DNA of 64,000 nucleotides from Myxococcales bacterium (lineage in GTDB: Bacteria; Myxococcota_A; Polyangia; Polyangiales; DASUME01), in the NCBI GenBank assembly GCA_047601445.1, contig JASGJH010000001.1:5568001-5632000 (forward strand), read 5' to 3'. The translations under genes and the position numbers were made by a program. The notes beneath the pieces are model-generated. The model ran no database searches, was not told the DNA's origin, and saw nothing but the letters and a program-made list of their open reading frames with translations. Each line of letters opens with the position of its first letter. The stretch's first letter is position 1. Of the stretch, positions 1 to 64,000 are shown in pieces.

Positions 1-311
1 TCATGAAGTCCACTTCGGACAAAGCTCGGATAGACGCCAAGCTCGTCGTATTCGATCGCTGTCACAATGGGCGTCGCATCAGTGGCAGTCTGTGTCGCTC
101 GAATCACGTTGCCACGGTCGTCGCGCACCAAGGTAACAGCGTGACGCGCTGCTTCAGGCTGCGTGGTCTCCGGTTCGAGGTACCTGACCTCGCGAAGAAG
201 CCCATGAGAGTCATAGTCATAGGTCACCCGAGACTCCTTTGGAACCTCCGTGGTGTTCTCTCTGTTCTCCACATCGGTTGTCGTCACCTTCCGTGGCAGG
301 CCGATGAGCCA
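1..311 (-). pseudogene. Out-of-frame continuation of the giant gene (YD/RHS repeat region), open to the window edge
   Basis: Shifting +1 at ~312 gives WLIGLPRKVTTT...RVTYDYDSHGLLREV...VRDDRGNVIR...IEYDELGVYPSF with no stop to position 1, whereas the annotated frame ends about 30 codons later in non-RHS sequence. Confidence 0.8.
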
Positions 312-3300
312 TCGAATCAACGTAGGAGGGGTCCTGAACGTACATCGGCTCGGTCGCCTCAACGTGTGTCTTCTTGGTGTTCCACCAGACCTTCTTGAGC
401 GTCAGGTTGCCATAGTCGTCGTACGTGTAGAACGTGGTCCCAGCGACATGGACATGATCTACCAGGTCCGTCTCGTCGCGGAGCTCCGTCGAAACGCTAT
501 CGAACACCACAAAAGGACGGTTTTCCGGAGAGTGTTTGAGCGTCCAAGTATTGCCCGTGACCCATCTTTCGACTTGAGGAACAGAACCATTGAGATCATT
601 GGCGGGCGTGCTCGACGTCACAACAACCCGAATCGGTCGGCCTGCCTTCCAGTAATACCGAGTGGCATCGTCCTGCGTGGCATTGTCAAAGAATTCTTCC
701 GTCTTGCGGAGAACGTGCTGCGTGGACCCCAATCGCTCCTGCAGCGTGCGAGAATCGAACCCAACAAAGCCACGACCACGAATGTCGTAGTTCATCCCTT
801 GGTAGGAATAATCGAGGACTCGATCCAGGTCGGCGAGCCCCATGCTGCCGGTTAGGGTCTTCACCGTCGTCTTCATCTGCGTGACGATGTACCCCGGCAA
901 CCTTCGCAAGCCACGGGCTGGATAGACCGCGCCCGGCTGACCTGGTGAAGGATATCCGAGGGGTCCCAGTAGAAAGCGACCGTCCCCATTCGTTGCATAC
1001 GCAAATGACGTCGTCGCTCCCAGTCCATCGACCACTTGGTCGAGGTGATCGGTCCGGGGCTTTCCTAGGTTCAGCTTGAAGATTGGGTTGCGTCGGTCTC
1101 CGCTGCCCGGAATCGCCCGGAACAGGATGTCTTGAGCGCCATCGCCGTTGACATCCAAGATCGTTGGTGCGTTGTAGTCATACTCGTGCCAGGTCTTGGA
1201 CCTAAGCACGCCCACTTTTGTCGTGCCGCTGAACACGTCGAAGTCGGTATCACGAGGGACGAAGATCTCCCACGCACGATTGGCCAACGCTTCCGGACCG
1301 ATTCTAAACCAGCTTCTCGGGCCATTGCTCTCAGAAGGCATCCAGACCTCCTGGCGGCCGTCGGAGTCCGAATCGGCCACGAATGCCTGATCGAACCGAC
1401 TCGTATTAAAGTTGCGGCTGCTGGAACGCGTCCACCCCTTTCCGGTCCCCAGATACAAGACGAGCTTGTCGTTGCCCTCCGCGGTCACGAAGTCGGTAAT
1501 CCCGTCCCCGTTCGCGTCAAGAGGCCTGCGCCGTCCTTCGGGAAGCGGCCAATAGCCGACGTACTGGAACTGAAAGCCGCCGTCGACCTTGCGCAGAACA
1601 CTTACGTTCTTGTCCTCATCCACGCACACGAGGTCGCCCACGCCATCCTCGTCGGCGTGAATCTTGAGCAATGGGATGCCGATGCACTCGTTCGCGACTT
1701 CGACGGCTGGGAGGAAGTCCACGTACTGCGAATAGTCATTGGACGAGCTCGTGGTGAGTCTCGTCGTGTTATTGATGTAGACCCATTTCTTGTCGCCCTT
1801 CCACGTAACGAAGTCCTCGCGCCCATCACCATCCACGTCGACCAGTTCAAAGCGTTGACCAGCGCTAGCGACGCCTTCCTCGTGCTCCACTACATCGGCA
1901 AGGTCCACGAGCTGGTCGAACTGGCCGCCCCAGAACGAGAAGACTTGATTGTTGAGGACAAAATCGGAAAGGCCATCGCTGTTCAGGTCGGTGACCTTGA
2001 TCTCCGGTGGCAAGTAGTCGCGACAGAACGCCGCACCGGGCGCGGACGCGCACTCTCTGAACGGCCCGGGAAACGTATATCCCGGAAACATGTCGATCGG
2101 ATCATCGAAGAAGCGACCGTCACTTCCCTTGCTGCCGCGCGAACGACGGAACAAGTAGCGTTCTTCGAAGTGGTCCTTCTTTCTTACGAGCCCCGTAGTG
2201 ACCAAGTCGTCGTTACCGTCGCCGTCGGCGTCAATCGAGATCGAGTGATAGCGGTGGTAGGCGTCCTGGTCCTTCGAGATAATGTGGGCAGCGCGATCAT
2301 TGATTTTCGCGTCCTGCGGCAAAGGAGCCCGTCGCGTACCGTAGAAGAACACGGTCGGCGGCAGGCAGTGCTCGCCTTGGGTGTCGTTCGTGCACATCGC
2401 GATGTTGTCGACGAACCAGCGGTCCTGTTCCTGCGTCGCCGTGATCCGGTACGATCTCACCACCTTGCCATAGAAAAGGGTCTCGATTCTCGATAGCGGC
2501 TCCGCAAAATGGACGCCGACGCCACCGGCGAATCGACGAACTCGCGTATCACCCATCGTCGGCTGGTACGTGAAGCGAACCGCGAGTTTTTGACCGTCGC
2601 CACCGTAGGTGATCAACGAGGGACGCAACTCCCCGATGTAGGTTTGATTCCCCGTCTCAACCTCCGTGGCCTCATAGCGGAAAGCGATCATGTTGGCAGC
2701 TCGGTCAGCGATGGCCGACAACATCCAACCCACGTAGACCTTGCGATGCGCGGCGGTGCCTGCGCCTAGTCCAATCTTCTCACCGACTGCACCGAGCCAG
2801 GTCAGACGATCGCGCCAAATGCGGGACTCATCCGTCGCTCCGTAGATCATCACCCGACCGTCACGCGCCATGACGACCCAGTATTCTGGCCCGCGATAAT
2901 TTCCGCTCGCGTCGTTGTTGCCACCAAACGCCATAACCCTGGAGAAGGTCTCGATCTCCGTTCGGTATTCGGCGAAGCCTTGGCCGTCCTCGTTAACACG
3001 CACCAGTTGCTTCCCGTCCAGACAGAATTGGTCGCTCTCATCGAGCTGAATGCCACCGGCGCGCGAGTTCTGGGCGTACGTGCTGGGACAGCGCCGAATG
3101 CCCGAGAGGCCGGTAAGCGACCAACCGTGGCCAACAACGCCACCGCTGGCTGAACTGTCATACTGCAAGGCGAGCACAGGTTGCAGCCCGCCAGTGCCTC
3201 CAGGTACTTCGATCGGAATCGAGTAGCTTGCAGTGCCTACGTCGGTCGCGGCAGCCGAGCCGACGAGCGCTCCAACGTTTGGAATCGGAAAGCTCGCCAC

Positions 3301-6300
3301 GGAAGCCGTGAGATTTGGGTCCAGATCGAAGGTGGGGCCGAGCGTATTGATGATGTCGTCGATGTCGCGTGCCTGGCGGTAGAGGCACAGGCCGTCTCCG
3401 CAATAGCGCGTGACGCAGTTCTCTCCGTTCTGGTCGCAGGTTCGGCCCGTGGCGCACGTTCCGCAGGATTCGCCTGTACTGTCAGTACCGCACTCGGCCG
3501 CGCCGCAGCGGCTCTTCTGGTGCCCCACCGGACACGTGCCGCAAGGCTCGCCCGCGGTGCCACAGCGCAGACGGCGGCTATCGTAGTCCGCACACACCGC
3601 CGGCCAACAAACGTTGGTCCCGGCAGCAAGGCCAAGGTACTCCCCCTTCCCAAATCCGCAGGAATACCCAGGGGCGCAGTCCGAGTCGCGGCGACAGCCG
3701 CCCGCCAACCCGGGGCAAACGCCGTCGCAAACGCCACCGCAGCCGTCAGCCGCGTCCGCACCACACGAAACGCCCTGGCAGTTCGGAGTGCAAATACAAT
3801 CACCACATGGGCTCCCCGGCCCGCAGCTTGTGCAGTTGGTAGGGACGCAGACGAAGGCCGAAAGCTGTTGCTCGAAAGCGGCGCCGTTGGGGACCGTGGG
3901 ACATCGCATGCCAACGGGGCACACGCCACCGGTCTCGGGATCGCACAAGTTCAGCGCACTAGCGCGGTCGCTGGCTCCATGAGTACAGCCCTCACCGCAG
4001 TACGCCGTCAGGGCGGTGTCACAAACCTCTCCATTGCTAAGCACGCCGTCACCGCAAGAGCAGGCCGGATCGAGGGTGCAGGGTACCGCGGCTGACGCAA
4101 CCTGCCGCGGCTCGCTGAGTCCTGCGAACGCTTCGCCCCCACCACCGAGCACTCCGCCGATGCGCAACGCTCCGAGCGTGAACGCGAAGTTCGGGATGGC
4201 ATACTCGGAAGACGAGACGGGATCTGTACCCGAAGGCGGCGGCGCGCCGACCTCTGGTGCACCGCGAACCGTGATGCGATCGTTTGCTAGGTCGAACGTC
4301 AGGCGGAAGACATCCCCTCGGTCCCAATTCAGCGTCGGCGTGGAAAACGTACCGCCGTCGTGACGAATCACGATCTGGGCACCGGTCGAGCCAGACGAAT
4401 GGACGAGGGCGATATCGCGAGCGCTCCCCAACGAAATTAGTGTGTAGCGTTCACCAGGGCGCATCTCGTCGGGTGCATAGGTGGGCGACACATCGATCTG
4501 CCACGTACCCTGGGCGATCCAATTCGGCACACCCGCGGCGGCAAACGTGAGCTCGTCGGCCGCGCGCGTGGCTACGGCGGCCTCCGTCGGGATATACGAG
4601 GTAGGAAAGGGCTGAGCCTCAAGTTGGAAGCCCCATACGAGGAAGGCATCGGTCGCGAGCTCCTCGAGCCCACTCTCTGGCCAGCCTCCTTCTTGCGACA
4701 ACACTACATTGCCAGTTGCGGCCGAGATCAGGCTTTCTGTTACCTCGAGGCGCTCCCACACATTCGGGACCGTTAGGACGCTCGAGGCGATACTCCCCGT
4801 TCCGCCAGCGTTCGTTAGCAATAGTCGTACCTGCGGATCGTCAACCACCCCCTCGGAAGACGACCGCGCGAACACGCTCAAGCTGATGGGGCCTGTGCCT
4901 AGGGCAACCGTTTGCTTCGGCGTCCGGCCGGCACCGACGAGAGGAATCAGCTGGTCGGCAGTTACGAGGCCGTCTGGTGAATTCTCAACGTCCGCGTCAG
5001 GATCCAAGGTCGCTTCGCCGCGGTCCCACTGGGGCTCGTGCTCGATTGCCGAGGACCATTTGAGAAGGTTGGTCGAGGCACCTTCAAAGAGTGCCAGGCG
5101 CACTCCTCCTGCGTCGTACCATCGCAATTCTCCGGTGCGCGTCTTGGCAACTTCCCCAGCTCGCGTCAGGTGGGTTGCTGCACTGCTCCGCGTAAAGCTA
5201 CCGCTCGAGAAACGAAGTGCATCAAGAGCTGGTGGCACGCCGGCAGACTGGGCGCTCACACATGTGTTGGCGCACTGCTGACCCGAACAGGCTTGACAGG
5301 GGCCGCCGCAATCCGTGCCTGCCTCGTTTGCGTCACGTACGCCGTTCTCGCAGCTGGGCTGTCTGCAGCTGCCGGATGCGCAGATCAGGCCCCTCTCACA
5401 GCCGAAGTCCGCCGTGCACGCAACTCCCTCATCGGCGCGACAGATAGGCTCGTCGGCGCAGTCCGCAGCATCCGCACAGTCAGAAAGGCCGTCTTGGTCG
5501 TTGTCTACGCCATCATCACAATCGTAGTCGACCGTGGCGAGGCCCGCACAGGTGAGATTGCACGTGTGATTCGCATAGAAATCACAAGCTTCCCCGCCAG
5601 TCACGAAGCCGTCACCACAGACCACGCAATCGGGATCGGACTGACAAAGCTGAGAAGCACTCGCAACCAAACGCGGCTCCGACAATCCGGCGAAAGCCTC
5701 CGAACTCGCCCCCAAGACCCCACCCACGCGAAGCGCGGCATTGGTGAATGTAAAGGGCGCCTGAACGCTCACCGTCCCAAGCGTCGCTCCCGTCACCGAA
5801 AGCGATCCTGTCGTGGTGTTCACCGTGACGGTGAAGCTCTTGTTGCGTTCCCAGGTCAGCGAAGCGTCGAATCGCAGCGTATTGCCGGTCTTGACCTGCA
5901 GGCGGCCTTGGGTTCCCGACTTCGTCAAAGCTACAACGTCACTCGCGCCACCGAACGAGAACAGCACGAAGGTCTCCCCGTTCGCCAGCTCCGCGCTCGA
6001 GTACTCCGGCATCACATCAAACTGCCAGGTCCCGCTCCTCATCCAGGTCGGAACTTGAGCCGCCGTAAACGTGAGCTTGTCCGCGTTGCGCTTACGATAG
6101 GAGTCGTTGGTCGGAAGGTACGAGCTCGGAAAGCTGCCCGCTTCCCACTGCACACCCCAGAGGTAGTAGTTCGCTGCCGGCAGTGACGGGATTAGGTCCC
6201 CAAGGCCAGCCGGATAGTTCTGCACATGCGAGGCCGCGAGGTACAGCGGGATGGCCGCCGCTTGCGAGTCCTTGTCGAAGCGCGTCCACTGCTGGGGGAG

Positions 6301-8289
6301 ATCCCAGGCGTCAGCGTTCGCGTACATGTTGCTGATAACCGGATCGAACAGGATGAGCCGGGTCTTGCCGGTCGTCGGGTCGGCGTTCTTCACGTAGGCG
6401 CTCAGCGTGCCGGGACCGTTGGGATTGGCAGCCAGCTGGATCGTCGCCGGAATGCCTCCGGCAGGTGCCAAGAGCTTGTCGGCACTGTTGGTGCCGTCGG
6501 GCGCCGTACCAACGTTTATCTGCAGCTGAATGGGAGCGCCAACCAGGAAGTCGGGCACGAACCAACCGGGGATGGTGCCGAGTTCCTCGGAGCGGATCAC
6601 CGTATTCATGCGCTCGCCTTCGAGAAGCGCCATGCGCTTCTTTCCGGGCGTGCTGACGTAACGGAGTTGGTGGCCGGTGGCCTTCTCGATGCGGCCGTCG
6701 TCCTTGGCGAACGTGGCGAGGCTGCCGCGAATGAAAGTGCCGGTCTCGAAGTCGAGGACCGCGGTGGCGTTCGGGAGGACCTGCTCACCGAGCTTGCAGG
6801 CTAGAGAGCAGACGTTGGTGCAGGAGCCGCACGGACCGCCGCAGTCGACTTCGGTCTCCGCGGGATCCTTTACGCCGTTTTGACAGCTGGGGTCCCAACA
6901 AACGCGTACGGATAAGCTCTGCCCGTACCTCGCGCCATTCCCATCCCCACAGATCAACCCCTGCGCACAATCTGCATCGAGCGCACAGGTCTGCCCCGCC
7001 GCCTTGGGCGCCGGCCCTGCCGCGCCCACGCTGTGCAGCTTGTTGTCATCGCTGCCCACCAAAATCGCGCCGTTCGCACCGATCACCGGGTGCCCTTCGA
7101 CGTTGTTCCAGGTGGTGTACTTCCAGCGCAGATTGCCGCCGGCGTCGACGAAGTAAAGAGAATCATCGTCGCTGCCAAAGTAGATGTTCCCGCCACGGTC
7201 GATGGCGGGGGCGGCGAGGATGGCGCCCAGGGTCGGGAACGCCCAGAGTTCGTCACCGTCGGGTGTGAAGGCGTGGAGTTTGAAGTCGCCGCCTCCGATG
7301 TAGATGACGCCGTTGGCGTCGATCGCGGGCGAGCCTACGTAGGAGCTGCCACTGCCGAGGGTGCGCTCCCAGAGGAGGTTGCCGGTCACGGCGTCGAACG
7401 CGTGGAGCTTATTGGCGTTGGAGGCCACGTAGACTTTGCCGTTGGCCACCGCTGGTGACGATTCGACGTTGGTCACGCCGAGCGCTTTCGCGGGGAACTT
7501 GGCTGCACCACCGGAAGTAAGGCCGTAGAGTTTGTTGTCGTCGGAGGCGAAGTACACGGTGCCGTCGGGTCCAACGGCCGCGGAGGTACGAATGGCGCCG
7601 CCCGTGGCGAACTCCCACTTCTTGCCGAGGCTCGCATTGAATGCGTAGAACTTCCCCGTCTTGCTCCCGATGTACACGCTACCGTCGCCGCCGATGACGG
7701 GGGACGCGGTCACGTCGTCAAACGTGTCGAAGGCCGCGATCTCAGCGTGAGTGGTGGGGCTGATGGCATGGATCTTGTTCGCGTTCGAGCCTGCGTAGAT
7801 GGTTCCATTGGCCCCGATCGCTGGGCTCGACTTGACTTGGTTCCAGAGGAACACTTTCCACTTCTCGGTGCCGTTGGCCGGGTTGATGGCGTAAAGGTAC
7901 CCATCATCCGAAGGCAGATAGATGGTTCCATCGGCTGCAACGGCCGGCGCCGAGCGCACGTCCCACAGCGTGTCGCGAGCCCAGTTGGGTTGCGCGGGGA
8001 GCGTAGCGGGCCCGTAGAGTGAACTCTGTGAGGCGTGACTCGGGCAGCCGCCGCGCATAGGTGATCCTGCGTTCGCCTGCAGGCCCGCCATGTTGCCGCA
8101 TAGGCTCGTCTGCAGGCCCTGCTCGATTCCGTGAACCTCGGGCGCAGCGGAGTTCTCCTCCATGCCCGCGTCGAGTTCATCGTCGTAGGGCTCACCGTCT
8201 TCGCTGGGTGCGAGGCAGCTGAGGAGAGCGACGGAAGCGAGGGTCGGGAGGAATCGCAGAGCGCGCACGGGTGCCTTTCGCCCAAACAC
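217..8289 (-). CDS. Giant exported multidomain toxin-like protein: lipobox, PQQ/BamB-like beta-propeller, Cys-rich linkers, two phage fibre/spike-like modules, SpvB/TcB-like region, FG-GAP repeats, start of YD/RHS region (frameshifted near 312)
   Basis: 2690-aa ORF. N-terminal ALLSC lipobox; repeated SSPAIG..GTIY.GS.D..LYA blades (~7025-7990); GTASYSIPIEVPGGTGGLQPVLALQYDS and GHGWSLTGLSGIRRC (SpvB-like, ~3090-3240); many DxDGDGxxD motifs; DHLDQVVDGLGATTSFAY, GRGFVGF and YDDYGNL typical of TcB/RHS-type proteins. Start may be the GTG at 8268. Confidence 0.85.
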   Translation of the reverse strand: MFGRKAPVRALRFLPTLASVALLSCLAPSEDGEPYDDELDAGMEENSAAPEVHGIEQGLQTSLCGNMAGLQANAGSPMRGGCPSHASQSSLYGPATLPAQPNWARDTLWDVRSAPAVAADGTIYLPSDDGYLYAINPANGTEKWKVFLWNQVKSSPAIGANGTIYAGSNANKIHAISPTTHAEIAAFDTFDDVTASPVIGGDGSVYIGSKTGKFYAFNASLGKKWEFATGGAIRTSAAVGPDGTVYFASDDNKLYGLTSGGAAKFPAKALGVTNVESSPAVANGKVYVASNANKLHAFDAVTGNLLWERTLGSGSSYVGSPAIDANGVIYIGGGDFKLHAFTPDGDELWAFPTLGAILAAPAIDRGGNIYFGSDDDSLYFVDAGGNLRWKYTTWNNVEGHPVIGANGAILVGSDDNKLHSVGAAGPAPKAAGQTCALDADCAQGLICGDGNGARYGQSLSVRVCWDPSCQNGVKDPAETEVDCGGPCGSCTNVCSLACKLGEQVLPNATAVLDFETGTFIRGSLATFAKDDGRIEKATGHQLRYVSTPGKKRMALLEGERMNTVIRSEELGTIPGWFVPDFLVGAPIQLQINVGTAPDGTNSADKLLAPAGGIPATIQLAANPNGPGTLSAYVKNADPTTGKTRLILFDPVISNMYANADAWDLPQQWTRFDKDSQAAAIPLYLAASHVQNYPAGLGDLIPSLPAANYYLWGVQWEAGSFPSSYLPTNDSYRKRNADKLTFTAAQVPTWMRSGTWQFDVMPEYSSAELANGETFVLFSFGGASDVVALTKSGTQGRLQVKTGNTLRFDASLTWERNKSFTVTVNTTTGSLSVTGATLGTVSVQAPFTFTNAALRVGGVLGASSEAFAGLSEPRLVASASQLCQSDPDCVVCGDGFVTGGEACDFYANHTCNLTCAGLATVDYDCDDGVDNDQDGLSDCADAADCADEPICRADEGVACTADFGCERGLICASGSCRQPSCENGVRDANEAGTDCGGPCQACSGQQCANTCVSAQSAGVPPALDALRFSSGSFTRSSAATHLTRAGEVAKTRTGELRWYDAGGVRLALFEGASTNLLKWSSAIEHEPQWDRGEATLDPDADVENSPDGLVTADQLIPLVGAGRTPKQTVALGTGPISLSVFARSSSEGVVDDPQVRLLLTNAGGTGSIASSVLTVPNVWERLEVTESLISAATGNVVLSQEGGWPESGLEELATDAFLVWGFQLEAQPFPTSYIPTEAAVATRAADELTFAAAGVPNWIAQGTWQIDVSPTYAPDEMRPGERYTLISLGSARDIALVHSSGSTGAQIVIRHDGGTFSTPTLNWDRGDVFRLTFDLANDRITVRGAPEVGAPPPSGTDPVSSSEYAIPNFAFTLGALRIGGVLGGGGEAFAGLSEPRQVASAAVPCTLDPACSCGDGVLSNGEVCDTALTAYCGEGCTHGASDRASALNLCDPETGGVCPVGMRCPTVPNGAAFEQQLSAFVCVPTNCTSCGPGSPCGDCICTPNCQGVSCGADAADGCGGVCDGVCPGLAGGCRRDSDCAPGYSCGFGKGEYLGLAAGTNVCWPAVCADYDSRRLRCGTAGEPCGTCPVGHQKSRCGAAECGTDSTGESCGTCATGRTCDQNGENCVTRYCGDGLCLYRQARDIDDIINTLGPTFDLDPNLTASVASFPIPNVGALVGSAAATDVGTASYSIPIEVPGGTGGLQPVLALQYDSSASGGVVGHGWSLTGLSGIRRCPSTYAQNSRAGGIQLDESDQFCLDGKQLVRVNEDGQGFAEYRTEIETFSRVMAFGGNNDASGNYRGPEYWVVMARDGRVMIYGATDESRIWRDRLTWLGAVGEKIGLGAGTAAHRKVYVGWMLSAIADRAANMIAFRYEATEVETGNQTYIGELRPSLITYGGDGQKLAVRFTYQPTMGDTRVRRFAGGVGVHFAEPLSRIETLFYGKVVRSYRITATQEQDRWFVDNIAMCTNDTQGEHCLPPTVFFYGTRRAPLPQDAKINDRAAHIISKDQDAYHRYHSISIDADGDGNDDLVTTGLVRKKDHFEERYLFRRSRGSKGSDGRFFDDPIDMFPGYTFPGPFRECASAPGAAFCRDYLPPEIKVTDLNSDGLSDFVLNNQVFSFWGGQFDQLVDLADVVEHEEGVASAGQRFELVDVDGDGREDFVTWKGDKKWVYINNTTRLTTSSSNDYSQYVDFLPAVEVANECIGIPLLKIHADEDGVGDLVCVDEDKNVSVLRKVDGGFQFQYVGYWPLPEGRRRPLDANGDGITDFVTAEGNDKLVLYLGTGKGWTRSSSRNFNTSRFDQAFVADSDSDGRQEVWMPSESNGPRSWFRIGPEALANRAWEIFVPRDTDFDVFSGTTKVGVLRSKTWHEYDYNAPTILDVNGDGAQDILFRAIPGSGDRRNPIFKLNLGKPRTDHLDQVVDGLGATTSFAYATNGDGRFLLGPLGYPSPGQPGAVYPARGLRRLPGYIVTQMKTTVKTLTGSMGLADLDRVLDYSYQGMNYDIRGRGFVGFDSRTLQERLGSTQHVLRKTEEFFDNATQDDATRYYWKAGRPIRVVVTSSTPANDLNGSVPQVERWVTGNTWTLKHSPENRPFVVFDSVSTELRDETDLVDHVHVAGTTFYTYDDYGNLTLKKVWWNTKKTHVEATEPMYVQDPSYVDSMAHRPATEGDDNRCGEQREHHGGSKGVSGDL

Positions 8290-8800
8290 GAAGGCGTCGG
8301 CGCGTCAGGCCTGTGCCCAAGTGCGGGACAAGGATCGGAGAAGTTGTCGTCCTTGAACTACGCGATGCGCTTTCGCGCGTCCAGGTTGGGGGCACGGTTA
8401 AAGCGTAGGTCTCTGTTACAGTCAGCGGTGAACGCAGCGCGCAGCAAGCGGCCTTGCGCGGTCCCATGGTTGGTGCGCTTTCAATCGACATGCAGAGATA
8501 GTCAGAACTGACACTTTCTGGACTCGCGTGACCACGTCTTCGTGGATGCGCCGACCAAGCTGAGCAATCTGCAATCGATAGGGAGCGACGGTTTCAACCA
8601 AGGTCAGGTCGCCGCATCGTGGTCGCAATAGTTGAACTATCGGCCTGAAATGCTGCCCCTTCTAGCTCGCCGAACTTTGGGCCCGCGTAGGCCGAGGGGA
8701 AGGCCTGGTGCCAGGTCAGAATCAGCTGAAGGAGCGCACTGCGCATCGAACTGAGGAGCGCGTGCCGAACGTCAATCTTGGGGCACGCCCCCCACACCCT

Positions 8801-9763
8801 TCACCTCGGAGTGCGCCGATACTCCGCCGGCGCCACGCCCACTTCGCGCTTGAACGCGCGGCTGAACGCGGCCTCCGATCCGTAGCCGACCTCGGACGCG
8901 ATCTGCACGAGCTTCTTGCCGCCTGCAGCCAATTCCGCGGACGCCAACTGCATGCGCCAGCGCGCCAGGTATTGCATCGGTGGCATGCCCACCAAATGAA
9001 GGAAGCGCGCTGCGAGCACCGAGCGCGAAGCGCCGCTCTCGCGCGCGAGTTCCTCGAGGGACCACGGATGCGCTGGGCGTGCATGGAGCAGGCTCAGAGA
9101 ACGGCCCACGGCGGTGTCGCGCAGACCGGCCAACCAGCCCACGTCGTCCTCGGGGAGCGAGGCGATGTAGCGGCGCACGACCTCGACGAATAGGAGCTCA
9201 CTCACGCGCGCGATCACGATGCCGCTGCCGGAGCTCTGCGTGGAGGACTCGCTCAGCGCCAGCTGTACGAGCTGGGTGAGGTTCGCTCCGTCGGCCTGGG
9301 GACGCACGTGCAGCACGCGTGGCAGGTTGTCGAGCAAGGGGTTGAACGGACGCGCGTCGCAGCCGAGGAAACCGCAGATGAGGCGCGCCGTCGGTGCCTT
9401 GCGCTGCTCACCCAGCGAGAGCGCGATGGGCAAGCGAGCGGTGTGGCTGTGATCACTGTTCCAGGTGGGGTCGCCGCGCAGTCCGGGCGCACTGGCCATC
9501 GTGTGGGCGTCGCCCTGGGGAAACACGATGATGTCCCCGGCCTCGAGCCGAATCGGCGCATCGCCGACCAGGCCGCCGTAACAGCTGCCCTCGGTGACCA
9601 GGTGATACTCGATGACGTGCTCCGCGCCGGGCAGCACGTGGTGCGCGAGGTCGCGCGCGGCGGGCGCCTCGGCCACCCAGGGCTCGTTCGCCTGCACCGA
9701 AAAGAACACGGCGCCCTGAAGGCGAACCGCCCGTAAGACCTCGGAAAGGACGTCCTGGCTCAT
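8801..9763 (-). CDS. AraC family transcriptional regulator with N-terminal cupin domain
   Basis: MSQDVLSEVLRAVRLQGAVFF start; C-terminal WSLEELA...SRS...PMQYLARWRMQLA...VGYGSEAAFSRAFKREVG. The ORF-track extension to 9907 runs through a repeat element and is probably spurious. Confidence 0.93.
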   Translation of the reverse strand: MSQDVLSEVLRAVRLQGAVFFSVQANEPWVAEAPAARDLAHHVLPGAEHVIEYHLVTEGSCYGGLVGDAPIRLEAGDIIVFPQGDAHTMASAPGLRGDPTWNSDHSHTARLPIALSLGEQRKAPTARLICGFLGCDARPFNPLLDNLPRVLHVRPQADGANLTQLVQLALSESSTQSSGSGIVIARVSELLFVEVVRRYIASLPEDDVGWLAGLRDTAVGRSLSLLHARPAHPWSLEELARESGASRSVLAARFLHLVGMPPMQYLARWRMQLASAELAAGGKKLVQIASEVGYGSEAAFSRAFKREVGVAPAEYRRTPR

Positions 9764-9814
9764 GGAGCGTAGCCGTTCAGGGGCCCGCACACCCCTCGAA
9801 TCAAGGCGCGCTGT

Positions 9815-9892
9815 GAGCGCAGCGAACCTCGCGGCGGGGTGGGTCCCTGCGCAGCTTTGCGGCGCAGGGCGGGGAGGGCGCGTGCCCTCCCC
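9815..9892 (+). repeat. 78-bp structured intergenic repeat, copy A
   Basis: 68/78 identical (manual alignment) to the reverse complement of 36371-36448; hairpins CCCTGCGC..GCGCAGGG and GGGGAGGGC-GCGT-GCCCTCCCC. Confidence 0.9.
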
Positions 9893-10023
9893 GTTAGCAG
9901 ACGCCATGGAGCGAGCACTTTCAGACGCCTAGTCATGCTCAAGGGACGCTCAGTCATGCCCGATTTCCGCGTGAATCCGTAGAACGAACCGACGGGCAGG
10001 TGCCCTCGGAGGAGAACGTTATT

Positions 10024-10878
10024 ATGGCCACAGGAACGACCATTTCCAGCGCGGGAACCGCCCCGCAGAACAATGCCCCGGATCTCGCCGCAATCAAGGC
10101 TCGCCAGCAGGCCATGTGGGCCTCGGGGGACTTCTCGGTGGTCGGGACCACGCTGCAGCTGGTGGGAGAACAGCTCTGCGAATCCATGGACTTGTGCCCC
10201 GGGGAACGGGTGCTCGATGTGGCCTGTGGCAACGGTCACGCGGCGCTCGCGGCGGCGCGGCGCTACACGGAAGTTACGGGCCTGGACTACGTACCTTCCC
10301 TGCTGGAACGCGCGCGGGAACGCGCCCAGGCCGAACGAGCACAAATCACTTTCGTGGAGGGGGACGCCGAAGCCATGCCCTTCCCCGACCAGAGCTTCGA
10401 CGCGGTGATCTCCACCTACGGCGTGATGTTCGCGCCTGACCAGGAGCGCGCGGCGCGCGAGCTCACGCGGGTGTGCCGGCCCGGCGGCAAGATCGGGCTC
10501 GCGTCGTGGACGCCCGAGGGGATGATCGGCGGTCTCTTGAAGATCGTCGGACGCTACGTGCCGCCGCCGGCCGGCCTGCGACCCACCGTGCAGTGGGGGA
10601 CCGAGTCGCGGCTCCAGGAGCTGTTCGCCGGCCGCGCGCGCATCATCCACGCCGAGCGCAAGCCCTGCGTGTTCCGCTACCTCTCGCCCGAGCACTGCGT
10701 CGACGTGTTCCGTCGCTACTACGGCCCGACCTACAAGGCCTTCCAGGCGCTCGCGCCGGCTCAGCAGCAGCAGCTGGAGCGCGACATGATCGAGCTGTTC
10801 ACGGCCCACAACCGCAGCGGCGGCAAGGCCATGATCGCACCTGCCGAGTACCTCGAGGTCGTACTCCAGGTGGGGTGA
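10024..10878 (+). CDS. Class I SAM-dependent methyltransferase (UbiE/Methyltransf_11-like)
   Basis: VLDVACGNG motif I, GDAEAMPFPDQSFDAV, GVMFAPD; GGAG upstream of ATG 10024; divergent from araC. Confidence 0.92.
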   Translation: MATGTTISSAGTAPQNNAPDLAAIKARQQAMWASGDFSVVGTTLQLVGEQLCESMDLCPGERVLDVACGNGHAALAAARRYTEVTGLDYVPSLLERARERAQAERAQITFVEGDAEAMPFPDQSFDAVISTYGVMFAPDQERAARELTRVCRPGGKIGLASWTPEGMIGGLLKIVGRYVPPPAGLRPTVQWGTESRLQELFAGRARIIHAERKPCVFRYLSPEHCVDVFRRYYGPTYKAFQALAPAQQQQLERDMIELFTAHNRSGGKAMIAPAEYLEVVLQVG

Positions 10879-10928
10879 GGTTGACATCGATCGAGGTCCC
10901 AACCTCGACACCCGCAGGGTGCGCCCAT

Positions 10929-12878
10929 ATGCTCGCGGCAGACTTCCGAAGTGGACTGGGATGGCGCTGCGATTGGGTAGATTCAGAGATCGTCGTCTGG
11001 GCAGCGCTGCTGGGGGCGCTGCTATTTGCCTCCAGCGCCGACCCAGCGCGGCCCCAGCAACGTCCACCCGCCCGCGCCGCGTATCGTCCTGTCGCTCCCA
11101 TTCATACGGGCGTGGCGGTGCGTCAGACGTTCCGCAGCGCCTCCGACCGCATCGTGGGTGTGAGCCTCGAGCTCGCCACCTATCAACGCAGCAACCAGGG
11201 CGAGCTCACGCTTCGCCTGAGCGAGCGGACGACGGGCGAAGACTTCCACGAGCTGGCGCGCATCACGCGAGCCAGCAGCGAGGTGGTCAACGACGCCTAC
11301 AACGAGTTTGCCTTCGAGTCCCCTGTCCGGGTGAAGCGCGGACAGCAGTTGGCGCTCGAGCTCACCACGAACTCGGACAGCGCGAACGCCATCACCTGGT
11401 ACATGACGCCGCACTGGATGCCCAAGGGGCTGCGGCTCTCCGTCAATGACGCCCGCGAGCGTGGCACGGCGCATTTCACAATCGACTACGGGAACAGCGG
11501 GGTGAGCTCAGGTGAGCGGGCGGTCCTGGCGGCCTGGGGCGCACTGCTAGGCGGACTGCTCGGGCTTCTCTGGTCACTCTGGAGAAAGCACGCCGAGGCT
11601 CCCGCGCTCTCGCGTCTGCGCGCGCGCCTGGGACGCATGCTCGACGGCGACGAGCGCTCCGATGCAGCCACGCCGCCTTTCGCGTTGTGCTTCGTGGTAG
11701 CGGCCCTGGTGATCGCGTTCAAAGCCCCCGATTCCCTGGCCAATCCGCAGTTCTGGTTCGAAGACGCGGTGATCTTTTTCGCGCAGCAGCAGGGGCACTA
11801 CGGACCGCAGCTGTTCACTTCCTACGCCTCCTATCTGCACACCCTACCTCGCTTGGTGGCCTGGGTGGCGCACGCCTTTCCCTACGCCTACGCGCCCACC
11901 GTCTACAACTACGGGGCCTGGTTGCTCGGCGCCGGCGCGCTGGCCTCGCTGCGTCACCTGCGACTCGGCGGCTTGCCGTTCCTTGTTGTGCTGTCTGCGA
12001 TCGCCCTGACGCCCACCAACGGCGAGGTCTTCGGCACCATCACGGGCCTCCAGTGGCTGCTGCAGTTCTACTTCATGGGCATGCTGGCCCGTTTCGCGCG
12101 CAACGAGGTCTCGGTCGCGCCGTACTTGCGGGCGGCCACCGCGTTCGCGCTCGGACTCACGGGCCCCTTCGGCGTCTTCGCCGCGCTCGCGGCCCTGGGC
12201 ATGCTCGTGCTCTCGCGACTGCTCGATCGCCGCCAGCCCGAGCGCGCCTTCGCGCTGCGCTGGAACCTGGAGCTCACGGCGGTCGCGCTCGCGGCGCTCA
12301 TCCAGGTGGTGTGCGTACTCGTTGCTCGCTCGCCCTCCAACGTGTCGCCCGCGCCGGTGGACCTCAAGAGTGTGCTGCGCATCATCGGACTGGTTCAGCT
12401 GCACGCCTACGGCACCGAGCTCGTGTCGCGTCCGCTGTTCCGCATGCTCCTGCTGGGCCTCACCGTGGTGGCGTTCTGGTGCACACCCGACCGCCGAAGC
12501 CGCCTGCTCCTGGCGGGCCTGTTGGGCTTCGTGCTGCTCGAAGGCGTCACCGTGGTGCGCAAGTTCAGCGGCGACGCGGGCTTCGCGGAGCTGGGCGAGT
12601 TCGGTCGCGGCGACCGCTACTATGTGCCCATCAAGACGCTCATGGTGTGGCAGTTCGCGTTGATCGCCGAACGCCTGGCGGGCCCCAAACCTTGGCGTCG
12701 CGCGTTCGCCTTCGCCCTGGTGCTGCTCTTGCCCCTACCGCTCTACGGGCACTTGCTGCAAAAGCCGGCGTTCCCTGATCTACTGTGGAAGGATCAAGCG
12801 CGACCCGCCGACCAGGGCCAAGCGATCGACATCGATACCTACCCGCCGCCGCTCAGGGTTCATCTCGAAGGGCGCTGA
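10929..12878 (+). CDS. Polytopic membrane protein, possibly GT-C-fold glycosyltransferase-like, with an N-terminal soluble domain
   Basis: Many hydrophobic segments; ANPQFWFEDAVIFF...YASYLHTLPRLVA motif and late GDRYY. Start uncertain; the ORF-track start at 10473 overlaps the methyltransferase. Confidence 0.6.
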   Translation: MLAADFRSGLGWRCDWVDSEIVVWAALLGALLFASSADPARPQQRPPARAAYRPVAPIHTGVAVRQTFRSASDRIVGVSLELATYQRSNQGELTLRLSERTTGEDFHELARITRASSEVVNDAYNEFAFESPVRVKRGQQLALELTTNSDSANAITWYMTPHWMPKGLRLSVNDARERGTAHFTIDYGNSGVSSGERAVLAAWGALLGGLLGLLWSLWRKHAEAPALSRLRARLGRMLDGDERSDAATPPFALCFVVAALVIAFKAPDSLANPQFWFEDAVIFFAQQQGHYGPQLFTSYASYLHTLPRLVAWVAHAFPYAYAPTVYNYGAWLLGAGALASLRHLRLGGLPFLVVLSAIALTPTNGEVFGTITGLQWLLQFYFMGMLARFARNEVSVAPYLRAATAFALGLTGPFGVFAALAALGMLVLSRLLDRRQPERAFALRWNLELTAVALAALIQVVCVLVARSPSNVSPAPVDLKSVLRIIGLVQLHAYGTELVSRPLFRMLLLGLTVVAFWCTPDRRSRLLLAGLLGFVLLEGVTVVRKFSGDAGFAELGEFGRGDRYYVPIKTLMVWQFALIAERLAGPKPWRRAFAFALVLLLPLPLYGHLLQKPAFPDLLWKDQARPADQGQAIDIDTYPPPLRVHLEGR

Positions 12879-12890
12879 GCGCGCCGCGCT

Positions 12891-13766
12891 TCAGTGCGCC
12901 GTGCCCGAGGGCCAGAGTGTGGCGAGGGCGTTCGTGAAGCGCGACCAGGAGTCCGAGTCGGCCGCTGCATCGTAGGCCAGGGGCAGGCTGAACTTGCTGC
13001 CCGCCGCGGTGGCGTCGGGATTCGTGAAGCCATGCTTGGCCTCCGGGTACTCGACGACCTCGTAGTTCGCGCCGGCCGCGTCCATCTCCTTGCGGAAGTT
13101 GGCGAGCTGCTCCGCCGGCACGAAGGGGTCGGAGCCCCCCGTGAAGACCATCAGCTTGCCCGAGAAGGTCCCCGGCTGGAGCGGAGCCTGGGTCGCCAGA
13201 TTGCCGTGGAAGGTGGCCACCAGGGGCAGGTTTTCGCCGGCGCGCAGCATGTTGAGTGCCACGGCGCCGCCCATACAGTACCCGATCACGGCGATTTCTT
13301 CGGGGTTGGTGTGGGCGTTGGCCTTGAGCATCGCGAGGCCCGCATCGAAGCGCTGCTTGGCCTCGGCCTGGTTGCTCATCACTTCCATCATGAACTTGTT
13401 GGCGTCGGTCGGGTGCTCCGCGGTCTTGCCCTCGCCGAACATGTCCACCGCCAGCGCCACGTAACCGAGCTCGGCCAGCTGCCTCACGCGAGACCGCACG
13501 TAGTCATTGAGTCCCCACCATTCGTGCACCACGAGCACGCCGGGGCGCTTGCCCGGGAGGTTCGAGGGATAGGCGATGAAGCCCTTGAGGGCCGTGCTGC
13601 CGCTCGTGTAGGTGACCTCCTCGGTCTGCACCTGCGTCTGGGCCTTCGCAGCGGTCTGAGCGGGCAGCTCTCCGGTCGGGGCCACCACTGTGGGCGCTCG
13701 CTTGTGAGCACAGGCGGTCAATCCCACGAGCAACCAGGAGATGCTCAACCACGTCACGATCTTCAT
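12891..13766 (-). CDS. Dienelactone hydrolase family lipoprotein
   Basis: LTAC lipobox; VHEWWGLN, GYCMGG nucleophile motif, HGFTNP; GAGGAG RBS. Confidence 0.93.
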   Translation of the reverse strand: MKIVTWLSISWLLVGLTACAHKRAPTVVAPTGELPAQTAAKAQTQVQTEEVTYTSGSTALKGFIAYPSNLPGKRPGVLVVHEWWGLNDYVRSRVRQLAELGYVALAVDMFGEGKTAEHPTDANKFMMEVMSNQAEAKQRFDAGLAMLKANAHTNPEEIAVIGYCMGGAVALNMLRAGENLPLVATFHGNLATQAPLQPGTFSGKLMVFTGGSDPFVPAEQLANFRKEMDAAGANYEVVEYPEAKHGFTNPDATAAGSKFSLPLAYDAAADSDSWSRFTNALATLWPSGTAH

Positions 13767-13927
13767 GTAAATCTCCTCGTTCGAGGCAAGTCGAGGACGC
13801 TCGAAAAGCGAGTCCCCGGGCGAGCCTAGCCTCGGAATCCGACGCCACCAAACTGATGGGCACCGAATCCGGGGAGCGCGCAGCCGGGGACCGACCAGCA
13901 GAGGTCAGAGCGTGCTCGAACGGCGGA

Positions 13928-14722
13928 TCACACCGAAAACGGCACCGAAATGCCATAGGCACGCCACCAAAACACCGCGGCCAAGGCCGCCCCGGCGAAC
14001 AACAGGGTCGCCCACAACCAGGTGCGGTTGGGCCGATTCAGGGCCGGGTCGTAGTCATCCGGGATGTTGTCGTGGAAGCTCCAGACCGAGAATGGATAAG
14101 GCGTGTAGTAGACGGGTTCCTGCGCGCGCCAGTTGCGCGTGCGACGTGGCGCCGCGGTGGTGGTCGGGCGCGAAGCCGCCGGAAAGCCGAGCTGAGTGAC
14201 GGGCTGCACGCGACCCTGATGACGGGGTTGCGCGGAGCTTCCGCCGAGCGGCCAAGGCGTGGCCTCGACCAAGCGCAGGGTCGCCATCGAGCGCGGGTTC
14301 TTCACCTGGCTCACGAATGTCTGCTGCTTCTGCTGTACGCGCGAGTACTCCTGGAGCGCGTGCTGCGCGTCGAGCGCGTCGCACTCCATCAAGTACTGCT
14401 CCCACGGGCGACGATGACGGCGCCAGCGACGACCGTAGCGGCTGCCACCGAGCCGACTGCGCAGATCGGTGATCACACCGAACACGACGCTGCTGAGGGC
14501 GACCACGCCGAGGATCCCGAGGGACACCTCGAGCAAGGAGGGCAACGTGCTCCCTGGGGCACGTGATTCGAGCAGCGCCTCGAGTGAGCGAATCAGCGCA
14601 GGCGCGGTCACTGCGAGCGCCGAACAGACGCCGAGCAACACGATGGCACTGACGAAGGCAGAGCGGGGGCGGTCGGGCTCGGGACCGACCGAGAGCTCGG
14701 GCGATAGAGATGATTGATTCAC
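13928..14722 (-). CDS. Hypothetical membrane protein (about 3 TM segments)
   Basis: GTG start with AGGAGG upstream; two N-terminal and one C-terminal hydrophobic segments; fills the gap between genes. Confidence 0.65.
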   Translation of the reverse strand: MNQSSLSPELSVGPEPDRPRSAFVSAIVLLGVCSALAVTAPALIRSLEALLESRAPGSTLPSLLEVSLGILGVVALSSVVFGVITDLRSRLGGSRYGRRWRRHRRPWEQYLMECDALDAQHALQEYSRVQQKQQTFVSQVKNPRSMATLRLVEATPWPLGGSSAQPRHQGRVQPVTQLGFPAASRPTTTAAPRRTRNWRAQEPVYYTPYPFSVWSFHDNIPDDYDPALNRPNRTWLWATLLFAGAALAAVFWWRAYGISVPFSV

Positions 14723-15043
14723 GAAAACCTCCTCTGCTGGAGCGAGGTCGCGAGTGCGTGCGACCCGATGCCCCTATAGGCAATCGCCGATCCAAAGCAG
14801 AAGAAACATCGAAAAATCGCGCAATTGGTAGAACCTCGGTCACGCAGACCGCACACTCACGCGCGGACCCGAGGCTAGGTCGAGCACACTTGCGCCGAGA
14901 GCAGGGCGGGTTCGCGCATGCGCGCGTGACAGATATGCATGTCGCGTTCTGCTGCGTGCTGACGGCGCTCTTGCGGCCTCTTTAACAGCGAGCTTGCTGC
15001 GCGCGCACGCACGCACCATCTCGACGTCGACGCCAGCAACCCC

Positions 15044-16093
15044 CTAAGGCGAGACCACCACGCGCAGCTCGCGAAAGCCCACGCCACCACGTGAGTCTCG
15101 CAACACCAGCCACAACTTGTGCTCACCCGCCTTGCTGGGCGCGGTCCACTCGTTGCTGGTGCTCTCGGCGCGCTCTTCCTCGGCCACACCGGTGCGCTCG
15201 TCCGCGTAGACGCCGGCCGTGGCGTACCAGGCGAGGCTCAGGCTCTCGTACCGCGACACCAGCGCGCCCGCCTGCACGTCGAGCCAGAGGTACTCCTCCT
15301 GCCCCGGGCAGCCGGGCGGGACTGGCTTCGCGCAATCGTCGGTGCAGCTGGCAGCGAGCTCGTGGATGCTGCAAATGCCATCGCCGCAGACGTCCTCTGC
15401 TTGGCTGGGGCAGTGTGCCCAGTGGGCGGCGAGCTCCAGCGTCTCGCCGGCTCTCACCTGAAGTACGTCTGCATCGCCCAACGAGGTCCGCTCGCCGCCT
15501 GCACGCTTGACGTCCACGTAGTCGACGCGCGGGTTCACGTTGCGACGGTAGCGCTGGTTAAACTCGCCCGATGTCTTCGGGTCCACGCCCGCCAGGCCGC
15601 AGTATAGGCGCTGCTCGTAGAGCACCGTCTTAGGTTGACCCTGATCGGGCACCACCCCCAGGATCACGGGCTGCTTGTAGCCGCCCGTGGCATCCGGATC
15701 TGCAGGTCGCCCGGGCGGGCTGTCACCCTCCGGCTTGGGGGGATTGGGACCAAACTGCGCGCAGGCCTGGGAGGGCATGGTGCCCTGCACCTCGAGCCCT
15801 TTGCCGATGCTCACGAGCTTGTCACCCGCGGCATCGAAGCACTCCCGACTGACCGGCCCAAGCTCGGCAGCGGGCTTGCGAGCTTCGCAGTGAAACCAGC
15901 TCAAGCGTCCGCCCGGCGTGCTGCCGTTCGACGTCACGAACAGGGACCGATAGGTCACCGCCTGCCCGGCGGCTGCCTCGGCGGGCTCCGCCTGGACCGC
16001 GAGCACGATGGGCCCCGTCACCGTGGCATCGTCGGTGTCGAGATCCGGGACGCAGCCCACGGCGAGGGCCGACAGCAGCACCGCTGCACGCAT
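15044..16093 (-). CDS. Cys-rich lipoprotein, partner of upstream TonB-dependent receptor
   Basis: MRAAVLLSALAVGC lipobox; VLAVQAEPAE; C-terminal LWLVLRDSRGG. Alternative start 16123. Confidence 0.85.
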   Translation of the reverse strand: MRAAVLLSALAVGCVPDLDTDDATVTGPIVLAVQAEPAEAAAGQAVTYRSLFVTSNGSTPGGRLSWFHCEARKPAAELGPVSRECFDAAGDKLVSIGKGLEVQGTMPSQACAQFGPNPPKPEGDSPPGRPADPDATGGYKQPVILGVVPDQGQPKTVLYEQRLYCGLAGVDPKTSGEFNQRYRRNVNPRVDYVDVKRAGGERTSLGDADVLQVRAGETLELAAHWAHCPSQAEDVCGDGICSIHELAASCTDDCAKPVPPGCPGQEEYLWLDVQAGALVSRYESLSLAWYATAGVYADERTGVAEEERAESTSNEWTAPSKAGEHKLWLVLRDSRGGVGFRELRVVVSP

Positions 16094-16110
16094 GGGTTGG
16101 CGCCGTCCGT

Positions 16111-18816
16111 TTAGAAAGTCCATTGCACACCTGCGACGGGAAGAATGGGCAAGCTCTGAATCTTGCCGCGACGCGTGAAATCGGGGCTGTACACGTACTC
16201 CTCGGTGTTCGCGCGGTTGGTGATGTTCTGAACCTCCAGATAGGCCTGTAGCTCGGAGGTCCCCAGCTTGAACGTTTGGCTGACGCGCACGTCGAGCTGC
16301 ATGAACATCGGGATGCGGATCCCATTGTGCTCGCCGAAGAAGGGCTGCTCTCGGTTGCGCAGAGCGTCGTAGTAGGTGCCGGTGACCTTCGTGCGCGGAT
16401 AGCCGCTGGCGACACGGAAGCGACCGCCGAGCTCGAAGCCCTTGAGCGGGGACCACACCAAGACGGTCGAGAGCACGTGGGTCTGGTCGTAGTCGAACAA
16501 GCGCCAGTCCGAGTTGTCGTCGTTCTTTCGCTCGCTGCGCATGATGGTGTAGGCGATCCAGCCGAAGAAGTGATCCGACATGTCCTTGCGGATCAGGGTC
16601 TGCAGACCCACCGTGCGCCCCTGCCCCGTGGGCAGGAGCGCCTGTGCCACGAGCGGCGAGGCCAGACCGTTGCGCATGGTGAGCTGGTCGAGGAAGGTGG
16701 CGAAACCGGTGAGCTCCACCGTGAGCTTCTCCAGAGGCTGCAGCGCGGCGCCAGCTACGAAGTGCCAGGCGCGCGAGGTCGGCAAGAGCGGGTTGCCGAA
16801 GGTGGACGAGAGATCGGCCGCGGCCGGCTGCTGATGATACAGACCGGCGGCCGTGTGCAGCGTGAGTCGCTCGAGCACGGCCCAGCGCAGCGCGAGGCGA
16901 GGCTCGGCCACGAAGTTCTGCTCGAACGCGCCCACCGGCGGGCTGTCGCCGATCACGGGCGTGCGCTTGCTGACGCTGCGGAAGTTCGGGTCGACGCGCA
17001 GGCCGGGGACGATGTGGAGTTTCTCTCCGAAGGGCGTGATGTCTGCCTCGGCGTAGGGCGCGATGCCCACGCGGGTGGTGGAGAAGTCATCGAAGCCGAT
17101 CTGATCGGGCGGCGGCTGTCCGAACACGCGAACGTCACCCTCACGAGGCGGCAAGCCGAGCGAACCGCGACGATCGATCTTGTAGTTGGCGACCTCTGCG
17201 TCGAGACCGCCCTCCAGACTGATCCAGGCGTTCAAGCGAATCGCGTGGCTCGCGCGCAGACCGACTACGTAGTCATCCGTCGACAACGACGTGACCGTGG
17301 CACCGTAGCTGCTCTTCTGGCTCTGGCTGCCGAAACCCACGTAAGGAGTGACCACCGTACGCGTACCGTTGCCGCGCTCGGCCACGTAGCGGGCGTACAG
17401 GCGATAAAAGGAGAGATCGCGCGCTTCGCGAGTGACCAACGACGGATCGGGGTTGGGCACGCCACGTGCGGTGTGATCGAGGCTCATCAGCCCTACCACC
17501 TCCACGCGCTGTCCATCGCCCAAGTCGCGAGCGATGCGGAGCTGGGCGTCGCGGTAGCGCGGAATCGGCACGAACTTGCCGACGTCGTCGTCGAGGCCCT
17601 TGGCGAGCTGATCGATCACGCTCACGCGGCCCGCAGCAGCCACGTCGGTCTGCTTGCCCAGGGAGGTGCTCATCATGGCCGAGGCGTCGAATACGTCGGC
17701 GGCCAAGAGCCCGTGCAGGCCCTGCTTGTCGGGGGTCTTGGTGTCGATGCGCACCAGACCGCCCAGGCCGCGACCATAGGCCGCGCCATAGCCACCCGGC
17801 ACCAGCTCGACCGAGCTGACCATGCTGGAGTGGACCGTCGAGCGCAGACCGCCCTCGTGGTAGAGGCGCGGAATGGGCACGCCGTCCACATAGGTGCGCG
17901 TGTCCTCGGGGCCTGCGCCCCACACCACCAGCTGACCCGAGCCCACGGCGGAGCGCGCCACGCCGGGCAGGTTCTCCACCACGCGCACCACGTCGCCTTG
18001 CGCGCCGGGAATGCTGCGGGCCTGCTCGGCGCTCACCTTGGTGGAAACCACCTCGCGTTTGAGCGCGGGAGGGGCCGTCACCAGGATCTCCATGTCGTCG
18101 CTCGGTCCCTGCTCGGCACCTGGCGGCGGCTGCAGCGCAACCTTGTAGGTCACGTCCAACTCTTCGCCCACCACCACCGTCTCCTCGGTCTGGAGTGGCG
18201 TGAGCCGCTCACCCGAGAGCGTGATCGGCAGCTTGCCTGGCGCGAGGTTTTCCAGGCGAAAGTGGCCCTTCTCGTCGGTGGTGACGCTCACGCCTCCGGG
18301 CAACTCCACCTTCACGTTCGGGAGCGGCTTCTTGGTGTCGGCATCGAGCACGGTGCCACTCAGCACACCGGTGGTCGGCACCACCTTCTCCTCACGCAGC
18401 GTGAACACATAGCGATACACGATGCGGATGGCCGCCGGCTTGCCGTCGATCTCCGCGGGCGAGAACTCGAAGGCCTGCACCGCCGCCAGCGCCGCGGCGT
18501 CGAAGGCCGCGCCGCCCGACTCCGTGACCTGCGCCTCGCCGACCTTGCCGAGCGCGTCGATCAAGATGGTGAGCGTCACGCCGACGTCGCCCGTGGGCTT
18601 GGGCTCCACCGTGGGATAGGGGGCTTCCACGAACTTCGTGAGCGCGGGAGGCTTGGTGAGCTTGGGGCCCTCCGGGGCCGGACCCGCCGTGCTCGGCGTG
18701 GACCCCTGCGCCGCCGCTTCGCTCGCGGTGCCCAGGCACAACGAGAGTAGGAGCAAGCTCAGGCGACGCAGCGACCTTGTTCGCGCGTGACTCGAATGAA
18801 AAAGAGTAAGACTCAT
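16111..18816 (-). CDS. TonB-dependent receptor with N-terminal TonB_C-like and carboxypeptidase-regulatory-like domains
   Basis: Signal peptide; YP...IDALGKV...FDAAALAAVQAFEFSPA (TonB_C); plug motif PGAQGDVVRVVENLPGV; beta-barrel with FDYDQTH and terminal F. ATG 18816 overlaps the tonB stop (ATGA). Confidence 0.92.
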   Translation of the reverse strand: MSLTLFHSSHARTRSLRRLSLLLLSLCLGTASEAAAQGSTPSTAGPAPEGPKLTKPPALTKFVEAPYPTVEPKPTGDVGVTLTILIDALGKVGEAQVTESGGAAFDAAALAAVQAFEFSPAEIDGKPAAIRIVYRYVFTLREEKVVPTTGVLSGTVLDADTKKPLPNVKVELPGGVSVTTDEKGHFRLENLAPGKLPITLSGERLTPLQTEETVVVGEELDVTYKVALQPPPGAEQGPSDDMEILVTAPPALKREVVSTKVSAEQARSIPGAQGDVVRVVENLPGVARSAVGSGQLVVWGAGPEDTRTYVDGVPIPRLYHEGGLRSTVHSSMVSSVELVPGGYGAAYGRGLGGLVRIDTKTPDKQGLHGLLAADVFDASAMMSTSLGKQTDVAAAGRVSVIDQLAKGLDDDVGKFVPIPRYRDAQLRIARDLGDGQRVEVVGLMSLDHTARGVPNPDPSLVTREARDLSFYRLYARYVAERGNGTRTVVTPYVGFGSQSQKSSYGATVTSLSTDDYVVGLRASHAIRLNAWISLEGGLDAEVANYKIDRRGSLGLPPREGDVRVFGQPPPDQIGFDDFSTTRVGIAPYAEADITPFGEKLHIVPGLRVDPNFRSVSKRTPVIGDSPPVGAFEQNFVAEPRLALRWAVLERLTLHTAAGLYHQQPAAADLSSTFGNPLLPTSRAWHFVAGAALQPLEKLTVELTGFATFLDQLTMRNGLASPLVAQALLPTGQGRTVGLQTLIRKDMSDHFFGWIAYTIMRSERKNDDNSDWRLFDYDQTHVLSTVLVWSPLKGFELGGRFRVASGYPRTKVTGTYYDALRNREQPFFGEHNGIRIPMFMQLDVRVSQTFKLGTSELQAYLEVQNITNRANTEEYVYSPDFTRRGKIQSLPILPVAGVQWTF

Positions 18817-19526
18817 AGCGTAAATCGGATGCTCACCACGAATGTCGATTCCACGGGCTTGCCGCACTGCTGCGCTGGCTCGAACGACGCGCCTTCCACG
18901 GCGCGCACGGCAGCTTCATCGAGTCCATGTCCCAGTCCTTCGAGCACCTTCACACTGCGGATCGCTCCGCTCGCGTCGACGGTGATCTCCACGCGCACCT
19001 TGCCCTCGATGCTGGCGGCACGCGCTTCCTCGGTGTATTCGGGCCGTCCCATCGAGAGCGGCTTCGGCTTCGTTGCGGGCTCCTCGCAGGTATCTTCCGC
19101 CACTTGCTTCTTGGCGGGTTCAACCAGACTCTTGGCCTGCGCCACGCGCTTCACGGGCTCCTTGGTTCCAGAGGTGCCCAATGAGTCTCCCACGGGCACG
19201 GCGACGCCACCGAGTCCCACACCGCCGGTCATGGCGATGCCGAACGTGGGCGCAGCGGCCGCCACGGGCGCGGGCGCGACCTCGGGCGGAGGCTCGGCAG
19301 ACTTGGCCTTGGGCGCGGCCTTCGCCTTCGGTTGGGCCACCGGTGGCGGTGGTGGAGGCGGTGGAGGAGGAGGCTCTTCCTTGGCCTTGGCCTTCTTGGG
19401 CGGCTGCACCACGGTGATGGCGATGCGCTCGGGCTCCTTGGTGGGCTCGATTTCGCGCACGCCCATGCCGAGCGTCGCATGCAACGCGAAGCTGACACCG
19501 TAGAGCACTGTCATGGAGGTACGCAT
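18813..19526 (-). CDS. tonB: Energy transducer TonB
   Basis: N-terminal anchor SFALH, Pro-rich linker, C-terminal YTEEARAASIEGKV...GLDEAAV...FEPA. Confidence 0.92.
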   Translation of the reverse strand: MRTSMTVLYGVSFALHATLGMGVREIEPTKEPERIAITVVQPPKKAKAKEEPPPPPPPPPPPVAQPKAKAAPKAKSAEPPPEVAPAPVAAAAPTFGIAMTGGVGLGGVAVPVGDSLGTSGTKEPVKRVAQAKSLVEPAKKQVAEDTCEEPATKPKPLSMGRPEYTEEARAASIEGKVRVEITVDASGAIRSVKVLEGLGHGLDEAAVRAVEGASFEPAQQCGKPVESTFVVSIRFTL

Positions 19527-19531
19527 GACGA

Positions 19532-19960
19532 TTACTGACCTTCGCGCTCCACCTGGACGGCGAACTTGGTGATGTTGTTGCTGCGCGCCAGGTCGAGCAC
19601 GTGCACCACGATGCCGTGCTGCGCGACCTTGTCTGCGCTCACGATCAGCGTGATGTCATCACCCTTCTTGCCTGCCGCCGCGAGCTTCTCCTTGAGTTGA
19701 GCCTCGGTGACGGGCTCCTCGTTGAAGAGCATCTCACCCTTGGGACCGATGGTAACCGCCGCCAGTGAGGCTGCACTGCCATCCGACGTGGCCGTATTCG
19801 GCAGATCGACCTTCATGCTCTGCGACACGATCCAGGTCGCCGAGACCATCAAGATCACCAGCAGCACCAGCACCACGTCCACCATCGGGGTCACGTTGAT
19901 GCCCACGATCATCCCGCCGCGTCCGCCGCGACCACCACCTGTACTCGTCGTTCCAGCCAT
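19532..19960 (-). CDS. exbD: Biopolymer transport protein ExbD/TolR
   Basis: INVTPMVDVVLVLLVILMV; ADK...HG.VV.VLD. Confidence 0.95.
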   Translation of the reverse strand: MAGTTSTGGGRGGRGGMIVGINVTPMVDVVLVLLVILMVSATWIVSQSMKVDLPNTATSDGSAASLAAVTIGPKGEMLFNEEPVTEAQLKEKLAAAGKKGDDITLIVSADKVAQHGIVVHVLDLARSNNITKFAVQVEREGQ

Positions 19961-19972
19961 GACGCGCCTCCT

Positions 19973-20692
19973 TCACTCGGCCGGGGCCAGAGCGCTCGTG
20001 CGCTCGGCGTCGGGAGATTCACTGTCGCTCGCGGACGCGAGCTGCGGCTCTTCGATATCCTTGGCCTCGGGGTGCGTGTGCAACCAGGCCGTCACCAGGC
20101 GCGCCAGCGACTGCGCGTGCCCCTCGATTTCGCCCGCCTTCTTTTGGACCACGTTGTAAGCGACCACCGCGGGGATGGCGACGAAGATACCCACGCCCGT
20201 GGCGATCAAGGCCTCTGCGATGCCGCCCATGACCTTGGCCATGCCCGCGCCCTGCGCGCTCGAGCCGAGGTGGCTGAAGGCCTCGATGACGCCGATGACG
20301 GTGCCAAACAACCCCACGAAAGGAGCGTTGTTGCCGAGCGTACCCAGCAGGTTCGTGCCGCGATCCAAATCCGTGCGAGCTCTTCCGAGCGCGCTCTCGA
20401 GCGCGTCGTTCACGGCCTCGGGTCCGCCCTTCTTCCACTCGAGCGCCTCGCGCAGGATGGACGCCTCCAACGACGGGCTCGCGTCGAGCGCGCGCTTGGC
20501 CGCGGCGTAGTCGTTGTTGCGCAGGGCCTTGCGAAGCGTCTCGTCGAGCGCCTTACCGGCGTTCTTGTTCTTGCGGAAGAACAGGAAGCGCTCGAGCATG
20601 GCGCCGATGGACACCACGCTGAGGAACAGGAGCAGGTACAGAACCCAGGTGGCTCCGAGCATCGCGATCTTGAGCAGGCTTTGGACGATCAT
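19973..20692 (-). CDS. exbB: MotA/TolQ/ExbB proton channel protein
   Basis: LGTLGNNAPFVGLFGTVIGVI...GIAEALIATGVGIFVAIPAV. Confidence 0.95.
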   Translation of the reverse strand: MIVQSLLKIAMLGATWVLYLLLFLSVVSIGAMLERFLFFRKNKNAGKALDETLRKALRNNDYAAAKRALDASPSLEASILREALEWKKGGPEAVNDALESALGRARTDLDRGTNLLGTLGNNAPFVGLFGTVIGVIEAFSHLGSSAQGAGMAKVMGGIAEALIATGVGIFVAIPAVVAYNVVQKKAGEIEGHAQSLARLVTAWLHTHPEAKDIEEPQLASASDSESPDAERTSALAPAE

Positions 20693-20751
20693 GGCATTAC
20701 CTCGACGATGAACTGGCTGTGCTGGCGGGGAGTCCCGCTCGCTTGCGGGAC

Positions 20752-21690
20752 TCAGGGAAACTTGATGGCAGTAAGGTAGAGAGGCTTGTTGTTGTCGGTC
20801 TCGATCTGCGCACGCACGAACTCACCGCCGAAGGTCTTGTCTTCCTTCAGTGAGAACGTGCCGTCGCCGTGGTCCTGACGGCGATAGATGGTGAGCTCGT
20901 AGCTCACGGCCGCCTGACCGCAGATATCGAACAGGTTGGCGTAGAAGTACCAGGTACCGGCGGGCGGCTGGTCGTACCACACGAAGGATTCGCTACGGTT
21001 GCCCGGGTCGACGCAAGCGGGGCTCGAGTCGCCGAGCAGCTCGGCCAGCACCTTCTTGTCTTGGAGCAGGGCAGCGTTCTTGTAGTCGTAGCGCACGCTG
21101 GCCGGAGACAGCACGCTCAGATCGATGTCCGCGTCGAAGTTCCAGCGCAGCACGGCCACGGCTGCGGGCGGCTGCAAGGTGGGATTGCAGCCGTTGCCGT
21201 TGTCGAAGACGTCCGATTGAACGCAGATGGTCTGCTTGGTCTGCTTGCCGGGCTTGCCGTGCTTGTCGAAACCGACGGCGATCACGTCGTGCGAGCCCGG
21301 CTCGAGATCGAAACTCAGGCCGATGGCGGCGCCCCAATTGAACACCCCGGGCATGAAGAGGTCCTCCGCGCCCAGATTGACCTGCCAGTAGCCCGTCCCC
21401 TCGCCGGCAATCCGGAAGCCAGCCGCGCTCGTGGCGCCATTGGCCGTGCCGACCAGCGCGAGGTTGACGGCACCCTGCTTGGTCGTCCCCGTGATGGAGA
21501 ACGAGACCTCCGGTGTTCCGCTGACCGTTGCGTCATCGGACTGGGCGCCCGGCAGCTTGCCCTTCTTGAACACGGCCGGTGCCGTGGCGGTGATGGGCTC
21601 TTCGACCCCGAGAGGCTGCTCCACGCTCTCGCATGCGGAGAGGATCAGACCCAAGGCCAGCGTGAGCTTGAGTGTACGGAGGCTCGACAT
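20752..21690 (-). CDS. Lipoprotein with YfaP-like C-terminal domain
   Basis: LSAC lipobox; LRWNFDADIDLSV...ESFVW...PPAGTW pattern; start abuts the porin stop. Confidence 0.75.
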   Translation of the reverse strand: MSSLRTLKLTLALGLILSACESVEQPLGVEEPITATAPAVFKKGKLPGAQSDDATVSGTPEVSFSITGTTKQGAVNLALVGTANGATSAAGFRIAGEGTGYWQVNLGAEDLFMPGVFNWGAAIGLSFDLEPGSHDVIAVGFDKHGKPGKQTKQTICVQSDVFDNGNGCNPTLQPPAAVAVLRWNFDADIDLSVLSPASVRYDYKNAALLQDKKVLAELLGDSSPACVDPGNRSESFVWYDQPPAGTWYFYANLFDICGQAAVSYELTIYRRQDHGDGTFSLKEDKTFGGEFVRAQIETDNNKPLYLTAIKFP

Positions 21691-23330
21691 CAGAACCGCC
21701 CCTGTGCGCGCAAGGTCCAGGCGTTGTTCGCGAGATCGGTGGGCACGCCGCGCTTGTCGCGCGCGAGGTTGTCGTTCACGAAGTCATACTGGAAGGTGAG
21801 TCGGGCGACGCCCGGCCAGCGCACGCCGATGATCGGCGACAGCGTCTTGATGCTCAGGTCGTGGTTGTAGACGGTGCCCTTGCGGGAATCCGTGAAGTCC
21901 GAGTCGGGATCGTAGACGTCGTAGCGCGCCCCGATGAAGGCGTACTCCGTGATCTCCTGAATGCCCGCCACGTACCAGCTCAGCTCACGGATGTCGCGCT
22001 TGCTGAAGGTGGGATCCGCCACGTAGAGCGCGCGGTCGAGGTTGCTCGCGAGCAGCACTTCGCCGTACACGCGTGTGTTGCCGGCCTTGGTGTCGAAGTC
22101 CACCGACAGGTCGGCGCCCGCTGCCCAGCGATCGAACGTCGCCGAAGGCGTGCGACCGACGGCAGCGCTTTGCTCGACCTCGCTGAGCGTGAACTTGCCG
22201 TCGTGGTCGCTGTCGTTCCAGCCGAGGACGCTCTTGGTGGCATTGGTGCCCGGGTGGAAGCCGGTGCCTGAGAGGAAGGAGACGCCGCCCGCGATGTGCA
22301 GCTTGTCCATTGGCTTGGTGTCGATGCCGACGCGGCCGAGGTAGTCGGGCTTGCTGGTGGGGTCGATGCCGCTCGGGCCGCCCGCGCGATCGTCGAGCGG
22401 AACGCCGTTCATCACGGCGAACTGCGCACGGAACACGCTGTACGCGCCCTCTAGCTTGGCGCCGGTGTCGACCGGACCAGGGAACAACGCCAGCGAGCCC
22501 GTGCTGCGCTCGAGGAACAGAATGTCGTCCTGGCCCTGCTGCAGCTCGAGTCCGAGCGGGATCTCGGTGAGACCCACCGTGAGCAGGAGGAGCGGGAGAC
22601 CGTCCGGATCGGAGCCGGGCAGCACACCCGAGATCGAGGCACGTCGAACGCTCATGGTGGGACCGCGCGTGTTGCTGCCGTCGACCTCGAAGTCGGTGCG
22701 GAAGTACTTCCAGCGACCGTTGACCCGCAAGCGACCGCGACGCACCGCGAAGCGATTTTGGTTGAGCGGCGAGCCACCCTGCTGGAGCTCGTCCTGGGAC
22801 AGCTCGTTGCGCCCGTACTGCACCTGGATGTAGCCCGACAGATGCACGCCGTACTTGGCGATGCGCGAGAGGATGTCCTCCTTCTTGCGCGCTTCGTCCG
22901 CCTCGGACTGCTGCTTCGCTTCGACAGCGGCCTTGCTCTGCGCCTGCGCCTCGGCGTCGGCCTTGTTCTGCGCTTCTGCCGCCGCCTGGGCCTGCGCCTG
23001 AGCCTGTGAGTCCGCGAGGCGCTTCTCGAGCGCCTGGAGCTGATTTCTCAGCGCGGTCACGTCCGCTTGCGATGCGGCTTCGACGGGCGTCGCCGGCGCG
23101 GGCGCGGCCGCTGCAGCAGCGGGCGCTGCAGCGGGTGCCGCGGGCTTCGCAGGTGGAGCAGCCGGCGTGGCTTCGACGCTGATCTCGACGTCGTCATCTG
23201 CTGGAGCCTGCGCATGCGCGCGCAGCGAGCCGAATCCAACGCCGAATCCAACCAACGCCAAACCGATCGGGAAGACACTCAGACGGGGGAGAGAAAACAT
23301 GGAGACTCTGCGTTTCATCTTTGTACGCAC
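21690..23330 (-). CDS. Outer-membrane porin (OprO/OprP-like) with N-terminal coiled coil
   Basis: Signal peptide, Ala/Gln coiled coil, LSGYIQVQY...FAVRRGRLR, IPLGLEL...FLERS, C-terminal AQGRF. Start could be 23318 or 23300. Confidence 0.82.
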   Translation of the reverse strand: MRTKMKRRVSMFSLPRLSVFPIGLALVGFGVGFGSLRAHAQAPADDDVEISVEATPAAPPAKPAAPAAAPAAAAAAPAPATPVEAASQADVTALRNQLQALEKRLADSQAQAQAQAAAEAQNKADAEAQAQSKAAVEAKQQSEADEARKKEDILSRIAKYGVHLSGYIQVQYGRNELSQDELQQGGSPLNQNRFAVRRGRLRVNGRWKYFRTDFEVDGSNTRGPTMSVRRASISGVLPGSDPDGLPLLLLTVGLTEIPLGLELQQGQDDILFLERSTGSLALFPGPVDTGAKLEGAYSVFRAQFAVMNGVPLDDRAGGPSGIDPTSKPDYLGRVGIDTKPMDKLHIAGGVSFLSGTGFHPGTNATKSVLGWNDSDHDGKFTLSEVEQSAAVGRTPSATFDRWAAGADLSVDFDTKAGNTRVYGEVLLASNLDRALYVADPTFSKRDIRELSWYVAGIQEITEYAFIGARYDVYDPDSDFTDSRKGTVYNHDLSIKTLSPIIGVRWPGVARLTFQYDFVNDNLARDKRGVPTDLANNAWTLRAQGRF

Positions 23331-23401
23331 TTACCGAAGAAAGGTTGATTGAACTCGTAGACTGCTATGCGTTGTCTGCTCGAACTACGCAAGCCACGAC
23401 T

Positions 23402-23438
23402 CGATGAAATATCGAGGCGTGGCCCGGGAATATCGCGG
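23402..23438. promoter_or_regulatory. Two degenerate CCGTGA-N4-TCACGG sites, 21 bp apart, upstream of the porin gene
   Basis: CGATGAAATATCGAGG (23402-23417) and CCCGGGAATATCGCGG (23423-23438), each 12/16 to CCGTGAAATATCACGG. Confidence 0.55.
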
Positions 23439-23451
23439 CTATTGGCGGCTA

Positions 23452-23784
23452 TTACAGCGCCGGCAACGACCCCGCTGGCAAGCGTGAAGCGTTGTCGAAC
23501 TTCACGCGTTGGATAGAAGACTTGAGTCCGCACTCGTTGTTGAGGAAGCCCTCACTCGTGGTCGGAGTCTGACAACCTTTCACTCCGCCGTCTGTTCCAG
23601 CGTCAGACGTGCTGCCACCGTCCACACCAGCATCGTTGTTGGCATCGCCATCGCCATCTCCAGGAGGTGGCGGAGGCTCTTCGGTGTCGTCGTTCTTGTC
23701 GCCACCGCAAGCAGCCGGAGCCAGCGCGAGCGCAGACAACAGAAGGAGCTGCCAAAACCGCATCGTAAGAGTACGCATGATCAC
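23452..23784 (-). CDS. Small lipoprotein
   Basis: PAAC lipobox, acidic DAG linker, two Cys, C-terminal FDNASRLP; overlaps the upstream stop. Exact Met uncertain. Confidence 0.8.
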   Translation of the reverse strand: MIMRTLTMRFWQLLLLSALALAPAACGGDKNDDTEEPPPPPGDGDGDANNDAGVDGGSTSDAGTDGGVKGCQTPTTSEGFLNNECGLKSSIQRVKFDNASRLPAGSLPAL

Positions 23785-25190
23785 TTCACCTCGCAGAAGC
23801 CGTAGCGGCAGTAGGGAGCCGTGGCCGGGCAGGTCGCATCGGCCGCCTCACCAGGAAGTTCATCGCCAGCCTGGTTCACGCAGGCTTGGCAGGAGTCGGA
23901 GTGCACACCGTTCTGCTTGTGATCCTCGAAGTAGCAGCCGCAGGAGACCTCGGGCTGGTAGCTCGCGAGCGGACCCACGTCACCGTCGCGCGTGACCTGC
24001 ATCGCGCAATCGGGGATGTTGCCGACGTCGATCTGAACGTCGAGGAAAGACTGGTTGTCGGGCAACTTGGTCTTGCCCGTGATGTACTCGACCCAACGCT
24101 TGGTGTTGGCGTCGACGATCTGACCGCTGGGACCGTCCAACTTCGCGTAGAAGTGGTGCGGGTTCCACAGGAAGTAGCGGCCCTGCCGCACGTTGATCTT
24201 GTCGAAGGAGGTGGTCGCGTCGGAGTCGGGCCAGTAAGCCCAGTTCTGACCCTTGGCCTGGAAGGCGAGACCCCTGACGTTTTCGCGCGCGATGTCGATG
24301 GTCTCCGTGCTCGCGAAGCCGAGCGAGTTCTCGGCGTTGCCGGCGCCCCCGGTGGCGGTCACGAACTTCACCATGTTGCCGTTGGTGGCGACGTCGTTGG
24401 GCCCCTTGGAGCCGTCGGCGGCGTAGGTGGGGTTCGGCGTACCGGTGCTGCCGTAGAGGGGATGCGTCAGCGGGATGCCCACGGCCTTGGCCAGGAGCAA
24501 GCCAGCCGCCGACGTGGTGCCGCGGCTACCGATGGCCGTGCCCACGGTCCACGGGGCGACCTGATAGGTCTCGGGGCCGAAGCCGTAGATGTAATAGGCT
24601 GCCTCGGCGCTGATCGCCTGCTGGGTCGAGTCCTTGTGGACGAACAGACTGAAGGCGCTGATCGGGCCAACGGTGTCGCTGATATCAGCCGGCAGTCCTG
24701 CCGCGTAGCCGTTGCAGGTGGTGGCCAGCTGGGCCATCGAGCCCCAGGTGGCGTACACGGGTGCGGCGTTCGCATCGAGCGTGCACTCCTGGCGCTTCAC
24801 GGAGCCGTCAGCTGCGTGGTACCAGTACTGAAGGCTGCCCGTGCTGAGCTTGGTGTGGGTCGCCGAGTCGAGCGAGTCGAGCGCCTTGCACGCGCCGTCC
24901 GACTTGTAGAAGACAATGAGCGGCTCGGAGCTCTTAAGAAGGTCGGCGGCCAAGCGGCCCACGAGCACGTTCGGCGCGCTGCCGCCACGACCCCAGATGC
25001 GGGGAGCGCTGGCAGCAATCTCGTCGGGAATGCCTGGGAGCGTTGCGGCTTGGCAATCGGGGGGGGGTGGAGTCTGCGCCTCAGCGGCGTCAGCCACCAA
25101 TAGGCCAGCACCCGTTAGAGCGCCGCCCAAAACCAGTGAGCGCCAGTCACGGCCCTCGCTGAACCTCAAGAATGAAAAGGACACGGTCAC
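23781..25190 (-). CDS. Secreted PstS-like / periplasmic-binding-fold protein with Cys-rich ends
   Basis: AGGAGG 8 nt before GTG 25190; signal peptide ending AEA-Q; IWGRGGSA, YKSDGAC, SRGTTSA and NVRQGRYFLW echo PstS-family motifs (GST, GSG, RxxxSG, G.YP); C-terminal CRYGFCE. The fold call is tentative. Confidence 0.65.
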   Translation of the reverse strand: MTVSFSFLRFSEGRDWRSLVLGGALTGAGLLVADAAEAQTPPPPDCQAATLPGIPDEIAASAPRIWGRGGSAPNVLVGRLAADLLKSSEPLIVFYKSDGACKALDSLDSATHTKLSTGSLQYWYHAADGSVKRQECTLDANAAPVYATWGSMAQLATTCNGYAAGLPADISDTVGPISAFSLFVHKDSTQQAISAEAAYYIYGFGPETYQVAPWTVGTAIGSRGTTSAAGLLLAKAVGIPLTHPLYGSTGTPNPTYAADGSKGPNDVATNGNMVKFVTATGGAGNAENSLGFASTETIDIARENVRGLAFQAKGQNWAYWPDSDATTSFDKINVRQGRYFLWNPHHFYAKLDGPSGQIVDANTKRWVEYITGKTKLPDNQSFLDVQIDVGNIPDCAMQVTRDGDVGPLASYQPEVSCGCYFEDHKQNGVHSDSCQACVNQAGDELPGEAADATCPATAPYCRYGFCEVK

Positions 25191-25252
25191 GAACACGACC
25201 TCCTGAATGTCGCCAGCCACCGCTCGAAAACGGTTCGCTGGCGAGCGCTCTT

Positions 25253-25268
25253 AGCGAGGTCCGTGCCA
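25253..25268 (-). promoter_or_regulatory. Sigma54 -24/-12 promoter for the PstS-like/porin/TonB operon
   Basis: Minus strand reads TGGCACGGACCTCGCT (GG-N10-GC with full TGGCAC), about 60 bp before the start codon. Confidence 0.75.
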
Positions 25269-25290
25269 TCGCGTAAACCGTCTGTATTTG

Positions 25291-25430
25291 CTGTGAAATC
25301 TTCCGTAACAAAGCGCGGGCCGTGATTTCTCCTGGGTACACCCCGTGAGGAGCCCGGATATTTGCAAGGTGGTCCGCTCCATTCATGGGTCGGCTTCTTC
25401 GCCGCGAGCCGTTCCCGTGATATTCCACGG
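25291..25430. promoter_or_regulatory. Cluster of CCGTGA-N4-TCACGG palindromic operator/UAS sites
   Basis: CCGTGATATTCCACGG (25415-25430, 15/16), CCGTGATTTCTCCTGG (25320-25335, 12/16), CTGTGAAATCTTCCGT (25291-25306, 11/16). Confidence 0.75.
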
Positions 25431-25436
25431 CGCTCG

Positions 25437-27269
25437 ATGTCGAAGTCCCCGTCGCCCCCTTCAGAAACGGCCTCCTTGATCCCGTCGCCGCTCGGCGAGG
25501 AGCGGACGCGTGGACGTGCTCAGGAGCCCCGGATCGAGCGGCTACTCCCGTTCGTGGGGACAGTCCGGAGCTACGCCGGCGAAAAGGCGAGACGCGATCT
25601 GATCGCGGGCCTCACGGTGGCTCTATTCGCCGTGCCTCAGGCCATGGCGTACGCGCTGATTGCCGGCTTTCCTCCGGCCTCTGGCATCGCCACCGCGGTG
25701 GCGGCCTCCATCCTCGGCGCGGCCTTCGGCAGCTCCGAGTTCCTGATCAACGGACCCACCAACGCCATCTCCGTGATGCTGGCCGCCAACGCGGCTCTGT
25801 TCGCCGCCCAGGGCGACGCCATCCGCGCCGTCGTATTGCTGACCTTCTTGATCGGAGCAGTGCAGCTCGGCGCTGGCCTCTTGAGGATCGGGACGTTCAC
25901 TCGCTTCGTGAGCGAGCCCGTACTCACCGGGTTCACCGCCGGCGCCGGCGTGTACATCGTGATCAACCAGCTGCCGGCCTTCTTGGGCATCAGCAAGTCC
26001 GCGATCGTCCGGGATCTGTGGGGCTTGACCCCACCCCACAGCGCGTTCTTCGACCTGCTGCTCCTCGGACGCTCCCTGAACAAAGTGCACTACGCCACGA
26101 CCGCGCTGGCCTTGTTGACGTTCGCCACCGTGCGCCTGCTGCAGTACTTCGAGCCGCGCATCGGACGTCGCTTGCCGGGGCCTTTCGTGGCCGTGGTGCT
26201 GACCACGCTGATCGTGTGGCTGCTCGGTCTCGACCATGACGGCGGCTTCGACCGTGTGAAGGTCGTGCGCGACATCGAGCCCCTCACGCGCCACGTGCCG
26301 ACGCTGGTCTGGCCGAAAATCGACTTCCCGACCGTGCGTTCCCTGGTGGGACCCGCCCTGGCGATCGGCCTGATGGGCTCCGTGGAGGCGATCGCCATCG
26401 GCAAGACTCTGGCCAACCGAGCGGGCCATCCCTTCGACGCGAGCAGACAGCTGCTGGGTGAGGCCTTCTGCAACCTCGGCGCGGCCTTCGTGGGAGGCTT
26501 TGCGTCCTCTGGCTCGTTCAGTCGTACCGCGGTGAACTACGAGGCGGGCGCCATGACCCGCGTCTCGTGCATTTTCTCGGGCGTCCTGGTGTTGGTGCTG
26601 GTGATCTTGTTCGCGCCGCAGGCCAACGTGATCCCGATCGCTGCCCTCGCGGGTACCCTGGTCCACATCGGCCTCAAGCTGGTGGACGTGGTTCGGCTCA
26701 AGCTCGTGTTCGGGACCACCGAGGGTGACCGCGTGGTGCTGCTCACCACGTTCCTGGGTGTGCTGTTTGCGGAGCACCTCGAGAACGCCCTGTTCGTGGG
26801 CATCGCGGTCTCCATTTACTACGCTCTGCGGCGCGCCGAGGGCTTCAAGCTGCGCGTGTTGCGGGAGGGCTCCGACGGCAGCCTGAGTGAGTTCGCGGAG
26901 GCGGACGCCGAAGAGCGCGTGATCGCCGTGCTCAACCTGCAGGGCGAGCTCTTCTTCGCGGCGGCCGAGGAGCTGCAGAACGAGCTCTTGCGCATGCTCG
27001 AGACGGGTCCGCGCGTGATCGTGCTGCGCATGCAGGAGGCTTACAACCTCGATGCCACCACGGCCCACGCCCTCGCCCTGGTGGCCGATCGGGCGCGCAA
27101 GCAGGGCGGTCGACTGATCCTGTGCGGCCTACGTCCGGGCATGTACGGCACCTTCGAACGCGCGGGCCTCGTCCCCGTCATCGGCGACGACGCCCTGTTC
27201 AAGGCCGAGCGCGAAATCCTCGCCTCCACCCGCCACGCCATGGAATATGCCCACAAGCTCGCACGCTAG
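25437..27269 (+). CDS. sulP: SulP family inorganic anion (sulfate) transporter with STAS domain
   Basis: DLIAGLTVALFAVPQAMAYA, INGPTNAIS, GSFSRTAVN; C-terminal GELFFAAA...LDAT STAS. Confidence 0.95.
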   Translation: MSKSPSPPSETASLIPSPLGEERTRGRAQEPRIERLLPFVGTVRSYAGEKARRDLIAGLTVALFAVPQAMAYALIAGFPPASGIATAVAASILGAAFGSSEFLINGPTNAISVMLAANAALFAAQGDAIRAVVLLTFLIGAVQLGAGLLRIGTFTRFVSEPVLTGFTAGAGVYIVINQLPAFLGISKSAIVRDLWGLTPPHSAFFDLLLLGRSLNKVHYATTALALLTFATVRLLQYFEPRIGRRLPGPFVAVVLTTLIVWLLGLDHDGGFDRVKVVRDIEPLTRHVPTLVWPKIDFPTVRSLVGPALAIGLMGSVEAIAIGKTLANRAGHPFDASRQLLGEAFCNLGAAFVGGFASSGSFSRTAVNYEAGAMTRVSCIFSGVLVLVLVILFAPQANVIPIAALAGTLVHIGLKLVDVVRLKLVFGTTEGDRVVLLTTFLGVLFAEHLENALFVGIAVSIYYALRRAEGFKLRVLREGSDGSLSEFAEADAEERVIAVLNLQGELFFAAAEELQNELLRMLETGPRVIVLRMQEAYNLDATTAHALALVADRARKQGGRLILCGLRPGMYGTFERAGLVPVIGDDALFKAEREILASTRHAMEYAHKLAR

Positions 27270-27274
27270 GCCCC

Positions 27275-28891
27275 TCACGCCTGCATGCGGCCGCGGAAGC
27301 GGTTCCACTCCACGCCCAGCTTCTTCATGCGGGAGCGCAGGGTGTGCGGGTTGATGTCGAGCAGGTCCGCCGCCCCGCCCTTGCCTTCGATGCGACCCTG
27401 GGTTTGTTCCAGAGCGCGCTCGATGTGCTTGGCCATGGCCTGATCCAGGGTGTCGAAGGCCTCGTTCACTGCCGAGGCAACCGGCACGTTCGCGACGAGT
27501 CCATTGCTCAAGCTGTGGATCGGAATGGCCGGCGCCAGTGCCACCGGCGAGGGGGGCGGCGTGCTCTGGCGCGGTGAGCCTCGCAAGCCGAGGGCCGCAG
27601 CCACGTTGAGCTTCTTGCCGCCACCGAGGATCGCCGCGCGCTCGATCACCGTGATGAACTCGCGCACGTTCCCGGGCCAGTCGTAGCCTATCAAGAGTTC
27701 CACATCGGCTTCGGTCGGCGCCAGTGGGGCGCCCCCCAGGCGCTTACCCGCCCGCCATGCGAAGTGCGCAGCCAGCGCGGGAATGTCGTTCAAGCGCTCC
27801 CGCAAGGGCGGCAGCACGATGGGAAACACACTCAAGCGATACCAGAGGTCCTCGCGGAACGTCCCCGCCGGGATCATGTCCTCCAGATTCCTGTGTGTGG
27901 CTGCCACCACGCGCACGTCCACGTGGATGGAGCGTGTGCCGCCCACGCGCTCGAACATGCGCTCCTGCAGCACGCGCAACAGACGCACCTGCGCATCGAG
28001 CGGCAGCTCACCCACCTCGTCGAGGAACAGCGTGCCGCCGTCGGCGCGCTCGAACCATCCCTTGCGCGTGCCTGAAGCACCCGTGAAGCTGCCGCGTTCG
28101 TGCCCGAACAGCTCCGAGTCCACGAGGCCCGGCGGAATCGCGCCGCAGTTCACGCACACGATGGGGCCCTTCGCACGCTCCGAGCGAGCATGGATGGCGC
28201 GGGCGACGACCTCTTTGCCAGTTCCGGTCTCCCCGAGCACCAACACGGGCACATCGGTGATGGCCACCTGCGCGATGCGCTCCGTAACCTCGCGCAGACC
28301 GCTGTCGCCGCCGACGATGGTCTCCACGATGTCCTGGCGCTCCAGGCGCGAACGCAGCGCCCGGTTGTCGGCCTCCACAGCCTCTCGCAGGCGAGCGAGC
28401 TCGTGGAAACGCCGATCGTTCTCGAGCGCCAAGCGGAAAGGCTCGAGCAGGCCCTGGGCCTTGCGCACGTGCACATCGTTGAAGCGCTCGTCCGCCACCA
28501 ACACCAGCACGCCCTGCGGGCCTTCTTCGTCGTTGAGGGGACCCACGATCAGATCGCCTCGCAGACCATTGGGCACGAGCGACGTCAGCAACGCGCTCGA
28601 GTGCGCCTGTCCGTGCAACGCACGGCCCTCGCGGCAGAAGGCGAGCACCGCCTCGAGCTGCGCATCGCTGTAGTCGTTGTGAGGGTGTTGCGGGAGCACC
28701 CGGGGATCACGAGCCTCCTCGGCCACGGTCTCCAGCTGCCGCCGACCCACGTCGAAGCGACGCACCAACACCGCGCCCAGCGGCAGCTCCTGTCGCAGGT
28801 GAGGAACCAGCTTCAGAAGGGCGCCGCCGATCTCGGGATGCCGGCAGATTTCACGCCATAGAGGTAAGGGAATGTCCACGCCATCCAGCAT
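27275..28891 (-). CDS. Sigma54-dependent enhancer-binding protein (FhlA-like: GAF-like sensor, AAA+, Fis HTH)
   Basis: [69 protein letters not shown]; no receiver domain. Confidence 0.95.
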
Positions 28892-28903
28892 ATGTCACAG
28901 CTT

Positions 28904-29050
28904 CCGTGATATTTCACCGTGATATTTCCTGGAAGAGCCATGAAATACCACTAGGCGGCGCAGGGCAGCAGAAAGCGTGCCGTGTGGATTACCCAGCAAA
29001 AGCCATGGGACCATTGAGATTTCACGGCCAATACCCATGAGCTTTCACGG
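28904..29050. promoter_or_regulatory. Five CCGTGA-N4-TCACGG sites between the activator gene and the sulfate operon
   Basis: 28904-28919 CCGTGATATTTCACCG, 28917-28932 CCGTGATATTTCCTGG, 28938-28953 CCATGAAATACCACTA, 29012-29027 CATTGAGATTTCACGG, 29035-29050 CCATGAGCTTTCACGG. Confidence 0.85.
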
Positions 29051-29051
29051 C

Positions 29052-29067
29052 TGGCTCGGTCTGTGCT
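29052..29067 (+). promoter_or_regulatory. Sigma54 -24/-12 promoter for porin-sbp-cysTWA
   Basis: TGGCTCGGTCTGTGCT, GG-N10-GC spacing, just upstream of the operon. Confidence 0.7.
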
Positions 29068-29095
29068 TTAGCGCGCACTCGTGAATACTTTCCCG

Positions 29096-30514
29096 ATGTT
29101 CTTTAGTAAATCACTCAAGTTCAGCTCTGTCCTCTCCTTTGCTTTCTTGTGTTTGGCCGCCCCCCTTCACGCCGAGGCCCAGGCCGCCCCGGCTAGCGCC
29201 GCGCCCGCACCTGAGGTGACCGAGGCCGCCCCTGCGCCCGTAGCGGCCCCTGCTCCGGGAGAGCCCGCCCTGCTCGCGGCTCCCGCTGCGCCCGCGGCTG
29301 CCCCCGAGAGCGCTCCTTCTAAGGATGCGCTCCTGGAGAAGGCCAAGTTGGAAGGCCCCACGGTGGTGGTGCAGCCCGGCCGAGGGCTCACGGTTACGAG
29401 CCTCGACGGCAAGAACTCGATCCAGATCCGCTCGCGCGTCCAGATCCGCGAGACCTATACCCACGACGAGCACGCGGATCCTCAGTACCAAAACACCAGC
29501 GAGCTGCAGATCCGCACGCTGCGCCTGTTCGTCACGGGTAGCGTCCTCGACAAGGACCTCAAGTACTTCATCCAGCTGGCCTTCGGTGCGAACGACTACG
29601 AGACGGGCTCGGCTTCCCCGATCTTCGACGCCTTCGTCGAGTACACGAAGCTGCGCGACGCCAACATCCGCCTCGGTCAATACTTCGTGCCCTTCGACCG
29701 CGCGCGGACCATCCGCGAGTTCGCGCTGCACTTCGTGGACCGCCAGCAGGTCGTACGCGAGCTCAACCTGGATCGCGATGTGGGCCTGATGTTCTCGTCG
29801 ATCGATCTCTTCGGCTGGGGCTCCCGCCTCGGTTACCACGTGTTCGTGGGCAGCGGCGACGGTCGCAACCGTGTGCTCGACAACAAGAACCCCTTCGGGT
29901 CGCAGCGCGCCAGCGTGCTCTCGGTGGGTCGCCTCATCTTCAAGCCCTTCGGGAACTTCGACGACTACGACCAGGAGGGCGACCTCTCGCGCAGCCCGAA
30001 GCTCAGGCTCGCGATTGCCGGAGCCGTTGGTTACAACTATCACACCGACCGCAGCAACAGCACCTTCGGCACCATCTACACCGCCGGCACGTTCAACTAC
30101 ACGCACACCGCTGCGGACATGGTGCTCAAGTGGAACGGCTTCTCGCTGATGACCGAGTACCTGCGGCGCGAGGCCAACAGGAACAAGGACACCCGCTTCG
30201 TCGATGGCAAGGAGACCACCCAGTACTCGCGCTCTGGCTGGGGCTACTTCGTGCAGGCCGGACAGATGCTCACGGACCGCCTGGAGGTGACCGCACGCTG
30301 GGACGACCTCTATGCCGACGTTGGCACGGATCCTGAAATGCGGCGCCTGGCTCGGCAGTTCGGCCGGCAGGTCGGCGGCGGCCTGAACTACTACATCAAC
30401 GGGCACTTCTTCAAGCTGCAGGCCGACTACTTCTGCATCCTCAGCCGGGCCGCTCCCGACAACGACCTCGAGCCGCGCCACGTCGTCCGCGCGCAGCTCG
30501 ACGCAATGTTCTGA
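29096..30514 (+). CDS. OprO/OprP family anion-selective porin, first gene of the sulfate operon
   Basis: Signal peptide; [35 protein letters not shown], terminal F. Alternative GTG start 29081. Confidence 0.9.
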
Positions 30515-30540
30515 ACCCTCTCACGGAAAAGAATCGGATC

Positions 30541-31632
30541 ATGACTGCCAAGATCGTATCGTTCTCGTCGCTCGCGCTCTTCACCTCGTTGCTGGTGAGC
30601 CTGACTGCCTGCGGCGGAAACAAGGAAGAAGCCAAACCCGCGGAGGGTTCCGCCCCGGCCCTCGAGGCCAAGCCCGAGAAGCCGAGCAGCGTGGAGCTGC
30701 TCAACGTGAGCTACGACCCCACGCGGGAGCTCTACGAAGAATTCAACAAGTCGTTTGCCGATAGCTGGAAGCAGAAGAGCGGACAGACCGTGACCGTGCG
30801 CCAGTCCCACGGCGGCAGCGGCAAGCAGGCGCGCGCCGTGATCGACGGCCTGGAGGCGGACGTGGTCACGCTTGCGCTGGCCTATGATATCGACGCGCTC
30901 TACGAGCAGGCCAAGCTCATTCCCCAGAACTGGCAGACCCGACTGGCCGACAAGAGCTCGCCTTATACGTCGACCATCGTGTTCGTGGTGCGCAAGGGGA
31001 ACCCCAAGGGCATCAAGGACTGGAGCGACCTGGTGAAGAAGGGCGTCGAAGTCATCACGCCCAACCCCAAGACCTCGGGCGGCGCGCGTTGGACCTACCT
31101 CGGGGCCTGGGGCTACTCGCTCAAGCAGCCCGGTGGCAGCGACACCACGGCCAAGGACTTCCTCAAGAAGCTCTACGCCAACGTGAAGGTACTCGACTCG
31201 GGCGCACGTGGCTCGACCACCACCTTCGTTCAGAACGGCATCGGTGACGTGCTGCTCTCCTGGGAGAACGAGGCGCAGCTGATCCTCAAGGAGTCCGGCG
31301 CGGACAAGTACGAAGTCATCACGCCATCGCTGAGCATCCTGGCCGAGCCTCCGGTAACCGTGGTCGACAAGAACGTGGACAAGCACGGCACACGAGAGGT
31401 TGCCACGGCCTACCTGCAGCATCTCTACACCGACGCGGGCCAGGAGCTCGCGGCCAAGCACCACTATCGCCCGCGCAACGCCGCGGTGGCCGCCAAGTAC
31501 GAGCAGGACTTCCCCAAGCTCCAGCTGTTCACGGTGGATGAGCTGTTCGGTGGCTGGCAGAACGCACAAAAGACCCACTTCGCGGACAACGGAACCTTCG
31601 ACCAGATCTACGTGCCCGGCGGTGGCGGGTGA
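30541..31632 (+). CDS. sbp: Sulfate ABC transporter substrate-binding protein (lipoprotein)
   Basis: [51 protein letters not shown] lipobox. Confidence 0.97.
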
Positions 31633-32525
31633 ACGAGGTGGTCGTCGAGCGTGTCCGAGCGACGCGGCGCTCCCTGGCGCCGCTCGCGCGCGTTTTGTGG
31701 AAGCCTCGCGTATTGCCGGGGCTCGCCCCGACGCTGGGGTTCACGCTCTTCTATCTCAGTGCGATGGTGCTGTTGCCCATCCTCGCGTTGTTGGCTCGCA
31801 CCACCTCGCTCACGTGGGCTCAGGTCCTGGCCATCGTCAGCGCCCCGCGCACCTTCGCGGCGCTGGCACTATCTTTCGGCGCCGCCCTGGCGGCTGCGCT
31901 GTTGAACACCGTGGTGGGCACGCTCGTGGCCTGGGTACTCGCGCGCTATCGCTTTCCGGGACGCACGTTGCTCGACGCCATCGTGGACCTGCCCTTTGCC
32001 TTGCCGACCTCGGTGGCGGGCATCGCGCTCACGTACGTGTACTCGCAGCACGGCTGGATCGGGTCCTACGCCGCCAAGATCGGGGTGCCCATCGCCTTCA
32101 CGCGCTTCGGCATCGTGGTGGCGCTCACCTTCGTGGGTATGCCCTTCGTCGTGCGCACGGTGCAGCCCGTGATGCAGGAGATCGACGCCCAGATCGAGGA
32201 GGCGGCCGCGTCGCTCGGGGCCACCAAGTTCCAGACCTTCTCGCGGGTGCTGCTGCCCTTGCTCGCGCCGGCCATCGGCACGGGCTTCGCGCTGTCCTTC
32301 GCGCGCGCGGTGGGCGAGTACGGCTCGGTGCTGTTCATCGCGGGCAACATGCCGATGCGCACCGAGATCGCGCCGCTGCTCATCGTCAGCAAGCTGGAGC
32401 AGTTCGACTATGCGGGGGCGGCCGTGATCGGTGCGTCCATGTTGGCCGTGGCGCTCGTGGTGCTGCTGACGGTGCAGTTCCTGGAGCGCTCCCTGGAGCG
32501 CAAGCTCGGTGGAGGTGAGTCGTGA
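31629..32525 (+). CDS. cysT: Sulfate ABC transporter permease CysT
   Basis: [48 protein letters not shown]. Confidence 0.96.
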
Positions 32526-33355
32526 CACAACGAGCTAGCCTGGTTCGCTCCGAGCGACCTGAAGGCGCGGGACTCGTGCTCTTGCTGTTGGCGGTGCTCT
32601 TGATGGGCCTGCTGGTGGTGGTGCCCCTGATCGCCGTCTTGAGCATGGCGTTCGCCAAGGGAATCTCCCCGTTCCTCGCGGCCATCTCGCACCCCGATGC
32701 GGTGGCCGCCATGAAGCTCACGGGCATCACCGCGCTGATCGCCGTGCCGCTCAACGCCGTGTTCGGCGTGGCGGCGGCATGGGCCATCACCAAGTTCGAG
32801 TTTCGCGGCAAGTCCCTGCTGATCTCGCTGATCGACCTGCCCTTCACCGTGTCGCCGGTGGTGGCAGGCCTGCTGTTCGTGCTGCTGTTCGGATCGCGCG
32901 GCTGGTTCGGTCCGTTCTTCATCGAGCACGACCTGCGCATCGTCTACGCGGTGCCAGGCGTGGTGCTTGCCACGGTCTTCGTCACCTTCCCCTTCATCGC
33001 GCGCGAGCTGATCCCGCTCATGCAGGCCCAGGGCAACGAAGAAGAGCTGGCGGCCGTCACGCTGGGTGCAGGCGGGTGGGACGTGTTCTTTCGCGTGACC
33101 CTGCCCAACATCAAGTGGGGCCTGGTCTACGGCGTGGTGGTGGCCACGGCACGCGCGCTGGGTGAGTTCGGCGCGGTGAGCGTGGTCTCGGGGCACATCC
33201 GCGGCCTCACCAACACGCTGCCTCTGCACGTGGAGATCCTCTACAACGAGTACGACCAAGTGGGCGCCTTCTCGGTGGCCTCGCTGTTGACCCTGGTTTC
33301 GGTGATCGCGCTGATCGTGAAGAAGCTGATCGAGAGAAAGAAAGAGTCCGTATGA
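32522..33355 (+). CDS. cysW: Sulfate ABC transporter permease CysW
   Basis: [55 protein letters not shown]. Confidence 0.96.
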
Positions 33356-34392
33356 GTATCGAAGTTCGCGACGTCAGCAAGAGCTGGGGCAAGGTCATGG
33401 GCCTCGACCGCGTGAACCTGCACGTGGACACGGGCGAGCTCGTGGCGTTGCTCGGCCCCTCGGGCTCGGGCAAGACCACCCTCTTGCGCATCATCGCCGG
33501 CCTGGAGACCGCCGACGCTGGCAGCGTCTTCTTCGCGGGCGAGGACGCCACCGAGTCGCGCGTGCGCGAGCGCGGCGTGGGCTTCGTTTTTCAGCACTAT
33601 GCGCTGTTCAAGCACATGACGGTGGCCGATAACGTGGCCTTCGGCTTGCGCGTGATGCCCAAGGACCGGCGCCCCAACGAGGCGCAGATCAAGGCCAAGG
33701 TAGATCAACTCATCTCGCTGGTGCAGCTGGAGGGCCTGAGCCAGCGCTTCCCCGGCCAGCTCTCGGGTGGTCAGCGGCAGCGCGTGGCGCTCGCGCGCGC
33801 CCTGGCCGTGGAGCCCAAGGTGCTCTTGCTCGACGAGCCCTTCGGCGCGCTCGACCAGCGCGTGCGCGAGGAGCTGCGGCGCCGCCTGCGCAGGCTGCAT
33901 GACGAGCTGCGCGTGACCACGGTGCTCGTGACCCATGACCAGGAGGAGGCCCTCGAGGTGGCCGACCGCGTGGTCGTGATGCACCACGGCCGCATCGAGC
34001 AAGCCGGTAGCCCGGTGGACATCCTCGACCGACCGCAGACCGCCTTCGTGAACGAGTTCGTTGGCGACGTGAACACGCTGCGCGGCGTGGTGGTGGACGG
34101 ACACGCGGAGATCGGGGCCCTGCGGATCCCCGCCGACGGCCACGCGCCGGGCGCGCAGGTGCGGGCCCTGGTGCGCACCTACGACCTCAAGATGTGGCGA
34201 GACGACGCCGGCATCGCGACGGTCAAGCACATGTCTGCGCTCGGCGACCGCGTGAAGGTGACGACCCACCTCGACGGTGCCGGCGAGCTCTTCGCGCAGT
34301 TCCCGCGCCGCAGCAGCCTGCTCAAGGGCGTGGAACCCGGCTGCAGGGTGGCCGTGGAGGTCACGCTGGCGAGGTTGTATCCCGAGGGATGA
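33352..34392 (+). CDS. cysA: Sulfate ABC transporter ATP-binding protein CysA
   Basis: [44 protein letters not shown]. Confidence 0.96.
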
Positions 34393-34437
34393 ACGTTCGA
34401 CTGCGGCGTTGGACCGCACCGACTGGCGACCCGTTCG

Positions 34438-35454
34438 CTAGAACAGACGAGCCCTGCGCGAGAGCCATACGATGCTGCTCACGATCACGCCCACGGTGAG
34501 CCAGAACAGCGCGTAGCCGTACTCCCACTTGAGCTCCGGCAGGTGCTCGAAGTTCATGCCGTAGACGCCACACAGGAAGGTGAGCGGCAAGAAGATCACG
34601 CTGACCACCGTGAGGCGCTTCATCACCTGGTTGGTGCGGTGCGAGATCATGGACATGTGGAGGTTGAGGGACTCGGTGAGGATGTCGCGGTCCACCATCA
34701 AGTCGTGCAGCACGCGCTCTGCGGCGTGGGCCAGGTTCCCGAGCAGGTGTTGGGTCGTATCGCTGAGTTGCACGGAGCGCCGGGTGGCCAGGTCGCTGAG
34801 CACCGCCCGCGCTGGCAAGACGAGCTTGCGGAAGTTGAGTAGAGCCGCGCCCAGCGCGGAGACCTTGGTGAACACACGAGGATCCTCGGACTCTTGCATG
34901 AGCTCCGCCTGCAAGAGCTCCACTTGCTCTTCGAGACCGACCTGAACCACGCGATAGCTCTCCACGAGTTGATCCCAGAACTCGTAGACCAGGAAGCTCG
35001 GACTGCGCGCAAAGCGCAGAAAGTCCTGGCGATAGTTCTTGCGTAGCGCTTCCGTGAGCCGAGAGCCGCCGCGCTGCACGGTGAGCAGGAAAACGCCTCC
35101 GAACACGGCGTCGACGCGGCTCGTCAACAGCTGCGTCTGTTGGCATTGACACTCGCAGACCGTGAAGTGGAGGTAGTCCTCGTAGCGCGTGAGCTGGGTC
35201 ACCGGAGGTTGGAACAGGAGCTCGTCGATCAGAGCGTCGTGAATGAACCCGAGACAAGCGAGCACACTGCGGGCCGCTTTCACTTCGTGAACGACCACGT
35301 CGAGCCACACGAAGATGCCGCGCTGCAAGGCCGCCGGAATCTCTTCGATGCTCAGCTCGAGCTCCAGTCGGCGCTCGAAGTCGAGGCCGATCAAGCGGAG
35401 CGCGCACGCATCGCGCGACGGGGGAAGCGAGTAACGCACGGCCGGGGCGTTCAC
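34438..35454 (-). CDS. corA: CorA family Mg/Co transporter
   Basis: TNQVMKRLTVVSVIFLPLTFLCGVYGMNF...PEL.W.YGY. Start uncertain (GTG 35454 preferred over 35727). Confidence 0.9.
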   Translation of the reverse strand: MNAPAVRYSLPPSRDACALRLIGLDFERRLELELSIEEIPAALQRGIFVWLDVVVHEVKAARSVLACLGFIHDALIDELLFQPPVTQLTRYEDYLHFTVCECQCQQTQLLTSRVDAVFGGVFLLTVQRGGSRLTEALRKNYRQDFLRFARSPSFLVYEFWDQLVESYRVVQVGLEEQVELLQAELMQESEDPRVFTKVSALGAALLNFRKLVLPARAVLSDLATRRSVQLSDTTQHLLGNLAHAAERVLHDLMVDRDILTESLNLHMSMISHRTNQVMKRLTVVSVIFLPLTFLCGVYGMNFEHLPELKWEYGYALFWLTVGVIVSSIVWLSRRARLF

Positions 35455-35796
35455 GCGCAGAAGGTACCCGCTCTCGGTCCGGCATGCCCGCGCCCGCGAT
35501 CGCACGACGCGCGATTCGAACGTCGCGTTTCCGCAGGGAATCGATGTTGTTTCGGGAGTCGGCTCCTCGCGCGAGCCAGCCCTGCGCGTGGAATCGCTCG
35601 CGGTTCGCACGGTGTCGCCATCCCAACCCGGCAGTGCAGAACGAACGGGTGCAACGCGCGTGGCGCCCGGCTCGAAGGGCGCAGAAATGGGAACCATCAC
35701 CACCCTGTCCAAACCCGAGAGCGCCACGTTGGCTGCTCACCCGCGCACTCTTCGACCCTCTGGCTAAGGCTTTGAAACAGGCTTAAAGTTAATCTC

Positions 35797-36360
35797 ATGC
35801 AGTCGAGTGATGAGGTTCAACCCAGCTTGTGGACACTCTTGAGCGAGGATCTCCAGGCCCACGGCGGAGATTGGACGCGGCCCGGTTTTCAAGCGATCGC
35901 CGTGTATCGCTTCGGAGTTTGGCGCATGGGCGTCGAGCGCAGGTCGCTCAGGCTGCCCCTGAGCTTCGCGTACAAGGCGATGTTCACGGCCGTGCGCAAC
36001 TTCTACGGCATCGAGCTGCCCTACACGGCCAGCATCGGGCGGCGCGTGATCTTCGAACACCAGCACGGCATCGTGGTCCACGGCAGCACCGTGATCGGGG
36101 ACGATTGCATCGTGCGCCATGGCGTGACCTTCGGCATCCGCCGCATGGACGACCTCTCCCAGGCACCCGTGGTGGGCCGCAGCGTGAACGTGGGTGCGGG
36201 CGCGAAAATCATCGGGCGCGTCGTGGTGGGAGACCACGCGGCCATCGGTGCCAACGCGGTGGTGCTGCACGACGTTCCGTCGGGAGCCCTGGTGATTGGG
36301 GCGCCGGCCCAGATCGTGGAGCGCAAGAGCACCTTGCCGAGCCTGCGCGAAGTCAAGTGA
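35797..36360 (+). CDS. Serine O-acetyltransferase-like hexapeptide-repeat protein
   Basis: GFQAIAVYRFG, GIELP, IGDDCIVRHGVTFG, VGAGAKIIG, IGANAVVLHDVP...GAPA; short form of the CysE family. Confidence 0.88.
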   Translation: MQSSDEVQPSLWTLLSEDLQAHGGDWTRPGFQAIAVYRFGVWRMGVERRSLRLPLSFAYKAMFTAVRNFYGIELPYTASIGRRVIFEHQHGIVVHGSTVIGDDCIVRHGVTFGIRRMDDLSQAPVVGRSVNVGAGAKIIGRVVVGDHAAIGANAVVLHDVPSGALVIGAPAQIVERKSTLPSLREVK

Positions 36361-36370
36361 GGCTTCTTCA

Positions 36371-36448
36371 GGGGAGGTCACGCGACCTCCCCGCCGGTCG
36401 CGGCAAAGCCGCGCCGGGTCCCACCCCACCGCGAGGTTCGCTGCGCTC
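36371..36448 (-). repeat. 78-bp structured repeat, copy B (inverted, upstream of yhhQ)
   Basis: Reverse complement matches copy A at 68/78 and copy C at 71/78. Confidence 0.9.
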
Positions 36449-36498
36449 GACGGTCCACCAAAGCGAGCCCTAGCCTGGGAACGACCTATACTCCCGCG

Positions 36499-37203
36499 AT
36501 GGGAAGTGCCGAGGCACCGCGCGTCTACAAATATTACGACCTGATCATGGCGGCCTTCGTGTGCGTCCTGCTGTGCGCCAATCTGATCGGCGTCAGCAAG
36601 ATCACGCAAGTCACGTTGCTGGGTACCACGCTGACCTTCGGGGCGGGCAACCTCTTCTTCCCCTTCAGCTACTTGTTCGGCGATGTGCTGACGGAGGTCT
36701 ACGGCTACGCGCGATCGCGCAAGGTGGTCTGGGCGGGATTCTCGGCGCTGGCCTTCGCATCCGTGATGAGCTTCGTGGTCGTGAACATGCCCCCTGCCGA
36801 GGGCTGGCACGGGCAGGCCACCATCGAGGCCGCCTTCGGCTCCACCTGGCGCATCGCGTCGGCCTCGCTGATCGGGTATTTCTGCGGCGAGTTCGCCAAC
36901 TCGTTCACGATGGCCAAGCTCAAGGTGCGAACCTCCGGGCGCATGTTGTGGCTGCGCACCATCGGCTCCACTGTGGTAGGTGAGGCCTGCGATACCGTGG
37001 TGTTCTATCCGCTGGCGTTCTACGGCGTGTGGAGTGACGAGCTCTTGCTCAAGGTGATGCTCGCCAACTACATCATCAAGGTGGGCTGGGAAGTAGTCCT
37101 CACGCCTCTCACGTACCGCATCGTGGGCGCCCTCAAGCGAGCCGAGGGCGAGGACTACTACGACCGCGACACGAACTTCACGCCCTTCTCACTGGAGACC
37201 TGA
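36499..37203 (+). CDS. yhhQ: Queuosine precursor transporter (VUT/YhhQ family)
   Basis: ANLIG..K, FFPFSYLFGDVLTEVYGY, RIASASLIGY, WLRTIGSTVVGE..DT, YDRDTNFTPF. Confidence 0.93.
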   Translation: MGSAEAPRVYKYYDLIMAAFVCVLLCANLIGVSKITQVTLLGTTLTFGAGNLFFPFSYLFGDVLTEVYGYARSRKVVWAGFSALAFASVMSFVVVNMPPAEGWHGQATIEAAFGSTWRIASASLIGYFCGEFANSFTMAKLKVRTSGRMLWLRTIGSTVVGEACDTVVFYPLAFYGVWSDELLLKVMLANYIIKVGWEVVLTPLTYRIVGALKRAEGEDYYDRDTNFTPFSLET

Positions 37204-37209
37204 GGGACC

Positions 37210-37247
37210 CGACGGGCGGAGAGGTCGCGTGACCTCCCCGTTCAATC
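37210..37247 (+). repeat. Partial (3' hairpin) copy of the structured repeat
   Basis: 38-bp direct repeat of 37320-37357 with 2 mismatches, 110 bp period. Confidence 0.88.
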
Positions 37248-37271
37248 GAGCCAACGAGCACGGCACGGCGT

Positions 37272-37349
37272 GAGCGAAGCGAGCCTCGCGGTGGGGTGGG
37301 TCCCGGCGCCGCTTTGCTGCGACGGGCAGGGAGGTCGCGTGACCTCCCC
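37272..37349 (+). repeat. 78-bp structured repeat, copy C (downstream of yhhQ)
   Basis: GAGCGAAGCGAGCCTCGCGGTGGGGTGGG...GGGAGGTCGCGTGACCTCCCC. Confidence 0.9.
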
Positions 37350-37351
37350 GT

Positions 37352-40300
37352 TCAATCAATTCGGAAGCTGCACTCCACGGTGAACGCGTTGGTGTTGTTG
37401 GTGTCGTCGCACTCCGCGATCTTGCGCTCGGGATCGACCACCGCGTGCACGTTCACGTCGAGGTCCCCCACGTCCACGGACACGGTCTGGGTTTGTTGGC
37501 TCTCGCCCGCGAGGTTGCTGAACGTTACGTCCCTGAGCGCAGCGCCGCCCACCACGGGGTTGCCTGCGTAGAGCGTGACCTTCACTTCGGGTACCGCGAC
37601 CTGGCTGTCGTTGAAGACGGTGACCTGCATGCTGCGTGACGGACAGGAGCTGCCGGGACCCGTGATGGCGACGCGCAGCTCCGGGATGGCGGTGGTGACC
37701 ACCACGTCTGCCTCGGCCGTGTTGTTGAAGTCCTGACACTCGCGCACGCTGCCCACCAGGCCGTCGATCGGCGTGGCCGTGTAATCCACCAGCGCCTTCA
37801 CCTTGCTCGGCAAAGCGCCCGCGTCGTGGACCAAAGTAACGAAGGTCTCCGCACCTGGCGCCAGCGCGACCCCGAGCGTCTGCACTCCGAGCTCGTTGTC
37901 GGCCTCGTCGGTGAAGCGCACCTTCACGTCGGGTCCGGTGCCGAGGTCGCCCTGATTCTTGATCAAGGCCACGATCTTGATCTCGGTGCCGACCAGACCG
38001 CCGCAGGCAGCGCTCGGGGCGTTCACCGTGAGTCCCGCCACGACCAGGTCTGGCGCGATGTTGTCGATGGGCGGCAGGTTCGAGCGGTAGGTGTTGTAGT
38101 TGCGTCCGCCGTAGCTGCGCCAGTTGGGCACTTCGTCGGCGGGGATGCTGCCATCCTCGTGCACGTTGGTGATGTGATAGGCGTGCTGGTTCCAGATGCG
38201 CCGCGCGGAGATCCAGCCGTCGGTGGGGTCGCCGATCACGTTGATGCCGTTGATGAAGAGGCGGGTGCCGTCCGGCGGCGCGGTGGGTAGCGCGGGGCGG
38301 ATGGGCCCGCAGCTCTCGCTGCGCAGGTTGGAGCCCGAGTACACGATCTCCGCATTGCCGTCGCCGTCCACATCGGCCACCACGGGATACTCGATGCGCG
38401 TCGGGCTCTGCGAGTCGAGACGCTGATAGACCTTGCCGGTCTTGCCCTCGTAGATGCGGAAATAGCATTCGTCGTTGTAGACGACCTCGGCCGCACCATC
38501 GCCGTTGAAGTCGAACACACTGGAGCCGGTCACGCGGCTGGTGGTGTCCTGGGTGGTGCTGCTCCAGCCGTTGTGCAGACACACGCACTCATGGGAGCGC
38601 GTGTTGCATGCGAGCTCGCTGCTGCCGCAGTCGGCGTCCACGCTGCACTGCACGTTGGAGGTGGCGCGCGGTTGGTTGCCAGCGCCGTTTTTGTAGCTGG
38701 TGGGATCGGCGGAGTTGGGGTCGCCGTCGAGCACGGTGTCCCAACGAGGACACATGGCCGTGGGCGGCTGGAAGTCCACCATGAAGTAGGAGTTGTCGAA
38801 GGCCGTGCCCACCTCGGGGAAGCCGTCGCCGTCGAAGTCGTCGATGTTGGGCGCGCCGCCGTCCTTGTCGCGCAACGTGCGCTGAAAGCGCAGTCGACCC
38901 GTGGCGCCGTCGTACACGCGCAGGTAGCCGCTGCTCACGAGCACGACCTCCGGCTGACCATCGAGCCCGTGGCCCTCGCTCAGGTCTGCGTACGCGTTGG
39001 TGGCCTCGGTCGGAGGATTGGCGGTCTCGTGTGCCGCATCGATGGGGCCGAACACGTCCGCGATGGCGCAGAAGCCCTCCGCCGCGGTGTGCGCAGCGTT
39101 CCAGGTGGTGTGTGGGAGCAGCTCGTTCTTGTTGTAGGCGACGCACAGGTCGCCCGTGGCGTCCGCCTCGCAGTCGGCGGGCCCCGGCACGAAGTAGAGG
39201 CTGCTGCCGGATACGAGCTCCATGCTGCCGCCTTGCACCAGGTCCGTGATGCAGCTCATGGCACCTTGCTTGGCTCCGCTGCCGCCGTCGCCGTTGATGC
39301 CCTGCATGCCGCCCGCAGGCGGATACAGCACATGGTCGACCTCGAGGCCGGCTGCGCCTTGCTTCAAGAAGATCACGGTGGAGCCCACGACGATCTCCGC
39401 GAAGCCCACGTGGTCGATGTTGGCCAAGGCCGCCGCCGGATCGGGCCCCTTGAAGTTCTTGGGCATCGTGTACTGCGTGATGAGCTGACCGTCGTTGCGG
39501 TAGATCACCAGGCGATTGTTCTCGCCCTGGCTCGCCGCGTGGCCCATGTAAACGATCTCGGGGAAGCCGTCGTGATCGATGTCGCCCACCGCGACGCCGC
39601 CGTTGGGCTCGAGGTCGCCGGTGCCGCAGGCGCAGTCGCCCGCACCGCTCGGGGTGGGATCGCCTTCCTTCCAGGTCTTGCCAGCACACACCGCGAAGTA
39701 GTCCTCACCGGCCAACGAGACCTTGTGCACGATCGAGGCGTCGTTCTCGTCGGGCACCAACCTGGAGCCGCCGCCATGGACCGCGCGCAGCATGCCGCCG
39801 TACTGGTAGTTGGTCTGCGCGCCGGAGCAGAACGCCGGGAACACCACTTCGGGCGAGTCGAGCTCGTTGATCTTGCCGTCGCCGTTGTCGTCGTCGAGGT
39901 TCGCCACCACGGGCACGGCGCTCACCTGCGCATGCTCCTTGAAGGGACGCACCTTGCCACTCGCGCTGTTCTTGGCGTTGCGCGACGTACCGGGCGCGGG
40001 CGTGGCCTTGTCGGTGTAGCCGTCGAGGTCGTCGCCGCCCCAGGGGAAGCCCGGCTTCTTCACGGGCAAAAGGTCCGCGAAGGCTTGCGGCTGGATCGTG
40101 CAGGCTGCCTTCTTGCCAGTACCCTCGCAGGAGCCCTGCTTGCACTCGGTGTAGGCGGGGCAATCCCAGTCATCCCGACAGGTGCAGGTGGTGCCACCCT
40201 CGGGGCACAGGCTCTCGAGGCCGGGCTCGGTCACGCAGGTCACGCGCGTGAACTCGGCAGCACCGTTGGGCTGACACTCGAGCACCGCACCTTGCTCGCA

Positions 40301-40846
40301 ACGACCCGCGCCGGGCGCGCACAGGTCGCCCACGCAGATGGTGCCGTTGCAGTACTGATCGGCGGCGCACTGCACGTCCGCGTCGCAGCGGTTGTCCTGG
40401 CACACGTTGCCGTGCCCGTCGGCGGCCGGCACGCAGACCTCGAGCTCGCTGCAGTGCGCGTCGGCGCAGCTGTTGTCCACGCACGACGACACACCCTGGA
40501 CGTCGCGCTCGCACCGCTGCCCCTGAGCGCAGCCGGGTTCGCAGGATGCCACACAGGAGCCCATGTTGTTCTCGACCCGGCACTCCATCTGGGCCGGGCA
40601 CGTGATGCCCTCGCAGCTACCGACGCAGCCGGATCCCTGCGGGTCACAGACCTGGCCCGCTGCGCATCCCTGCTCCTCGCACGTGCGGGTGGAGCCGTCG
40701 TCCAAGTCGCCGCCGCTGCCGCTGTCGTCCTCGATGGGACCGCCGTCCTGGTCGTCCCCATCTCCGTGGCCCGCGCTGGTGCCGCCCCCCGAACACCCGC
40801 TCCAAGTCAGCGAACCGAAAGCCAAGACCAGAAGCCACGCTCGCAC
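37352..40846 (-). CDS. Large Cys-rich lipoprotein with FG-GAP propeller and two CARDB-like domains
   Basis: WSGC lipobox; Cys-rich N-terminus; NLDDDNGDG, DIDHDG.PEI, DFDGDG.PE, SSVFDFNGDG, RRIWNQHAY; APDLVV and VVDPERKIAEC...NN. GTG 40846 preferred over 40894. Confidence 0.88.
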   Translation of the reverse strand: MRAWLLVLAFGSLTWSGCSGGGTSAGHGDGDDQDGGPIEDDSGSGGDLDDGSTRTCEEQGCAAGQVCDPQGSGCVGSCEGITCPAQMECRVENNMGSCVASCEPGCAQGQRCERDVQGVSSCVDNSCADAHCSELEVCVPAADGHGNVCQDNRCDADVQCAADQYCNGTICVGDLCAPGAGRCEQGAVLECQPNGAAEFTRVTCVTEPGLESLCPEGGTTCTCRDDWDCPAYTECKQGSCEGTGKKAACTIQPQAFADLLPVKKPGFPWGGDDLDGYTDKATPAPGTSRNAKNSASGKVRPFKEHAQVSAVPVVANLDDDNGDGKINELDSPEVVFPAFCSGAQTNYQYGGMLRAVHGGGSRLVPDENDASIVHKVSLAGEDYFAVCAGKTWKEGDPTPSGAGDCACGTGDLEPNGGVAVGDIDHDGFPEIVYMGHAASQGENNRLVIYRNDGQLITQYTMPKNFKGPDPAAALANIDHVGFAEIVVGSTVIFLKQGAAGLEVDHVLYPPAGGMQGINGDGGSGAKQGAMSCITDLVQGGSMELVSGSSLYFVPGPADCEADATGDLCVAYNKNELLPHTTWNAAHTAAEGFCAIADVFGPIDAAHETANPPTEATNAYADLSEGHGLDGQPEVVLVSSGYLRVYDGATGRLRFQRTLRDKDGGAPNIDDFDGDGFPEVGTAFDNSYFMVDFQPPTAMCPRWDTVLDGDPNSADPTSYKNGAGNQPRATSNVQCSVDADCGSSELACNTRSHECVCLHNGWSSTTQDTTSRVTGSSVFDFNGDGAAEVVYNDECYFRIYEGKTGKVYQRLDSQSPTRIEYPVVADVDGDGNAEIVYSGSNLRSESCGPIRPALPTAPPDGTRLFINGINVIGDPTDGWISARRIWNQHAYHITNVHEDGSIPADEVPNWRSYGGRNYNTYRSNLPPIDNIAPDLVVAGLTVNAPSAACGGLVGTEIKIVALIKNQGDLGTGPDVKVRFTDEADNELGVQTLGVALAPGAETFVTLVHDAGALPSKVKALVDYTATPIDGLVGSVRECQDFNNTAEADVVVTTAIPELRVAITGPGSSCPSRSMQVTVFNDSQVAVPEVKVTLYAGNPVVGGAALRDVTFSNLAGESQQTQTVSVDVGDLDVNVHAVVDPERKIAECDDTNNTNAFTVECSFRID

Positions 40847-41068
40847 GTGCTTGCCCTCGCGCGAGCTCGCGCGACCCCACTCCGAACATCCCATGTTTGG
40901 AATTGTCCGTTGGCCCGAGATGGGGAAGCAATAGTTTGCTCGTGGGAGCGGCGACGGCCTGCGTGAGCGCCACCGTCAACCGTGGGAGCGGCCACGCACA
41001 CCGTCGCCGTCGCCGTCAAAGTCCACGACCAGGCCCGCGACCAAGTCGAGGTCGCGGAACCCCGCCCA

Positions 41069-42148
41069 TTACGGCTCCCGCAGGATGATGTGAAAGCCGA
41101 ACGGGGTCTCCACCACGTTGGAGATCTGGCCTGGGGCCATCGCAAACAGCACGTTCTCGAACTCCGGCACGAGCTCGCCGCGGGTGAAGCGCCCGAGCTC
41201 GCCTCCGTCCGGAGCGCTCGGGCAATCGCTCTTCTCCTTGGCCAACTGCGCGAGATCCGCGTGCTGCTCCACGATGCGCTTGTGAAGCTCCGTGGCCAAC
41301 GCGCGAGCCTCGTCCTTGCTACGGGTGACCTTGGCGTCCGCCCCCTGGGCCCCCGCGTACTGGATGAGGATGTGCCTCGCACGCGCCATCGGATAGGCCT
41401 CCTGGCTGGCCTGCTTGGCCTGTGCGTAGCCTTCGGGGGTCTCCTGCAGGGCGCGCTCGACCGCCGTCTCGAAGGCTTGATAGGGCTGCGCACCCGCCAG
41501 CAGGCGTCCATTCACGAACGTGGCCGGCGTACCGAAGCCTCCCGAGGCCGCCCCCGAGTCCACCAACCCCTGCAGCTCCAGCTGGATGCGCGGCGCGTGT
41601 CGATGGTCGCCCAACGCCGCGCGCACTTGCTCCGGGTTCACGCCCTCGATGCCCTTCGCCTGTGCCACAAGGCCCTCGACGTCGAGGTTGCCCTGATGCT
41701 CGAACAGCGAGTCGTGATAGGCCCAAAACGCCTTGTCCCCACCCTGGCTGTAGACCTCGAAGGCCGCCTCGGCCGCGGGCAGCGCGTGCTCGTGAAAGGG
41801 CAGCGGGCAGTTTCGCCACACGATCTGCACGAGCTCTCCGTAGTTCTCGGCGAGCTCGTGGATGGTGGGCACCACGCGCGCGCAGAAGGGACACTGGAAG
41901 TCCGAGCACACCTCCACTCTGACCTTGGCGCTGGCGCTCCCGAGCATCGGCTGTTTGGGCAGCGGCTGGAGCTCGAAGACGCGCTCGACGGAGTTCTGCA
42001 GCTCGCGCTGAGCGGCTAGTTCGAGTTGGCTCACTCCGGGCGCGGCATCTGACGCGGGAGCATCGTTCGCGGCCTTGGGCGCGGGTTTCGGTTGAGTCGA
42101 CACGCAGGCGGCGAACAAGAGTGCGGCGGAGAGGAGAAGAGCCTTCAT
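41069..42148 (-). CDS. DsbA-like thioredoxin fused to parvulin PPIase, lipoprotein
   Basis: FAAC lipobox; SDFQCPFC, PLPFH, GTPATFVNG; then ARHILI...SDCPS...GGELG.F.RG...FE...F...ETPFGFHII. Confidence 0.92.
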   Translation of the reverse strand: MKALLLSAALLFAACVSTQPKPAPKAANDAPASDAAPGVSQLELAAQRELQNSVERVFELQPLPKQPMLGSASAKVRVEVCSDFQCPFCARVVPTIHELAENYGELVQIVWRNCPLPFHEHALPAAEAAFEVYSQGGDKAFWAYHDSLFEHQGNLDVEGLVAQAKGIEGVNPEQVRAALGDHRHAPRIQLELQGLVDSGAASGGFGTPATFVNGRLLAGAQPYQAFETAVERALQETPEGYAQAKQASQEAYPMARARHILIQYAGAQGADAKVTRSKDEARALATELHKRIVEQHADLAQLAKEKSDCPSAPDGGELGRFTRGELVPEFENVLFAMAPGQISNVVETPFGFHIILREP

Positions 42149-42274
42149 ATCCCTCCAGAGTAGCAGGCCCGAACGAGCGCACGACGCGGGCGTTTCTGCG
42201 ACCTTTTAGGCCATCCCCGCGTGGGGACCTCGAACTTGAGAAACCCGGGCTGCACTGGTAGACCTCGGGCCTCC

Positions 42275-44968
42275 ATGCTGCGCACGCTTTTCCCAGTGCT
42301 CGTGCTCGCGCTGGTGGCCTTTGGGTCCTCCATGCGGGAAGTCGCTCTGGCACAGGGCCCCGCCCCCGCTGCTCCGACGGCTCCTTCCGATGGAACGTCC
42401 CCTGCGCCGATCGAGCGCACGCCCGAGAGCGACGAGGTGGACCCGAACGCGCTGGTGGAGCCCAAGCTCCTGGCCTTCGTGGAAGCCGGCTACCCCGAGC
42501 AAGCGCGGGCGCAGCGTCTCGAGGCCAAGGTGCTGCTGGTGATCACCATCGGCAGCGACGGCTTCGTGGAAGACGTACAACTCGCGGGCGAGCCCATCGG
42601 TTACGGCTTCGACGAGCTGGCGGTCAGCGCAGCGCGCCGGTTCGTGTTCGAGCCAGCCAAGCGTGGCCAGGAGCCCATGCGCGCGCGGGTACGCTACCTG
42701 TACGAGTTCCGTTACCCGGGAGACGCGCCCGGCGAACCTGCGGCCGAGCAGGCCGCGCCGAGTGGGCGTCTCGAGCTCACGCTGTTGAGCGCCGTCGATG
42801 GCGCACCGCTCTTGGGCGCCGAGGTCCACATCACTGCACGCGCCGACCCGAGCCGTGTGGTGCACTCCTTCAGCGATGCGCAGGGCAAGCTGGTGGCGGA
42901 CAAGCTGATCACCGGCGCCTACGAGATCAGCGTGAGCGCCCAGGGCATGGCCCCGGAGCTCGCGCAGGAAGAAGTGATCGCGGGCGAGGTCACGCAACTC
43001 GTGTACCGGCTGAGCCCCGAGAGCCAGGAAGATCAGGGCTACGGAGCCACCGCGCGCATCCAGGCCCCGCCGCGCGAGGTGACGCGCCGGACCATCGAGC
43101 GCGAGGAGCTCACGCGGGTGGCGGGCACCAAGGGCGACGCACTGCGCACCATCGAGCTCTTGCCGGGTGTGTCCCGTCCGCCCTTCGGCGCTGGTCTGGT
43201 GCTGATCCGCGGTTCGGCGCCGCAGGACTCACAGGTGCTGCTCAACGGCGTGCCGGTGCCTCTGCTCTACCACTTCGGCGGCCTGACCAGCTTCATCAAC
43301 TCGCGTGCGCTGCAGCGCATCGACTTCTACCCGGGCAACTTCTCCGCGCGCTACGGCCGCCAGATCGGCGGCATCATCGACGTGGGTATGCGCGACCCGG
43401 CCACCGACAAGATCCACGGCGTGCTCGACATGAACGTGCCGCTCGACTCGTCGCTGCTGGTCGAGGGTCCGATCACCAAGAAGCTGTCGTTCTTGGCCGC
43501 GGGTCGCCGCAGCTACTTCGGCGAAGTCATGAAGGCGACCATCCCTCCCGGGACCCTCAATCAGTTCGCCGCGCCGGTCTACAAGGACTACCAGCTGTTC
43601 CTGAACTACCGCCCCACCTCGCGCGACAAGATCCGGCTCTCCGGCTACGGCTCGAGCGATCGGCTCGAGGTGCTCTTCAAGGACGTGCCGGACGACGACC
43701 CCAGCATCACCGGCCTCGAGCTCGGCTTGAACTTCCACCGCCAGCAACTCGGCTGGGAGCACCGCTACTCGCCCAAGCTCGATCACACCATCGAGGCCAG
43801 CTACGGGCGCATCAATCAGGAGTTCCAGGTCGGCGAGAACATCAACTTCGACCTGAAGAACGACAACGTATATCTGCGCGCGGAGTGGCGCTACAACCTG
43901 AGCGAGCGCGTCCAGCTCACGAGCGGCACGGACACCTGGGTCGATATCTTCGAGGTCAACTACCGCGGACCACCACCCCAGGGCAACAACTCCGGCAGCG
44001 ACTGCATGAGCTGCAAACAGGATGTCGCCGTCCTCGAGACCGGCACGCGCGCCATGCCCGGCATCTACTCGGAGATCGCCCTGCGGCCCACCGACAAGTG
44101 GCGGCTGATCCCGAGCATGCGCATCGACTACTTCAGCGACATCAACTGGTTTGCGTTCGATCCGCGCTTCGCAGGCTTCTACCAGGCGACCAAGAAGCTG
44201 CGCATCAAGGCCGGCGCGGGCGTGTTCTCGCAGCCGCCAGCGCCGCCCGAACAAACCAAGTCGCTCGGCAATCCGAACCTGACGCCCACCAAGTCCATGC
44301 ACTACAGCGCGGGCGTCGACTACCAGTTCACCGATGATCTGTCCCTCGGCATCGAGGGCTTCTACAAGAGCATCACCAACCGCGTGGTGGTCGGAGACGA
44401 TCAGGCAGCGGCCGAACAAGGGCGAACGGCGCTTCCCTACGTCAACAACGGCATCGGTCGCATCTACGGGCTCGAGGTCGCCGGCCGCAAGCAGATCAAG
44501 GGACGCTGGTTCGGCTTCCTCTCCTACACGCTGATGCGCAGCCAGCGCAAAGACGCCAATGGCCCCTGGTATCTGTACGACTTCGACCAGACGCACATCT
44601 TCGCCGCGGCGGCCACGGTGATCCTCGGCCGCGGCTGGGAAGCGGGCGGCGTCATGCGCTTCGTGAGCGGCAACCCCGAGACGCCGATCATCGGCGCCTA
44701 CCAAAACAGCGTCGGCGGCCCCGCCAACTACCAGAGCGTGTACGGCAAGCTCAACTCGGCACGCGCGCCCTCCTTCAACCGTCTCGATCTGCGCGTCCAG
44801 AAGACCTGGAGCTTCGACCAGTGGAAGCTCGCGCTCTACCTGGACGTCCAGAACAGTTACAACCGCAAGAACGTGGAAACCGTGAGCTACGGCTACGACT
44901 ACCGACAGCGTGCCAACGTGAACGGCCTGCCGATCATCCCGATCATCGGCCTGCGAGGTGAACTGTGA
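42275..44968 (+). CDS. TonB-dependent receptor with N-terminal TonB_C-like domain (paralog of 16111-18816)
   Basis: YPEQARAQRLEAKV...FDELAVSAARRFVFEPA; AGTKGDALRTIELLPGV; YPGNFSARYGR; YDFDQTH; LDVQNSYN. Confidence 0.92.
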   Translation: MLRTLFPVLVLALVAFGSSMREVALAQGPAPAAPTAPSDGTSPAPIERTPESDEVDPNALVEPKLLAFVEAGYPEQARAQRLEAKVLLVITIGSDGFVEDVQLAGEPIGYGFDELAVSAARRFVFEPAKRGQEPMRARVRYLYEFRYPGDAPGEPAAEQAAPSGRLELTLLSAVDGAPLLGAEVHITARADPSRVVHSFSDAQGKLVADKLITGAYEISVSAQGMAPELAQEEVIAGEVTQLVYRLSPESQEDQGYGATARIQAPPREVTRRTIEREELTRVAGTKGDALRTIELLPGVSRPPFGAGLVLIRGSAPQDSQVLLNGVPVPLLYHFGGLTSFINSRALQRIDFYPGNFSARYGRQIGGIIDVGMRDPATDKIHGVLDMNVPLDSSLLVEGPITKKLSFLAAGRRSYFGEVMKATIPPGTLNQFAAPVYKDYQLFLNYRPTSRDKIRLSGYGSSDRLEVLFKDVPDDDPSITGLELGLNFHRQQLGWEHRYSPKLDHTIEASYGRINQEFQVGENINFDLKNDNVYLRAEWRYNLSERVQLTSGTDTWVDIFEVNYRGPPPQGNNSGSDCMSCKQDVAVLETGTRAMPGIYSEIALRPTDKWRLIPSMRIDYFSDINWFAFDPRFAGFYQATKKLRIKAGAGVFSQPPAPPEQTKSLGNPNLTPTKSMHYSAGVDYQFTDDLSLGIEGFYKSITNRVVVGDDQAAAEQGRTALPYVNNGIGRIYGLEVAGRKQIKGRWFGFLSYTLMRSQRKDANGPWYLYDFDQTHIFAAAATVILGRGWEAGGVMRFVSGNPETPIIGAYQNSVGGPANYQSVYGKLNSARAPSFNRLDLRVQKTWSFDQWKLALYLDVQNSYNRKNVETVSYGYDYRQRANVNGLPIIPIIGLRGEL

Positions 44969-46407
44969 GAGCCCGGCACCTCGCGCGCATTCTGCCTCTC
45001 TCGCTGCTGCTGACCGGCTGCGGGGCCGACCTCACGCAACCGTGGGAAGTCGTGGGGCCCCACGCGTACGGGTCGCGCATCGAAGTGACGAACGAGCCGT
45101 CGCGCTCCATGCCGCGTCTCGGAGAGTCCTTCGTGCTGCACGAGTACGTGGCAGGCGCCGACGAACTCACGGTGCCCCTGGCCGAGCGCTACGACATGAA
45201 GCTCACCATCTGCGTGGGGTTCGTGGCGCCCAATGGCACCACCGTATGCGTGCCCCTGGACAAGGGCATCGTCGACGCGCTCGAGTCCGGCATCACGGCC
45301 ACGGTCGTCAACACCAACGAGATCGTCACGAGCCCGATCACGCTGCCCTCGAAGGAACAGATCCTGCCGTTCGTCGACGAGCAGCTGCTGGCGCTGTTCG
45401 ATCAGATCAACCAGGTCGCGCTCATCGGAGCGGTCTGCGTACAGGGCGCGGTGGAGCGCGTGGACGGCACGTCTGCCGACAAGAACCCGCCGACCGAACT
45501 GTTCCGCTGCGAGAGCCAAGTGGGATCCATCTACAAGGATCCGCTGGTCTTCCTCACCACGGTGTTCCTGGACCTCGAGAAGGACACGCCCAATCACAAT
45601 CCGTCGTTCGAGTGCGACAAGGACCCGGCGGCGCAGACCAACGCCTGCAACGCTGGCGTGGTGCACGAGCTCGAGGAGCCTGGTGACGCTGGAGCCCGCC
45701 CCCAGTCTGCGGACGAACCCGACATCAGCGAACCTGGCGGGAATGAACCCGACGCCGACGCCGGAGCCCTCGAGGACGCCGCGGCGCCAGAAGCGCCCGA
45801 GGATGCAGCGGTCCCAGGAGCCCTCCCAGACGCGGGCACCGGGGGTGCTTCCCAAGACGCCGTGCCCGGGGCGATCGTCCTGGTGAGTCCAGCGAATAAG
45901 CGCGACGCCAAGGCGCCCCGTACGGTCCAGCCCTGGTATCCGGTGTTCTCGCCTACCAAGACCGACCTGCCCTGGACAGGTTGCGATGACGACCCCGGCT
46001 TGCCGATGGTGAAGGTTGGCAGCGGTGAGTGGCTGGTACGCGTACGCGTGGATGCCTCGGACCGTGAGGTCTACTCGTACCAAGCGGAGGAGTACGGCAA
46101 GCCGGTCATGCACGAGACCCGTGAAGAGCCCTTCGTGACCGTCGGGCTGACGGAACACGGCGGGGAAATCGACCACTTCACCTCCGTGGTCAGCAGAGAT
46201 CTCGACGACGCCAAGGCCGAGATCGAGGCGGCCTACACGGCGCCCAAGAAGAACCCCAGCGGTGCGGGTAACGTGCCGACCAACGGACGCCTGGTGCGCT
46301 TCTACTTCACCCTCAACGACAGACGCGGCGGCTACGCGTTCGCCACGCGTGACTTGTGCCTGGTCCCCAAGGACCACGTGAGCCCCGCCAGCCTGGAGCA
46401 CCCCTAG
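44965..46407 (+). CDS. Lipoprotein, partner of upstream TonB-dependent receptor
   Basis: LTGC lipobox; GTGA overlap with receptor; acidic DAG linker; C-terminal FYFTLNDRRGG. Confidence 0.85.
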   Translation: MRARHLARILPLSLLLTGCGADLTQPWEVVGPHAYGSRIEVTNEPSRSMPRLGESFVLHEYVAGADELTVPLAERYDMKLTICVGFVAPNGTTVCVPLDKGIVDALESGITATVVNTNEIVTSPITLPSKEQILPFVDEQLLALFDQINQVALIGAVCVQGAVERVDGTSADKNPPTELFRCESQVGSIYKDPLVFLTTVFLDLEKDTPNHNPSFECDKDPAAQTNACNAGVVHELEEPGDAGARPQSADEPDISEPGGNEPDADAGALEDAAAPEAPEDAAVPGALPDAGTGGASQDAVPGAIVLVSPANKRDAKAPRTVQPWYPVFSPTKTDLPWTGCDDDPGLPMVKVGSGEWLVRVRVDASDREVYSYQAEEYGKPVMHETREEPFVTVGLTEHGGEIDHFTSVVSRDLDDAKAEIEAAYTAPKKNPSGAGNVPTNGRLVRFYFTLNDRRGGYAFATRDLCLVPKDHVSPASLEHP

Positions 46408-46519
46408 GTCAGGCTCGGCGGTGCACTGGTCGCCCGCTGGCCGCAAGGCCCGCGGCAACCCCATCGAGGCCAGGCCCGACCAAGACGCCCCCAGGGTCCC
46501 CTTTCGGGAGCCGGCTCGA

Positions 46520-46548
46520 TTGACACCCCGAAGCCACCTCCCTACGCT
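46520..46548 (+). promoter_or_regulatory. Sigma70-type promoter of the kinase-LysM operon
   Basis: TTGACA-N17-TACGCT, ending 10 nt before ATG 46559. Confidence 0.7.
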
Positions 46549-46558
46549 TTGGCCGCGC

Positions 46559-47887
46559 ATGTTCGACCGCATCGGAAACTGCGAGATCCTCGAAGAAATC
46601 GGCAGCGGCGGCATGGCGACCGTGTTCAAGGCCGTGCAGCAGCCCCTGGGACGCACCGTAGCCATCAAGGCGCTCAAGCCCTCCATCGCGGTAGACAGCC
46701 AGTTCGCCAAGCGCTTCGAGCGTGAAGCCCACTTCATGGCGTCCCTGCAGCACGAGAACATCCTGCACGTGCATGACTTCCTCAAGCAGGAAGGCTCCAT
46801 GTTCATCGTGATGGAGTACGTGCAGGGCATCGACCTGTTCGACCTGCTCGAGCGCAGGGCGCAGCTGCCCGTGGACGTGGCGGCCATCATCGCGTTGCAG
46901 GTGGCCCGCGCGCTCGACTACGCCCACTTCCGCGGCATCGTGCACCGCGACGTCAAGCCCGCCAACATCATGATCTCGCGCCAGGGCGAGGTGAAGCTGA
47001 TGGACTTCGGCATCGCGCGCGACGACTCGATGCGCGACCTCACCGAGACGGGCACCGGACTCGGCACCCCGAGCTACATGAGCCCGGAGCAGATCCTGGG
47101 CGACAAGCTCGACTTCCGCAGCGACCTCTTCTCGCTCGGCATCGTGCTGTACCAGATGGTCACGGGGCAGAAGCCCTTCGTCGAGGACGACTCGCACACC
47201 GTGATGCAGAAGATCCGCCTCGACCGCTACACGCCGCCGCGCAAGCTCAACCCGCTGGTGCCGCGCGCGCTCGAGCACATCATGGCGCGGTGCATGGAGA
47301 AGATGCCCGCCAACCGCTACGGCAGCACGCAGGCCATGATCGACGACTTGGTGGAGTTCCTGGCGACGGTGGTGCCCATCAACCACAACGCGCGCCTGGT
47401 GATGTTCCTGCGCGAAGCCGCGGTGATCACCGACGCCGAAGCCGATGAGATCCTCGAGGCAGCAGGCTCACGCGCGGCGCGGCAACGCGGCACCGACCGC
47501 ACGCTGGTGCGCCACGTGGGCCTGGCCATGGGCGCGCTCACGTTCTGCATCGGACTCAGCGGCGCAGCGATTCAAAAGGTGGCGGGCAGCTTCCAGGAGC
47601 GCCAGGCCACGCGCGTGATCGGTGAGGTCCTCACCCCCGAGCAAGCCGGCTTTTTGCAGGTCGTGGTCGATCCCTGGGCCGAGGTGCACGTGGACGGCAA
47701 GTTGCTGGCGGTCACGCCCATCGCCGAGCCCATCATGCTGGCGCCAGGCAGCCACTACGTGAAGCTGCAGAACCCGCACTTTGCGCCGTACGGGCGGGAG
47801 GTCGTGATCGAGCGCGGCGAGAGCGTGCGCGTGGAGGCCAAGCTCGCAGACAAGCCCAAGGGGTCGTCGGCCGGAGCCCAACCGTGA
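46559..47887 (+). CDS. Hanks-type Ser/Thr protein kinase with TM segment and PEGA-like domain
   Basis: IGSGGMATV, VAIK, HRDVKPANI, DFGIA, GTPSYMSPEQ, SDLFSLG; C-terminal PWAEVHVDG...TP...LAPGSH. Confidence 0.95.
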   Translation: MFDRIGNCEILEEIGSGGMATVFKAVQQPLGRTVAIKALKPSIAVDSQFAKRFEREAHFMASLQHENILHVHDFLKQEGSMFIVMEYVQGIDLFDLLERRAQLPVDVAAIIALQVARALDYAHFRGIVHRDVKPANIMISRQGEVKLMDFGIARDDSMRDLTETGTGLGTPSYMSPEQILGDKLDFRSDLFSLGIVLYQMVTGQKPFVEDDSHTVMQKIRLDRYTPPRKLNPLVPRALEHIMARCMEKMPANRYGSTQAMIDDLVEFLATVVPINHNARLVMFLREAAVITDAEADEILEAAGSRAARQRGTDRTLVRHVGLAMGALTFCIGLSGAAIQKVAGSFQERQATRVIGEVLTPEQAGFLQVVVDPWAEVHVDGKLLAVTPIAEPIMLAPGSHYVKLQNPHFAPYGREVVIERGESVRVEAKLADKPKGSSAGAQP

Positions 47888-48807
47888 GAGCTGTCGCGCA
47901 GTTCCTCTTGGCTGCTTGCCTTGCGTGTCTCCCGGCAGGACTCGCGACCGCCCAGGACCTCGCCTACGTGCACGTAGTGAGGAACGGCGAGACGCTGGCC
48001 TCCATCGCGCAGAGCTACTACGGCGATCCCAAGCGCGAAAACGTGCTGGTGGCGGAGAACGGCCTGTTGGCCCAGGGCGGCGCGGCCATCGTCGAGGGCC
48101 TGCGCCTGATCATCCCCACCGTCAGCTATCACCGCGTGCAGGCCGGCGACACCTGGAAAGACCTGGCCCAGCGCTACTACGGCGATCCATCGCGCGCCGT
48201 GGCGCTGTTGCGCGCCAACCAGGCCAAGCCCGGCAGCACCCCCGACGAGGGCGCCCAGCTGTTGATCCCCTACCCGGTGCGCCACATCATCGAGCAGGGG
48301 GAGTCGCTGCTGGTGGTGGCGGAGCAGTACTACAAAGACCGCAACGATCTGCGCATCCTCAAGGCCTTCAACGCCAGCAAGGCGCCGCTCAAGCGCGGCC
48401 ACGTCATCCTGGTCCCGTTGTTCGACCTCGTGCTCTCCGAGGAAGGGCGGGCCCGCCTCTCTGCGAGTGGACAAAAAATCGAAGGCGGCGAGACTCGCGC
48501 GGCGCAGTCCAAGGTCGACGAGCAACTTCCGCTGCTCCACGAGCACGTCGTGAAGGGCCGCTTCGTGGAAGCGGTCGCGCTCGGTAACCAGCTGCTCGGC
48601 TCCGGCCAGCTCACCGGTCATCAGGAGATCAGCATCCAGCGCGAACTCGCCACCGCCTACGTGGCGCTCGGACGCAACGACCTGGCCGTGGTGGCATTCG
48701 GCAAGGCCCTGCAAAAGCAGCCCGACCTGGAGCTCGATTCCGCGCGCACCTCACCGCGCGTGCTCAAGGCGCTCGAAGACGCCAAGAGTGCGCGCCAGGC
48801 GCACTAA
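47884..48807 (+). CDS. Secreted protein with three LysM domains and a C-terminal TPR-like region
   Basis: HVVRNGETLASIAQSYYG, HRVQAGDTWKDLAQRYYG, HIIEQGESLLVVAEQYY; LATAYVALG...A...F.KAL...P. Confidence 0.9.
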   Translation: MRAVAQFLLAACLACLPAGLATAQDLAYVHVVRNGETLASIAQSYYGDPKRENVLVAENGLLAQGGAAIVEGLRLIIPTVSYHRVQAGDTWKDLAQRYYGDPSRAVALLRANQAKPGSTPDEGAQLLIPYPVRHIIEQGESLLVVAEQYYKDRNDLRILKAFNASKAPLKRGHVILVPLFDLVLSEEGRARLSASGQKIEGGETRAAQSKVDEQLPLLHEHVVKGRFVEAVALGNQLLGSGQLTGHQEISIQRELATAYVALGRNDLAVVAFGKALQKQPDLELDSARTSPRVLKALEDAKSARQAH

Positions 48808-48855
48808 CTAGTCTTGTTTCCGCGCAATATTGAGCAAGCTAACAAGTGAGGCGAC

Positions 48856-48882
48856 CTGGCACTCGTACGCCATGAGTGCCAA
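48856..48882. promoter_or_regulatory. CIRCE element (HrcA operator)
   Basis: CTGGCACTC-GTACGCCAT-GAGTGCCAA matches TTAGCACTC-N9-GAGTGCTAA with the exact 9-nt spacer. Confidence 0.85.
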
Positions 48883-48932
48883 CAAAAGCAGGCCCGGCTC
48901 TCCCACTCGTTCCGTGTGTCGTGGTACCGAGA

Positions 48933-49538
48933 ATGATGGACTCGCGCGACTCGCATCCGCCGCGCATCGAGTGTCACCACGATTTGCGCGCCTTTTTTCA
49001 CGAGACCCTCACGCGTGCTCTGGCCACGCGTGGCGTGGAAGCGCCCCCACCGACCGAGCACTATTTGGTGGGACTGCTCGCGCTGCTGGGTCACAACACC
49101 GCCCCGCTCTCACGCTCCCTGGTGGAGCTAGAGCTCGACGCGGGCCAGCACGAAGATGTGAGCCGCCTCGAACGGCTGCGCAGTCTGGGCGACCAGGCGC
49201 TGTCCGTGATGGGCTTGTTCGATGCGCACCTCGAGCGCCATGGCATCTCACGCTCCTACGTGGCCGATGTGGGTGCACGTGCCTATCGCCACGCGGGTCA
49301 GCTTGCAGGGCTACGCCGACGGGCGCAGGCCGAGGTGTTCCTGGACCTCGGAACACGCTTCTCCACCTACGCCCAGGTGCTCGAACAGGTGCGCGAGACG
49401 ACCGCCCTCGGCACCCCCGACGACGTGCTCTCGCTCTACGAACGCTATCAGCGCAGCCATTCGCCGGCTCTGATGGAGCGCCTGGTCGCCCACGGCGTCT
49501 TTGCGGTGGGTGACGCCAGCGACGACGAGCTGTCCTGA
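48933..49538 (+). CDS. Hypothetical alpha-helical protein
   Basis: FF...L..A......EHYLV.LL, RLRSLGDQAL...GLF, YVADVGARAY, LYERY...S; host-like codon usage. Start 48933/48936 preferred because 48876 lies inside CIRCE. Confidence 0.8.
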   Translation: MMDSRDSHPPRIECHHDLRAFFHETLTRALATRGVEAPPPTEHYLVGLLALLGHNTAPLSRSLVELELDAGQHEDVSRLERLRSLGDQALSVMGLFDAHLERHGISRSYVADVGARAYRHAGQLAGLRRRAQAEVFLDLGTRFSTYAQVLEQVRETTALGTPDDVLSLYERYQRSHSPALMERLVAHGVFAVGDASDDELS

Positions 49539-49700
49539 CCGGTCTCCTAGCGGCACGCGTACGACCCAGCGGAGAGGGCGAGCACCCGGGAAACGGCCTC
49601 GTGTAACGTGGCGGTCACCGAGACCCCATACGGGGACGTCTAGCTCGACCGTGACCCGTGTTGCGGAGGGGCGGGGGGTACGCTAGTTGCGTGGGGCCCA

Positions 49701-50699
49701 ATGACCTGGTTTTGGACTGGCTTCATCGTCCTCGTGTTGTGCCTGCTCGCCCTCGACCTGGGCGTGCTCAATAAGCGAGCCCACCAGCCTTCCATCAAGG
49801 AAGCGCTCGGCTGGACGGCAGGCTGGATCACGCTCGGAGTGCTGTTCTCGGGCGTCGTCTACTACATCTACGAGCACAAGCTCTACAGCCAGATCGAGGG
49901 CTCCGGCACCATCCCCTACGGCGGTGCCGACGCCATGCTCACCTACCTCACGGGCTTCGTGCTCGAGGAGTCCCTGAGCATCGACAACCTGTTCGTGATG
50001 GTGCTGATCTTCCGAAGCTACAAGATCCCCGGCACCTACCAGCATCGCGTGCTGTTCTGGGGCATCCTCGGCGCCATCGTGATGCGCGCCATCATGATCC
50101 TGGGCGGCGTCTGGCTGGTCACCCACTTCCACTGGGTCATGTACCTGTTCGGCATGTACCTGGTGGTGCAGGGTCTCCTGCAGTTCAAGCCTGAAAAAGA
50201 GGACGAGGACGACGACGAGTCGCCTGCCAAGACCTGGCTGGAGAAGCTCATCGGCCGCGTGCTGCCCGTGACCCGTGAGTCCAACCCGGAGGGTCACTTC
50301 GTGATGCGCCTCGGGCCGGAGAACAAGCTGCACGCGACCCAGCTCCTGGTGGCCCTGATCAGCGTCGAGGCCGCCGACGTGGTGTTCGCGCTCGACTCGG
50401 TGCCCGCGGTGCTCACGGTCTCCACCGACCCCTTCATCGTGTTCACTTCGAACGTGTTCGCGATCCTCGGGCTACGCAGCCTCTACTTCGTCATCGCCGG
50501 CATGATGGATCGCTTCGGACACCTGAAGTACGCCCTGGCCGCCATCCTCATCTTCGTGGGCGCCAAGATGTGCCTCCACAAGATCGTGCACATCCCGATC
50601 TCGCTCTCCCTGGTCTTCATCGTGAGCGCGGTGATCGCGGGGGTGCTCACGTCGATGTACGCGTCGCGCGGCGCCGCGCACAAAGACAGCGAAGCCTGA
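49701..50699 (+). CDS. terC: TerC/Alx family membrane protein
   Basis: LALDLG, EESLSIDNLFV, QHRVLFWGILGAIVMR, DVVFALDSVPA, TSNVFAILGLRSLYF. Confidence 0.95.
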   Translation: MTWFWTGFIVLVLCLLALDLGVLNKRAHQPSIKEALGWTAGWITLGVLFSGVVYYIYEHKLYSQIEGSGTIPYGGADAMLTYLTGFVLEESLSIDNLFVMVLIFRSYKIPGTYQHRVLFWGILGAIVMRAIMILGGVWLVTHFHWVMYLFGMYLVVQGLLQFKPEKEDEDDDESPAKTWLEKLIGRVLPVTRESNPEGHFVMRLGPENKLHATQLLVALISVEAADVVFALDSVPAVLTVSTDPFIVFTSNVFAILGLRSLYFVIAGMMDRFGHLKYALAAILIFVGAKMCLHKIVHIPISLSLVFIVSAVIAGVLTSMYASRGAAHKDSEA

Positions 50700-50891
50700 A
50701 CGAAATCCCAGTAATTTCCGGGCTGGTCCCCGCTCGGGTCGGCGGCTGGGCCGTCTGAACGGCCGGCACGGGCACGTTTACGGGCACTTGGGCGGGTCCG
50801 GCGACTTGACGGATCAGGCGTGAGAGGCCACAAAAGGGCCCTCGTTTTGGCCGTCCCCCCGGGGCGCGCCCTGCGGTGTTGGAGAGCAACC

Positions 50892-51128
50892 ATGTCGAAG
50901 GTATGTGAAGTCAGCGGCAAGAGCGCGATGCGTGGCCACAAGGTGTCCCACTCGAACCGCAAGGCCATCAAGTTCACCGAGCCGAACCTCCAGGAGAAGC
51001 GCTTCTGGTTCACCGGTGAGAGCCGCTGGATCAAGCTCCGCCTCTCGGTCGCTGCCATGCGCGAAATCGACAAGCGCGGCATCGACGCGGTGGTGCGCGA
51101 CCTGCGCGCCGCCGGCAAGAAGGTCTGA
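50892..51128 (+). CDS. rpmB: 50S ribosomal protein L28
   Basis: MSKVCEVSGK...GHKVSHSNRK...PNLQ.KRFW...IDKRGID; GGAG RBS. Confidence 0.95.
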   Translation: MSKVCEVSGKSAMRGHKVSHSNRKAIKFTEPNLQEKRFWFTGESRWIKLRLSVAAMREIDKRGIDAVVRDLRAAGKKV

Positions 51129-51224
51129 GCCCGCCAGGGGCTAGTTCGAGAGCCTTTGCGGCTCTCCGAGCGCCTGCCTGCGATTGCCCTACGCTTCCCA
51201 AAAGGGAAGCTGTAGAACGGCAAT

Positions 51225-51794
51225 ATGATCCTCTCCGATCGCGATATTCGAGCGCGGCTCCAGCAGGGTGACCTGAGCATCGAGCCGCTCGAAGACCCGG
51301 AGCTCCAGATCCAGCCGGCTAGCGTAGACCTGCGCCTCGACTCGAGGTTCATCGTCTACAAGCTGCCCCACGTGCCGGTCATCGACCCACGCAGCCCGGA
51401 GACCCTGGAGAGCTACACGAGCCCGGTGAGCATCGCCCCCGGCGAGCCCTTCGTGCTGCACCCCGGCGAGTTCGCCCTGGGCTCCACCATCGAGCGCGTG
51501 CGTATCCCGAACGATCTGGTGGCGCGGGTCGAAGGGCGCTCGAGCTTCGGGCGCTTGGCAGTGGTGGTACATGCCACCGCGGGCTTCGTCGATCCGGGCT
51601 TCGAGGGGCAAATCACGCTCGAGCTCTCGAACCTCGGGCGCTGCGCGGTGCTGCTGTATCCGGGTACGCGCATCAGCCAGCTGGTGCTGCAGACCATGAC
51701 CAGCCCAGCGGAGCGGCCCTATGGCACCGCGCGCGGCAGCAAGTATCAGGGCCAGATGGGCCCCGTGATGAGCCGTGTGAACCGGGACAAGTAG
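51225..51794 (+). CDS. dcd: dCTP deaminase
   Basis: [49 protein letters not shown]. Confidence 0.97.
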
Positions 51795-51817
51795 GCTCGA
51801 CCGAGCATACTCCCTTC

Positions 51818-53068
51818 ATGTCCCAGCACGCCCGCATGCTCGTCGCGCTGCTCGTCGGTGCCGCCCTCGGCATCCTCTCCCGCTACGTGCTGCCCCCTCA
51901 TGTGCTCGCCGCGCTAGTGGACTACGTGGCGCAGCCCATCGGGCAGATCTTCCTGCGCCTGCTGTTCGTGCTCGTGGTCCCGCTTCTGTTCTCGGCGCTG
52001 GTGGTCGGCATCGCCGACCTCGACCTCAAGCACCTCGGCAAGCTGGGCAAACGCACCCTCCTCTACACCCTGAGCGTCTCCCTTATCTCGGTGGTCATCG
52101 GGATGGTCTTGGTGAACCTGGTGGGACCGGGACGCGGCATGGGGAGCGCCCTGGCCCAGCTCAAGGGCACTGCCCCGGTGGCGCCCGCCAGCAGCAGCCT
52201 GACCGACCTCTCCCCCACCGCGGTGATCGTGAACATGGTCCCCAAGAACGCGCTCGAGGCGGCGGCCACTGGCGACATGCTCGCGTTCATGGTGTTCGCG
52301 CTGATGTTCGGCATCGCGCTGGCCGTGACCCGCACCGAGAACACCCAGGTTCTGCGCTCGGCCATCGCAGGCATCTACGACGTTTGCATGACGTGGATCG
52401 AGGCCGTGCTGCGCATCGTGGCGCCCTTCGGCGTGGCGGCGCTGCTCTTCAGCATGACCAGTCGCATCGGCGCCTCGGTGCTCGCCCATGTGGCGGCCTA
52501 CGTGGCGGTGGTGGTCGGCGGGCTCGCGTTGCACAATTTCGGCGTCTACGCGCTGAGCGTGCGGTTCCTGGGCGGACTCTCGCCGATCACCTTCTTTCGC
52601 TCGGTGCGCGTGGCCATGTTGACGGCCTTCTCCACCGCATCGTCTAGCGCCACCCTGCCCACCGCCATTCACGTGGCCGAGACCGAACTCAAGCTGCCGA
52701 GCCACGTCGCGCGCTTCGTGCTCACGGCGGGTTCGGCCATGAACCAGAACGGCACGGCGCTATTCGAGGGCGTGACGGTACTCTTCTTGGCGCAGGTGGC
52801 CGGACTGGAGCTGCCCCTGGGCAAACAGCTCATCGTGATGCTGATCAGCGTCCTCGCGGGCGTGGGCACGGCCGGGGTTCCCGCCGGATCTATCCCTGTT
52901 ATCGCGATGATTCTCGGGTTGCTCGGGGTCCCTCCCGAGGGCCTGGGATTGATCATGGGCGTCGATCGGTTCCTGGATATGTGCCGCACCACGGTAAACG
53001 TCACAGGAGATCTCGCGGCGGCTGTCTATGTGGCCAAGGGCGAAAATGCCCAAAAAATGGAAGCTTAA
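51818..53068 (+). CDS. Dicarboxylate/amino acid:cation symporter (GltP-like)
   Basis: AFSTASSSATLP, MNQNGTALFEG, GTAGVP, GVDRFLDMCRTTVNVTGD. Confidence 0.95.
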   Translation: MSQHARMLVALLVGAALGILSRYVLPPHVLAALVDYVAQPIGQIFLRLLFVLVVPLLFSALVVGIADLDLKHLGKLGKRTLLYTLSVSLISVVIGMVLVNLVGPGRGMGSALAQLKGTAPVAPASSSLTDLSPTAVIVNMVPKNALEAAATGDMLAFMVFALMFGIALAVTRTENTQVLRSAIAGIYDVCMTWIEAVLRIVAPFGVAALLFSMTSRIGASVLAHVAAYVAVVVGGLALHNFGVYALSVRFLGGLSPITFFRSVRVAMLTAFSTASSSATLPTAIHVAETELKLPSHVARFVLTAGSAMNQNGTALFEGVTVLFLAQVAGLELPLGKQLIVMLISVLAGVGTAGVPAGSIPVIAMILGLLGVPPEGLGLIMGVDRFLDMCRTTVNVTGDLAAAVYVAKGENAQKMEA

Positions 53069-53144
53069 ACTTGTCAGCACCAGCGCCAGGTTGGATGGTT
53101 CGCTCGGCGCGTTCGCGCGCGGGGAACTTACCTGGGAGGGACGG

Positions 53145-53654
53145 ATGCTGAAGATCACCAAGATTGCCTGCCTATTGGCCCTGTGCACTGGGCTCGCCAT
53201 GGCCTGCGGGGATGACCCCGCGTCGAGCGGTAACACCGACGCCGGAGTCGGTGATGGTGATGGTGACGGTGACGGCGATGGCGATGGCGATGGTGACGGT
53301 GACGGCGATGGCGATGGTGACGGCGACGGTGATGGCGATGGTGACGGCGACGGTGATGGCGACACCGGCGGAGATGCCGGCACGGCCAGCGGCAAGGATT
53401 GCATCCTCGACGAGACCAATTGCGTCGTCGGCACCGGAGTCAGCCTGATCTGCAAGAAGCAGCTCGACGGCACCGTGGGCACTTGCTCGAAGAAGAACGT
53501 CGACGGCACCTGCGCCTACAAGGAAGGCACCATCAGCGCCACGCTCTACTACTACAAGACCTCCAAGGGAGAGGCCTGGTCGAACACCGACGGCGACACC
53601 GCGAAGGACGACTGCGAAGGCTTCTACGAGGGCAAGTACACCGCTGCCAAGTGA
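53145..53654 (+). CDS. Small Cys-containing lipoprotein with (GD)19 linker
   Basis: GGGAGG RBS; AMAC lipobox; GD tract; C-terminal domain shared with the next gene. Confidence 0.85.
   Translation: MLKITKIACLLALCTGLAMACGDDPASSGNTDAGVGDGDGDGDGDGDGDGDGDGDGDGDGDGDGDGDGDGDGDTGGDAGTASGKDCILDETNCVVGTGVSLICKKQLDGTVGTCSKKNVDGTCAYKEGTISATLYYYKTSKGEAWSNTDGDTAKDDCEGFYEGKYTAAK
53250..53363 (+). repeat. Hexanucleotide tandem repeat GGYGAY x19 (coding Gly-Asp)
   Basis: 114 bp of GGT/GGC-GAT/GAC. Confidence 0.95.
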
Positions 53655-53854
53655 GGCATCACCCACGGGTGATTTGCGGTCCAGGGTCGCTCTCGCAGTC
53701 GCGGAGCGGCCCTCTGCATTTAAGCGCAAGTCAGCGAAGAATGGCCGCTTTTTCTCGTGCGCATCGCGCGTCCCCACCCCGGGGTGATGGCATGAATGTT
53801 CTTCGCGAACACGCGTCGGCCGCGAGAACATCATTCAGCTCGGGAGGGCAACGC

Positions 53855-54205
53855 ATGCTCAAGTTCACGAAGATCACCTGTTTGTTCGCACTTTGCTCGG
53901 GCCTCGCCTTCGGTTGCGGCGACGGCGGCGATGACGGCAAAGGCAGCGAAGGCACCGTCGAAGGCTGCGCCAACAAGGATGACGACACCTGCAGCGAAGG
54001 CGCGAATCAGGGCCTCTTCTGTGAATCCTTCGGCGGCGTCAAGGGCCCCTGCTCCAAGGACAATCTCGAGGGAACCTGTGCCTACAAGGAAGACGACGGC
54101 ACGCCCACCACGATCTATTACTACAAGGGCGATCAATGGGACGACGACATGGCCAAGGGCGACTGCGAAGACGACTTCTACAAGGGCACCTACACCAACA
54201 AGTGA
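53855..54205 (+). CDS. Small Cys-containing lipoprotein, tandem paralog of 53145-53654
   Basis: MLKFTKITCL vs MLKITKIACL; CSKDNLEGTCAYKE vs CSKKNVDGTCAYKE; AKGDCEDDFYKGTYT vs AKDDCEGFYEGKYT. Confidence 0.88.
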   Translation: MLKFTKITCLFALCSGLAFGCGDGGDDGKGSEGTVEGCANKDDDTCSEGANQGLFCESFGGVKGPCSKDNLEGTCAYKEDDGTPTTIYYYKGDQWDDDMAKGDCEDDFYKGTYTNK

Positions 54206-54251
54206 ACGGCCCCGTTCACTCGCGCTGGCTCGGAGTAAGCTCCGGGCCAGT
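54201..54251. terminator. Two hairpins between convergent genes, possible terminator
   Basis: AGTGAACG-GCCC-CGTTCACT and CTGGCTCGGAG-TAAG-CTCCGGGCCAG; no clear U tract. Confidence 0.5.
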
Positions 54252-54265
54252 TCGCCTTTAACGGC

Positions 54266-55360
54266 TCAGGTGCTGCACGCCGTAAGCGCCTGCTCCACGA
54301 TGTGCACGCCTCGCGCGACCACCATCCGGCGCCAACTCGGCGAAGCCGGGGAGAACACCTCGCGCAGCTCGGCCCGCGCGCGGGCCAGGAGGCGCGGACG
54401 GTCGCTGGCATAGTGGTGGGAGCGGTTCTCGAAGCGCATCGCCGAGAGGACCCGCAAGGACGTATAGGTGCCGAATTCAGCGAGCAGCGTGTCGTACTGC
54501 ACGCCCTCGAAGCACTGCTCGAGCCAACGCCCGAGTCCGCCGCGGATCTCGTAGAGCACGCCCTTGGTGTCGAACCCCTGCACGAACTTGGCGCCGAACT
54601 CGCGGCTCAGCGCCGCCACGCGCGGGTGCTGCGCGGGCAGGTCCACGCACAGCGCATAACTGCCCCACTTGCCGAGGCCGGTGTGGAAGTCCACGTGCAG
54701 AACCCGCTCGGGCTTGCCGATCCAGCTGGGCCCGTGCTCCCGCCATAGCTCCTGGACTCTGCTGGGCGCGTGACCTCCGAAGAAGAGGCCCTGAGGGAAC
54801 TCGTATTGTCCGGTGGCCACCGCCGTCTTGAGCGCAGGAAAGCCACGCTTGAGCACTTCGCGCGCCGCCTTGAGCAAGAACGGCTCGAAGCGCGCAGGCG
54901 GGTTCTTGGGGTTCAAGAGCCCGTCGAGCTCCCGATAAGCCTCGGGGGCGCCGCTGAAGCTCGCGCCTTCCAGCAGGAAATTACGGTTCTGGTCGACGTT
55001 GTGCTCGTTCACGCGGCGCGACCAGGCGAACCCGAATGGGTTGTTGGCGTGCACCATGACCACCGCCACATGGGATGGCAGCGTCACGCGCGAGAACAGC
55101 CCCTCGAGCGCCGCGAGCTGCACGGCCGAGCCGAAGAAGCCCTCCACACCGTGGGTGCCGCTCGACACCACCAGCACACGACGCGCCTGCGCCGTGCCTT
55201 TTCTGGCCACGTCCAGTGTGAGATCAGTCCCATCTGGGGCCACCTGGCCGATGGCGTAGGCAGTGAGCTCGAAGCCCGCGTCGCGCGCGGCGTCGCGAAA
55301 GCGCGCGCGAGCTGTCGCGTAGTCGGGCGAGAACGTGAGCGCCGAGTCCCCAGTTGGCAC
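54266..55360 (-). CDS. M14-like zinc peptidase (DUF2817 type)
   Basis: FSPDYATARARF, SSGTHGVEGFFGS, HANNPFGF, RRVNEHNVDQNRNF, DFHTGLG, EFGT. Start uncertain. Confidence 0.9.
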   Translation of the reverse strand: MPTGDSALTFSPDYATARARFRDAARDAGFELTAYAIGQVAPDGTDLTLDVARKGTAQARRVLVVSSGTHGVEGFFGSAVQLAALEGLFSRVTLPSHVAVVMVHANNPFGFAWSRRVNEHNVDQNRNFLLEGASFSGAPEAYRELDGLLNPKNPPARFEPFLLKAAREVLKRGFPALKTAVATGQYEFPQGLFFGGHAPSRVQELWREHGPSWIGKPERVLHVDFHTGLGKWGSYALCVDLPAQHPRVAALSREFGAKFVQGFDTKGVLYEIRGGLGRWLEQCFEGVQYDTLLAEFGTYTSLRVLSAMRFENRSHHYASDRPRLLARARAELREVFSPASPSWRRMVVARGVHIVEQALTACST

Positions 55361-55520
55361 GCACAGAGTTTCCCCCGATCCGGTCTCTTCGCAAGCCTTT
55401 GTCGTGTGCCGACCCCACACTTCACGGACTACACTGCGCGGGCTCCGTGATGCGGACCCTCCGTATGGGGCGGGGCAGCGAGCGCTGGCGGGGGACAGGC
55501 TAGCGCGGGGGACTCGAGAC

Positions 55521-58496
55521 ATGGGCAATGGTGAGGACTCGTTTGCTGCACGCTGGAAGAAGCGCGCGGACCTGTTGGGGAGGGGCGCACAGAACGCCCT
55601 CGAGGTGGCGCGGCTCGGTCGCCTGACCCCGGCGCAACGCACGCCCTATTCGGTGGAGCACGAAGGGCGCATCTTCGAGCTGCGACGCTACGCGGCCCAA
55701 CCAAACCTGCAGTGGGTCGAGCATCCCATCCTCCTCGTGCCCGCCCTGATGGTGCGCTCGGACGTCTACGACCTGGAGCCCACCTCGAGCGTGGTGGCGT
55801 TCTTGGCGCGTGCCGGCGTGGACACCTGGCTCGTGGACTTCGGCGACCCGAGCAACGTGCAGGGCGGCCTCGAGCGCACGCAGGACGATCACGTGCGCGC
55901 GGTGAGCGAGTGCATCGAGACCATCCGCGAGCGCACCGGCAAGGAAGTGCACGTGGCGGGCTATTCGCAGGGCGGCATGCTGGCCTACCAGGTGTGCGCG
56001 CTGCGTCGCTCGGAGGGCATCAAGTCGCTGATCACGTTCGGCGCACTGGTGGACCTGCATGCTTCGTCGTTGCTCGATCCGGATCTGTTCGGGAAGGCGC
56101 TCGAGCTGTTGCGCAGTGGCCTCTTGCGTACGCTGGGCTCCATCGAGTCCTTGCCCGGCGGGCTCTCGAGTGCGCTGTTCAAGGTGCTCAACTGGGACAG
56201 GCGCGCGCTCGAGTTCCTGCAGTTCTTGGGCGATCTGCACGATCGGCGCGCCATCGAAGAGGGCGAGGGCAAGCGTCACTTCTTGGCGGGCGAGGGCTTC
56301 GTGGCCTGGCCCGGTCCGGCGGTGGCGCGCTTCGCGGACGAACTCTTGCTCGGGAACCGCCTGATGCAGGGTGGCTTCGTGATCGACGGGCGCGTTTGCT
56401 CGCTCGACGACATCACCTCGCCGCTGCTGTATTTCACCGGCGAGCGCGATACCATCGCCTCGCCGCGCTCGGTCAGCGCCATCGAGATGGCGGCGCCGCA
56501 CATCCGCGAGCTCTACAAGATCTCGGTGCCGAGCGGGCACATCGGGCTGGTGGTGAGTCGTAAGGCTTTCGAGGTCACCTGGCCCAGCGTGGTCGAGTGG
56601 CTGCGCTGGCGGGAAAGCTCGGGACCCAAGCCGGTGCATCTGGTAGGTCACGACAAGCGCGGCGGCATGGGCGGTGCGCTCAACGAGCTGTCCGATGGAA
56701 TCGAGCTCCTGCACGGAGCCTCCACGGGGGTCCTGACCACCCTGCGCGAGCGCATGCAGCAAGTCACGCGCTCGAGCCTGAGCTGGAGCGAGAACGTACG
56801 CTTTCAGGTGGCGCGTCTGGCCAAGCTGGAGCGCTTGACGCCTCACACGCGGGTGAGCTTCGGGCTCGCCCTCAAGGAGCAAGCCGAGCGCAACCCACAT
56901 GGCGCGTGGTTCATCTACGACGGGCGCGGACAGAGCTATGCCCAGGCCAACGAGCGTGTGGACCATGTGGTCAAGGGGCTGATCGCCTGCGGCATTCGCC
57001 CGCGCCAGCAGGTGGGCGTGCTGATGCTGAATCGCCCGAGCTACCTCTCCATCGTCACGGCGTTGAGCCGGCTAGGCGCCGTCTCAGTGCTGCTGAGTCC
57101 CAACGCCGAAACACACCAGCTCGAGAACATGATCAGCATGGTCCCGCTCGACGCCCTGGTGGCCGACCCCGACAACGTGCTGCGCGCGCGCCAGGCGTTT
57201 CGCGGCAAGGTGTTGATGCTGGGAGCGCCCAAGGGGCCGCGGCCCAAGCTGCAAGACTTCCTCGACATGGAGACCCTGGAGACCGACCGGGTCACCTTGC
57301 CGAACTGGTACCACGAGAACCCTGGCCGCGCCGAAGACCTGGCGATGATCATGTTCACCACGGGTCGCTTCGACGAGCCGCGCGCCGCACGCATCACGAA
57401 CCGACGTTGGGCGGTCGCAGCCTATGGCGCCGCCGCGGCGGCCTCGCTGAGTCCCAAGGACACCGTGTACGCCTGCACGCCGCTGCATCACGCTTCGGGC
57501 ATGTTGGTGGCTACCGGCGGTGCGCTGGTCGGGCGTGCCAGGCTCGCGCTCACGCAGAGCTTCGCGGCCGAGCGGTTCTGGCCCGAGGTGCGTCGCTACG
57601 GCGTCACCGTGGTGTTCTATGCCGGTGAGATGCTGCGGGAGCTCGTGGATGCGCCGAGCTACCGCGGAGAGCAACAGAACCCGCTGCGCCTGTTCGCGGG
57701 CAGCGGCATGCGGGCCGACATCTGGCGACGCCTGATCGCACGCTTCGGCAGCGTGGGTGTGCTCGAGTTCTACGCGTCCACCGAAGGCACCGGAGTGTTG
57801 GCCAACGTGGCGGGCGAGAAGATCGGCTCCCTCGGACGGCCCTTGCCCGGGGTCAACGACATGCTGCTCGTGGCCTTCGACTTCGAGCGCAAGCGTGCCA
57901 TCCGCGACAAGGAGGGTCTCTGCATGGAGGCCGCCATCGACGAACCCGGGCTCTTGCTCACGCGCATCGACACCGAGAAGGCCAAGACCACCTTCGACGG
58001 CTACGTCGACAGCGAAGAGACCGAAGGGCGCATCCGCCACGACGTGAGGGCGCGTGGCGACACCTGGTTCGTGACGGGCGACGTGATGTATCGAGACGGC
58101 CAGGGCGACTATTGGTTCCTCGATCGGCTGGGTGATGTGGTGCGCACGAGCTTCGGTCCCGTGTTCACGCGGCCGGTGGAAGACGCGCTCTACGACCTGA
58201 GCGAGGTGCGCTTGGCGGTGGTGTACGGCTCCAACGCCCAGGAAGGCGAGCAGACCATCGAGGCCGCCCTGCAGCTGCGCGAGGGTCGCTCTCTTTCCGC
58301 GGAAGCTCTGTATCGCCTGTGCGAGCAACGCCTCGAGCCCAACGCGCGCCCTGCGGTGGTGCACGTGGTCTCGGCCGTCCCCACCACGGAGGGGCATCGT
58401 CCGCTCAAAGGTGCGCTGCGCCAGGGCCTGAACGATGATCAGATTCTGGTGAGCTACCGCTACGACGAAGGCGAGCAACGCTATGTGCTCACCTAG
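55521..58496 (+). CDS. Alpha/beta-hydrolase (PhaC-like fold, Ser nucleophile) fused to long-chain acyl-CoA synthetase
   Basis: PILLVPAL...YDL, GYSQGG, GERD, GHIGLVVS; then FTTG, TPLHHASG, EFYASTEG, WFVTGD, DRLGD. Confidence 0.9.
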   Translation: MGNGEDSFAARWKKRADLLGRGAQNALEVARLGRLTPAQRTPYSVEHEGRIFELRRYAAQPNLQWVEHPILLVPALMVRSDVYDLEPTSSVVAFLARAGVDTWLVDFGDPSNVQGGLERTQDDHVRAVSECIETIRERTGKEVHVAGYSQGGMLAYQVCALRRSEGIKSLITFGALVDLHASSLLDPDLFGKALELLRSGLLRTLGSIESLPGGLSSALFKVLNWDRRALEFLQFLGDLHDRRAIEEGEGKRHFLAGEGFVAWPGPAVARFADELLLGNRLMQGGFVIDGRVCSLDDITSPLLYFTGERDTIASPRSVSAIEMAAPHIRELYKISVPSGHIGLVVSRKAFEVTWPSVVEWLRWRESSGPKPVHLVGHDKRGGMGGALNELSDGIELLHGASTGVLTTLRERMQQVTRSSLSWSENVRFQVARLAKLERLTPHTRVSFGLALKEQAERNPHGAWFIYDGRGQSYAQANERVDHVVKGLIACGIRPRQQVGVLMLNRPSYLSIVTALSRLGAVSVLLSPNAETHQLENMISMVPLDALVADPDNVLRARQAFRGKVLMLGAPKGPRPKLQDFLDMETLETDRVTLPNWYHENPGRAEDLAMIMFTTGRFDEPRAARITNRRWAVAAYGAAAAASLSPKDTVYACTPLHHASGMLVATGGALVGRARLALTQSFAAERFWPEVRRYGVTVVFYAGEMLRELVDAPSYRGEQQNPLRLFAGSGMRADIWRRLIARFGSVGVLEFYASTEGTGVLANVAGEKIGSLGRPLPGVNDMLLVAFDFERKRAIRDKEGLCMEAAIDEPGLLLTRIDTEKAKTTFDGYVDSEETEGRIRHDVRARGDTWFVTGDVMYRDGQGDYWFLDRLGDVVRTSFGPVFTRPVEDALYDLSEVRLAVVYGSNAQEGEQTIEAALQLREGRSLSAEALYRLCEQRLEPNARPAVVHVVSAVPTTEGHRPLKGALRQGLNDDQILVSYRYDEGEQRYVLT

Positions 58497-58541
58497 CAGC
58501 GCGCTGACTTTGTAAGCGCTCTGCTCGGGTATACTCCGCTC

Positions 58542-59615
58542 ATGTCGAAACCTCGCATGGGCCTCGTGGCGTACTGGAAGGGCTACGACCGCAAACGCTA
58601 CCTCAAGGTGGTTCAGCTCGCCGACGAGCTCGGCTACGAGTCCTTCTGGGTACCCGAAGCATGGGGCTACGACGTCTTCTCGTTGCTCACCGAGATGGCC
58701 CTCTGCACCAAGCGCATCAAGCTGTGCACCGGTATCGTCAATGTGTTCAGTCGCTCGCCAGGCCTACTGGCGATGAGCTCGGCCACGCTGCAGGAGATCA
58801 GTCAGGGACGCTTCGTGCTCGGCATCGGCACGAGTGGCGCGCGTGTCATCGAGGGCTTCCACGGACGTCCTTTCGACAAGCCGCTCACGCAGACCCGCGA
58901 AGTGCTCAAGGTGGTGCGCGGGCTGCTGCGCGGGGAGTCCCTCGATCGCGTGGGCGGGGAGCTCGCGCGCTATCGGCCCTTCACGTTGGCCATGGACGGC
59001 ACGCCCTACCACGTTCCCATCTACGTAGCGGCCCTGAAGCAAAAGGCCATCGAGAGCGTCGGGGAGCTGGCCGATGGCTGGATGCCCGCGTTCTGGCCCT
59101 TCCACGAATTCGGCCGCGGCATGGCGTGGCTGCGCACCGGAGCCGAACGAGCCGGTCGCGATCCTTCGAAGCTCGAGGTCGCGCCGCTCACCGCCGCGAT
59201 CCCGCTCGGGGACCGGGGTCGCGACATGGCCAAGGAGATCATCTCCTTCTACGTGGGCGGCATGGGCGACTTCTACCGCGAGCTGCTCAGCAGCTTGGGT
59301 TTCGAAGAAGAATGCACGCGCATCGCCGCCCTGTACGCCAACAAAGAGACGCGCTCCCAGGCCAAGGACGCCGTCCCCAACGACATGATCGATGCCATGA
59401 CGGTATCGGGCGATCCCCTGAGCTGTCGTCAGAAGCTGCTTTCGCTCTCGGACAAGGGCGTCACGCAACCGCTGCTCGGACTGCCTGCCGGCGCTTCTTG
59501 GCCGGCTCTTGCCGCCTATCTCCACGTGATGGCGCCGGGCCGTACGCCGAGCCTGGTGCAGCTGATGGCCAGCGGCGCGGTGCGCGCAGTGAGCGCCATC
59601 GAAGGCCGCGGCTGA
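58542..59615 (+). CDS. LLM class flavin/F420-dependent oxidoreductase
   Basis: [48 protein letters not shown]...GELADGW. Confidence 0.92.
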
Positions 59616-59776
59616 CCCGAGCCGACGTTGCCATTCTTCGCTCGCGGGCGGCCCCGTCCGCTTCGACGAGATCACATCGAGCATCCGACGCATGCTGTCC
59701 CCACGTGGGTACCTGCGCCCGCTTCAGCGTGCATCGGCTGGCGCATGCGTGCGGATCTTGTGGCATCGTAGACACC

Positions 59777-60943
59777 ATGATCGTCACCCTCGAGAGCAAC
59801 GCGGAGCCCGACGCGGTGGAAGCGGTGATCCAGCTCGCGGCTCGCTATCCAGGCATCGAACCCAAGACCCATGTCTTTCGCGGTAAGGGAGAAGTCATCA
59901 CCGAAGTGCACCTGTTGGGCGCCACGCAACGCGTGCCCGTGGAGGCCTTCGAGGAGCTCGCCTGGGTGCGCAGCGTGGTCCGCGTCTCCAAGAAGTACCG
60001 GATCATCGGCCGCCACCAGGCCTTTCAGGATAGCCACAGCTTCGTCTACAACGGAGTCGCCTTCGACGACGACCACCTGCACCTGTTCGCTGGTCTGTGC
60101 GCGGTGGACACCAAGGAGCACGTCGCCGAGGTCATGAAGGCCCTGCAGCGTCACGGCATCGTGACCACGCGCATGGGTGCCTACAAGCCTCGCACCAGCC
60201 CCTACGATTTCCAGGGCCTGGGGGCCAGCTGTCTGCCGTGGGTATTCGAGCTCGCGGGCAAGTACGGCGTGAAGGTGATCGCCATGGAGGTCACCGACGG
60301 TCGCCACATCGAAGAGATCCAGCGCGCGCTCGCCGCCACCGGCAACGCCACCGGCGTAATGCTGCAGATCGGCACGCGCAACGCGCAGAACTTCGAGTTG
60401 CTCAAGGAGGTGGGGCAGCAAAAGGAGTTCCCCGTCCTGGTCAAGCGCGGCATGGGCATCACGCTCGAGGAGTCCCTCAATGCCGCCGAGTACATCGCCA
60501 GCGAAGGCAACCCGAACATCGTGTTCTGTTTGCGCGGCGTGAAGAGTCACCTCGGCGAACCCATGCGTAACTTGGTGGACTTCGCCCACGTGCCCGTGGT
60601 CCGCAAGCTCACGCGCCTCACCGTCTGCGTCGACCCATCCCACAGCGTCGGGCGCGCCGACGTGGCCCCAGACGGCATCCCCTACATTTTCCACGTGATC
60701 GGGCAGGGCATCGTGGCGGGAGCAACCAGCGTGCTGGTGGACTTCCACCCGCACCCAGAGACCGCCCTCTGCGACGGCCCGCAAGCGCTCACGCTCGACA
60801 TGCTGGGCCGACTGATGCGCTACAGCGATGCGATGCGCGAGGCCTACTTGAACGCGCAGAGCGTGTTCTCCGATCGCGTTACCCGGCCCTCGCTCCCGCT
60901 CGACGAACTGGGGCAGAAGCAAGGACAGACCGAGCTCAGCTAG
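59777..60943 (+). CDS. aroF: 3-deoxy-7-phosphoheptulonate (DAHP) synthase, class I-beta, with N-terminal regulatory domain
   Basis: AGLCAV, GAYKPRTSPYDFQGLG, QIGTRNAQNFELL, KRG, DPSH, CDGPQ. The ORF-track start 58661 is a spurious extension over the LLM gene. Confidence 0.9.
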   Translation: MIVTLESNAEPDAVEAVIQLAARYPGIEPKTHVFRGKGEVITEVHLLGATQRVPVEAFEELAWVRSVVRVSKKYRIIGRHQAFQDSHSFVYNGVAFDDDHLHLFAGLCAVDTKEHVAEVMKALQRHGIVTTRMGAYKPRTSPYDFQGLGASCLPWVFELAGKYGVKVIAMEVTDGRHIEEIQRALAATGNATGVMLQIGTRNAQNFELLKEVGQQKEFPVLVKRGMGITLEESLNAAEYIASEGNPNIVFCLRGVKSHLGEPMRNLVDFAHVPVVRKLTRLTVCVDPSHSVGRADVAPDGIPYIFHVIGQGIVAGATSVLVDFHPHPETALCDGPQALTLDMLGRLMRYSDAMREAYLNAQSVFSDRVTRPSLPLDELGQKQGQTELS

Positions 60944-62474
60944 CGTCGAGCGCCACGCCCGCTTCGTTGACCACCGCACCCGCGTCGAAGCCTCCGGTAC
61001 CGCTGTCCTTGCCCGCGTCCATGCCGCCGGTCGCCCCGGCGTCATGGGGTACTCCTGCGTCCGGAGTCATCGTACCGGCGTCGCGAATGGCGCCAGGTCC
61101 GCCGTCCTTGACGGGCCCGACGCCCGCATCTGTCTTGAGCCCGGCGTCCGTCAGCGGCACGGCGGGATCGCCCGCGTCATCCTGAATGATCACGCCAGCG
61201 TCCGAAACCATCGGCTCCTTCTTCATCACGCACGCGGCGCCCGCGCAGACGTCGTCGCAAACGGTCGAGCAATCTCCGCAATGCTGGCTGTCGCTGGCCA
61301 GGTCCACACACGACGCTCCGCATTGCGAGTATCCGAGCGGACATTGCGTGTCCTGCCTGGGCGCCGCCAACACGATGTTCTCGACCATCTTGCACGAGCT
61401 CGGATCGGCCAGACTGCCTCCGCTTCCGCTCTGCACCACCACCGCCTGCGAAGCCTGCGCCTCCGCCTGCGCCACCACGCTCAAGCGCGCGTTGGCAGGC
61501 ACCTCGAGCGCAAAGCACCCTTGGGCGTCCGCATAGGCCGTGTCCTGAGTGAACAGGTCCACGCCAGTGGCCGAGGCGCGCGCGTAGGCGATGGGCTTGC
61601 CCGCGCCGTCCACGACACAGGAGCTCACGCAGCTCAGACCCTGCACGAAGTTGCCCACGGTGAACCAACCGAAGCGGTCGATCTCGACCTGATAGACGGG
61701 CGCGCCCGCTTCATCCGTGGTGCTGAGAACTGGGCCCACTTCGAGCCAGCGATTCTGCTCGTCGTCGAAGCGATAGAGCGTGGACCCGGGAGCCTTGTCG
61801 CGACTCTTGTCGTGGGCCGGCATGCTGAGCGTGGCCGTGGCACCGGCCTTCAGTACCAGGTCCTTCCCCATCCGACTCGCGTTCACGTAGACGGGTGACT
61901 CGGCCGAGACCTTGCCCAGCTTGCCCTGCTTCTCCGCCTTGAACTCGCCCGGCAGAGAGCCCAACTCCTGCGCCTTCTGCGGGTTTGGCGCCGCGATGGA
62001 CAAGGTGGCTTCCTTGACGCTGGCGCCGGACTCGTCCCGCAGCTTGTCCCCGTCTACCTTCACGCTCGCACCATTGGCGGTCTTGGCCTCGCCACCCACG
62101 CTGGCGTCGATCTCCTTCTGGGCGTCGTAGCGCTTGGCCATCACTTCGATGTAGCCGTCGTTCTCGGGGGCCGTCTTGGACACGGGCGCATGCTGATCCG
62201 CGTGCACCACGAGGGTCTTGTCGCTGGTCTGATGCTTCAAGGAGAACGCGCCCTTGTCGTCGGACTGCGTGGCGCTGTCGCCCACCACCACCTTGGCTTG
62301 CCCGAGCGGCTCGCCGGTGTCCGCGCTAAAGGCGCGCCCCTTGAGCGTGGCGGCGCTGCCGTGGGTGGCGAGCTCTCCTTTTTGCGGGTCATCGCCGCAA
62401 CTCATCGAAAGACCGAGCCAACCCAAGCCGCCCGCGATCAGGAGCGCGCGCCCGACAACACGTTTCCCCAGCAT
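60936..62474 (-). CDS. Lipoprotein with carboxypeptidase-regulatory-like domains, Cys-rich module and DAG-repeat tail
   Basis: SMSC lipobox; GRAFSADTGEPL, LYRFDDEQNRW, CVDLASDSQHCGDC; repeated DAG. Confidence 0.82.
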   Translation of the reverse strand: MLGKRVVGRALLIAGGLGWLGLSMSCGDDPQKGELATHGSAATLKGRAFSADTGEPLGQAKVVVGDSATQSDDKGAFSLKHQTSDKTLVVHADQHAPVSKTAPENDGYIEVMAKRYDAQKEIDASVGGEAKTANGASVKVDGDKLRDESGASVKEATLSIAAPNPQKAQELGSLPGEFKAEKQGKLGKVSAESPVYVNASRMGKDLVLKAGATATLSMPAHDKSRDKAPGSTLYRFDDEQNRWLEVGPVLSTTDEAGAPVYQVEIDRFGWFTVGNFVQGLSCVSSCVVDGAGKPIAYARASATGVDLFTQDTAYADAQGCFALEVPANARLSVVAQAEAQASQAVVVQSGSGGSLADPSSCKMVENIVLAAPRQDTQCPLGYSQCGASCVDLASDSQHCGDCSTVCDDVCAGAACVMKKEPMVSDAGVIIQDDAGDPAVPLTDAGLKTDAGVGPVKDGGPGAIRDAGTMTPDAGVPHDAGATGGMDAGKDSGTGGFDAGAVVNEAGVALDAS

Positions 62475-62585
62475 GGTCTCAAGGCTAACGAACTCGTGCT
62501 GGGGAGAGAAAGCAGGCTGTTCGGCGCACCTTCCCTGCATGCGCTCGCAGCCTCCGCCATGTACCCCGAAGCGAGCTTCCGGGCT

Positions 62586-63923
62586 TCAGCGGTGACGGCC
62601 GCCGTGTCCGCCACCGTGCATCATGGGGGCCGACATCCGAGGAGGGGCACTCATGCGGGGCGGGGCGCTCATCATGCGGGGCGGGGCGCTCGGCGCGGCG
62701 CGCATCATCGAGGGCGACGACATGCGCGGCGCGGCCATGCTCGGCGAAGCGCGCATCATCGAAGGCGATGAGGTCCTGGGCGGGGCCGAATAGCGCGGGC
62801 TCGCGGAGCTGAAGCCGCTCGGCTGCGAGATGCGCGGAGGACTCCCCACCGAAGAACCCCGGTAGGTGGTCGCGGAGCCGTAGCTGTGGGTCCCGTTGAA
62901 ACGCGGGAAACTCTGGCGCGGCTGGCCCGGAGCCACCACTTGCCCCACGCCGCCGGGACGCACGCTGACCGAAGGTCGGGGCGCAGCGGCCGCGGAAGGA
63001 TAGTGATAGAGCGGGGAGTTGGACGGCCGGAAACCCGTGTTTGCAGCCGATATGCGACCCGCAGGGGCCGCTGCGATGACGCCCGCGCTCGGGCGCGGGC
63101 CCACGGGTCCGGCGATCACGTGATGCGGCGTGAAGGTGCGCACGGTCGCGTGCGTGACGGGGCGGGGTCCGACGTGCTGCACGATCACCGTGCTGCCTGG
63201 GTAAGCCCAACCGCCTGGCCCGTACCACCAGTACCCCGACGACCAGTACCAGCTGCCAGGCACGTAGGTGAAACCGATGCGGGGCGGACACCAGTAACCG
63301 GGCGCCCACACCCAGGCGGAATTCCACCACCAGTAGCCGCCGACCCAAACGTAGTTGGGGTACGGCATGGGAGGAGGCGTCTCGTAGAGCGGCACGGGCG
63401 GCGGCTGATCGCTGCGCTGCGCCACCTGTTGGGCCGGCACGTCGGTCTGGTAGGGCTGACTCAGATCGCCCTGGGAAAGCGGCACAGGAGCCTGCTGGCC
63501 GTCCGTGGCAGGCGCTGCACCCCGACTCGCGTCGGGGGCCGCGGGCGCGCTTGCCTCGCCCCCCGAGTCGGGCGGCGGCGCGGCGATGATCTCACGCTGC
63601 TGAGGCGGCGGGGCCTGAATGACCTGGCGCGGCGCCAGCGTCTGCATCGGCGCGGGATCTTGAAGTTGCAGCTGGGTCTCGTGGCCACTGCGTAGGCGGC
63701 CCCACGAGCACTGGCCAGACTCGTCGCAGAGCTGAGCGTAGACCGCCCCTCGCCCACATCCGTAGGCGCCGTAGCGGTTGTGCGCGATCTCGTCGACCTC
63801 AACGCGGTCGCAACTCAGATCGTGCTGAGCGACACTCACGACGTTGCGACCAGGTGAACCGGCGCATGCAGTGAGCAACCCCAGGAGCAGTGCAAAACCC
63901 GTCGTTCGTAGCATTGCCCGCAT
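62586..63923 (-). CDS. Lipoprotein with YXWGXW repeats and Pro/Ser/Met-rich tail
   Basis: LTAC lipobox; AQHDLSC...YGCG...Y; YVWVGGYWWW, WVWAPGYW, YVPGSWYW; SAPPRM repeats. Confidence 0.85.
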   Translation of the reverse strand: MRAMLRTTGFALLLGLLTACAGSPGRNVVSVAQHDLSCDRVEVDEIAHNRYGAYGCGRGAVYAQLCDESGQCSWGRLRSGHETQLQLQDPAPMQTLAPRQVIQAPPPQQREIIAAPPPDSGGEASAPAAPDASRGAAPATDGQQAPVPLSQGDLSQPYQTDVPAQQVAQRSDQPPPVPLYETPPPMPYPNYVWVGGYWWWNSAWVWAPGYWCPPRIGFTYVPGSWYWSSGYWWYGPGGWAYPGSTVIVQHVGPRPVTHATVRTFTPHHVIAGPVGPRPSAGVIAAAPAGRISAANTGFRPSNSPLYHYPSAAAAPRPSVSVRPGGVGQVVAPGQPRQSFPRFNGTHSYGSATTYRGSSVGSPPRISQPSGFSSASPRYSAPPRTSSPSMMRASPSMAAPRMSSPSMMRAAPSAPPRMMSAPPRMSAPPRMSAPMMHGGGHGGRHR

Positions 63924-64000
63924 ACGACGAGCATGACACGCAAATCATTCCAAAGAGAGCACTCTTGGGACCCGGCGTTTCGGGCCGCTCAGGCCGCAGG

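Follow-up and report, generated by a model that had tools for sequence, protein, structure and literature searches.

The phosphate-binding protein PstS (PBP_like_2, PF12849) holds its ligand with Thr10, Ser38, Asp56, Arg135, Ser139, Gly140 and Thr141 (PMC6549937). When phosphate is limiting, PstS/DING proteins of Pseudomonas are found on the outer surface, where they are Hxc type II-dependent and act in adhesion; the available part of that report describes no TonB-dependent transporter (TBDT) as partner (PMC2242829). The SusCD/PusCD systems of Bacteroidetes combine a TBDT with a carboxypeptidase-like N-terminus and lipoprotein partners, and PusCD is, according to the available sections, induced by phosphate depletion and encoded beside phosphatases (PMC8115612). 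Secreted binding proteins that work with an outer-membrane receptor are described as the pairs TseM-MnoT, TseZ-HmuR and ModA-IcmP, the last of which serves molybdate and includes IcmP as a metalloproteinase outer-membrane protein (PMC8602904, in its available part), and as HasA-HasR-HasB, where Has has a dedicated TonB (PMC11658791, in its available part). The TBDT SftP from the ats-sft cluster of Pseudomonas putida S-313 is linked to sulfate ester acquisition, and the TBDT Oar, which is clustered with a Ton system and 300-400 aa longer than typical TBDTs, secretes a protease (available parts of PMC7711191 and PMC6434023, respectively). Little is known of TonB-dependent uptake when the substrate is a plain oxyanion, and in the available text of a 2024 review of TBDT substrates (PMC11658791) neither 'sulfate' nor 'molybd' occurs.

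The window, i.e. the whole stretch of 64,000 nucleotides that was analysed, contains nine open reading frames which run in one direction on the minus strand (15044-25190), in the order already given in the original prediction. The first encodes a Cys-rich PstS-fold binding protein of 469 aa (23781..25190) with 12 Cys and a signal peptide without lipobox; its GTG start at 25190 is supported by AGGAGG at 25204-25199. It is followed by a small lipoprotein (23452..23778) with a lipobox, a low-complexity linker and a conserved C-terminal motif of about 44 aa, a 16-stranded porin with a long periplasmic N-terminal extension (21690..23330), a beta-rich, YfaP-like lipoprotein (20752..21690), an ExbB/TolQ-family proton channel (19973..20692; PF01618, E 7e-33), ExbD/TolR (19532..19960; PF02472, E 1.5e-28), TonB (18813..19526; PF03544, E 2e-19), a TBDT (16111..18816) in which Pfam recognises an N-terminal TonB_C domain, a carboxypeptidase-like domain, the plug (PF07715) and the barrel (PF00593), and finally a Cys-rich lipoprotein (15044..16123) from a myxobacterial family found after TBDT genes. 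The junctions, whose lengths are based on likely start codons, are mostly tight. Binding protein and small lipoprotein genes meet in TGATCATG, porin and YfaP-like lipoprotein genes in TGATG; tonB and the TBDT gene overlap in ATGA, the likely TBDT start being the ATG that overlaps the tonB stop, and the TBDT and last lipoprotein genes overlap by 13 nt. Gaps of 59, 12 and 5 nt separate YfaP-like lipoprotein and ExbB, ExbB and ExbD, and ExbD and TonB, and the sole longer gap is that of 121 nt between small lipoprotein and porin. The predicted co-oriented, tightly joined gene set, the full Ton motor (ExbB, ExbD and TonB_C are all above the Pfam cut-off) and the three Cys-containing lipoproteins (3 Cys in the small, 5 in the YfaP-like and 11 in the last one) were all borne out. 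Neither Pfam nor NCBIfam gives a match above curated cut-offs for five of the nine proteins, namely the binding protein, the porin and the three lipoproteins. A search for sigma-70 promoters and terminators gave nothing above chance, and neither a plasmid match nor a sequencing run for the locus was obtained.

The likeness to PstS lies in the fold and, for the phosphate-type relatives described below, in the pocket motifs, but this family differs by its 12 Cys, its C-terminal Cys-rich domain and the absence of PstCAB from the operon, and the binding protein is linked instead to a TBDT, a porin and a probable tether. With SusCD/PusCD the cluster has the carboxypeptidase-like TBDT N-terminus and the lipoprotein partners in common, whereas Pfam gave no SusD-family match for either larger lipoprotein or their relatives, the binder is of ABC-type fold and probably tethered by a separate lipoprotein, the operon contains its own porin and Ton motor, and variants linked to S and Mo exist. 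As in the pairs with TseM, TseZ, ModA or HasA, a soluble binder would hand over a scarce ion to a transporter in the outer membrane; those proteins, however, are released by T6SS or other secretion and not operon-tethered, and they come without a porin and three lipoproteins. SftP is set apart by its description, as a PstS-fold partner, a tether and a porin are not described in the available part of PMC7711191. Oar has the same N-terminal Pfam domain as the TBDT of the cluster (PMC6434023, available part). The N-terminal TonB_C fused to the TBDT is a feature of MxcH as well, but a siderophore receptor of that kind was rejected, because the TBDT reaches 70 bits with NF038079, whose cut-off is 925. 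To our knowledge neither the Oar nor the MxcH cluster has been reported with these partners. A Tol-Pal or gliding motor was rejected too, given the presence of TonB_C and a TBDT and the absence of TolB and Pal from the cluster. The open-access literature searched holds no description of such a cluster, although a subscription paper or a proteomics table may mention it. This agrees with the original prediction, which knew of no characterised system of this composition. We consider the nine genes likely to encode an undescribed outer-membrane uptake machine.

The binding protein was modelled with a pLDDT of 95 in the PstS fold. Its comparison with PstS, Sbp and ModA supports the PstS-like first protein that had been predicted: Z is 25.2 against 4ecf (rmsd 2.4, 254 aligned residues) versus 15.0 against ModA and 13.7-14.2 against Sbp, and phosphate-binding proteins fill the top 38 rows of the structure comparison (VIA). 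No Sbp/CysP or ModA family match was obtained in NCBIfam; PF12849 matches 20 of 113 homologues, and a PDB profile search with a single phosphate-type protein found no match. Pocket positions were equated by motif alignment to Streptococcus pneumoniae PstS1 together with the E. coli PstS numbering. The motifs GSTA, GSG, GNSDVF and RAAGSGS of the phosphate-type relatives align with PstS1, and the set of phosphate ligands is complete in these relatives, whereas it is incomplete in the window protein. The latter has the motifs GGSA / GAC / GSMA / RGTTSAA of the sulfur-linked type and places Ser40, Ala69, Ala122, Arg192, Ser196, Ala197 and Ala198 at the ligand positions; the pocket Asp, one Ser and the Thr of PstS are missing in its whole clade. 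Further traits of the family are its 12 conserved Cys and, at the C-terminus, an additional Cys-rich domain. An ordinary Pst system was rejected on the pocket residues and the gene context; pstC/pstB/phoU are located at about 8.92 Mb of the genome and not with the nine genes.

The same genome contains a second operon copy and the gene order recurs across the class, so that a chance juxtaposition was rejected. Among 77 sufficiently long operon loci, 47 have the full nine-gene set and a further 23 have all of it but the Ton motor. The gene-neighbourhood check proposed with the original prediction thus revealed co-conservation, the first protein has a PBP fold and no match to a characterised system was found, which leaves the prediction standing on all three points by which it might have fallen. 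The family comprises 630 clusters at 50% identity (E below 1e-30) and is present in 170 of the 401 genomes of the class, mostly uncultured myxobacteria; other classes of the phylum have few matches, at least four among the matches listed. This distribution may explain why the family was missed.

Three pocket types can be distinguished, and they track the neighbouring genes (91 operon rows). By a marker list that was drawn up with the annotations already seen, the phosphate-type pockets (49 rows, including the kinase-type fusion L085) have P markers in 27 rows, S markers in one and Mo markers in none. The window's pocket type has S markers in 11 of 24 rows, P markers in none and Mo markers in four, and the third type has Mo markers in 11 of 17 rows, a P marker in one and S markers in none. 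These counts are not independent, because the sulfur-linked type forms one clade (support 0.999) and so does the Mo-linked type (support 1.0), which includes one phosphate-type row; Fisher values calculated from them are therefore too strong. The PhoB-like assignments are best matches below the TIGR02154 cut-off (164-265 versus 296 bits); if PhoB/PhoR are left out, a P marker remains in 11 of the 49 phosphate-type rows. Several gene sets that are unrelated to one another make up the S markers, namely SulP, Sbp-CysTW, SsuD-like monooxygenases, CysK-CysE, a family 2A encapsulin with cysteine desulfurase, and an arylsulfotransferase. For a TauD-like gene in L011 and L020 the best match is the phosphonate dioxygenase TmpA, below cut-off, and other S markers are present at both loci. 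In ten of the 24 sulfur-type rows the fetched flank contains no strict marker, and four rows are found near Mo genes (L012 twice, L013, L026). The phosphate-type operon L099 adjoins SulP and a sulfatase, and the phosphate-type L032, L045 and L053 adjoin a PLP enzyme whose best match is once a D-cysteate sulfo-lyase. The window copy and its closest relatives L095, L096 and L097 adjoin SulP or Sbp-CysTW. Of the two operons in this genome one is sulfur-linked and one divergent from modABC, the Mo-linked paralogue of the binding protein being encoded at G000:C1:5850979-5852250. It appears that a phosphate-binding-type protein was retuned by lineage for phosphorus, sulfur or molybdenum. A phosphate system under Pho regulation was likely the ancestral form, and the sulfur- and molybdenum-linked clades likely arose from it by pocket change with the barrels kept. 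L012 and L026 each have two different binding proteins on one chassis.

Divergent from the operon lies a gene for a SulP-family sulfate permease (25362..27269, plus strand; PF00916, E 7e-77; TIGR00815 below cut-off), which has the same position in L095 and L096. Next to it a sigma-54-dependent activator is encoded (27275..28891, minus strand), a single copy in the genome, whose N-terminal domain is 74% and 41% identical to activators beside the sulfur-type loci L097 and L020, respectively. A second porin from a family with a Porin_O_P match (29081-30514, plus strand) and Sbp-CysT-CysW-CysA (30541-34392, plus strand) follow; Sbp, CysT and CysW are above NCBIfam cut-offs and CysA is above that of TIGR00968. 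The original prediction had noted the lack of an inner-membrane ABC transporter. This holds within the nine genes, where no ABC permease was found, but the adjacent genes for SulP, the sigma-54 activator and a complete sulfate ABC transporter had been missed. SulP and the ABC transporter likely supply the inner-membrane step. Both neighbouring ABC systems, Sbp-CysTWA here and modABC at the second operon, have their own binding proteins, and therefore the Cys-rich protein is an extra one.

A sigma-54 promoter-like box, TGGCACGGACCTCGCT (25253..25268, minus strand), is located 62 nt upstream of the first gene, and a second one, TGGCTCGGTCTGTGCT (29052..29067, plus strand), upstream of the porin-Sbp-CysTWA genes; 2.8 boxes with one mismatch are expected by chance in this window. 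Equally good boxes are found in 7 of 24 sulfur-type promoters and in none of the 48 phosphate-type or 17 Mo-type promoters. A candidate activator site, GTGATTTCTCCTGG (25322..25335, plus strand), recurs almost identically as GTGATATTTCCTGG at 28919-28932 upstream of porin-Sbp-CysTWA, by a pattern that was fitted after the fact, has five matches in the genome and is weakly conserved elsewhere. The genome-wide search with this motif picked out no other sulfur genes, and a relaxed version is hardly enriched across genomes (5/24 versus 4/49). It is likely that the sigma-54 activator regulates both operons. Pho-box-like repeats occur in 35 of 48 phosphate-type promoters versus 14% in shuffles, in 4 of 24 promoters of the window's type versus 11% in shuffles, and in 6 of 17 Mo-type promoters.

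The small lipoprotein is recognised by the motif C..P.T....LN.C......DN...LP....LP.L. Outside the operons, 32 of the 141 family rows adjoin a Ser/Thr kinase or TPR gene and are lipoproteins, including a third copy in this genome; these relatives have the same Cys pattern and no operon TBDT in the fetched flanks. In 22 of the 32 the lipoprotein motif is fused N-terminally to the binding protein, and it is fused C-terminally in the operon relatives L059 and L062, both lipoproteins themselves. Because of these fusions the small lipoprotein is the likely tether that anchors the binding protein.

On balance we lean towards reading the operon as a high-affinity machine by which tetrahedral oxyanions are taken up across the outer membrane, this copy serving sulfur; sulfate, thiosulfate or an organic sulfate/sulfonate are the likely candidate substrates. 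Of the two readings offered originally, surface capture and import of an oxyanion is the one that the fold, the residues of the pocket, the neighbouring genes and the promoter motifs support, and for this copy it could be narrowed to sulfur. Under sulfur shortage the activator would switch on the nine-gene and the porin-Sbp-CysTWA operons via the boxes found at both. The binding protein, with six predicted disulfides, would be exported via its signal peptide, and the small lipoprotein, as the gene fusions suggest, would anchor it to the outer membrane through a long flexible linker. Ser40, Arg192, Ser196 (P0001 numbering) and backbone amides would grip the anion, and Ala122 in place of the PstS aspartate, Ala69 in place of the serine and Ala198 in place of the threonine would change the anion preference: in place of phosphate in its protonated form, the pocket would favour a sulfur anion that is fully ionised or carries an organic substituent. 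The loaded protein may then dock on operon-specific TBDT loops, where the two larger lipoproteins would form a lid or scaffold, and ExbB-ExbD-TonB would drive the opening of the plug; docking and plug opening are the weakest step of the proposal. The porin could be a passive route at higher concentration, and the inner membrane would be crossed via Sbp-CysTWA or SulP, whose genes are present and whose coupling to the operon is presumed.

Small anions normally pass porins and the need for a TBDT is therefore not obvious. The porin model (pLDDT 91) and Foldseek, together with Pfam for the TBDT, agree with the prediction of two different outer-membrane barrels. The Foldseek matches of the porin are 16-stranded porins; the highest TMq listed is that of OprP (2o4v, 0.62), which is only fifth by E-value among general porins. 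An anion-type porin fold is thus in common with OprP/OprO. PF07396 is not matched, and an Arg-rich motif, which we take to be OprP/OprO-like, and an FxERS loop are present. The TBDT contains two operon-specific segments, RxGSxxxPxREGDxxVFGQPP and SxRxPxxGxxP, which as barrel insertions are probably extracellular loops. The three pocket types all share these segments (at 310-330 and 376-390), which are either absent or degenerate in each of the three non-operon paralogues examined; only 10 of 662 TBDT positions are specific for a pocket type. A tentative extension of the uptake reading, for which we see a fair way less than an even chance, is a cartridge-type importer: the conserved chassis of TBDT, porin and lipoproteins would read the surface of the lipid-tethered, disulfide-rich PstS-fold protein and not the nutrient, and a few substitutions in the pocket would switch the machine among phosphate, sulfur anions and molybdate.

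The near constancy of the TBDT also fits a carrier of something besides the bare anion. The tethered protein would then be a periplasmic sink under porin or TBDT. It would catch sulfate that is released from organosulfur compounds after their import or that comes in by the porin, and hand it to the inner-membrane transporters. The neighbourhood, pocket and promoter evidence fits this equally, and in P. putida the TBDT SftP serves sulfate esters (PMC7711191, in part). We nevertheless rate the sink as unlikely, since the ABC systems nearby come with binding proteins of their own and the TBDT insertions found with every pocket type call for a partner that is common to them. As a sink would have it, the periplasm is the normal location of PstS-fold proteins and the side to which most lipoproteins are exposed, but six disulfides and a long tether presumably suit a surface role in myxobacteria such as that of CglB and TraA.

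A constant TBDT could also recognise a protein cargo. By this reading it would secrete or display the binding protein as Oar does PopC, whose secretion needs Oar and its Ton system, with the anion entering via the porin, for which an OprP-like porin would suffice. The carboxypeptidase-like N-terminal domain of Oar is the same as here, but it is also found in importers such as SusC, and sequence features that part exporter from importer TBDTs are described as not known (PMC6434023, available part). Moreover, export would require a 45-kDa protein with 12 conserved Cys to pass in unfolded form through a barrel of 35-40 A (barrel size from the same source), and the kinase-linked relatives keep the Cys pattern without an operon TBDT in the fetched flanks. 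This export alternative of the original prediction gained no positive evidence, is somewhat weakened by the 22 of 32 fusions in those relatives and appears improbable to us.

The loss of the aspartate would admit sulfate, molybdate and tungstate alike, and the four rows of the window's type near Mo genes adjoin modABC or an XRE-PBP_like regulator, so this copy might serve molybdate/tungstate or fully ionised dianions generally, the link to sulfur being loose. We regard this as highly improbable, because another operon of this genome, next to modABC, is already Mo-linked, the window copy and L095, L096 and L097 have SulP or Sbp-CysTW as neighbours, and the operon and Sbp-CysTWA promoters have two motifs in common. 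Very little weight is given to a sensing device in which the binding protein reports external anion levels across the envelope, as the kinase- or TPR-linked lipoprotein relatives and the regulators flanking many operons might suggest, because the operon form combines porin, TBDT and motor and contains no conserved anti-sigma, kinase or STN domain, and because the flanking regulators change with the pocket type as expected for uptake control.

If the cartridge-type reading is true, an ABC-type binding protein was repurposed as a cell-surface receptor of a TBDT, and the family would offer a natural series from a phosphate pocket to sulfate or molybdate pockets. Confirmation of the predicted ligands would show a natural rewiring of PstS selectivity, and the disulfide-stabilised proteins could then be of use as binders for sulfate, phosphate or molybdate.

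For the porin, the YfaP-like lipoprotein and the last lipoprotein, profile searches against solved structures yielded no useful match. The name YfaP-like, taken from the original prediction, is a lead only: Pfam gives no match (PF09906), and Atlas scores to DUF2135 clusters are 0.88-0.89. This lipoprotein is confined to the two operons of this genome. A weaker relative of the last lipoprotein is encoded after a non-operon TBDT (G000:C1:3458372-3459244), and the last lipoprotein itself likely serves the TBDT as a lid or accessory.

Reading the ORFs of the window confirmed the nine minus-strand genes of the original prediction (15044-25190), which follow each other with tight junctions in the order binding protein, small lipoprotein, porin, YfaP-like lipoprotein, ExbB, ExbD, TonB, TBDT and lipoprotein. 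Among the nine proteins Pfam identifies ExbB, ExbD, TonB and the TBDT, the last with TonB_C and carboxypeptidase-like domains at its N-terminus; for the other five (binding protein, porin and three lipoproteins) there is no Pfam or NCBIfam match above the cut-off. The named homologues are from Myxococcota, chiefly Polyangiales and relatives. The claimed lack of an inner-membrane transporter is true within the nine genes only, since a divergent SulP permease gene lies directly upstream, followed by genes for a sigma-54 activator, a second porin, Sbp, CysT, CysW and CysA.

The predicted model of the binding protein (pLDDT 95) has the expected PstS-like fold, with phosphate-binding proteins as best structural matches (Z 25.2, rmsd 2.4, 254 residues) and weaker matches to ModA (Z 15.0) and sulfate-binding proteins (Z 13.7-14.2). 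Residues 386-438 form an additional Cys-rich part outside the phosphate-binding-protein matches. The protein is thereby no canonical PstS, and neither Sbp nor ModA. The porin is modelled as a 16-stranded barrel (pLDDT 91), for which OprP has the top query-normalised TM-score listed (0.62), yet ranks fifth by E-value. At one locus (L018), a gene distantly related to that of this porin lies ahead of pstSCAB-phoU. The porin family (window 21690-23330) has a conserved DxNxDG loop motif, weakly matching dockerin/EF-hand-like calcium-binding sequences.

A binding-protein profile built from 113 homologues matches 170 of the 401 genomes of the class and 43 of 301 in a phylum-wide sample, only 4 of these outside the class. 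We collected 100 regions of at most 20 kb around matches hand-picked for long flanks and family spread from the best-listed rows, to which the class search contributed the best 150 of 298 matches, and added 47 further loci from the genome collection; genes at fetched loci are our own codon-model calls. Removing fragments (<330 aa, in the second set <250 aa) and duplicates (>95% identity) left 141 binding-protein rows, of which 91 are operon-type, 32 kinase-linked (beside a Ser/Thr kinase or TPR gene, outside the operon) and 18 unassigned. The gene order is co-conserved as predicted: of the 77 operon loci with sufficient length, 47 carry porin, YfaP-like, exbB, exbD, tonB, TBDT and lipoprotein genes in this order, 23 differ solely by the absence of the three motor genes, and 7 show other variants. 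In most of these loci a small lipoprotein comes after the binding protein.

Three pocket types could be distinguished. Phosphate-type members keep all motifs, and their GSTA, GSG, GNSDVF and RAAGSGS align with S. pneumoniae PstS1. The sulfur-linked type of the window (GGSA, GAC, M-[AG], RxxxS[AF][AV]) keeps the arginine and two serines of the PstS pocket, but the aspartate and threonine are gone, as is one serine. In E. coli PstS, Asp56 serves to turn away anions that are fully ionised. According to excerpts from one study, the phosphate ligands there are Thr10, Phe11, Ser38, Asp56, Arg135, Ser139, Gly140 and Thr141, and sulfate is not adsorbed (PMC6549937). The third, Mo-linked type shows GDTQ, GSC, S-[IA] and RxxxK[GS]T. 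With midpoint rooting, the sulfur- and Mo-linked types each form one derived clade of the tree (support 0.999 and 1.0), leaving the phosphate type paraphyletic. A further subclade (L143, L147, L149, L151, L153-L157) retains the aspartate but has tyrosine in place of the pocket arginine and Met/Leu in place of the final threonine; metallophosphatases lie nearby in two loci. L143 holds tandem operons, a six-gene one with an unusual pocket and a nine-gene phosphate-type one, with a PhoB-like gene in between. Two tandem binding-protein genes with differing pockets precede one porin-TBDT set at L012:11837-14389 and L026:10595-13003, adjacent to the Mo-type regulator.

At the first 100 loci, Pfam scans covered 347 of the 394 listed nearby proteins together with 58 family representatives, and 62 proteins were compared with NCBIfam; the second locus set was labelled solely by BLAST to marker genes of the first. 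In these counts, which come from clades that are not independent, use markers picked after viewing and include PhoB-like matches below the cut-off, phosphate-type operon rows have P markers in 27/49 (11/49 without PhoB/PhoR-like genes), S in 1/49, Mo in 0/49 and arsenic-resistance genes in 4/49, rows of the window's type S markers in 11/24, P in 0/24, Mo in 4/24 and none in 10/24, and Mo-type rows Mo markers in 11/17, P in 1/17 and S in 0/17. The neighbours thus change with pocket type, with exceptions at L099; L032, L045 and L053; and L012, L013 and L026. Simple inheritance of one neighbourhood is argued against, because the S markers comprise at least six unrelated gene sets. The arsenic-resistance genes would be expected if the system admits arsenate. 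They are arsM, arsJ with its GAPDH, arsC-like and aquaglyceroporin genes (L038, L106, L121, L152). A TauD-family dioxygenase with TmpA as best match lies within or right after two sulfur-type operons (L011:8647-9723, L020:1699-2769) and may act on an organosulfur substrate.

A second, motif-based line linking pocket type to nutrient context comes from the promoters. Tandem GT[CA]A[CT] repeats with 11-nt spacing, which we take to be a Pho-box-like consensus, occur upstream of 35/48 phosphate-type operons (shuffles 14%), 4/24 of the window's type (11%), 6/17 of the Mo type (10%) and 3/27 kinase-linked phosphate-type genes. Strong sigma-54 boxes are found in 7/24 promoters of the window's type and 0 of the other types. 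In the window one such box precedes the operon's first gene (25253-25268) and a second the porin-Sbp-CysTWA genes (29052-29067). Both promoters contain a near-identical 14-mer upstream of the box, a motif that, in a pattern fitted afterwards, stands ahead of such a box at only these two places in the genome and is weakly conserved in loci of other genomes. From pockets, neighbours and promoters we infer a nutrient-linked regulation of the operon and the class of its ligand. The N-terminal ~185 residues of the activator (27275-28891) lack a Pfam match and recur solely next to loci of the sulfur type; they are a candidate sulfur-status sensor.

In the small lipoprotein, a lipobox and a disordered linker precede a 44-residue motif. 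This motif is fused to the binding-protein N-terminus in 22 of the 32 kinase-linked relatives and to the C-terminus in L059 and L062, both lipoproteins themselves; because there are two kinds of fusion, the small lipoprotein likely tethers the binding protein. Across a shared set of 51 loci the TBDT is better conserved than its binding protein, with a mean column identity of 50% versus 28%, and only 10 of 662 TBDT positions are pocket-type-specific. The segments RxGSxxxPxREGDxxVFGQPP and SxRxPxxGxxP of the operon TBDT are absent or degenerate in three non-operon paralogues of the genome. With so little variation between types, a partner common to all three is presumably recognised there, the simplest candidate being the binding protein or one lipoprotein. 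The last lipoprotein is probably a general TBDT accessory, because its family also follows one non-operon TBDT. MxcH was rejected as identity of the operon TBDT.

Outer-membrane acquisition of a sulfur oxyanion is quite probably the purpose of the window copy. In the full surface-capture model, which we favour slightly, the tethered binding protein would capture the oxyanion at the cell surface and pass it to the TBDT; surface location and hand-over are suggested only tentatively. An organic sulfate or sulfonate as ligand is suggested by the more apolar pocket and by neighbours such as SsuD-like monooxygenases and an arylsulfotransferase, sulfate or thiosulfate by the SulP and CysTWA genes next to the window copy.

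The envelope system is real and widespread and apparently undescribed: as predicted, no match to a characterised system was found, and searches of open-access literature brought up no description of it. As far as excerpts of the respective studies go, it resembles in its way of working SusCD/PusCD (PMC8115612), although the operon has no SusD family match, the secreted-binder systems TseM-MnoT, TseZ-HmuR and ModA-IcmP (PMC8602904) and HasA-HasR (PMC11658791). Likewise from partial sources, a TBDT linked to sulfur has a precedent in SftP (PMC7711191), and a surface PstS is present in P. aeruginosa (PMC2242829); the envelope system itself belongs to none of these groups. Oar-type export is a further comparison (PMC6434023). 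The operon would be a novel form of TonB uptake assisted by a binding protein, and its proposed P/S/Mo switch is testable.

A second copy in the same genome (G000:C1:5845563-5852250) has six genes, with the Ton motor missing, and is oriented divergently from modABC and an XRE/PBP_like regulator; this Mo-linked paralogue belongs to locus L158 (G000:C1:5845563-5855706), and 0/17 Mo-type operons have their own motor. A third binding-protein gene adjoins a Ser/Thr kinase gene (L159, G000:C1:3818032-3822570). In this kinase-linked subfamily (also L046, L047, L055, L067, L100, L131) a phosphate-type binding lipoprotein carries the tether motif as a fusion, and its gene adjoins those of a Ser/Thr kinase and a TPR protein but no operon TBDT; the lipoprotein may be a phosphate sensor feeding the kinase. 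Another TonB_C-fused TBDT gene, which lacks the operon-specific segments and precedes a lipoprotein gene, lies at window 42221-46407 (G000:C1:5610221-5614407), and window 37352-40894 encodes a predicted Cys-rich lipoprotein of 1180 aa with repeat-like segments.

Follow-up and report, generated by a model that had tools for sequence, protein, structure and literature searches.

On balance, we favour the view that a sigma-54-dependent activator, three promoters, a sulfate importer and a TonB-dependent outer-membrane uptake module, encoded side by side in this Myxococcota genome, form a sulfur-acquisition regulon (Table 1). The activator would be a one-component GAF/AAA+/HTH protein that binds 16-bp sites of the CCGTGATATTTCACGG type and drives three sigma-54 promoters, namely those of the porin-sbp-cysTWA genes (29052, +), of its own gene (28982, -) and of a nine-gene operon (25268, -), with its GAF domain presumably sensing a metabolite that reflects sulfur status. 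The nine-gene operon would serve uptake across the outer membrane by means of a receptor powered by TonB-ExbBD, a porin-like barrel, three lipoproteins and a Cys-rich PstS-fold protein, the last of which most likely captures a sulfur oxyanion or another sulfur compound that could then enter the cell via CysTWA or SulP. From the observed sequence features, conservation, synteny, folds and loss of ligand motifs we infer that the activator binds, that sulfur is the signal, and what is transported and in which direction.

Table 1. Features of the locus, in positions of the window (the whole 64-kb stretch of DNA that was analysed)
Feature	Coordinates	Strand	Basis or remark
Cys-rich lipoprotein, last gene of operon	15044..16456	-	likely start internal (MRAAVLLSALAVGC)
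TonB-dependent receptor, N-terminal TonB_C + CarboxypepD_reg extension	16111..18867	-	plug + barrel
TonB	18813..19526	-	TonB_C E 2e-19
ExbD	19532..19960	-	PF02472 E 1.5e-28
ExbB	19973..20692	-	PF01618 E 7e-33
Lipoprotein, 312 aa	20752..21690	-	family found mainly in Myxococcota
Porin-like outer-membrane protein	21690..23330	-	signal peptide, Ala/Pro linker, coiled coil, barrel ending in F
Intercistronic hairpin, encloses the 23402 'site' of the first-pass annotation	23390..23426	-	conserved fold
Small lipoprotein-like ORF, 110 aa	23452..23784	-	sequence
Cys-rich protein, secreted/periplasmic, PstS-like fold, first gene of operon	23781..25190	-	GTG 25190 after AGGAGG
Sigma-54 promoter of nine-gene operon	25253..25268	-	TGGCACGGACCTCGCT
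Candidate activator sites 25291 (weak), 25320, 25353, 25415	25291..25430		matrix scores
SulP/STAS anion permease, divergent from nine-gene operon	25437..27269	+	PF00916 E 7e-77, STAS
Sigma-54 enhancer-binding protein (activator), 538 aa	27275..28891	-	GAF-like, coiled linker, AAA+, Fis-type HTH
Three candidate activator sites	28904..28953		28904 = 22.8, 28917 = 23.1, 28938 = 16.1 bits (relatives-only matrix)
Sigma-54 promoter facing activator gene	28967..28982	-	CGGCACGCTTTCTGCT
Two candidate activator sites, 23 bp apart	29012..29050		29012 = 17.9, 29035 = 18.7 bits
Sigma-54 promoter of porin-sbp-cysTWA	29052..29067	+	TGGCTCGGTCTGTGCT
Putative OprO/OprP-family anion porin	29081..30514	+	likely start ATG 29096
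sbp, cysT, cysW, cysA sulfate/thiosulfate ABC importer	30541..34392	+	NCBIfam

The gene between the two operons, which the first-pass annotation had read as that of an enhancer-binding protein, indeed encodes the domains of a sigma-54 activator. Its AAA+ sigma-54 interaction domain (PF00158, E 4e-70) spans residues 193-358 and its C-terminal HTH (HTH_8, E 1.7e-5) residues 488-525, and the GAFTGA loop, through which enhancer-binding proteins contact sigma-54, is read in translation as the variant GSFTGA. The N-terminal sensor (residues 1 to about 140; model pLDDT 88.8) is predicted to have a GAF fold, with 3k2n as the best structural match (E 1.4e-6). The GAF enhancer-binding proteins NifA, FhlA and NorR share this GAF, AAA+ and HTH architecture, but the protein reaches no NCBIfam equivalog cut-off (332 against 529 for NifA; best scores NifA and NorR), and its gene context and DNA motif differ from theirs. 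Sigma-54 itself is encoded in the genome (rpoN; PF04552 at 215.6 bits, above cut-off).

Among 20 activator-homologue loci fetched phylum-wide, 16 have sbp-cysTWA next to the homologue; at a 17th, an sbp-like gene is all that is present of this set. Seven divergent homologue loci carry sigma-54 promoters and CCGT-N8-ACGG repeats, of which only the exact form with an A/T-rich core is specific: it occurs six times in 110 kb, five times within the 170 bp adjoining the activator gene, and copies with up to two mismatches are common background (1.7 per 170 bp). Judging from these loci, the whole phylum seems to use sigma-54 and a GAF activator for its sulfate importer. The orthologue in one genome (G191) is a protein of 332 aa with AAA+ and HTH domains and no sensor domain, encoded behind cysA, an arrangement that suggests a regulatory cascade and recalls CysB acting on SfnR.

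Sigma-54 promoters carry GG at -24 and GC at -12, with the transcript start about 12 nt downstream. The two GG-N10-GC promoters proposed previously, at 29052-29067 (+) and 25253-25268 (-), proved exact in position and conserved in relatives. The first is present in all five loci that extend that far, with TGGCCCG-N4-xTGCTTA kept in L001, L003, L004, L005 and L006, and the second is found as TGGCACG-N4-YYGCW in six of six orthologous loci. In addition, we found a third promoter at 28967-28982, which faces the activator gene and is conserved in L002 and L005; each of the three has one to two mismatches to the GG-N10-GC consensus TGGCACG-N4-TTGCW. Autoregulation of the activator is plausible because a sigma-54 promoter faces its gene in this genome (G000) as well as in G007, G004 and G022, the G022 orthologue being preceded by the analogous CGGCACGGTGCGTGCT. 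A sigma-70 consensus scan of 14700-34600 returned no promoters, which is uninformative at 66% GC.

The palindrome that had been described as linking the two operons has the consensus CCGTGATATTTCACGG (CCGTGA-N4-TCACGG). Degenerate copies do cluster at two promoters, but the exact consensus has no copy anywhere in the 64-kb window, and the ten copies with at most two mismatches (5.6 expected) are not a significant window-wide excess, since 7 of 100 shuffles held at least ten. Six of the ten are concentrated in 25320-25430 and 28904-29050. An unbiased 7-mer count over 13 orthologous upstream regions found GATATTT in eight, at 404 times its genome frequency, CCGTGAT in eight and GTGATAT in seven, with the motif words enriched 300-400x, and the iterated consensus was identical to the site called best in the first-pass annotation. 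For a scan of the 9.5 Mb genome we used a matrix of 35 sites from relatives, none from G000; it was seeded from that earlier consensus, so that a degree of circularity attaches to the site lists from relatives, and the unbiased parts of the motif evidence are the k-mer count and this leave-G000-out scan. At a threshold of at least 20 bits, all three genome matches lay at this locus (reversed-genome control 0), at 18 bits or more five of eight did (control 2), and at 16 bits or more 7 of 23 (control 6). Ranks 1-3 fall in the 28904-29050 and 25291-25430 regions. Site clusters numbered nine in the genome, three of them at this locus, against none in the reversed genome. Clusters at L028, L029, L030 and L032 lie within coding sequence and were taken as chance.

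As to individual sites, the count of five in 28904-29050 was reproduced, and in 25291-25430, for which three had been listed, three to four were recovered (25320, 25353, 25415 and a weak 25291). The reported spacing of 21-23 bp is seen for 28917/28938, 29012/29035 and 23402/23423, and the motif, which had not been noticed in other intergenic regions, gives matches of at least 15 bits in the window only at the three places originally named. The three sites of 28904-28953, which are conserved in L002 and L005, lie at about -167 to -133 of the 29052 promoter and inside the leader of the activator gene; they are a candidate upstream activating sequence for that promoter, as the pair at 29012-29050 is for the 28982 promoter. 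Upstream of the nine-gene operon, the sites at 25291, 25320, 25353 and 25415 lie at about -57, -86, -119 and -181 from the predicted start, and these positions are also occupied in G007 and G004. The last three score 15.9, 14.8 and 20.6 bits with the relatives-only matrix, and the 25291 site (13.3 bits) is seen only with a matrix that includes G000's own sites.

The pair at 23402/23423 was likewise found, but it is not conserved as sites in relatives and overlaps a hairpin at 23390-23426 (dG -25.9 kcal/mol, z -3.26, 0/200 shuffles) that G007 and G004 also retain, one of its pairs showing a compensatory change. No internal promoter was seen behind these sites, and for 23402-23438 an RNA hairpin is a better interpretation than a cluster of activator sites. 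An Rfam search of 14500-35000 with E up to 0.1 returned no family.

The four genes of the ABC importer are identified by NCBIfam above cut-off (sbp 507 > 288, CysT 369 > 246, CysW 384 > 329, CysA subfamily 379 > 343). The porin encoded ahead of them has many homologues at 50-60% identity that carry PF07396, as OprP and OprO types do, and are named porin or phosphate-selective porin; the protein itself has no PF07396 match at E <=10, a weak OMP_b-brl match (E 0.14) and no significant similarity to the porin-like protein of 21690-23330. It differs from OprP/OprO in that its gene belongs to a sulfate rather than a phosphate operon and in its long Ala/Pro and coiled-coil N-terminus. Also located between the two operons, and overlooked in the first-pass annotation, is a SulP gene whose ATG lies 7 nt after the 25415 site; no sigma-54-like promoter was found for it on the + strand, even with five mismatches allowed.

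The start of the first gene of the nine-gene operon (GTG 25190) was placed with the help of the conserved CAGGAGGTCGTGTTCGTGAC. The 110-aa ORF has an orthologue in G007, with none detected in G004. The 21690-23330 protein has no Pfam match and is conserved in the module across the phylum, and we infer from its sequence architecture that it is a porin. The 312-aa and 470-aa lipoproteins match only unnamed protein clusters, in which Myxococcota outnumber every other phylum, apart from a weak DUF2135 lead, and the 15044-16456 lipoprotein is conserved at the module end. The receptor combines a plug (PF07715, E 6e-9) and a barrel (PF00593, E 3e-13) with an N-terminus that resembles MxcH, and the operon contains no sulfatase, monooxygenase or inner-membrane transporter.

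Of 401 genomes sampled from the phylum, 35 have an eight-to-nine-gene TonB module of this kind, and the full operon together with the divergent SulP arrangement is shared by G007 and G004. In two lineages, the TonB operon is joined to the activator and sbp-cysTW(A): G006 has the PBP operon, the activator and porin-sbp-cysTW in a single cluster (ExbD, TonB and most of the receptor were not found by tblastn in this fragmented assembly), and in G191 the complete module shares one strand with sbp-cysTWA and the activator. Of 20 distant loci, eight have a sigma-54-like promoter upstream of the PBP gene, where chance would give about 0.03 per locus. A paralogous module adjoins modABC, and a third PBP paralogue, at 3.82 Mb, has an uninformative gene context.

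The PBP of the operon (23781-25190) has no Pfam match. Its AF2 model (pLDDT 94.7) has PstS 4lat as the best Foldseek match (E 1e-11, TM 0.79 on target). In E. coli PstS, phosphate is bound by T10, S38, D56, R135 and S139-T141. Four PstS ligand motifs are changed in the operon protein, the S-D dyad included: GGSA, G-AC, WG(S/A)MAQ and R-xTT-SAAG stand for TGS(T/S)AA, G-SC, G-x-S-D-V and R-xxx-SGT, and we take the lost motifs to be the equivalents of S38, D56, G140 and T141. Classical paralogues in the same alignment keep TGS(T/S)AA, G-SC, G-x-S-D-V and SGT, and G191-type proteins, also linked to cysTWA, show the same losses. These equivalences come from sequence alignment and rest on motif likeness and a profile match to 1twy, because phmmer with a classical paralogue against PDB sequences gave no PstS match. 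Although the operon protein shares with PstS the fold and the Arg and Ser of the R-x-x-x-S loop, it has 9-13% identity to it and extra Cys-rich parts, lacks pstCAB partners and belongs to a TonB operon. The motif loss and the modABC-linked paralogous module support the view that it does not bind phosphate, and the probable substrate of the operon is a sulfur compound, not phosphate. The earlier suggestion that this 'phosphate-related' operon may serve sulfur gains computational support from the conserved promoters and sites, the cysTWA synteny and the lost PstS motifs.

There is a small probability that the activator is shared and the module nevertheless takes a non-sulfur anion (phosphate, molybdate, tungstate or selenate) or acts as a general anion scavenger. 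Among solved structures, phosphate-binding proteins have the closest folds and ModA ranks lower in the Foldseek list, the operon protein keeps the invariant anion-loop residues Arg192 and Ser196 of PstS type, some relatives are annotated as phosphate-binding, and the paralogous module lies beside modABC. Against this, the S38/D56/G140/T141-equivalent motifs are lost in the subgroup and kept by classical paralogues, the genome has its pstC and pstA at other places (8.92 Mb and 2.36 Mb) with a canonical PstS next to them, G006 and G191 link the module to sbp-cysTWA and three genomes link it to SulP, and the molybdate-linked paralogue has a different ligand-motif signature. We also consider it rather improbable that the receptor works outward, exporting the PstS-like protein or the lipoproteins under sulfur limitation while uptake proceeds via porins. 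Oar and MxcH of Myxococcus have, like the operon receptor, an N-terminal CarboxypepD_reg extension before plug and barrel; the substrate of MxcH is a siderophore and that of Oar exported PopC, as opposed to the PstS-fold protein and sulfur-linked regulation found here. Most TonB-dependent receptors import, which speaks against export, and the module's own TonB-ExbBD fits either direction. Export would suit a PBP with about ten conserved cysteines and no lipobox, and there are precedents: Oar is needed for PopC secretion (PMC6434023), and P. aeruginosa secretes ModA, which passes molybdate to an outer-membrane protein (PMC11734730). ModA with IcmP thus pairs an oxyanion-binding protein with an outer-membrane protein, as is the case here, but uses type VI secretion, and the accessible text of that paper describes no TonB operon of this build (PMC11734730).

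The genome has a few further candidate targets. An operon of SrpI encapsulin and cysteine desulfurase has a sigma-54 promoter and two sites, and in Synechococcus sulfate starvation is reported to induce SrpI (PMC8049743); relatives bear this target out only in part, with the promoter present in G003, where the upstream region ends at the contig end, one 22-bit site in G005 and none in G037. The same combination of promoter and two sites precedes a 1-Cys peroxiredoxin gene. Sulfur starvation reportedly induces a protein of this type, LsfA, in P. aeruginosa (PMC12581299). A DUF2325 gene is also among the candidates. The peroxiredoxin and DUF2325 genes would suit an activator that senses a non-sulfur cue such as redox or oxidative stress or general starvation, with the sulfate genes as one output, but we give this little credence: the adjacency to sbp-cysTWA (16/20) is the phylum-conserved feature, and the peroxiredoxin link is not, its promoter and sites being found in none of nine relatives' loci, 86-87% orthologues included. 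Very improbable, in our estimate, is a fortuitous likeness of the two intergenic regions, or their control by two different regulators. The degenerate sites and the window-wide count would allow it, whereas the top three genome matches with an independent matrix, the site positions conserved in G007 and G004 and the conserved synteny with the activator argue against it.

The sulfur regulon that we favour has the same outputs as the CysB regulon of enterobacteria and pseudomonads, namely a sulfate-binding protein and CysTWA. CysB, however, is a LysR-type activator of sigma-70 promoters, in contrast to the -24/-12 promoters and AAA+ activator found here. SfnR, which is expressed under CysB, has no N-terminal sensor domain, whereas the G000 activator has a GAF domain and only the G191 orthologue lacks it. 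In P. putida and P. aeruginosa, SfnR is described as a sigma-54 activator of sulfur-scavenging genes in sulfate starvation (PMC8234197). It is thus, like the present protein, a sigma-54 enhancer-binding protein tied to sulfur genes, but it belongs to Pseudomonas rather than Myxococcota (by the taxon names on homologues) and targets organosulfur monooxygenases, as against a sulfate ABC importer with its porin and a TonB module.

To our knowledge, sulfur regulation is poorly known beyond proteobacteria and firmicutes, and a literature search that covered few subscription journals returned no report in which sigma-54 controls the sulfate ABC genes of Myxococcota or in which sulfate or molybdate uptake depends on TonB. 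The locus yields a motif open to testing, three promoters and a sensor domain with a findable ligand, together with a first clue to the function of a conserved eight-to-nine-gene TonB module, the key protein of which may easily be labelled phosphate-binding in annotation. More speculatively, Myxococcota may possess a family of TonB-powered, binding-protein-assisted oxyanion importers of sulfate, molybdate and phosphate types, the sulfur type being under a GAF sigma-54 activator; each member would comprise a receptor with its PstS-fold protein, porin-like barrel and lipoproteins, and the ligand motifs in the binding protein would distinguish the types. The GAF sigma-54 activator would then fill the role that CysB has in proteobacteria. 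If this is true, TonB-powered active transport of sulfate or thiosulfate through the outer membrane would be new. If the module imports a sulfur oxyanion, it would widen the known substrate range of TonB-dependent transport and call for caution in taking PstS-like or OprP-like names as signs of phosphate metabolism.

The genome under study (G000; 9.50 Mb, 66.3% GC, single contig), for which the taxon names of homologues suggest Myxococcota, probably Polyangia, holds, at 15044-34392 of the window (G000:C1:5568001-5632000), nine minus-strand genes headed by a protein without a Pfam family, here termed PBP, followed by a sigma-54 activator gene and a sulfate-import operon on the other side (see table). 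The first-pass annotation overlooked a SulP/STAS permease gene that lies between them. Sbp, CysT, CysW and CysA all exceed their NCBIfam cut-offs, and the porin encoded in front of them belongs, judged from homologues, to the OprO/OprP family. The activator comprises PF00158, an AAA lid and HTH_8 and has a GSFTGA loop; it reaches the cut-off of none of the NCBIfam equivalogs, the best being NifA (332 bits vs 529). Its residues 1-190, modelled from 30 sequences (pLDDT 88.8), are predicted to comprise a GAF domain and, after it, a long helix; among solved structures, the GAF domain from a sigma-54 regulator (3k2n, E 1.4e-6) is the best match.

Features of the region and related loci (window coordinates unless a locus is named)
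Feature	Position	Strand	Remarks
Open frame, 2690 aa	217-8289	-	left end of window
Cys-rich lipoprotein	15044-16456	-	
TonB-dependent receptor	16111-18867	-	N-terminal TonB_C + CarboxypepD_reg extension
ExbB, ExbD, TonB		-	between receptor and 312-aa lipoprotein genes
Lipoprotein, 312 aa	20752-21690	-	
Porin-like protein, 546 aa	21690-23330	-	
Lipoprotein-like ORF, 110 aa	23452-23784	-	
PBP, 479-aa frame	23781-25190	-	ORF extends to 25220
SulP/STAS permease	25437-27269	+	likely ATG at 25437
Activator	27275-28891	-	after SulP gene
Porin	29081-30514	+	then sbp, cysT, cysW, cysA
Second receptor	42221-44968	+	same TonB_C, CarboxypepD_reg, plug, barrel build
SrpI candidate operon	L027 3211-6036 = G000:C1:3964071-3966896		small CxxC ORF, SrpI-type 2A encapsulin, cysteine desulfurase; behind cysE-like gene
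DUF2325 gene	L026 3091-3492 = G000:C1:4862037-4862438		downstream of ilvD
1-Cys peroxiredoxin			
modABC-side module	L096 5564-15707 = G000:C1:5845563-5855706		outside window

Both sigma-54 promoters that the first-pass annotation had placed, one before the nine-gene operon and one before the porin gene, are present, and the genome carries rpoN. TGGCACG-N4-YYGCW precedes the first operon gene in six of six loci, and TGGCCCG-N4-xTGCTTA precedes the porin gene in all five loci that reach that far. A third sigma-54 promoter, CGGCACGCTTTCTGCT (28982-28967, -), absent from the earlier account, points towards the activator gene; relatives G007 and G004 conserve it, and G022 has an analogue. The stretch 28904-29067 therefore contains two back-to-back promoters, and the sites beyond each may act as the other's enhancer.

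The palindrome CCGTGA-N4-TCACGG, proposed as the element shared by the two transcription units, does not occur in its exact form anywhere in the window, and the ten matches with up to two mismatches are not a significant excess (5.6 expected; at least ten in 7 of 100 shuffles), but six of them sit within two 150-bp stretches. Unbiased 7-mer counting in 13 orthologous upstream regions from relatives ranked GATATTT (8 of 13 regions, 404x), GTGATAT and CCGTGAT highest, and iteration led to the consensus CCGTGATATTTCACGG, identical to the site that had been singled out as best. Because circularity was to be avoided, the matrix used to scan the whole genome was remade from 35 sites of relatives only. 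At 20 bits or more, it found three matches, all within the region (reversed genome, none); at 18 bits or more, five of eight lay in the region (reversed, two), and at 16 bits or more, seven of 23 (reversed, six). Clusters of at least two sites in 120 bp number nine genome-wide, including the three previously noted, against none in the reversed genome. Within the 25291-25430 group, the strongest site (25415) ends 7 nt 5' of the start codon of SulP in each of the three genomes with SulP at this place (G000, G007 and G004) and could affect SulP expression; a search for a sigma-54-like promoter for SulP found none.

The two supposed sites at 23402 and 23423 have no counterpart of at least 13 bits in G007 or G004. 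The sequence there is nonetheless conserved, and in the mRNA sense it folds into a 14-pair hairpin at 23390-23426 (-), with a dG of -25.9 kcal/mol (z -3.26, matched by none of 200 shuffles) and one compensatory pair among the three sequences. We read the hairpin as an RNA element between cistrons, with an A/T loop that resembles the motif; the three sequences give this reading moderate support. It separates the 110-aa lipoprotein ORF from the porin-like gene, has no U-tract, and may act in processing, stability or partial termination.

Of 401 genomes sampled from the phylum, 33 encode homologues of the activator's N-terminal domain. In 16 of 20 fetched loci, sbp and cysT/W/A adjoin the activator gene, either divergently or immediately 5' of it in the same orientation; one further locus has an sbp-like gene only, and three have none, one of these being cut by a contig end. 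Inspection of seven divergent loci revealed a sigma-54 promoter 5' of a porin-like gene with CCGT(C/G)A...ACGG repeats upstream. In 110 kb of these loci there are six exact copies of CCGT-N8-ACGG whose core is A/T-rich, and five of them fall within the 170 bp adjoining the activator gene; a looser form of the pattern proved to be background. The association of the activator family with sulfate import is thus old and conserved.

The PBP family, searched with a profile of the operon's first protein, was found in 35 of the 401 genomes. The order PBP, porin-like protein, lipoprotein, ExbB, ExbD, TonB, receptor is kept in 11 of 20 fetched PBP loci, ten of which also have the terminal lipoprotein (the stretch L142 stops before that point), and three of the 20 are shortened, lacking ExbBD-TonB. 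In G007 and G004, the whole operon is preserved and SulP is divergent from it, the 110-aa lipoprotein ORF being undetected in G004. In G006, the operon, the activator and porin-sbp-cysTW form one cluster without SulP; in this fragmented assembly, tblastn finds no ExbD, no TonB and little of the receptor, and the gap that separates ExbB from the C-terminal end of the receptor (G006:C152, L035 2000-3190) may reflect either a deletion or a fault of the assembly. In G191, sbp-cysT-cysW-cysA-activator-PBP-...-receptor-lipoprotein lie on one strand. Its activator (L129 8591-9589; 332 aa) consists of AAA+ and HTH without GAF, the HTH being close to that of the window's activator, and its sbp promoter is textbook sigma-70-like (TTGACC-17-TATAGT); the two features suggest a two-step cascade in this lineage. 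The G191 PBP gene has the promoter TGGCACGGCAGTTGCA with CCGCGATGCTTCCTGG and CCGTGACGGGCCACGG upstream, read by eye and below the matrix threshold. In eight of 20 distant loci, the 600 bp 5' of the PBP gene contain a sigma-54-like promoter (about 0.03 expected per locus).

The AF2 model of PBP (pLDDT 94.7) has a PstS fold, with 4lat as best match (E 1e-11, TM 0.79 on target) and ModA ranked lower; the profile match to 1twy is weak (E 6e-4). Distant paralogues in the family alignment, some annotated as phosphate-binding with PF12849, retain TGS(T/S)AA, G-SC, G-x-S-D-V and R-xxx-SGT, which we take to correspond to the E. coli PstS ligands T10, S38, D56, R135 and S139-T141. The window's PBP group has GGSA, G-AC, WG(S/A)MAQ and R-xTT-SAAG in their place. 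This group has thereby lost the hydroxyl ligands and the Asp to which phosphate donates its proton, and retains the Arg and one Ser. The losses recur in G191-type PBPs (GGSA, G-AC, FGAMG, TSAAT), which are likewise linked to cysTWA. At 5.846-5.852 Mb of the genome, a paralogous module of PBP-like protein, porin-like protein, plug-bearing receptor and terminal lipoprotein is divergent from modA (203 bits vs cut-off 62.5), modB (213 vs 183) and modC, and its PBP carries a third ligand-motif signature.

In 18 cases in the genome (about eight expected), a sigma-54-like promoter occurs together with one or more sites no further than 280 bp upstream; those with two sites, apart from the window's three, are the candidates in the table. 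The SrpI operon has a sigma-54 promoter and two weak sites upstream, the peroxiredoxin gene a sigma-54-like promoter and two sites, and the DUF2325 gene a near-consensus promoter, TGGCACGTCCTCTGCT, with two sites 100-130 bp upstream. SrpI has been described as induced in Synechococcus on sulfate starvation (PMC8049743), and LsfA as strongly induced in P. aeruginosa by sulfur starvation (PMC12581299). For SrpI in relatives, G003 has a sigma-54-like promoter, its upstream region being lost to a contig end, G005 has a single site of 22 bits, and G037 shows neither promoter nor sites; for the peroxiredoxin, none of nine loci in relatives has promoter or sites. Conservation is thus weak for these two, and all three candidates are leads.

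Activators of GAF-AAA+-HTH build form a known class, and TonB modules and porins of OprP type are likewise known. SfnR is a described case of sulfur scavenging under sigma-54 control (PMC8234197). In the literature covered, which leaves out most subscription journals, we found no report of a sigma-54 activator as conserved regulator of sbp-cysTWA, nor of a sulfur-tied TonB module with a PstS-fold protein, and a term search for 'sulfate' in a 2025 survey of sigma-54 regulons gave no occurrence (PMC12316311).

The PstS-fold protein may act either as a shuttle in the periplasm or, if exported, as a scavenger; Oar-type receptors are described as able to export a protein (PMC6434023), and ModA as secreted by P. 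aeruginosa (PMC11734730). The substrate would be sulfate, thiosulfate or an organosulfur anion. We conclude that the nine-gene module is a predicted device for anion uptake at the outer membrane, found in versions of differing specificity, of which the window's copy is probably the sulfur one.
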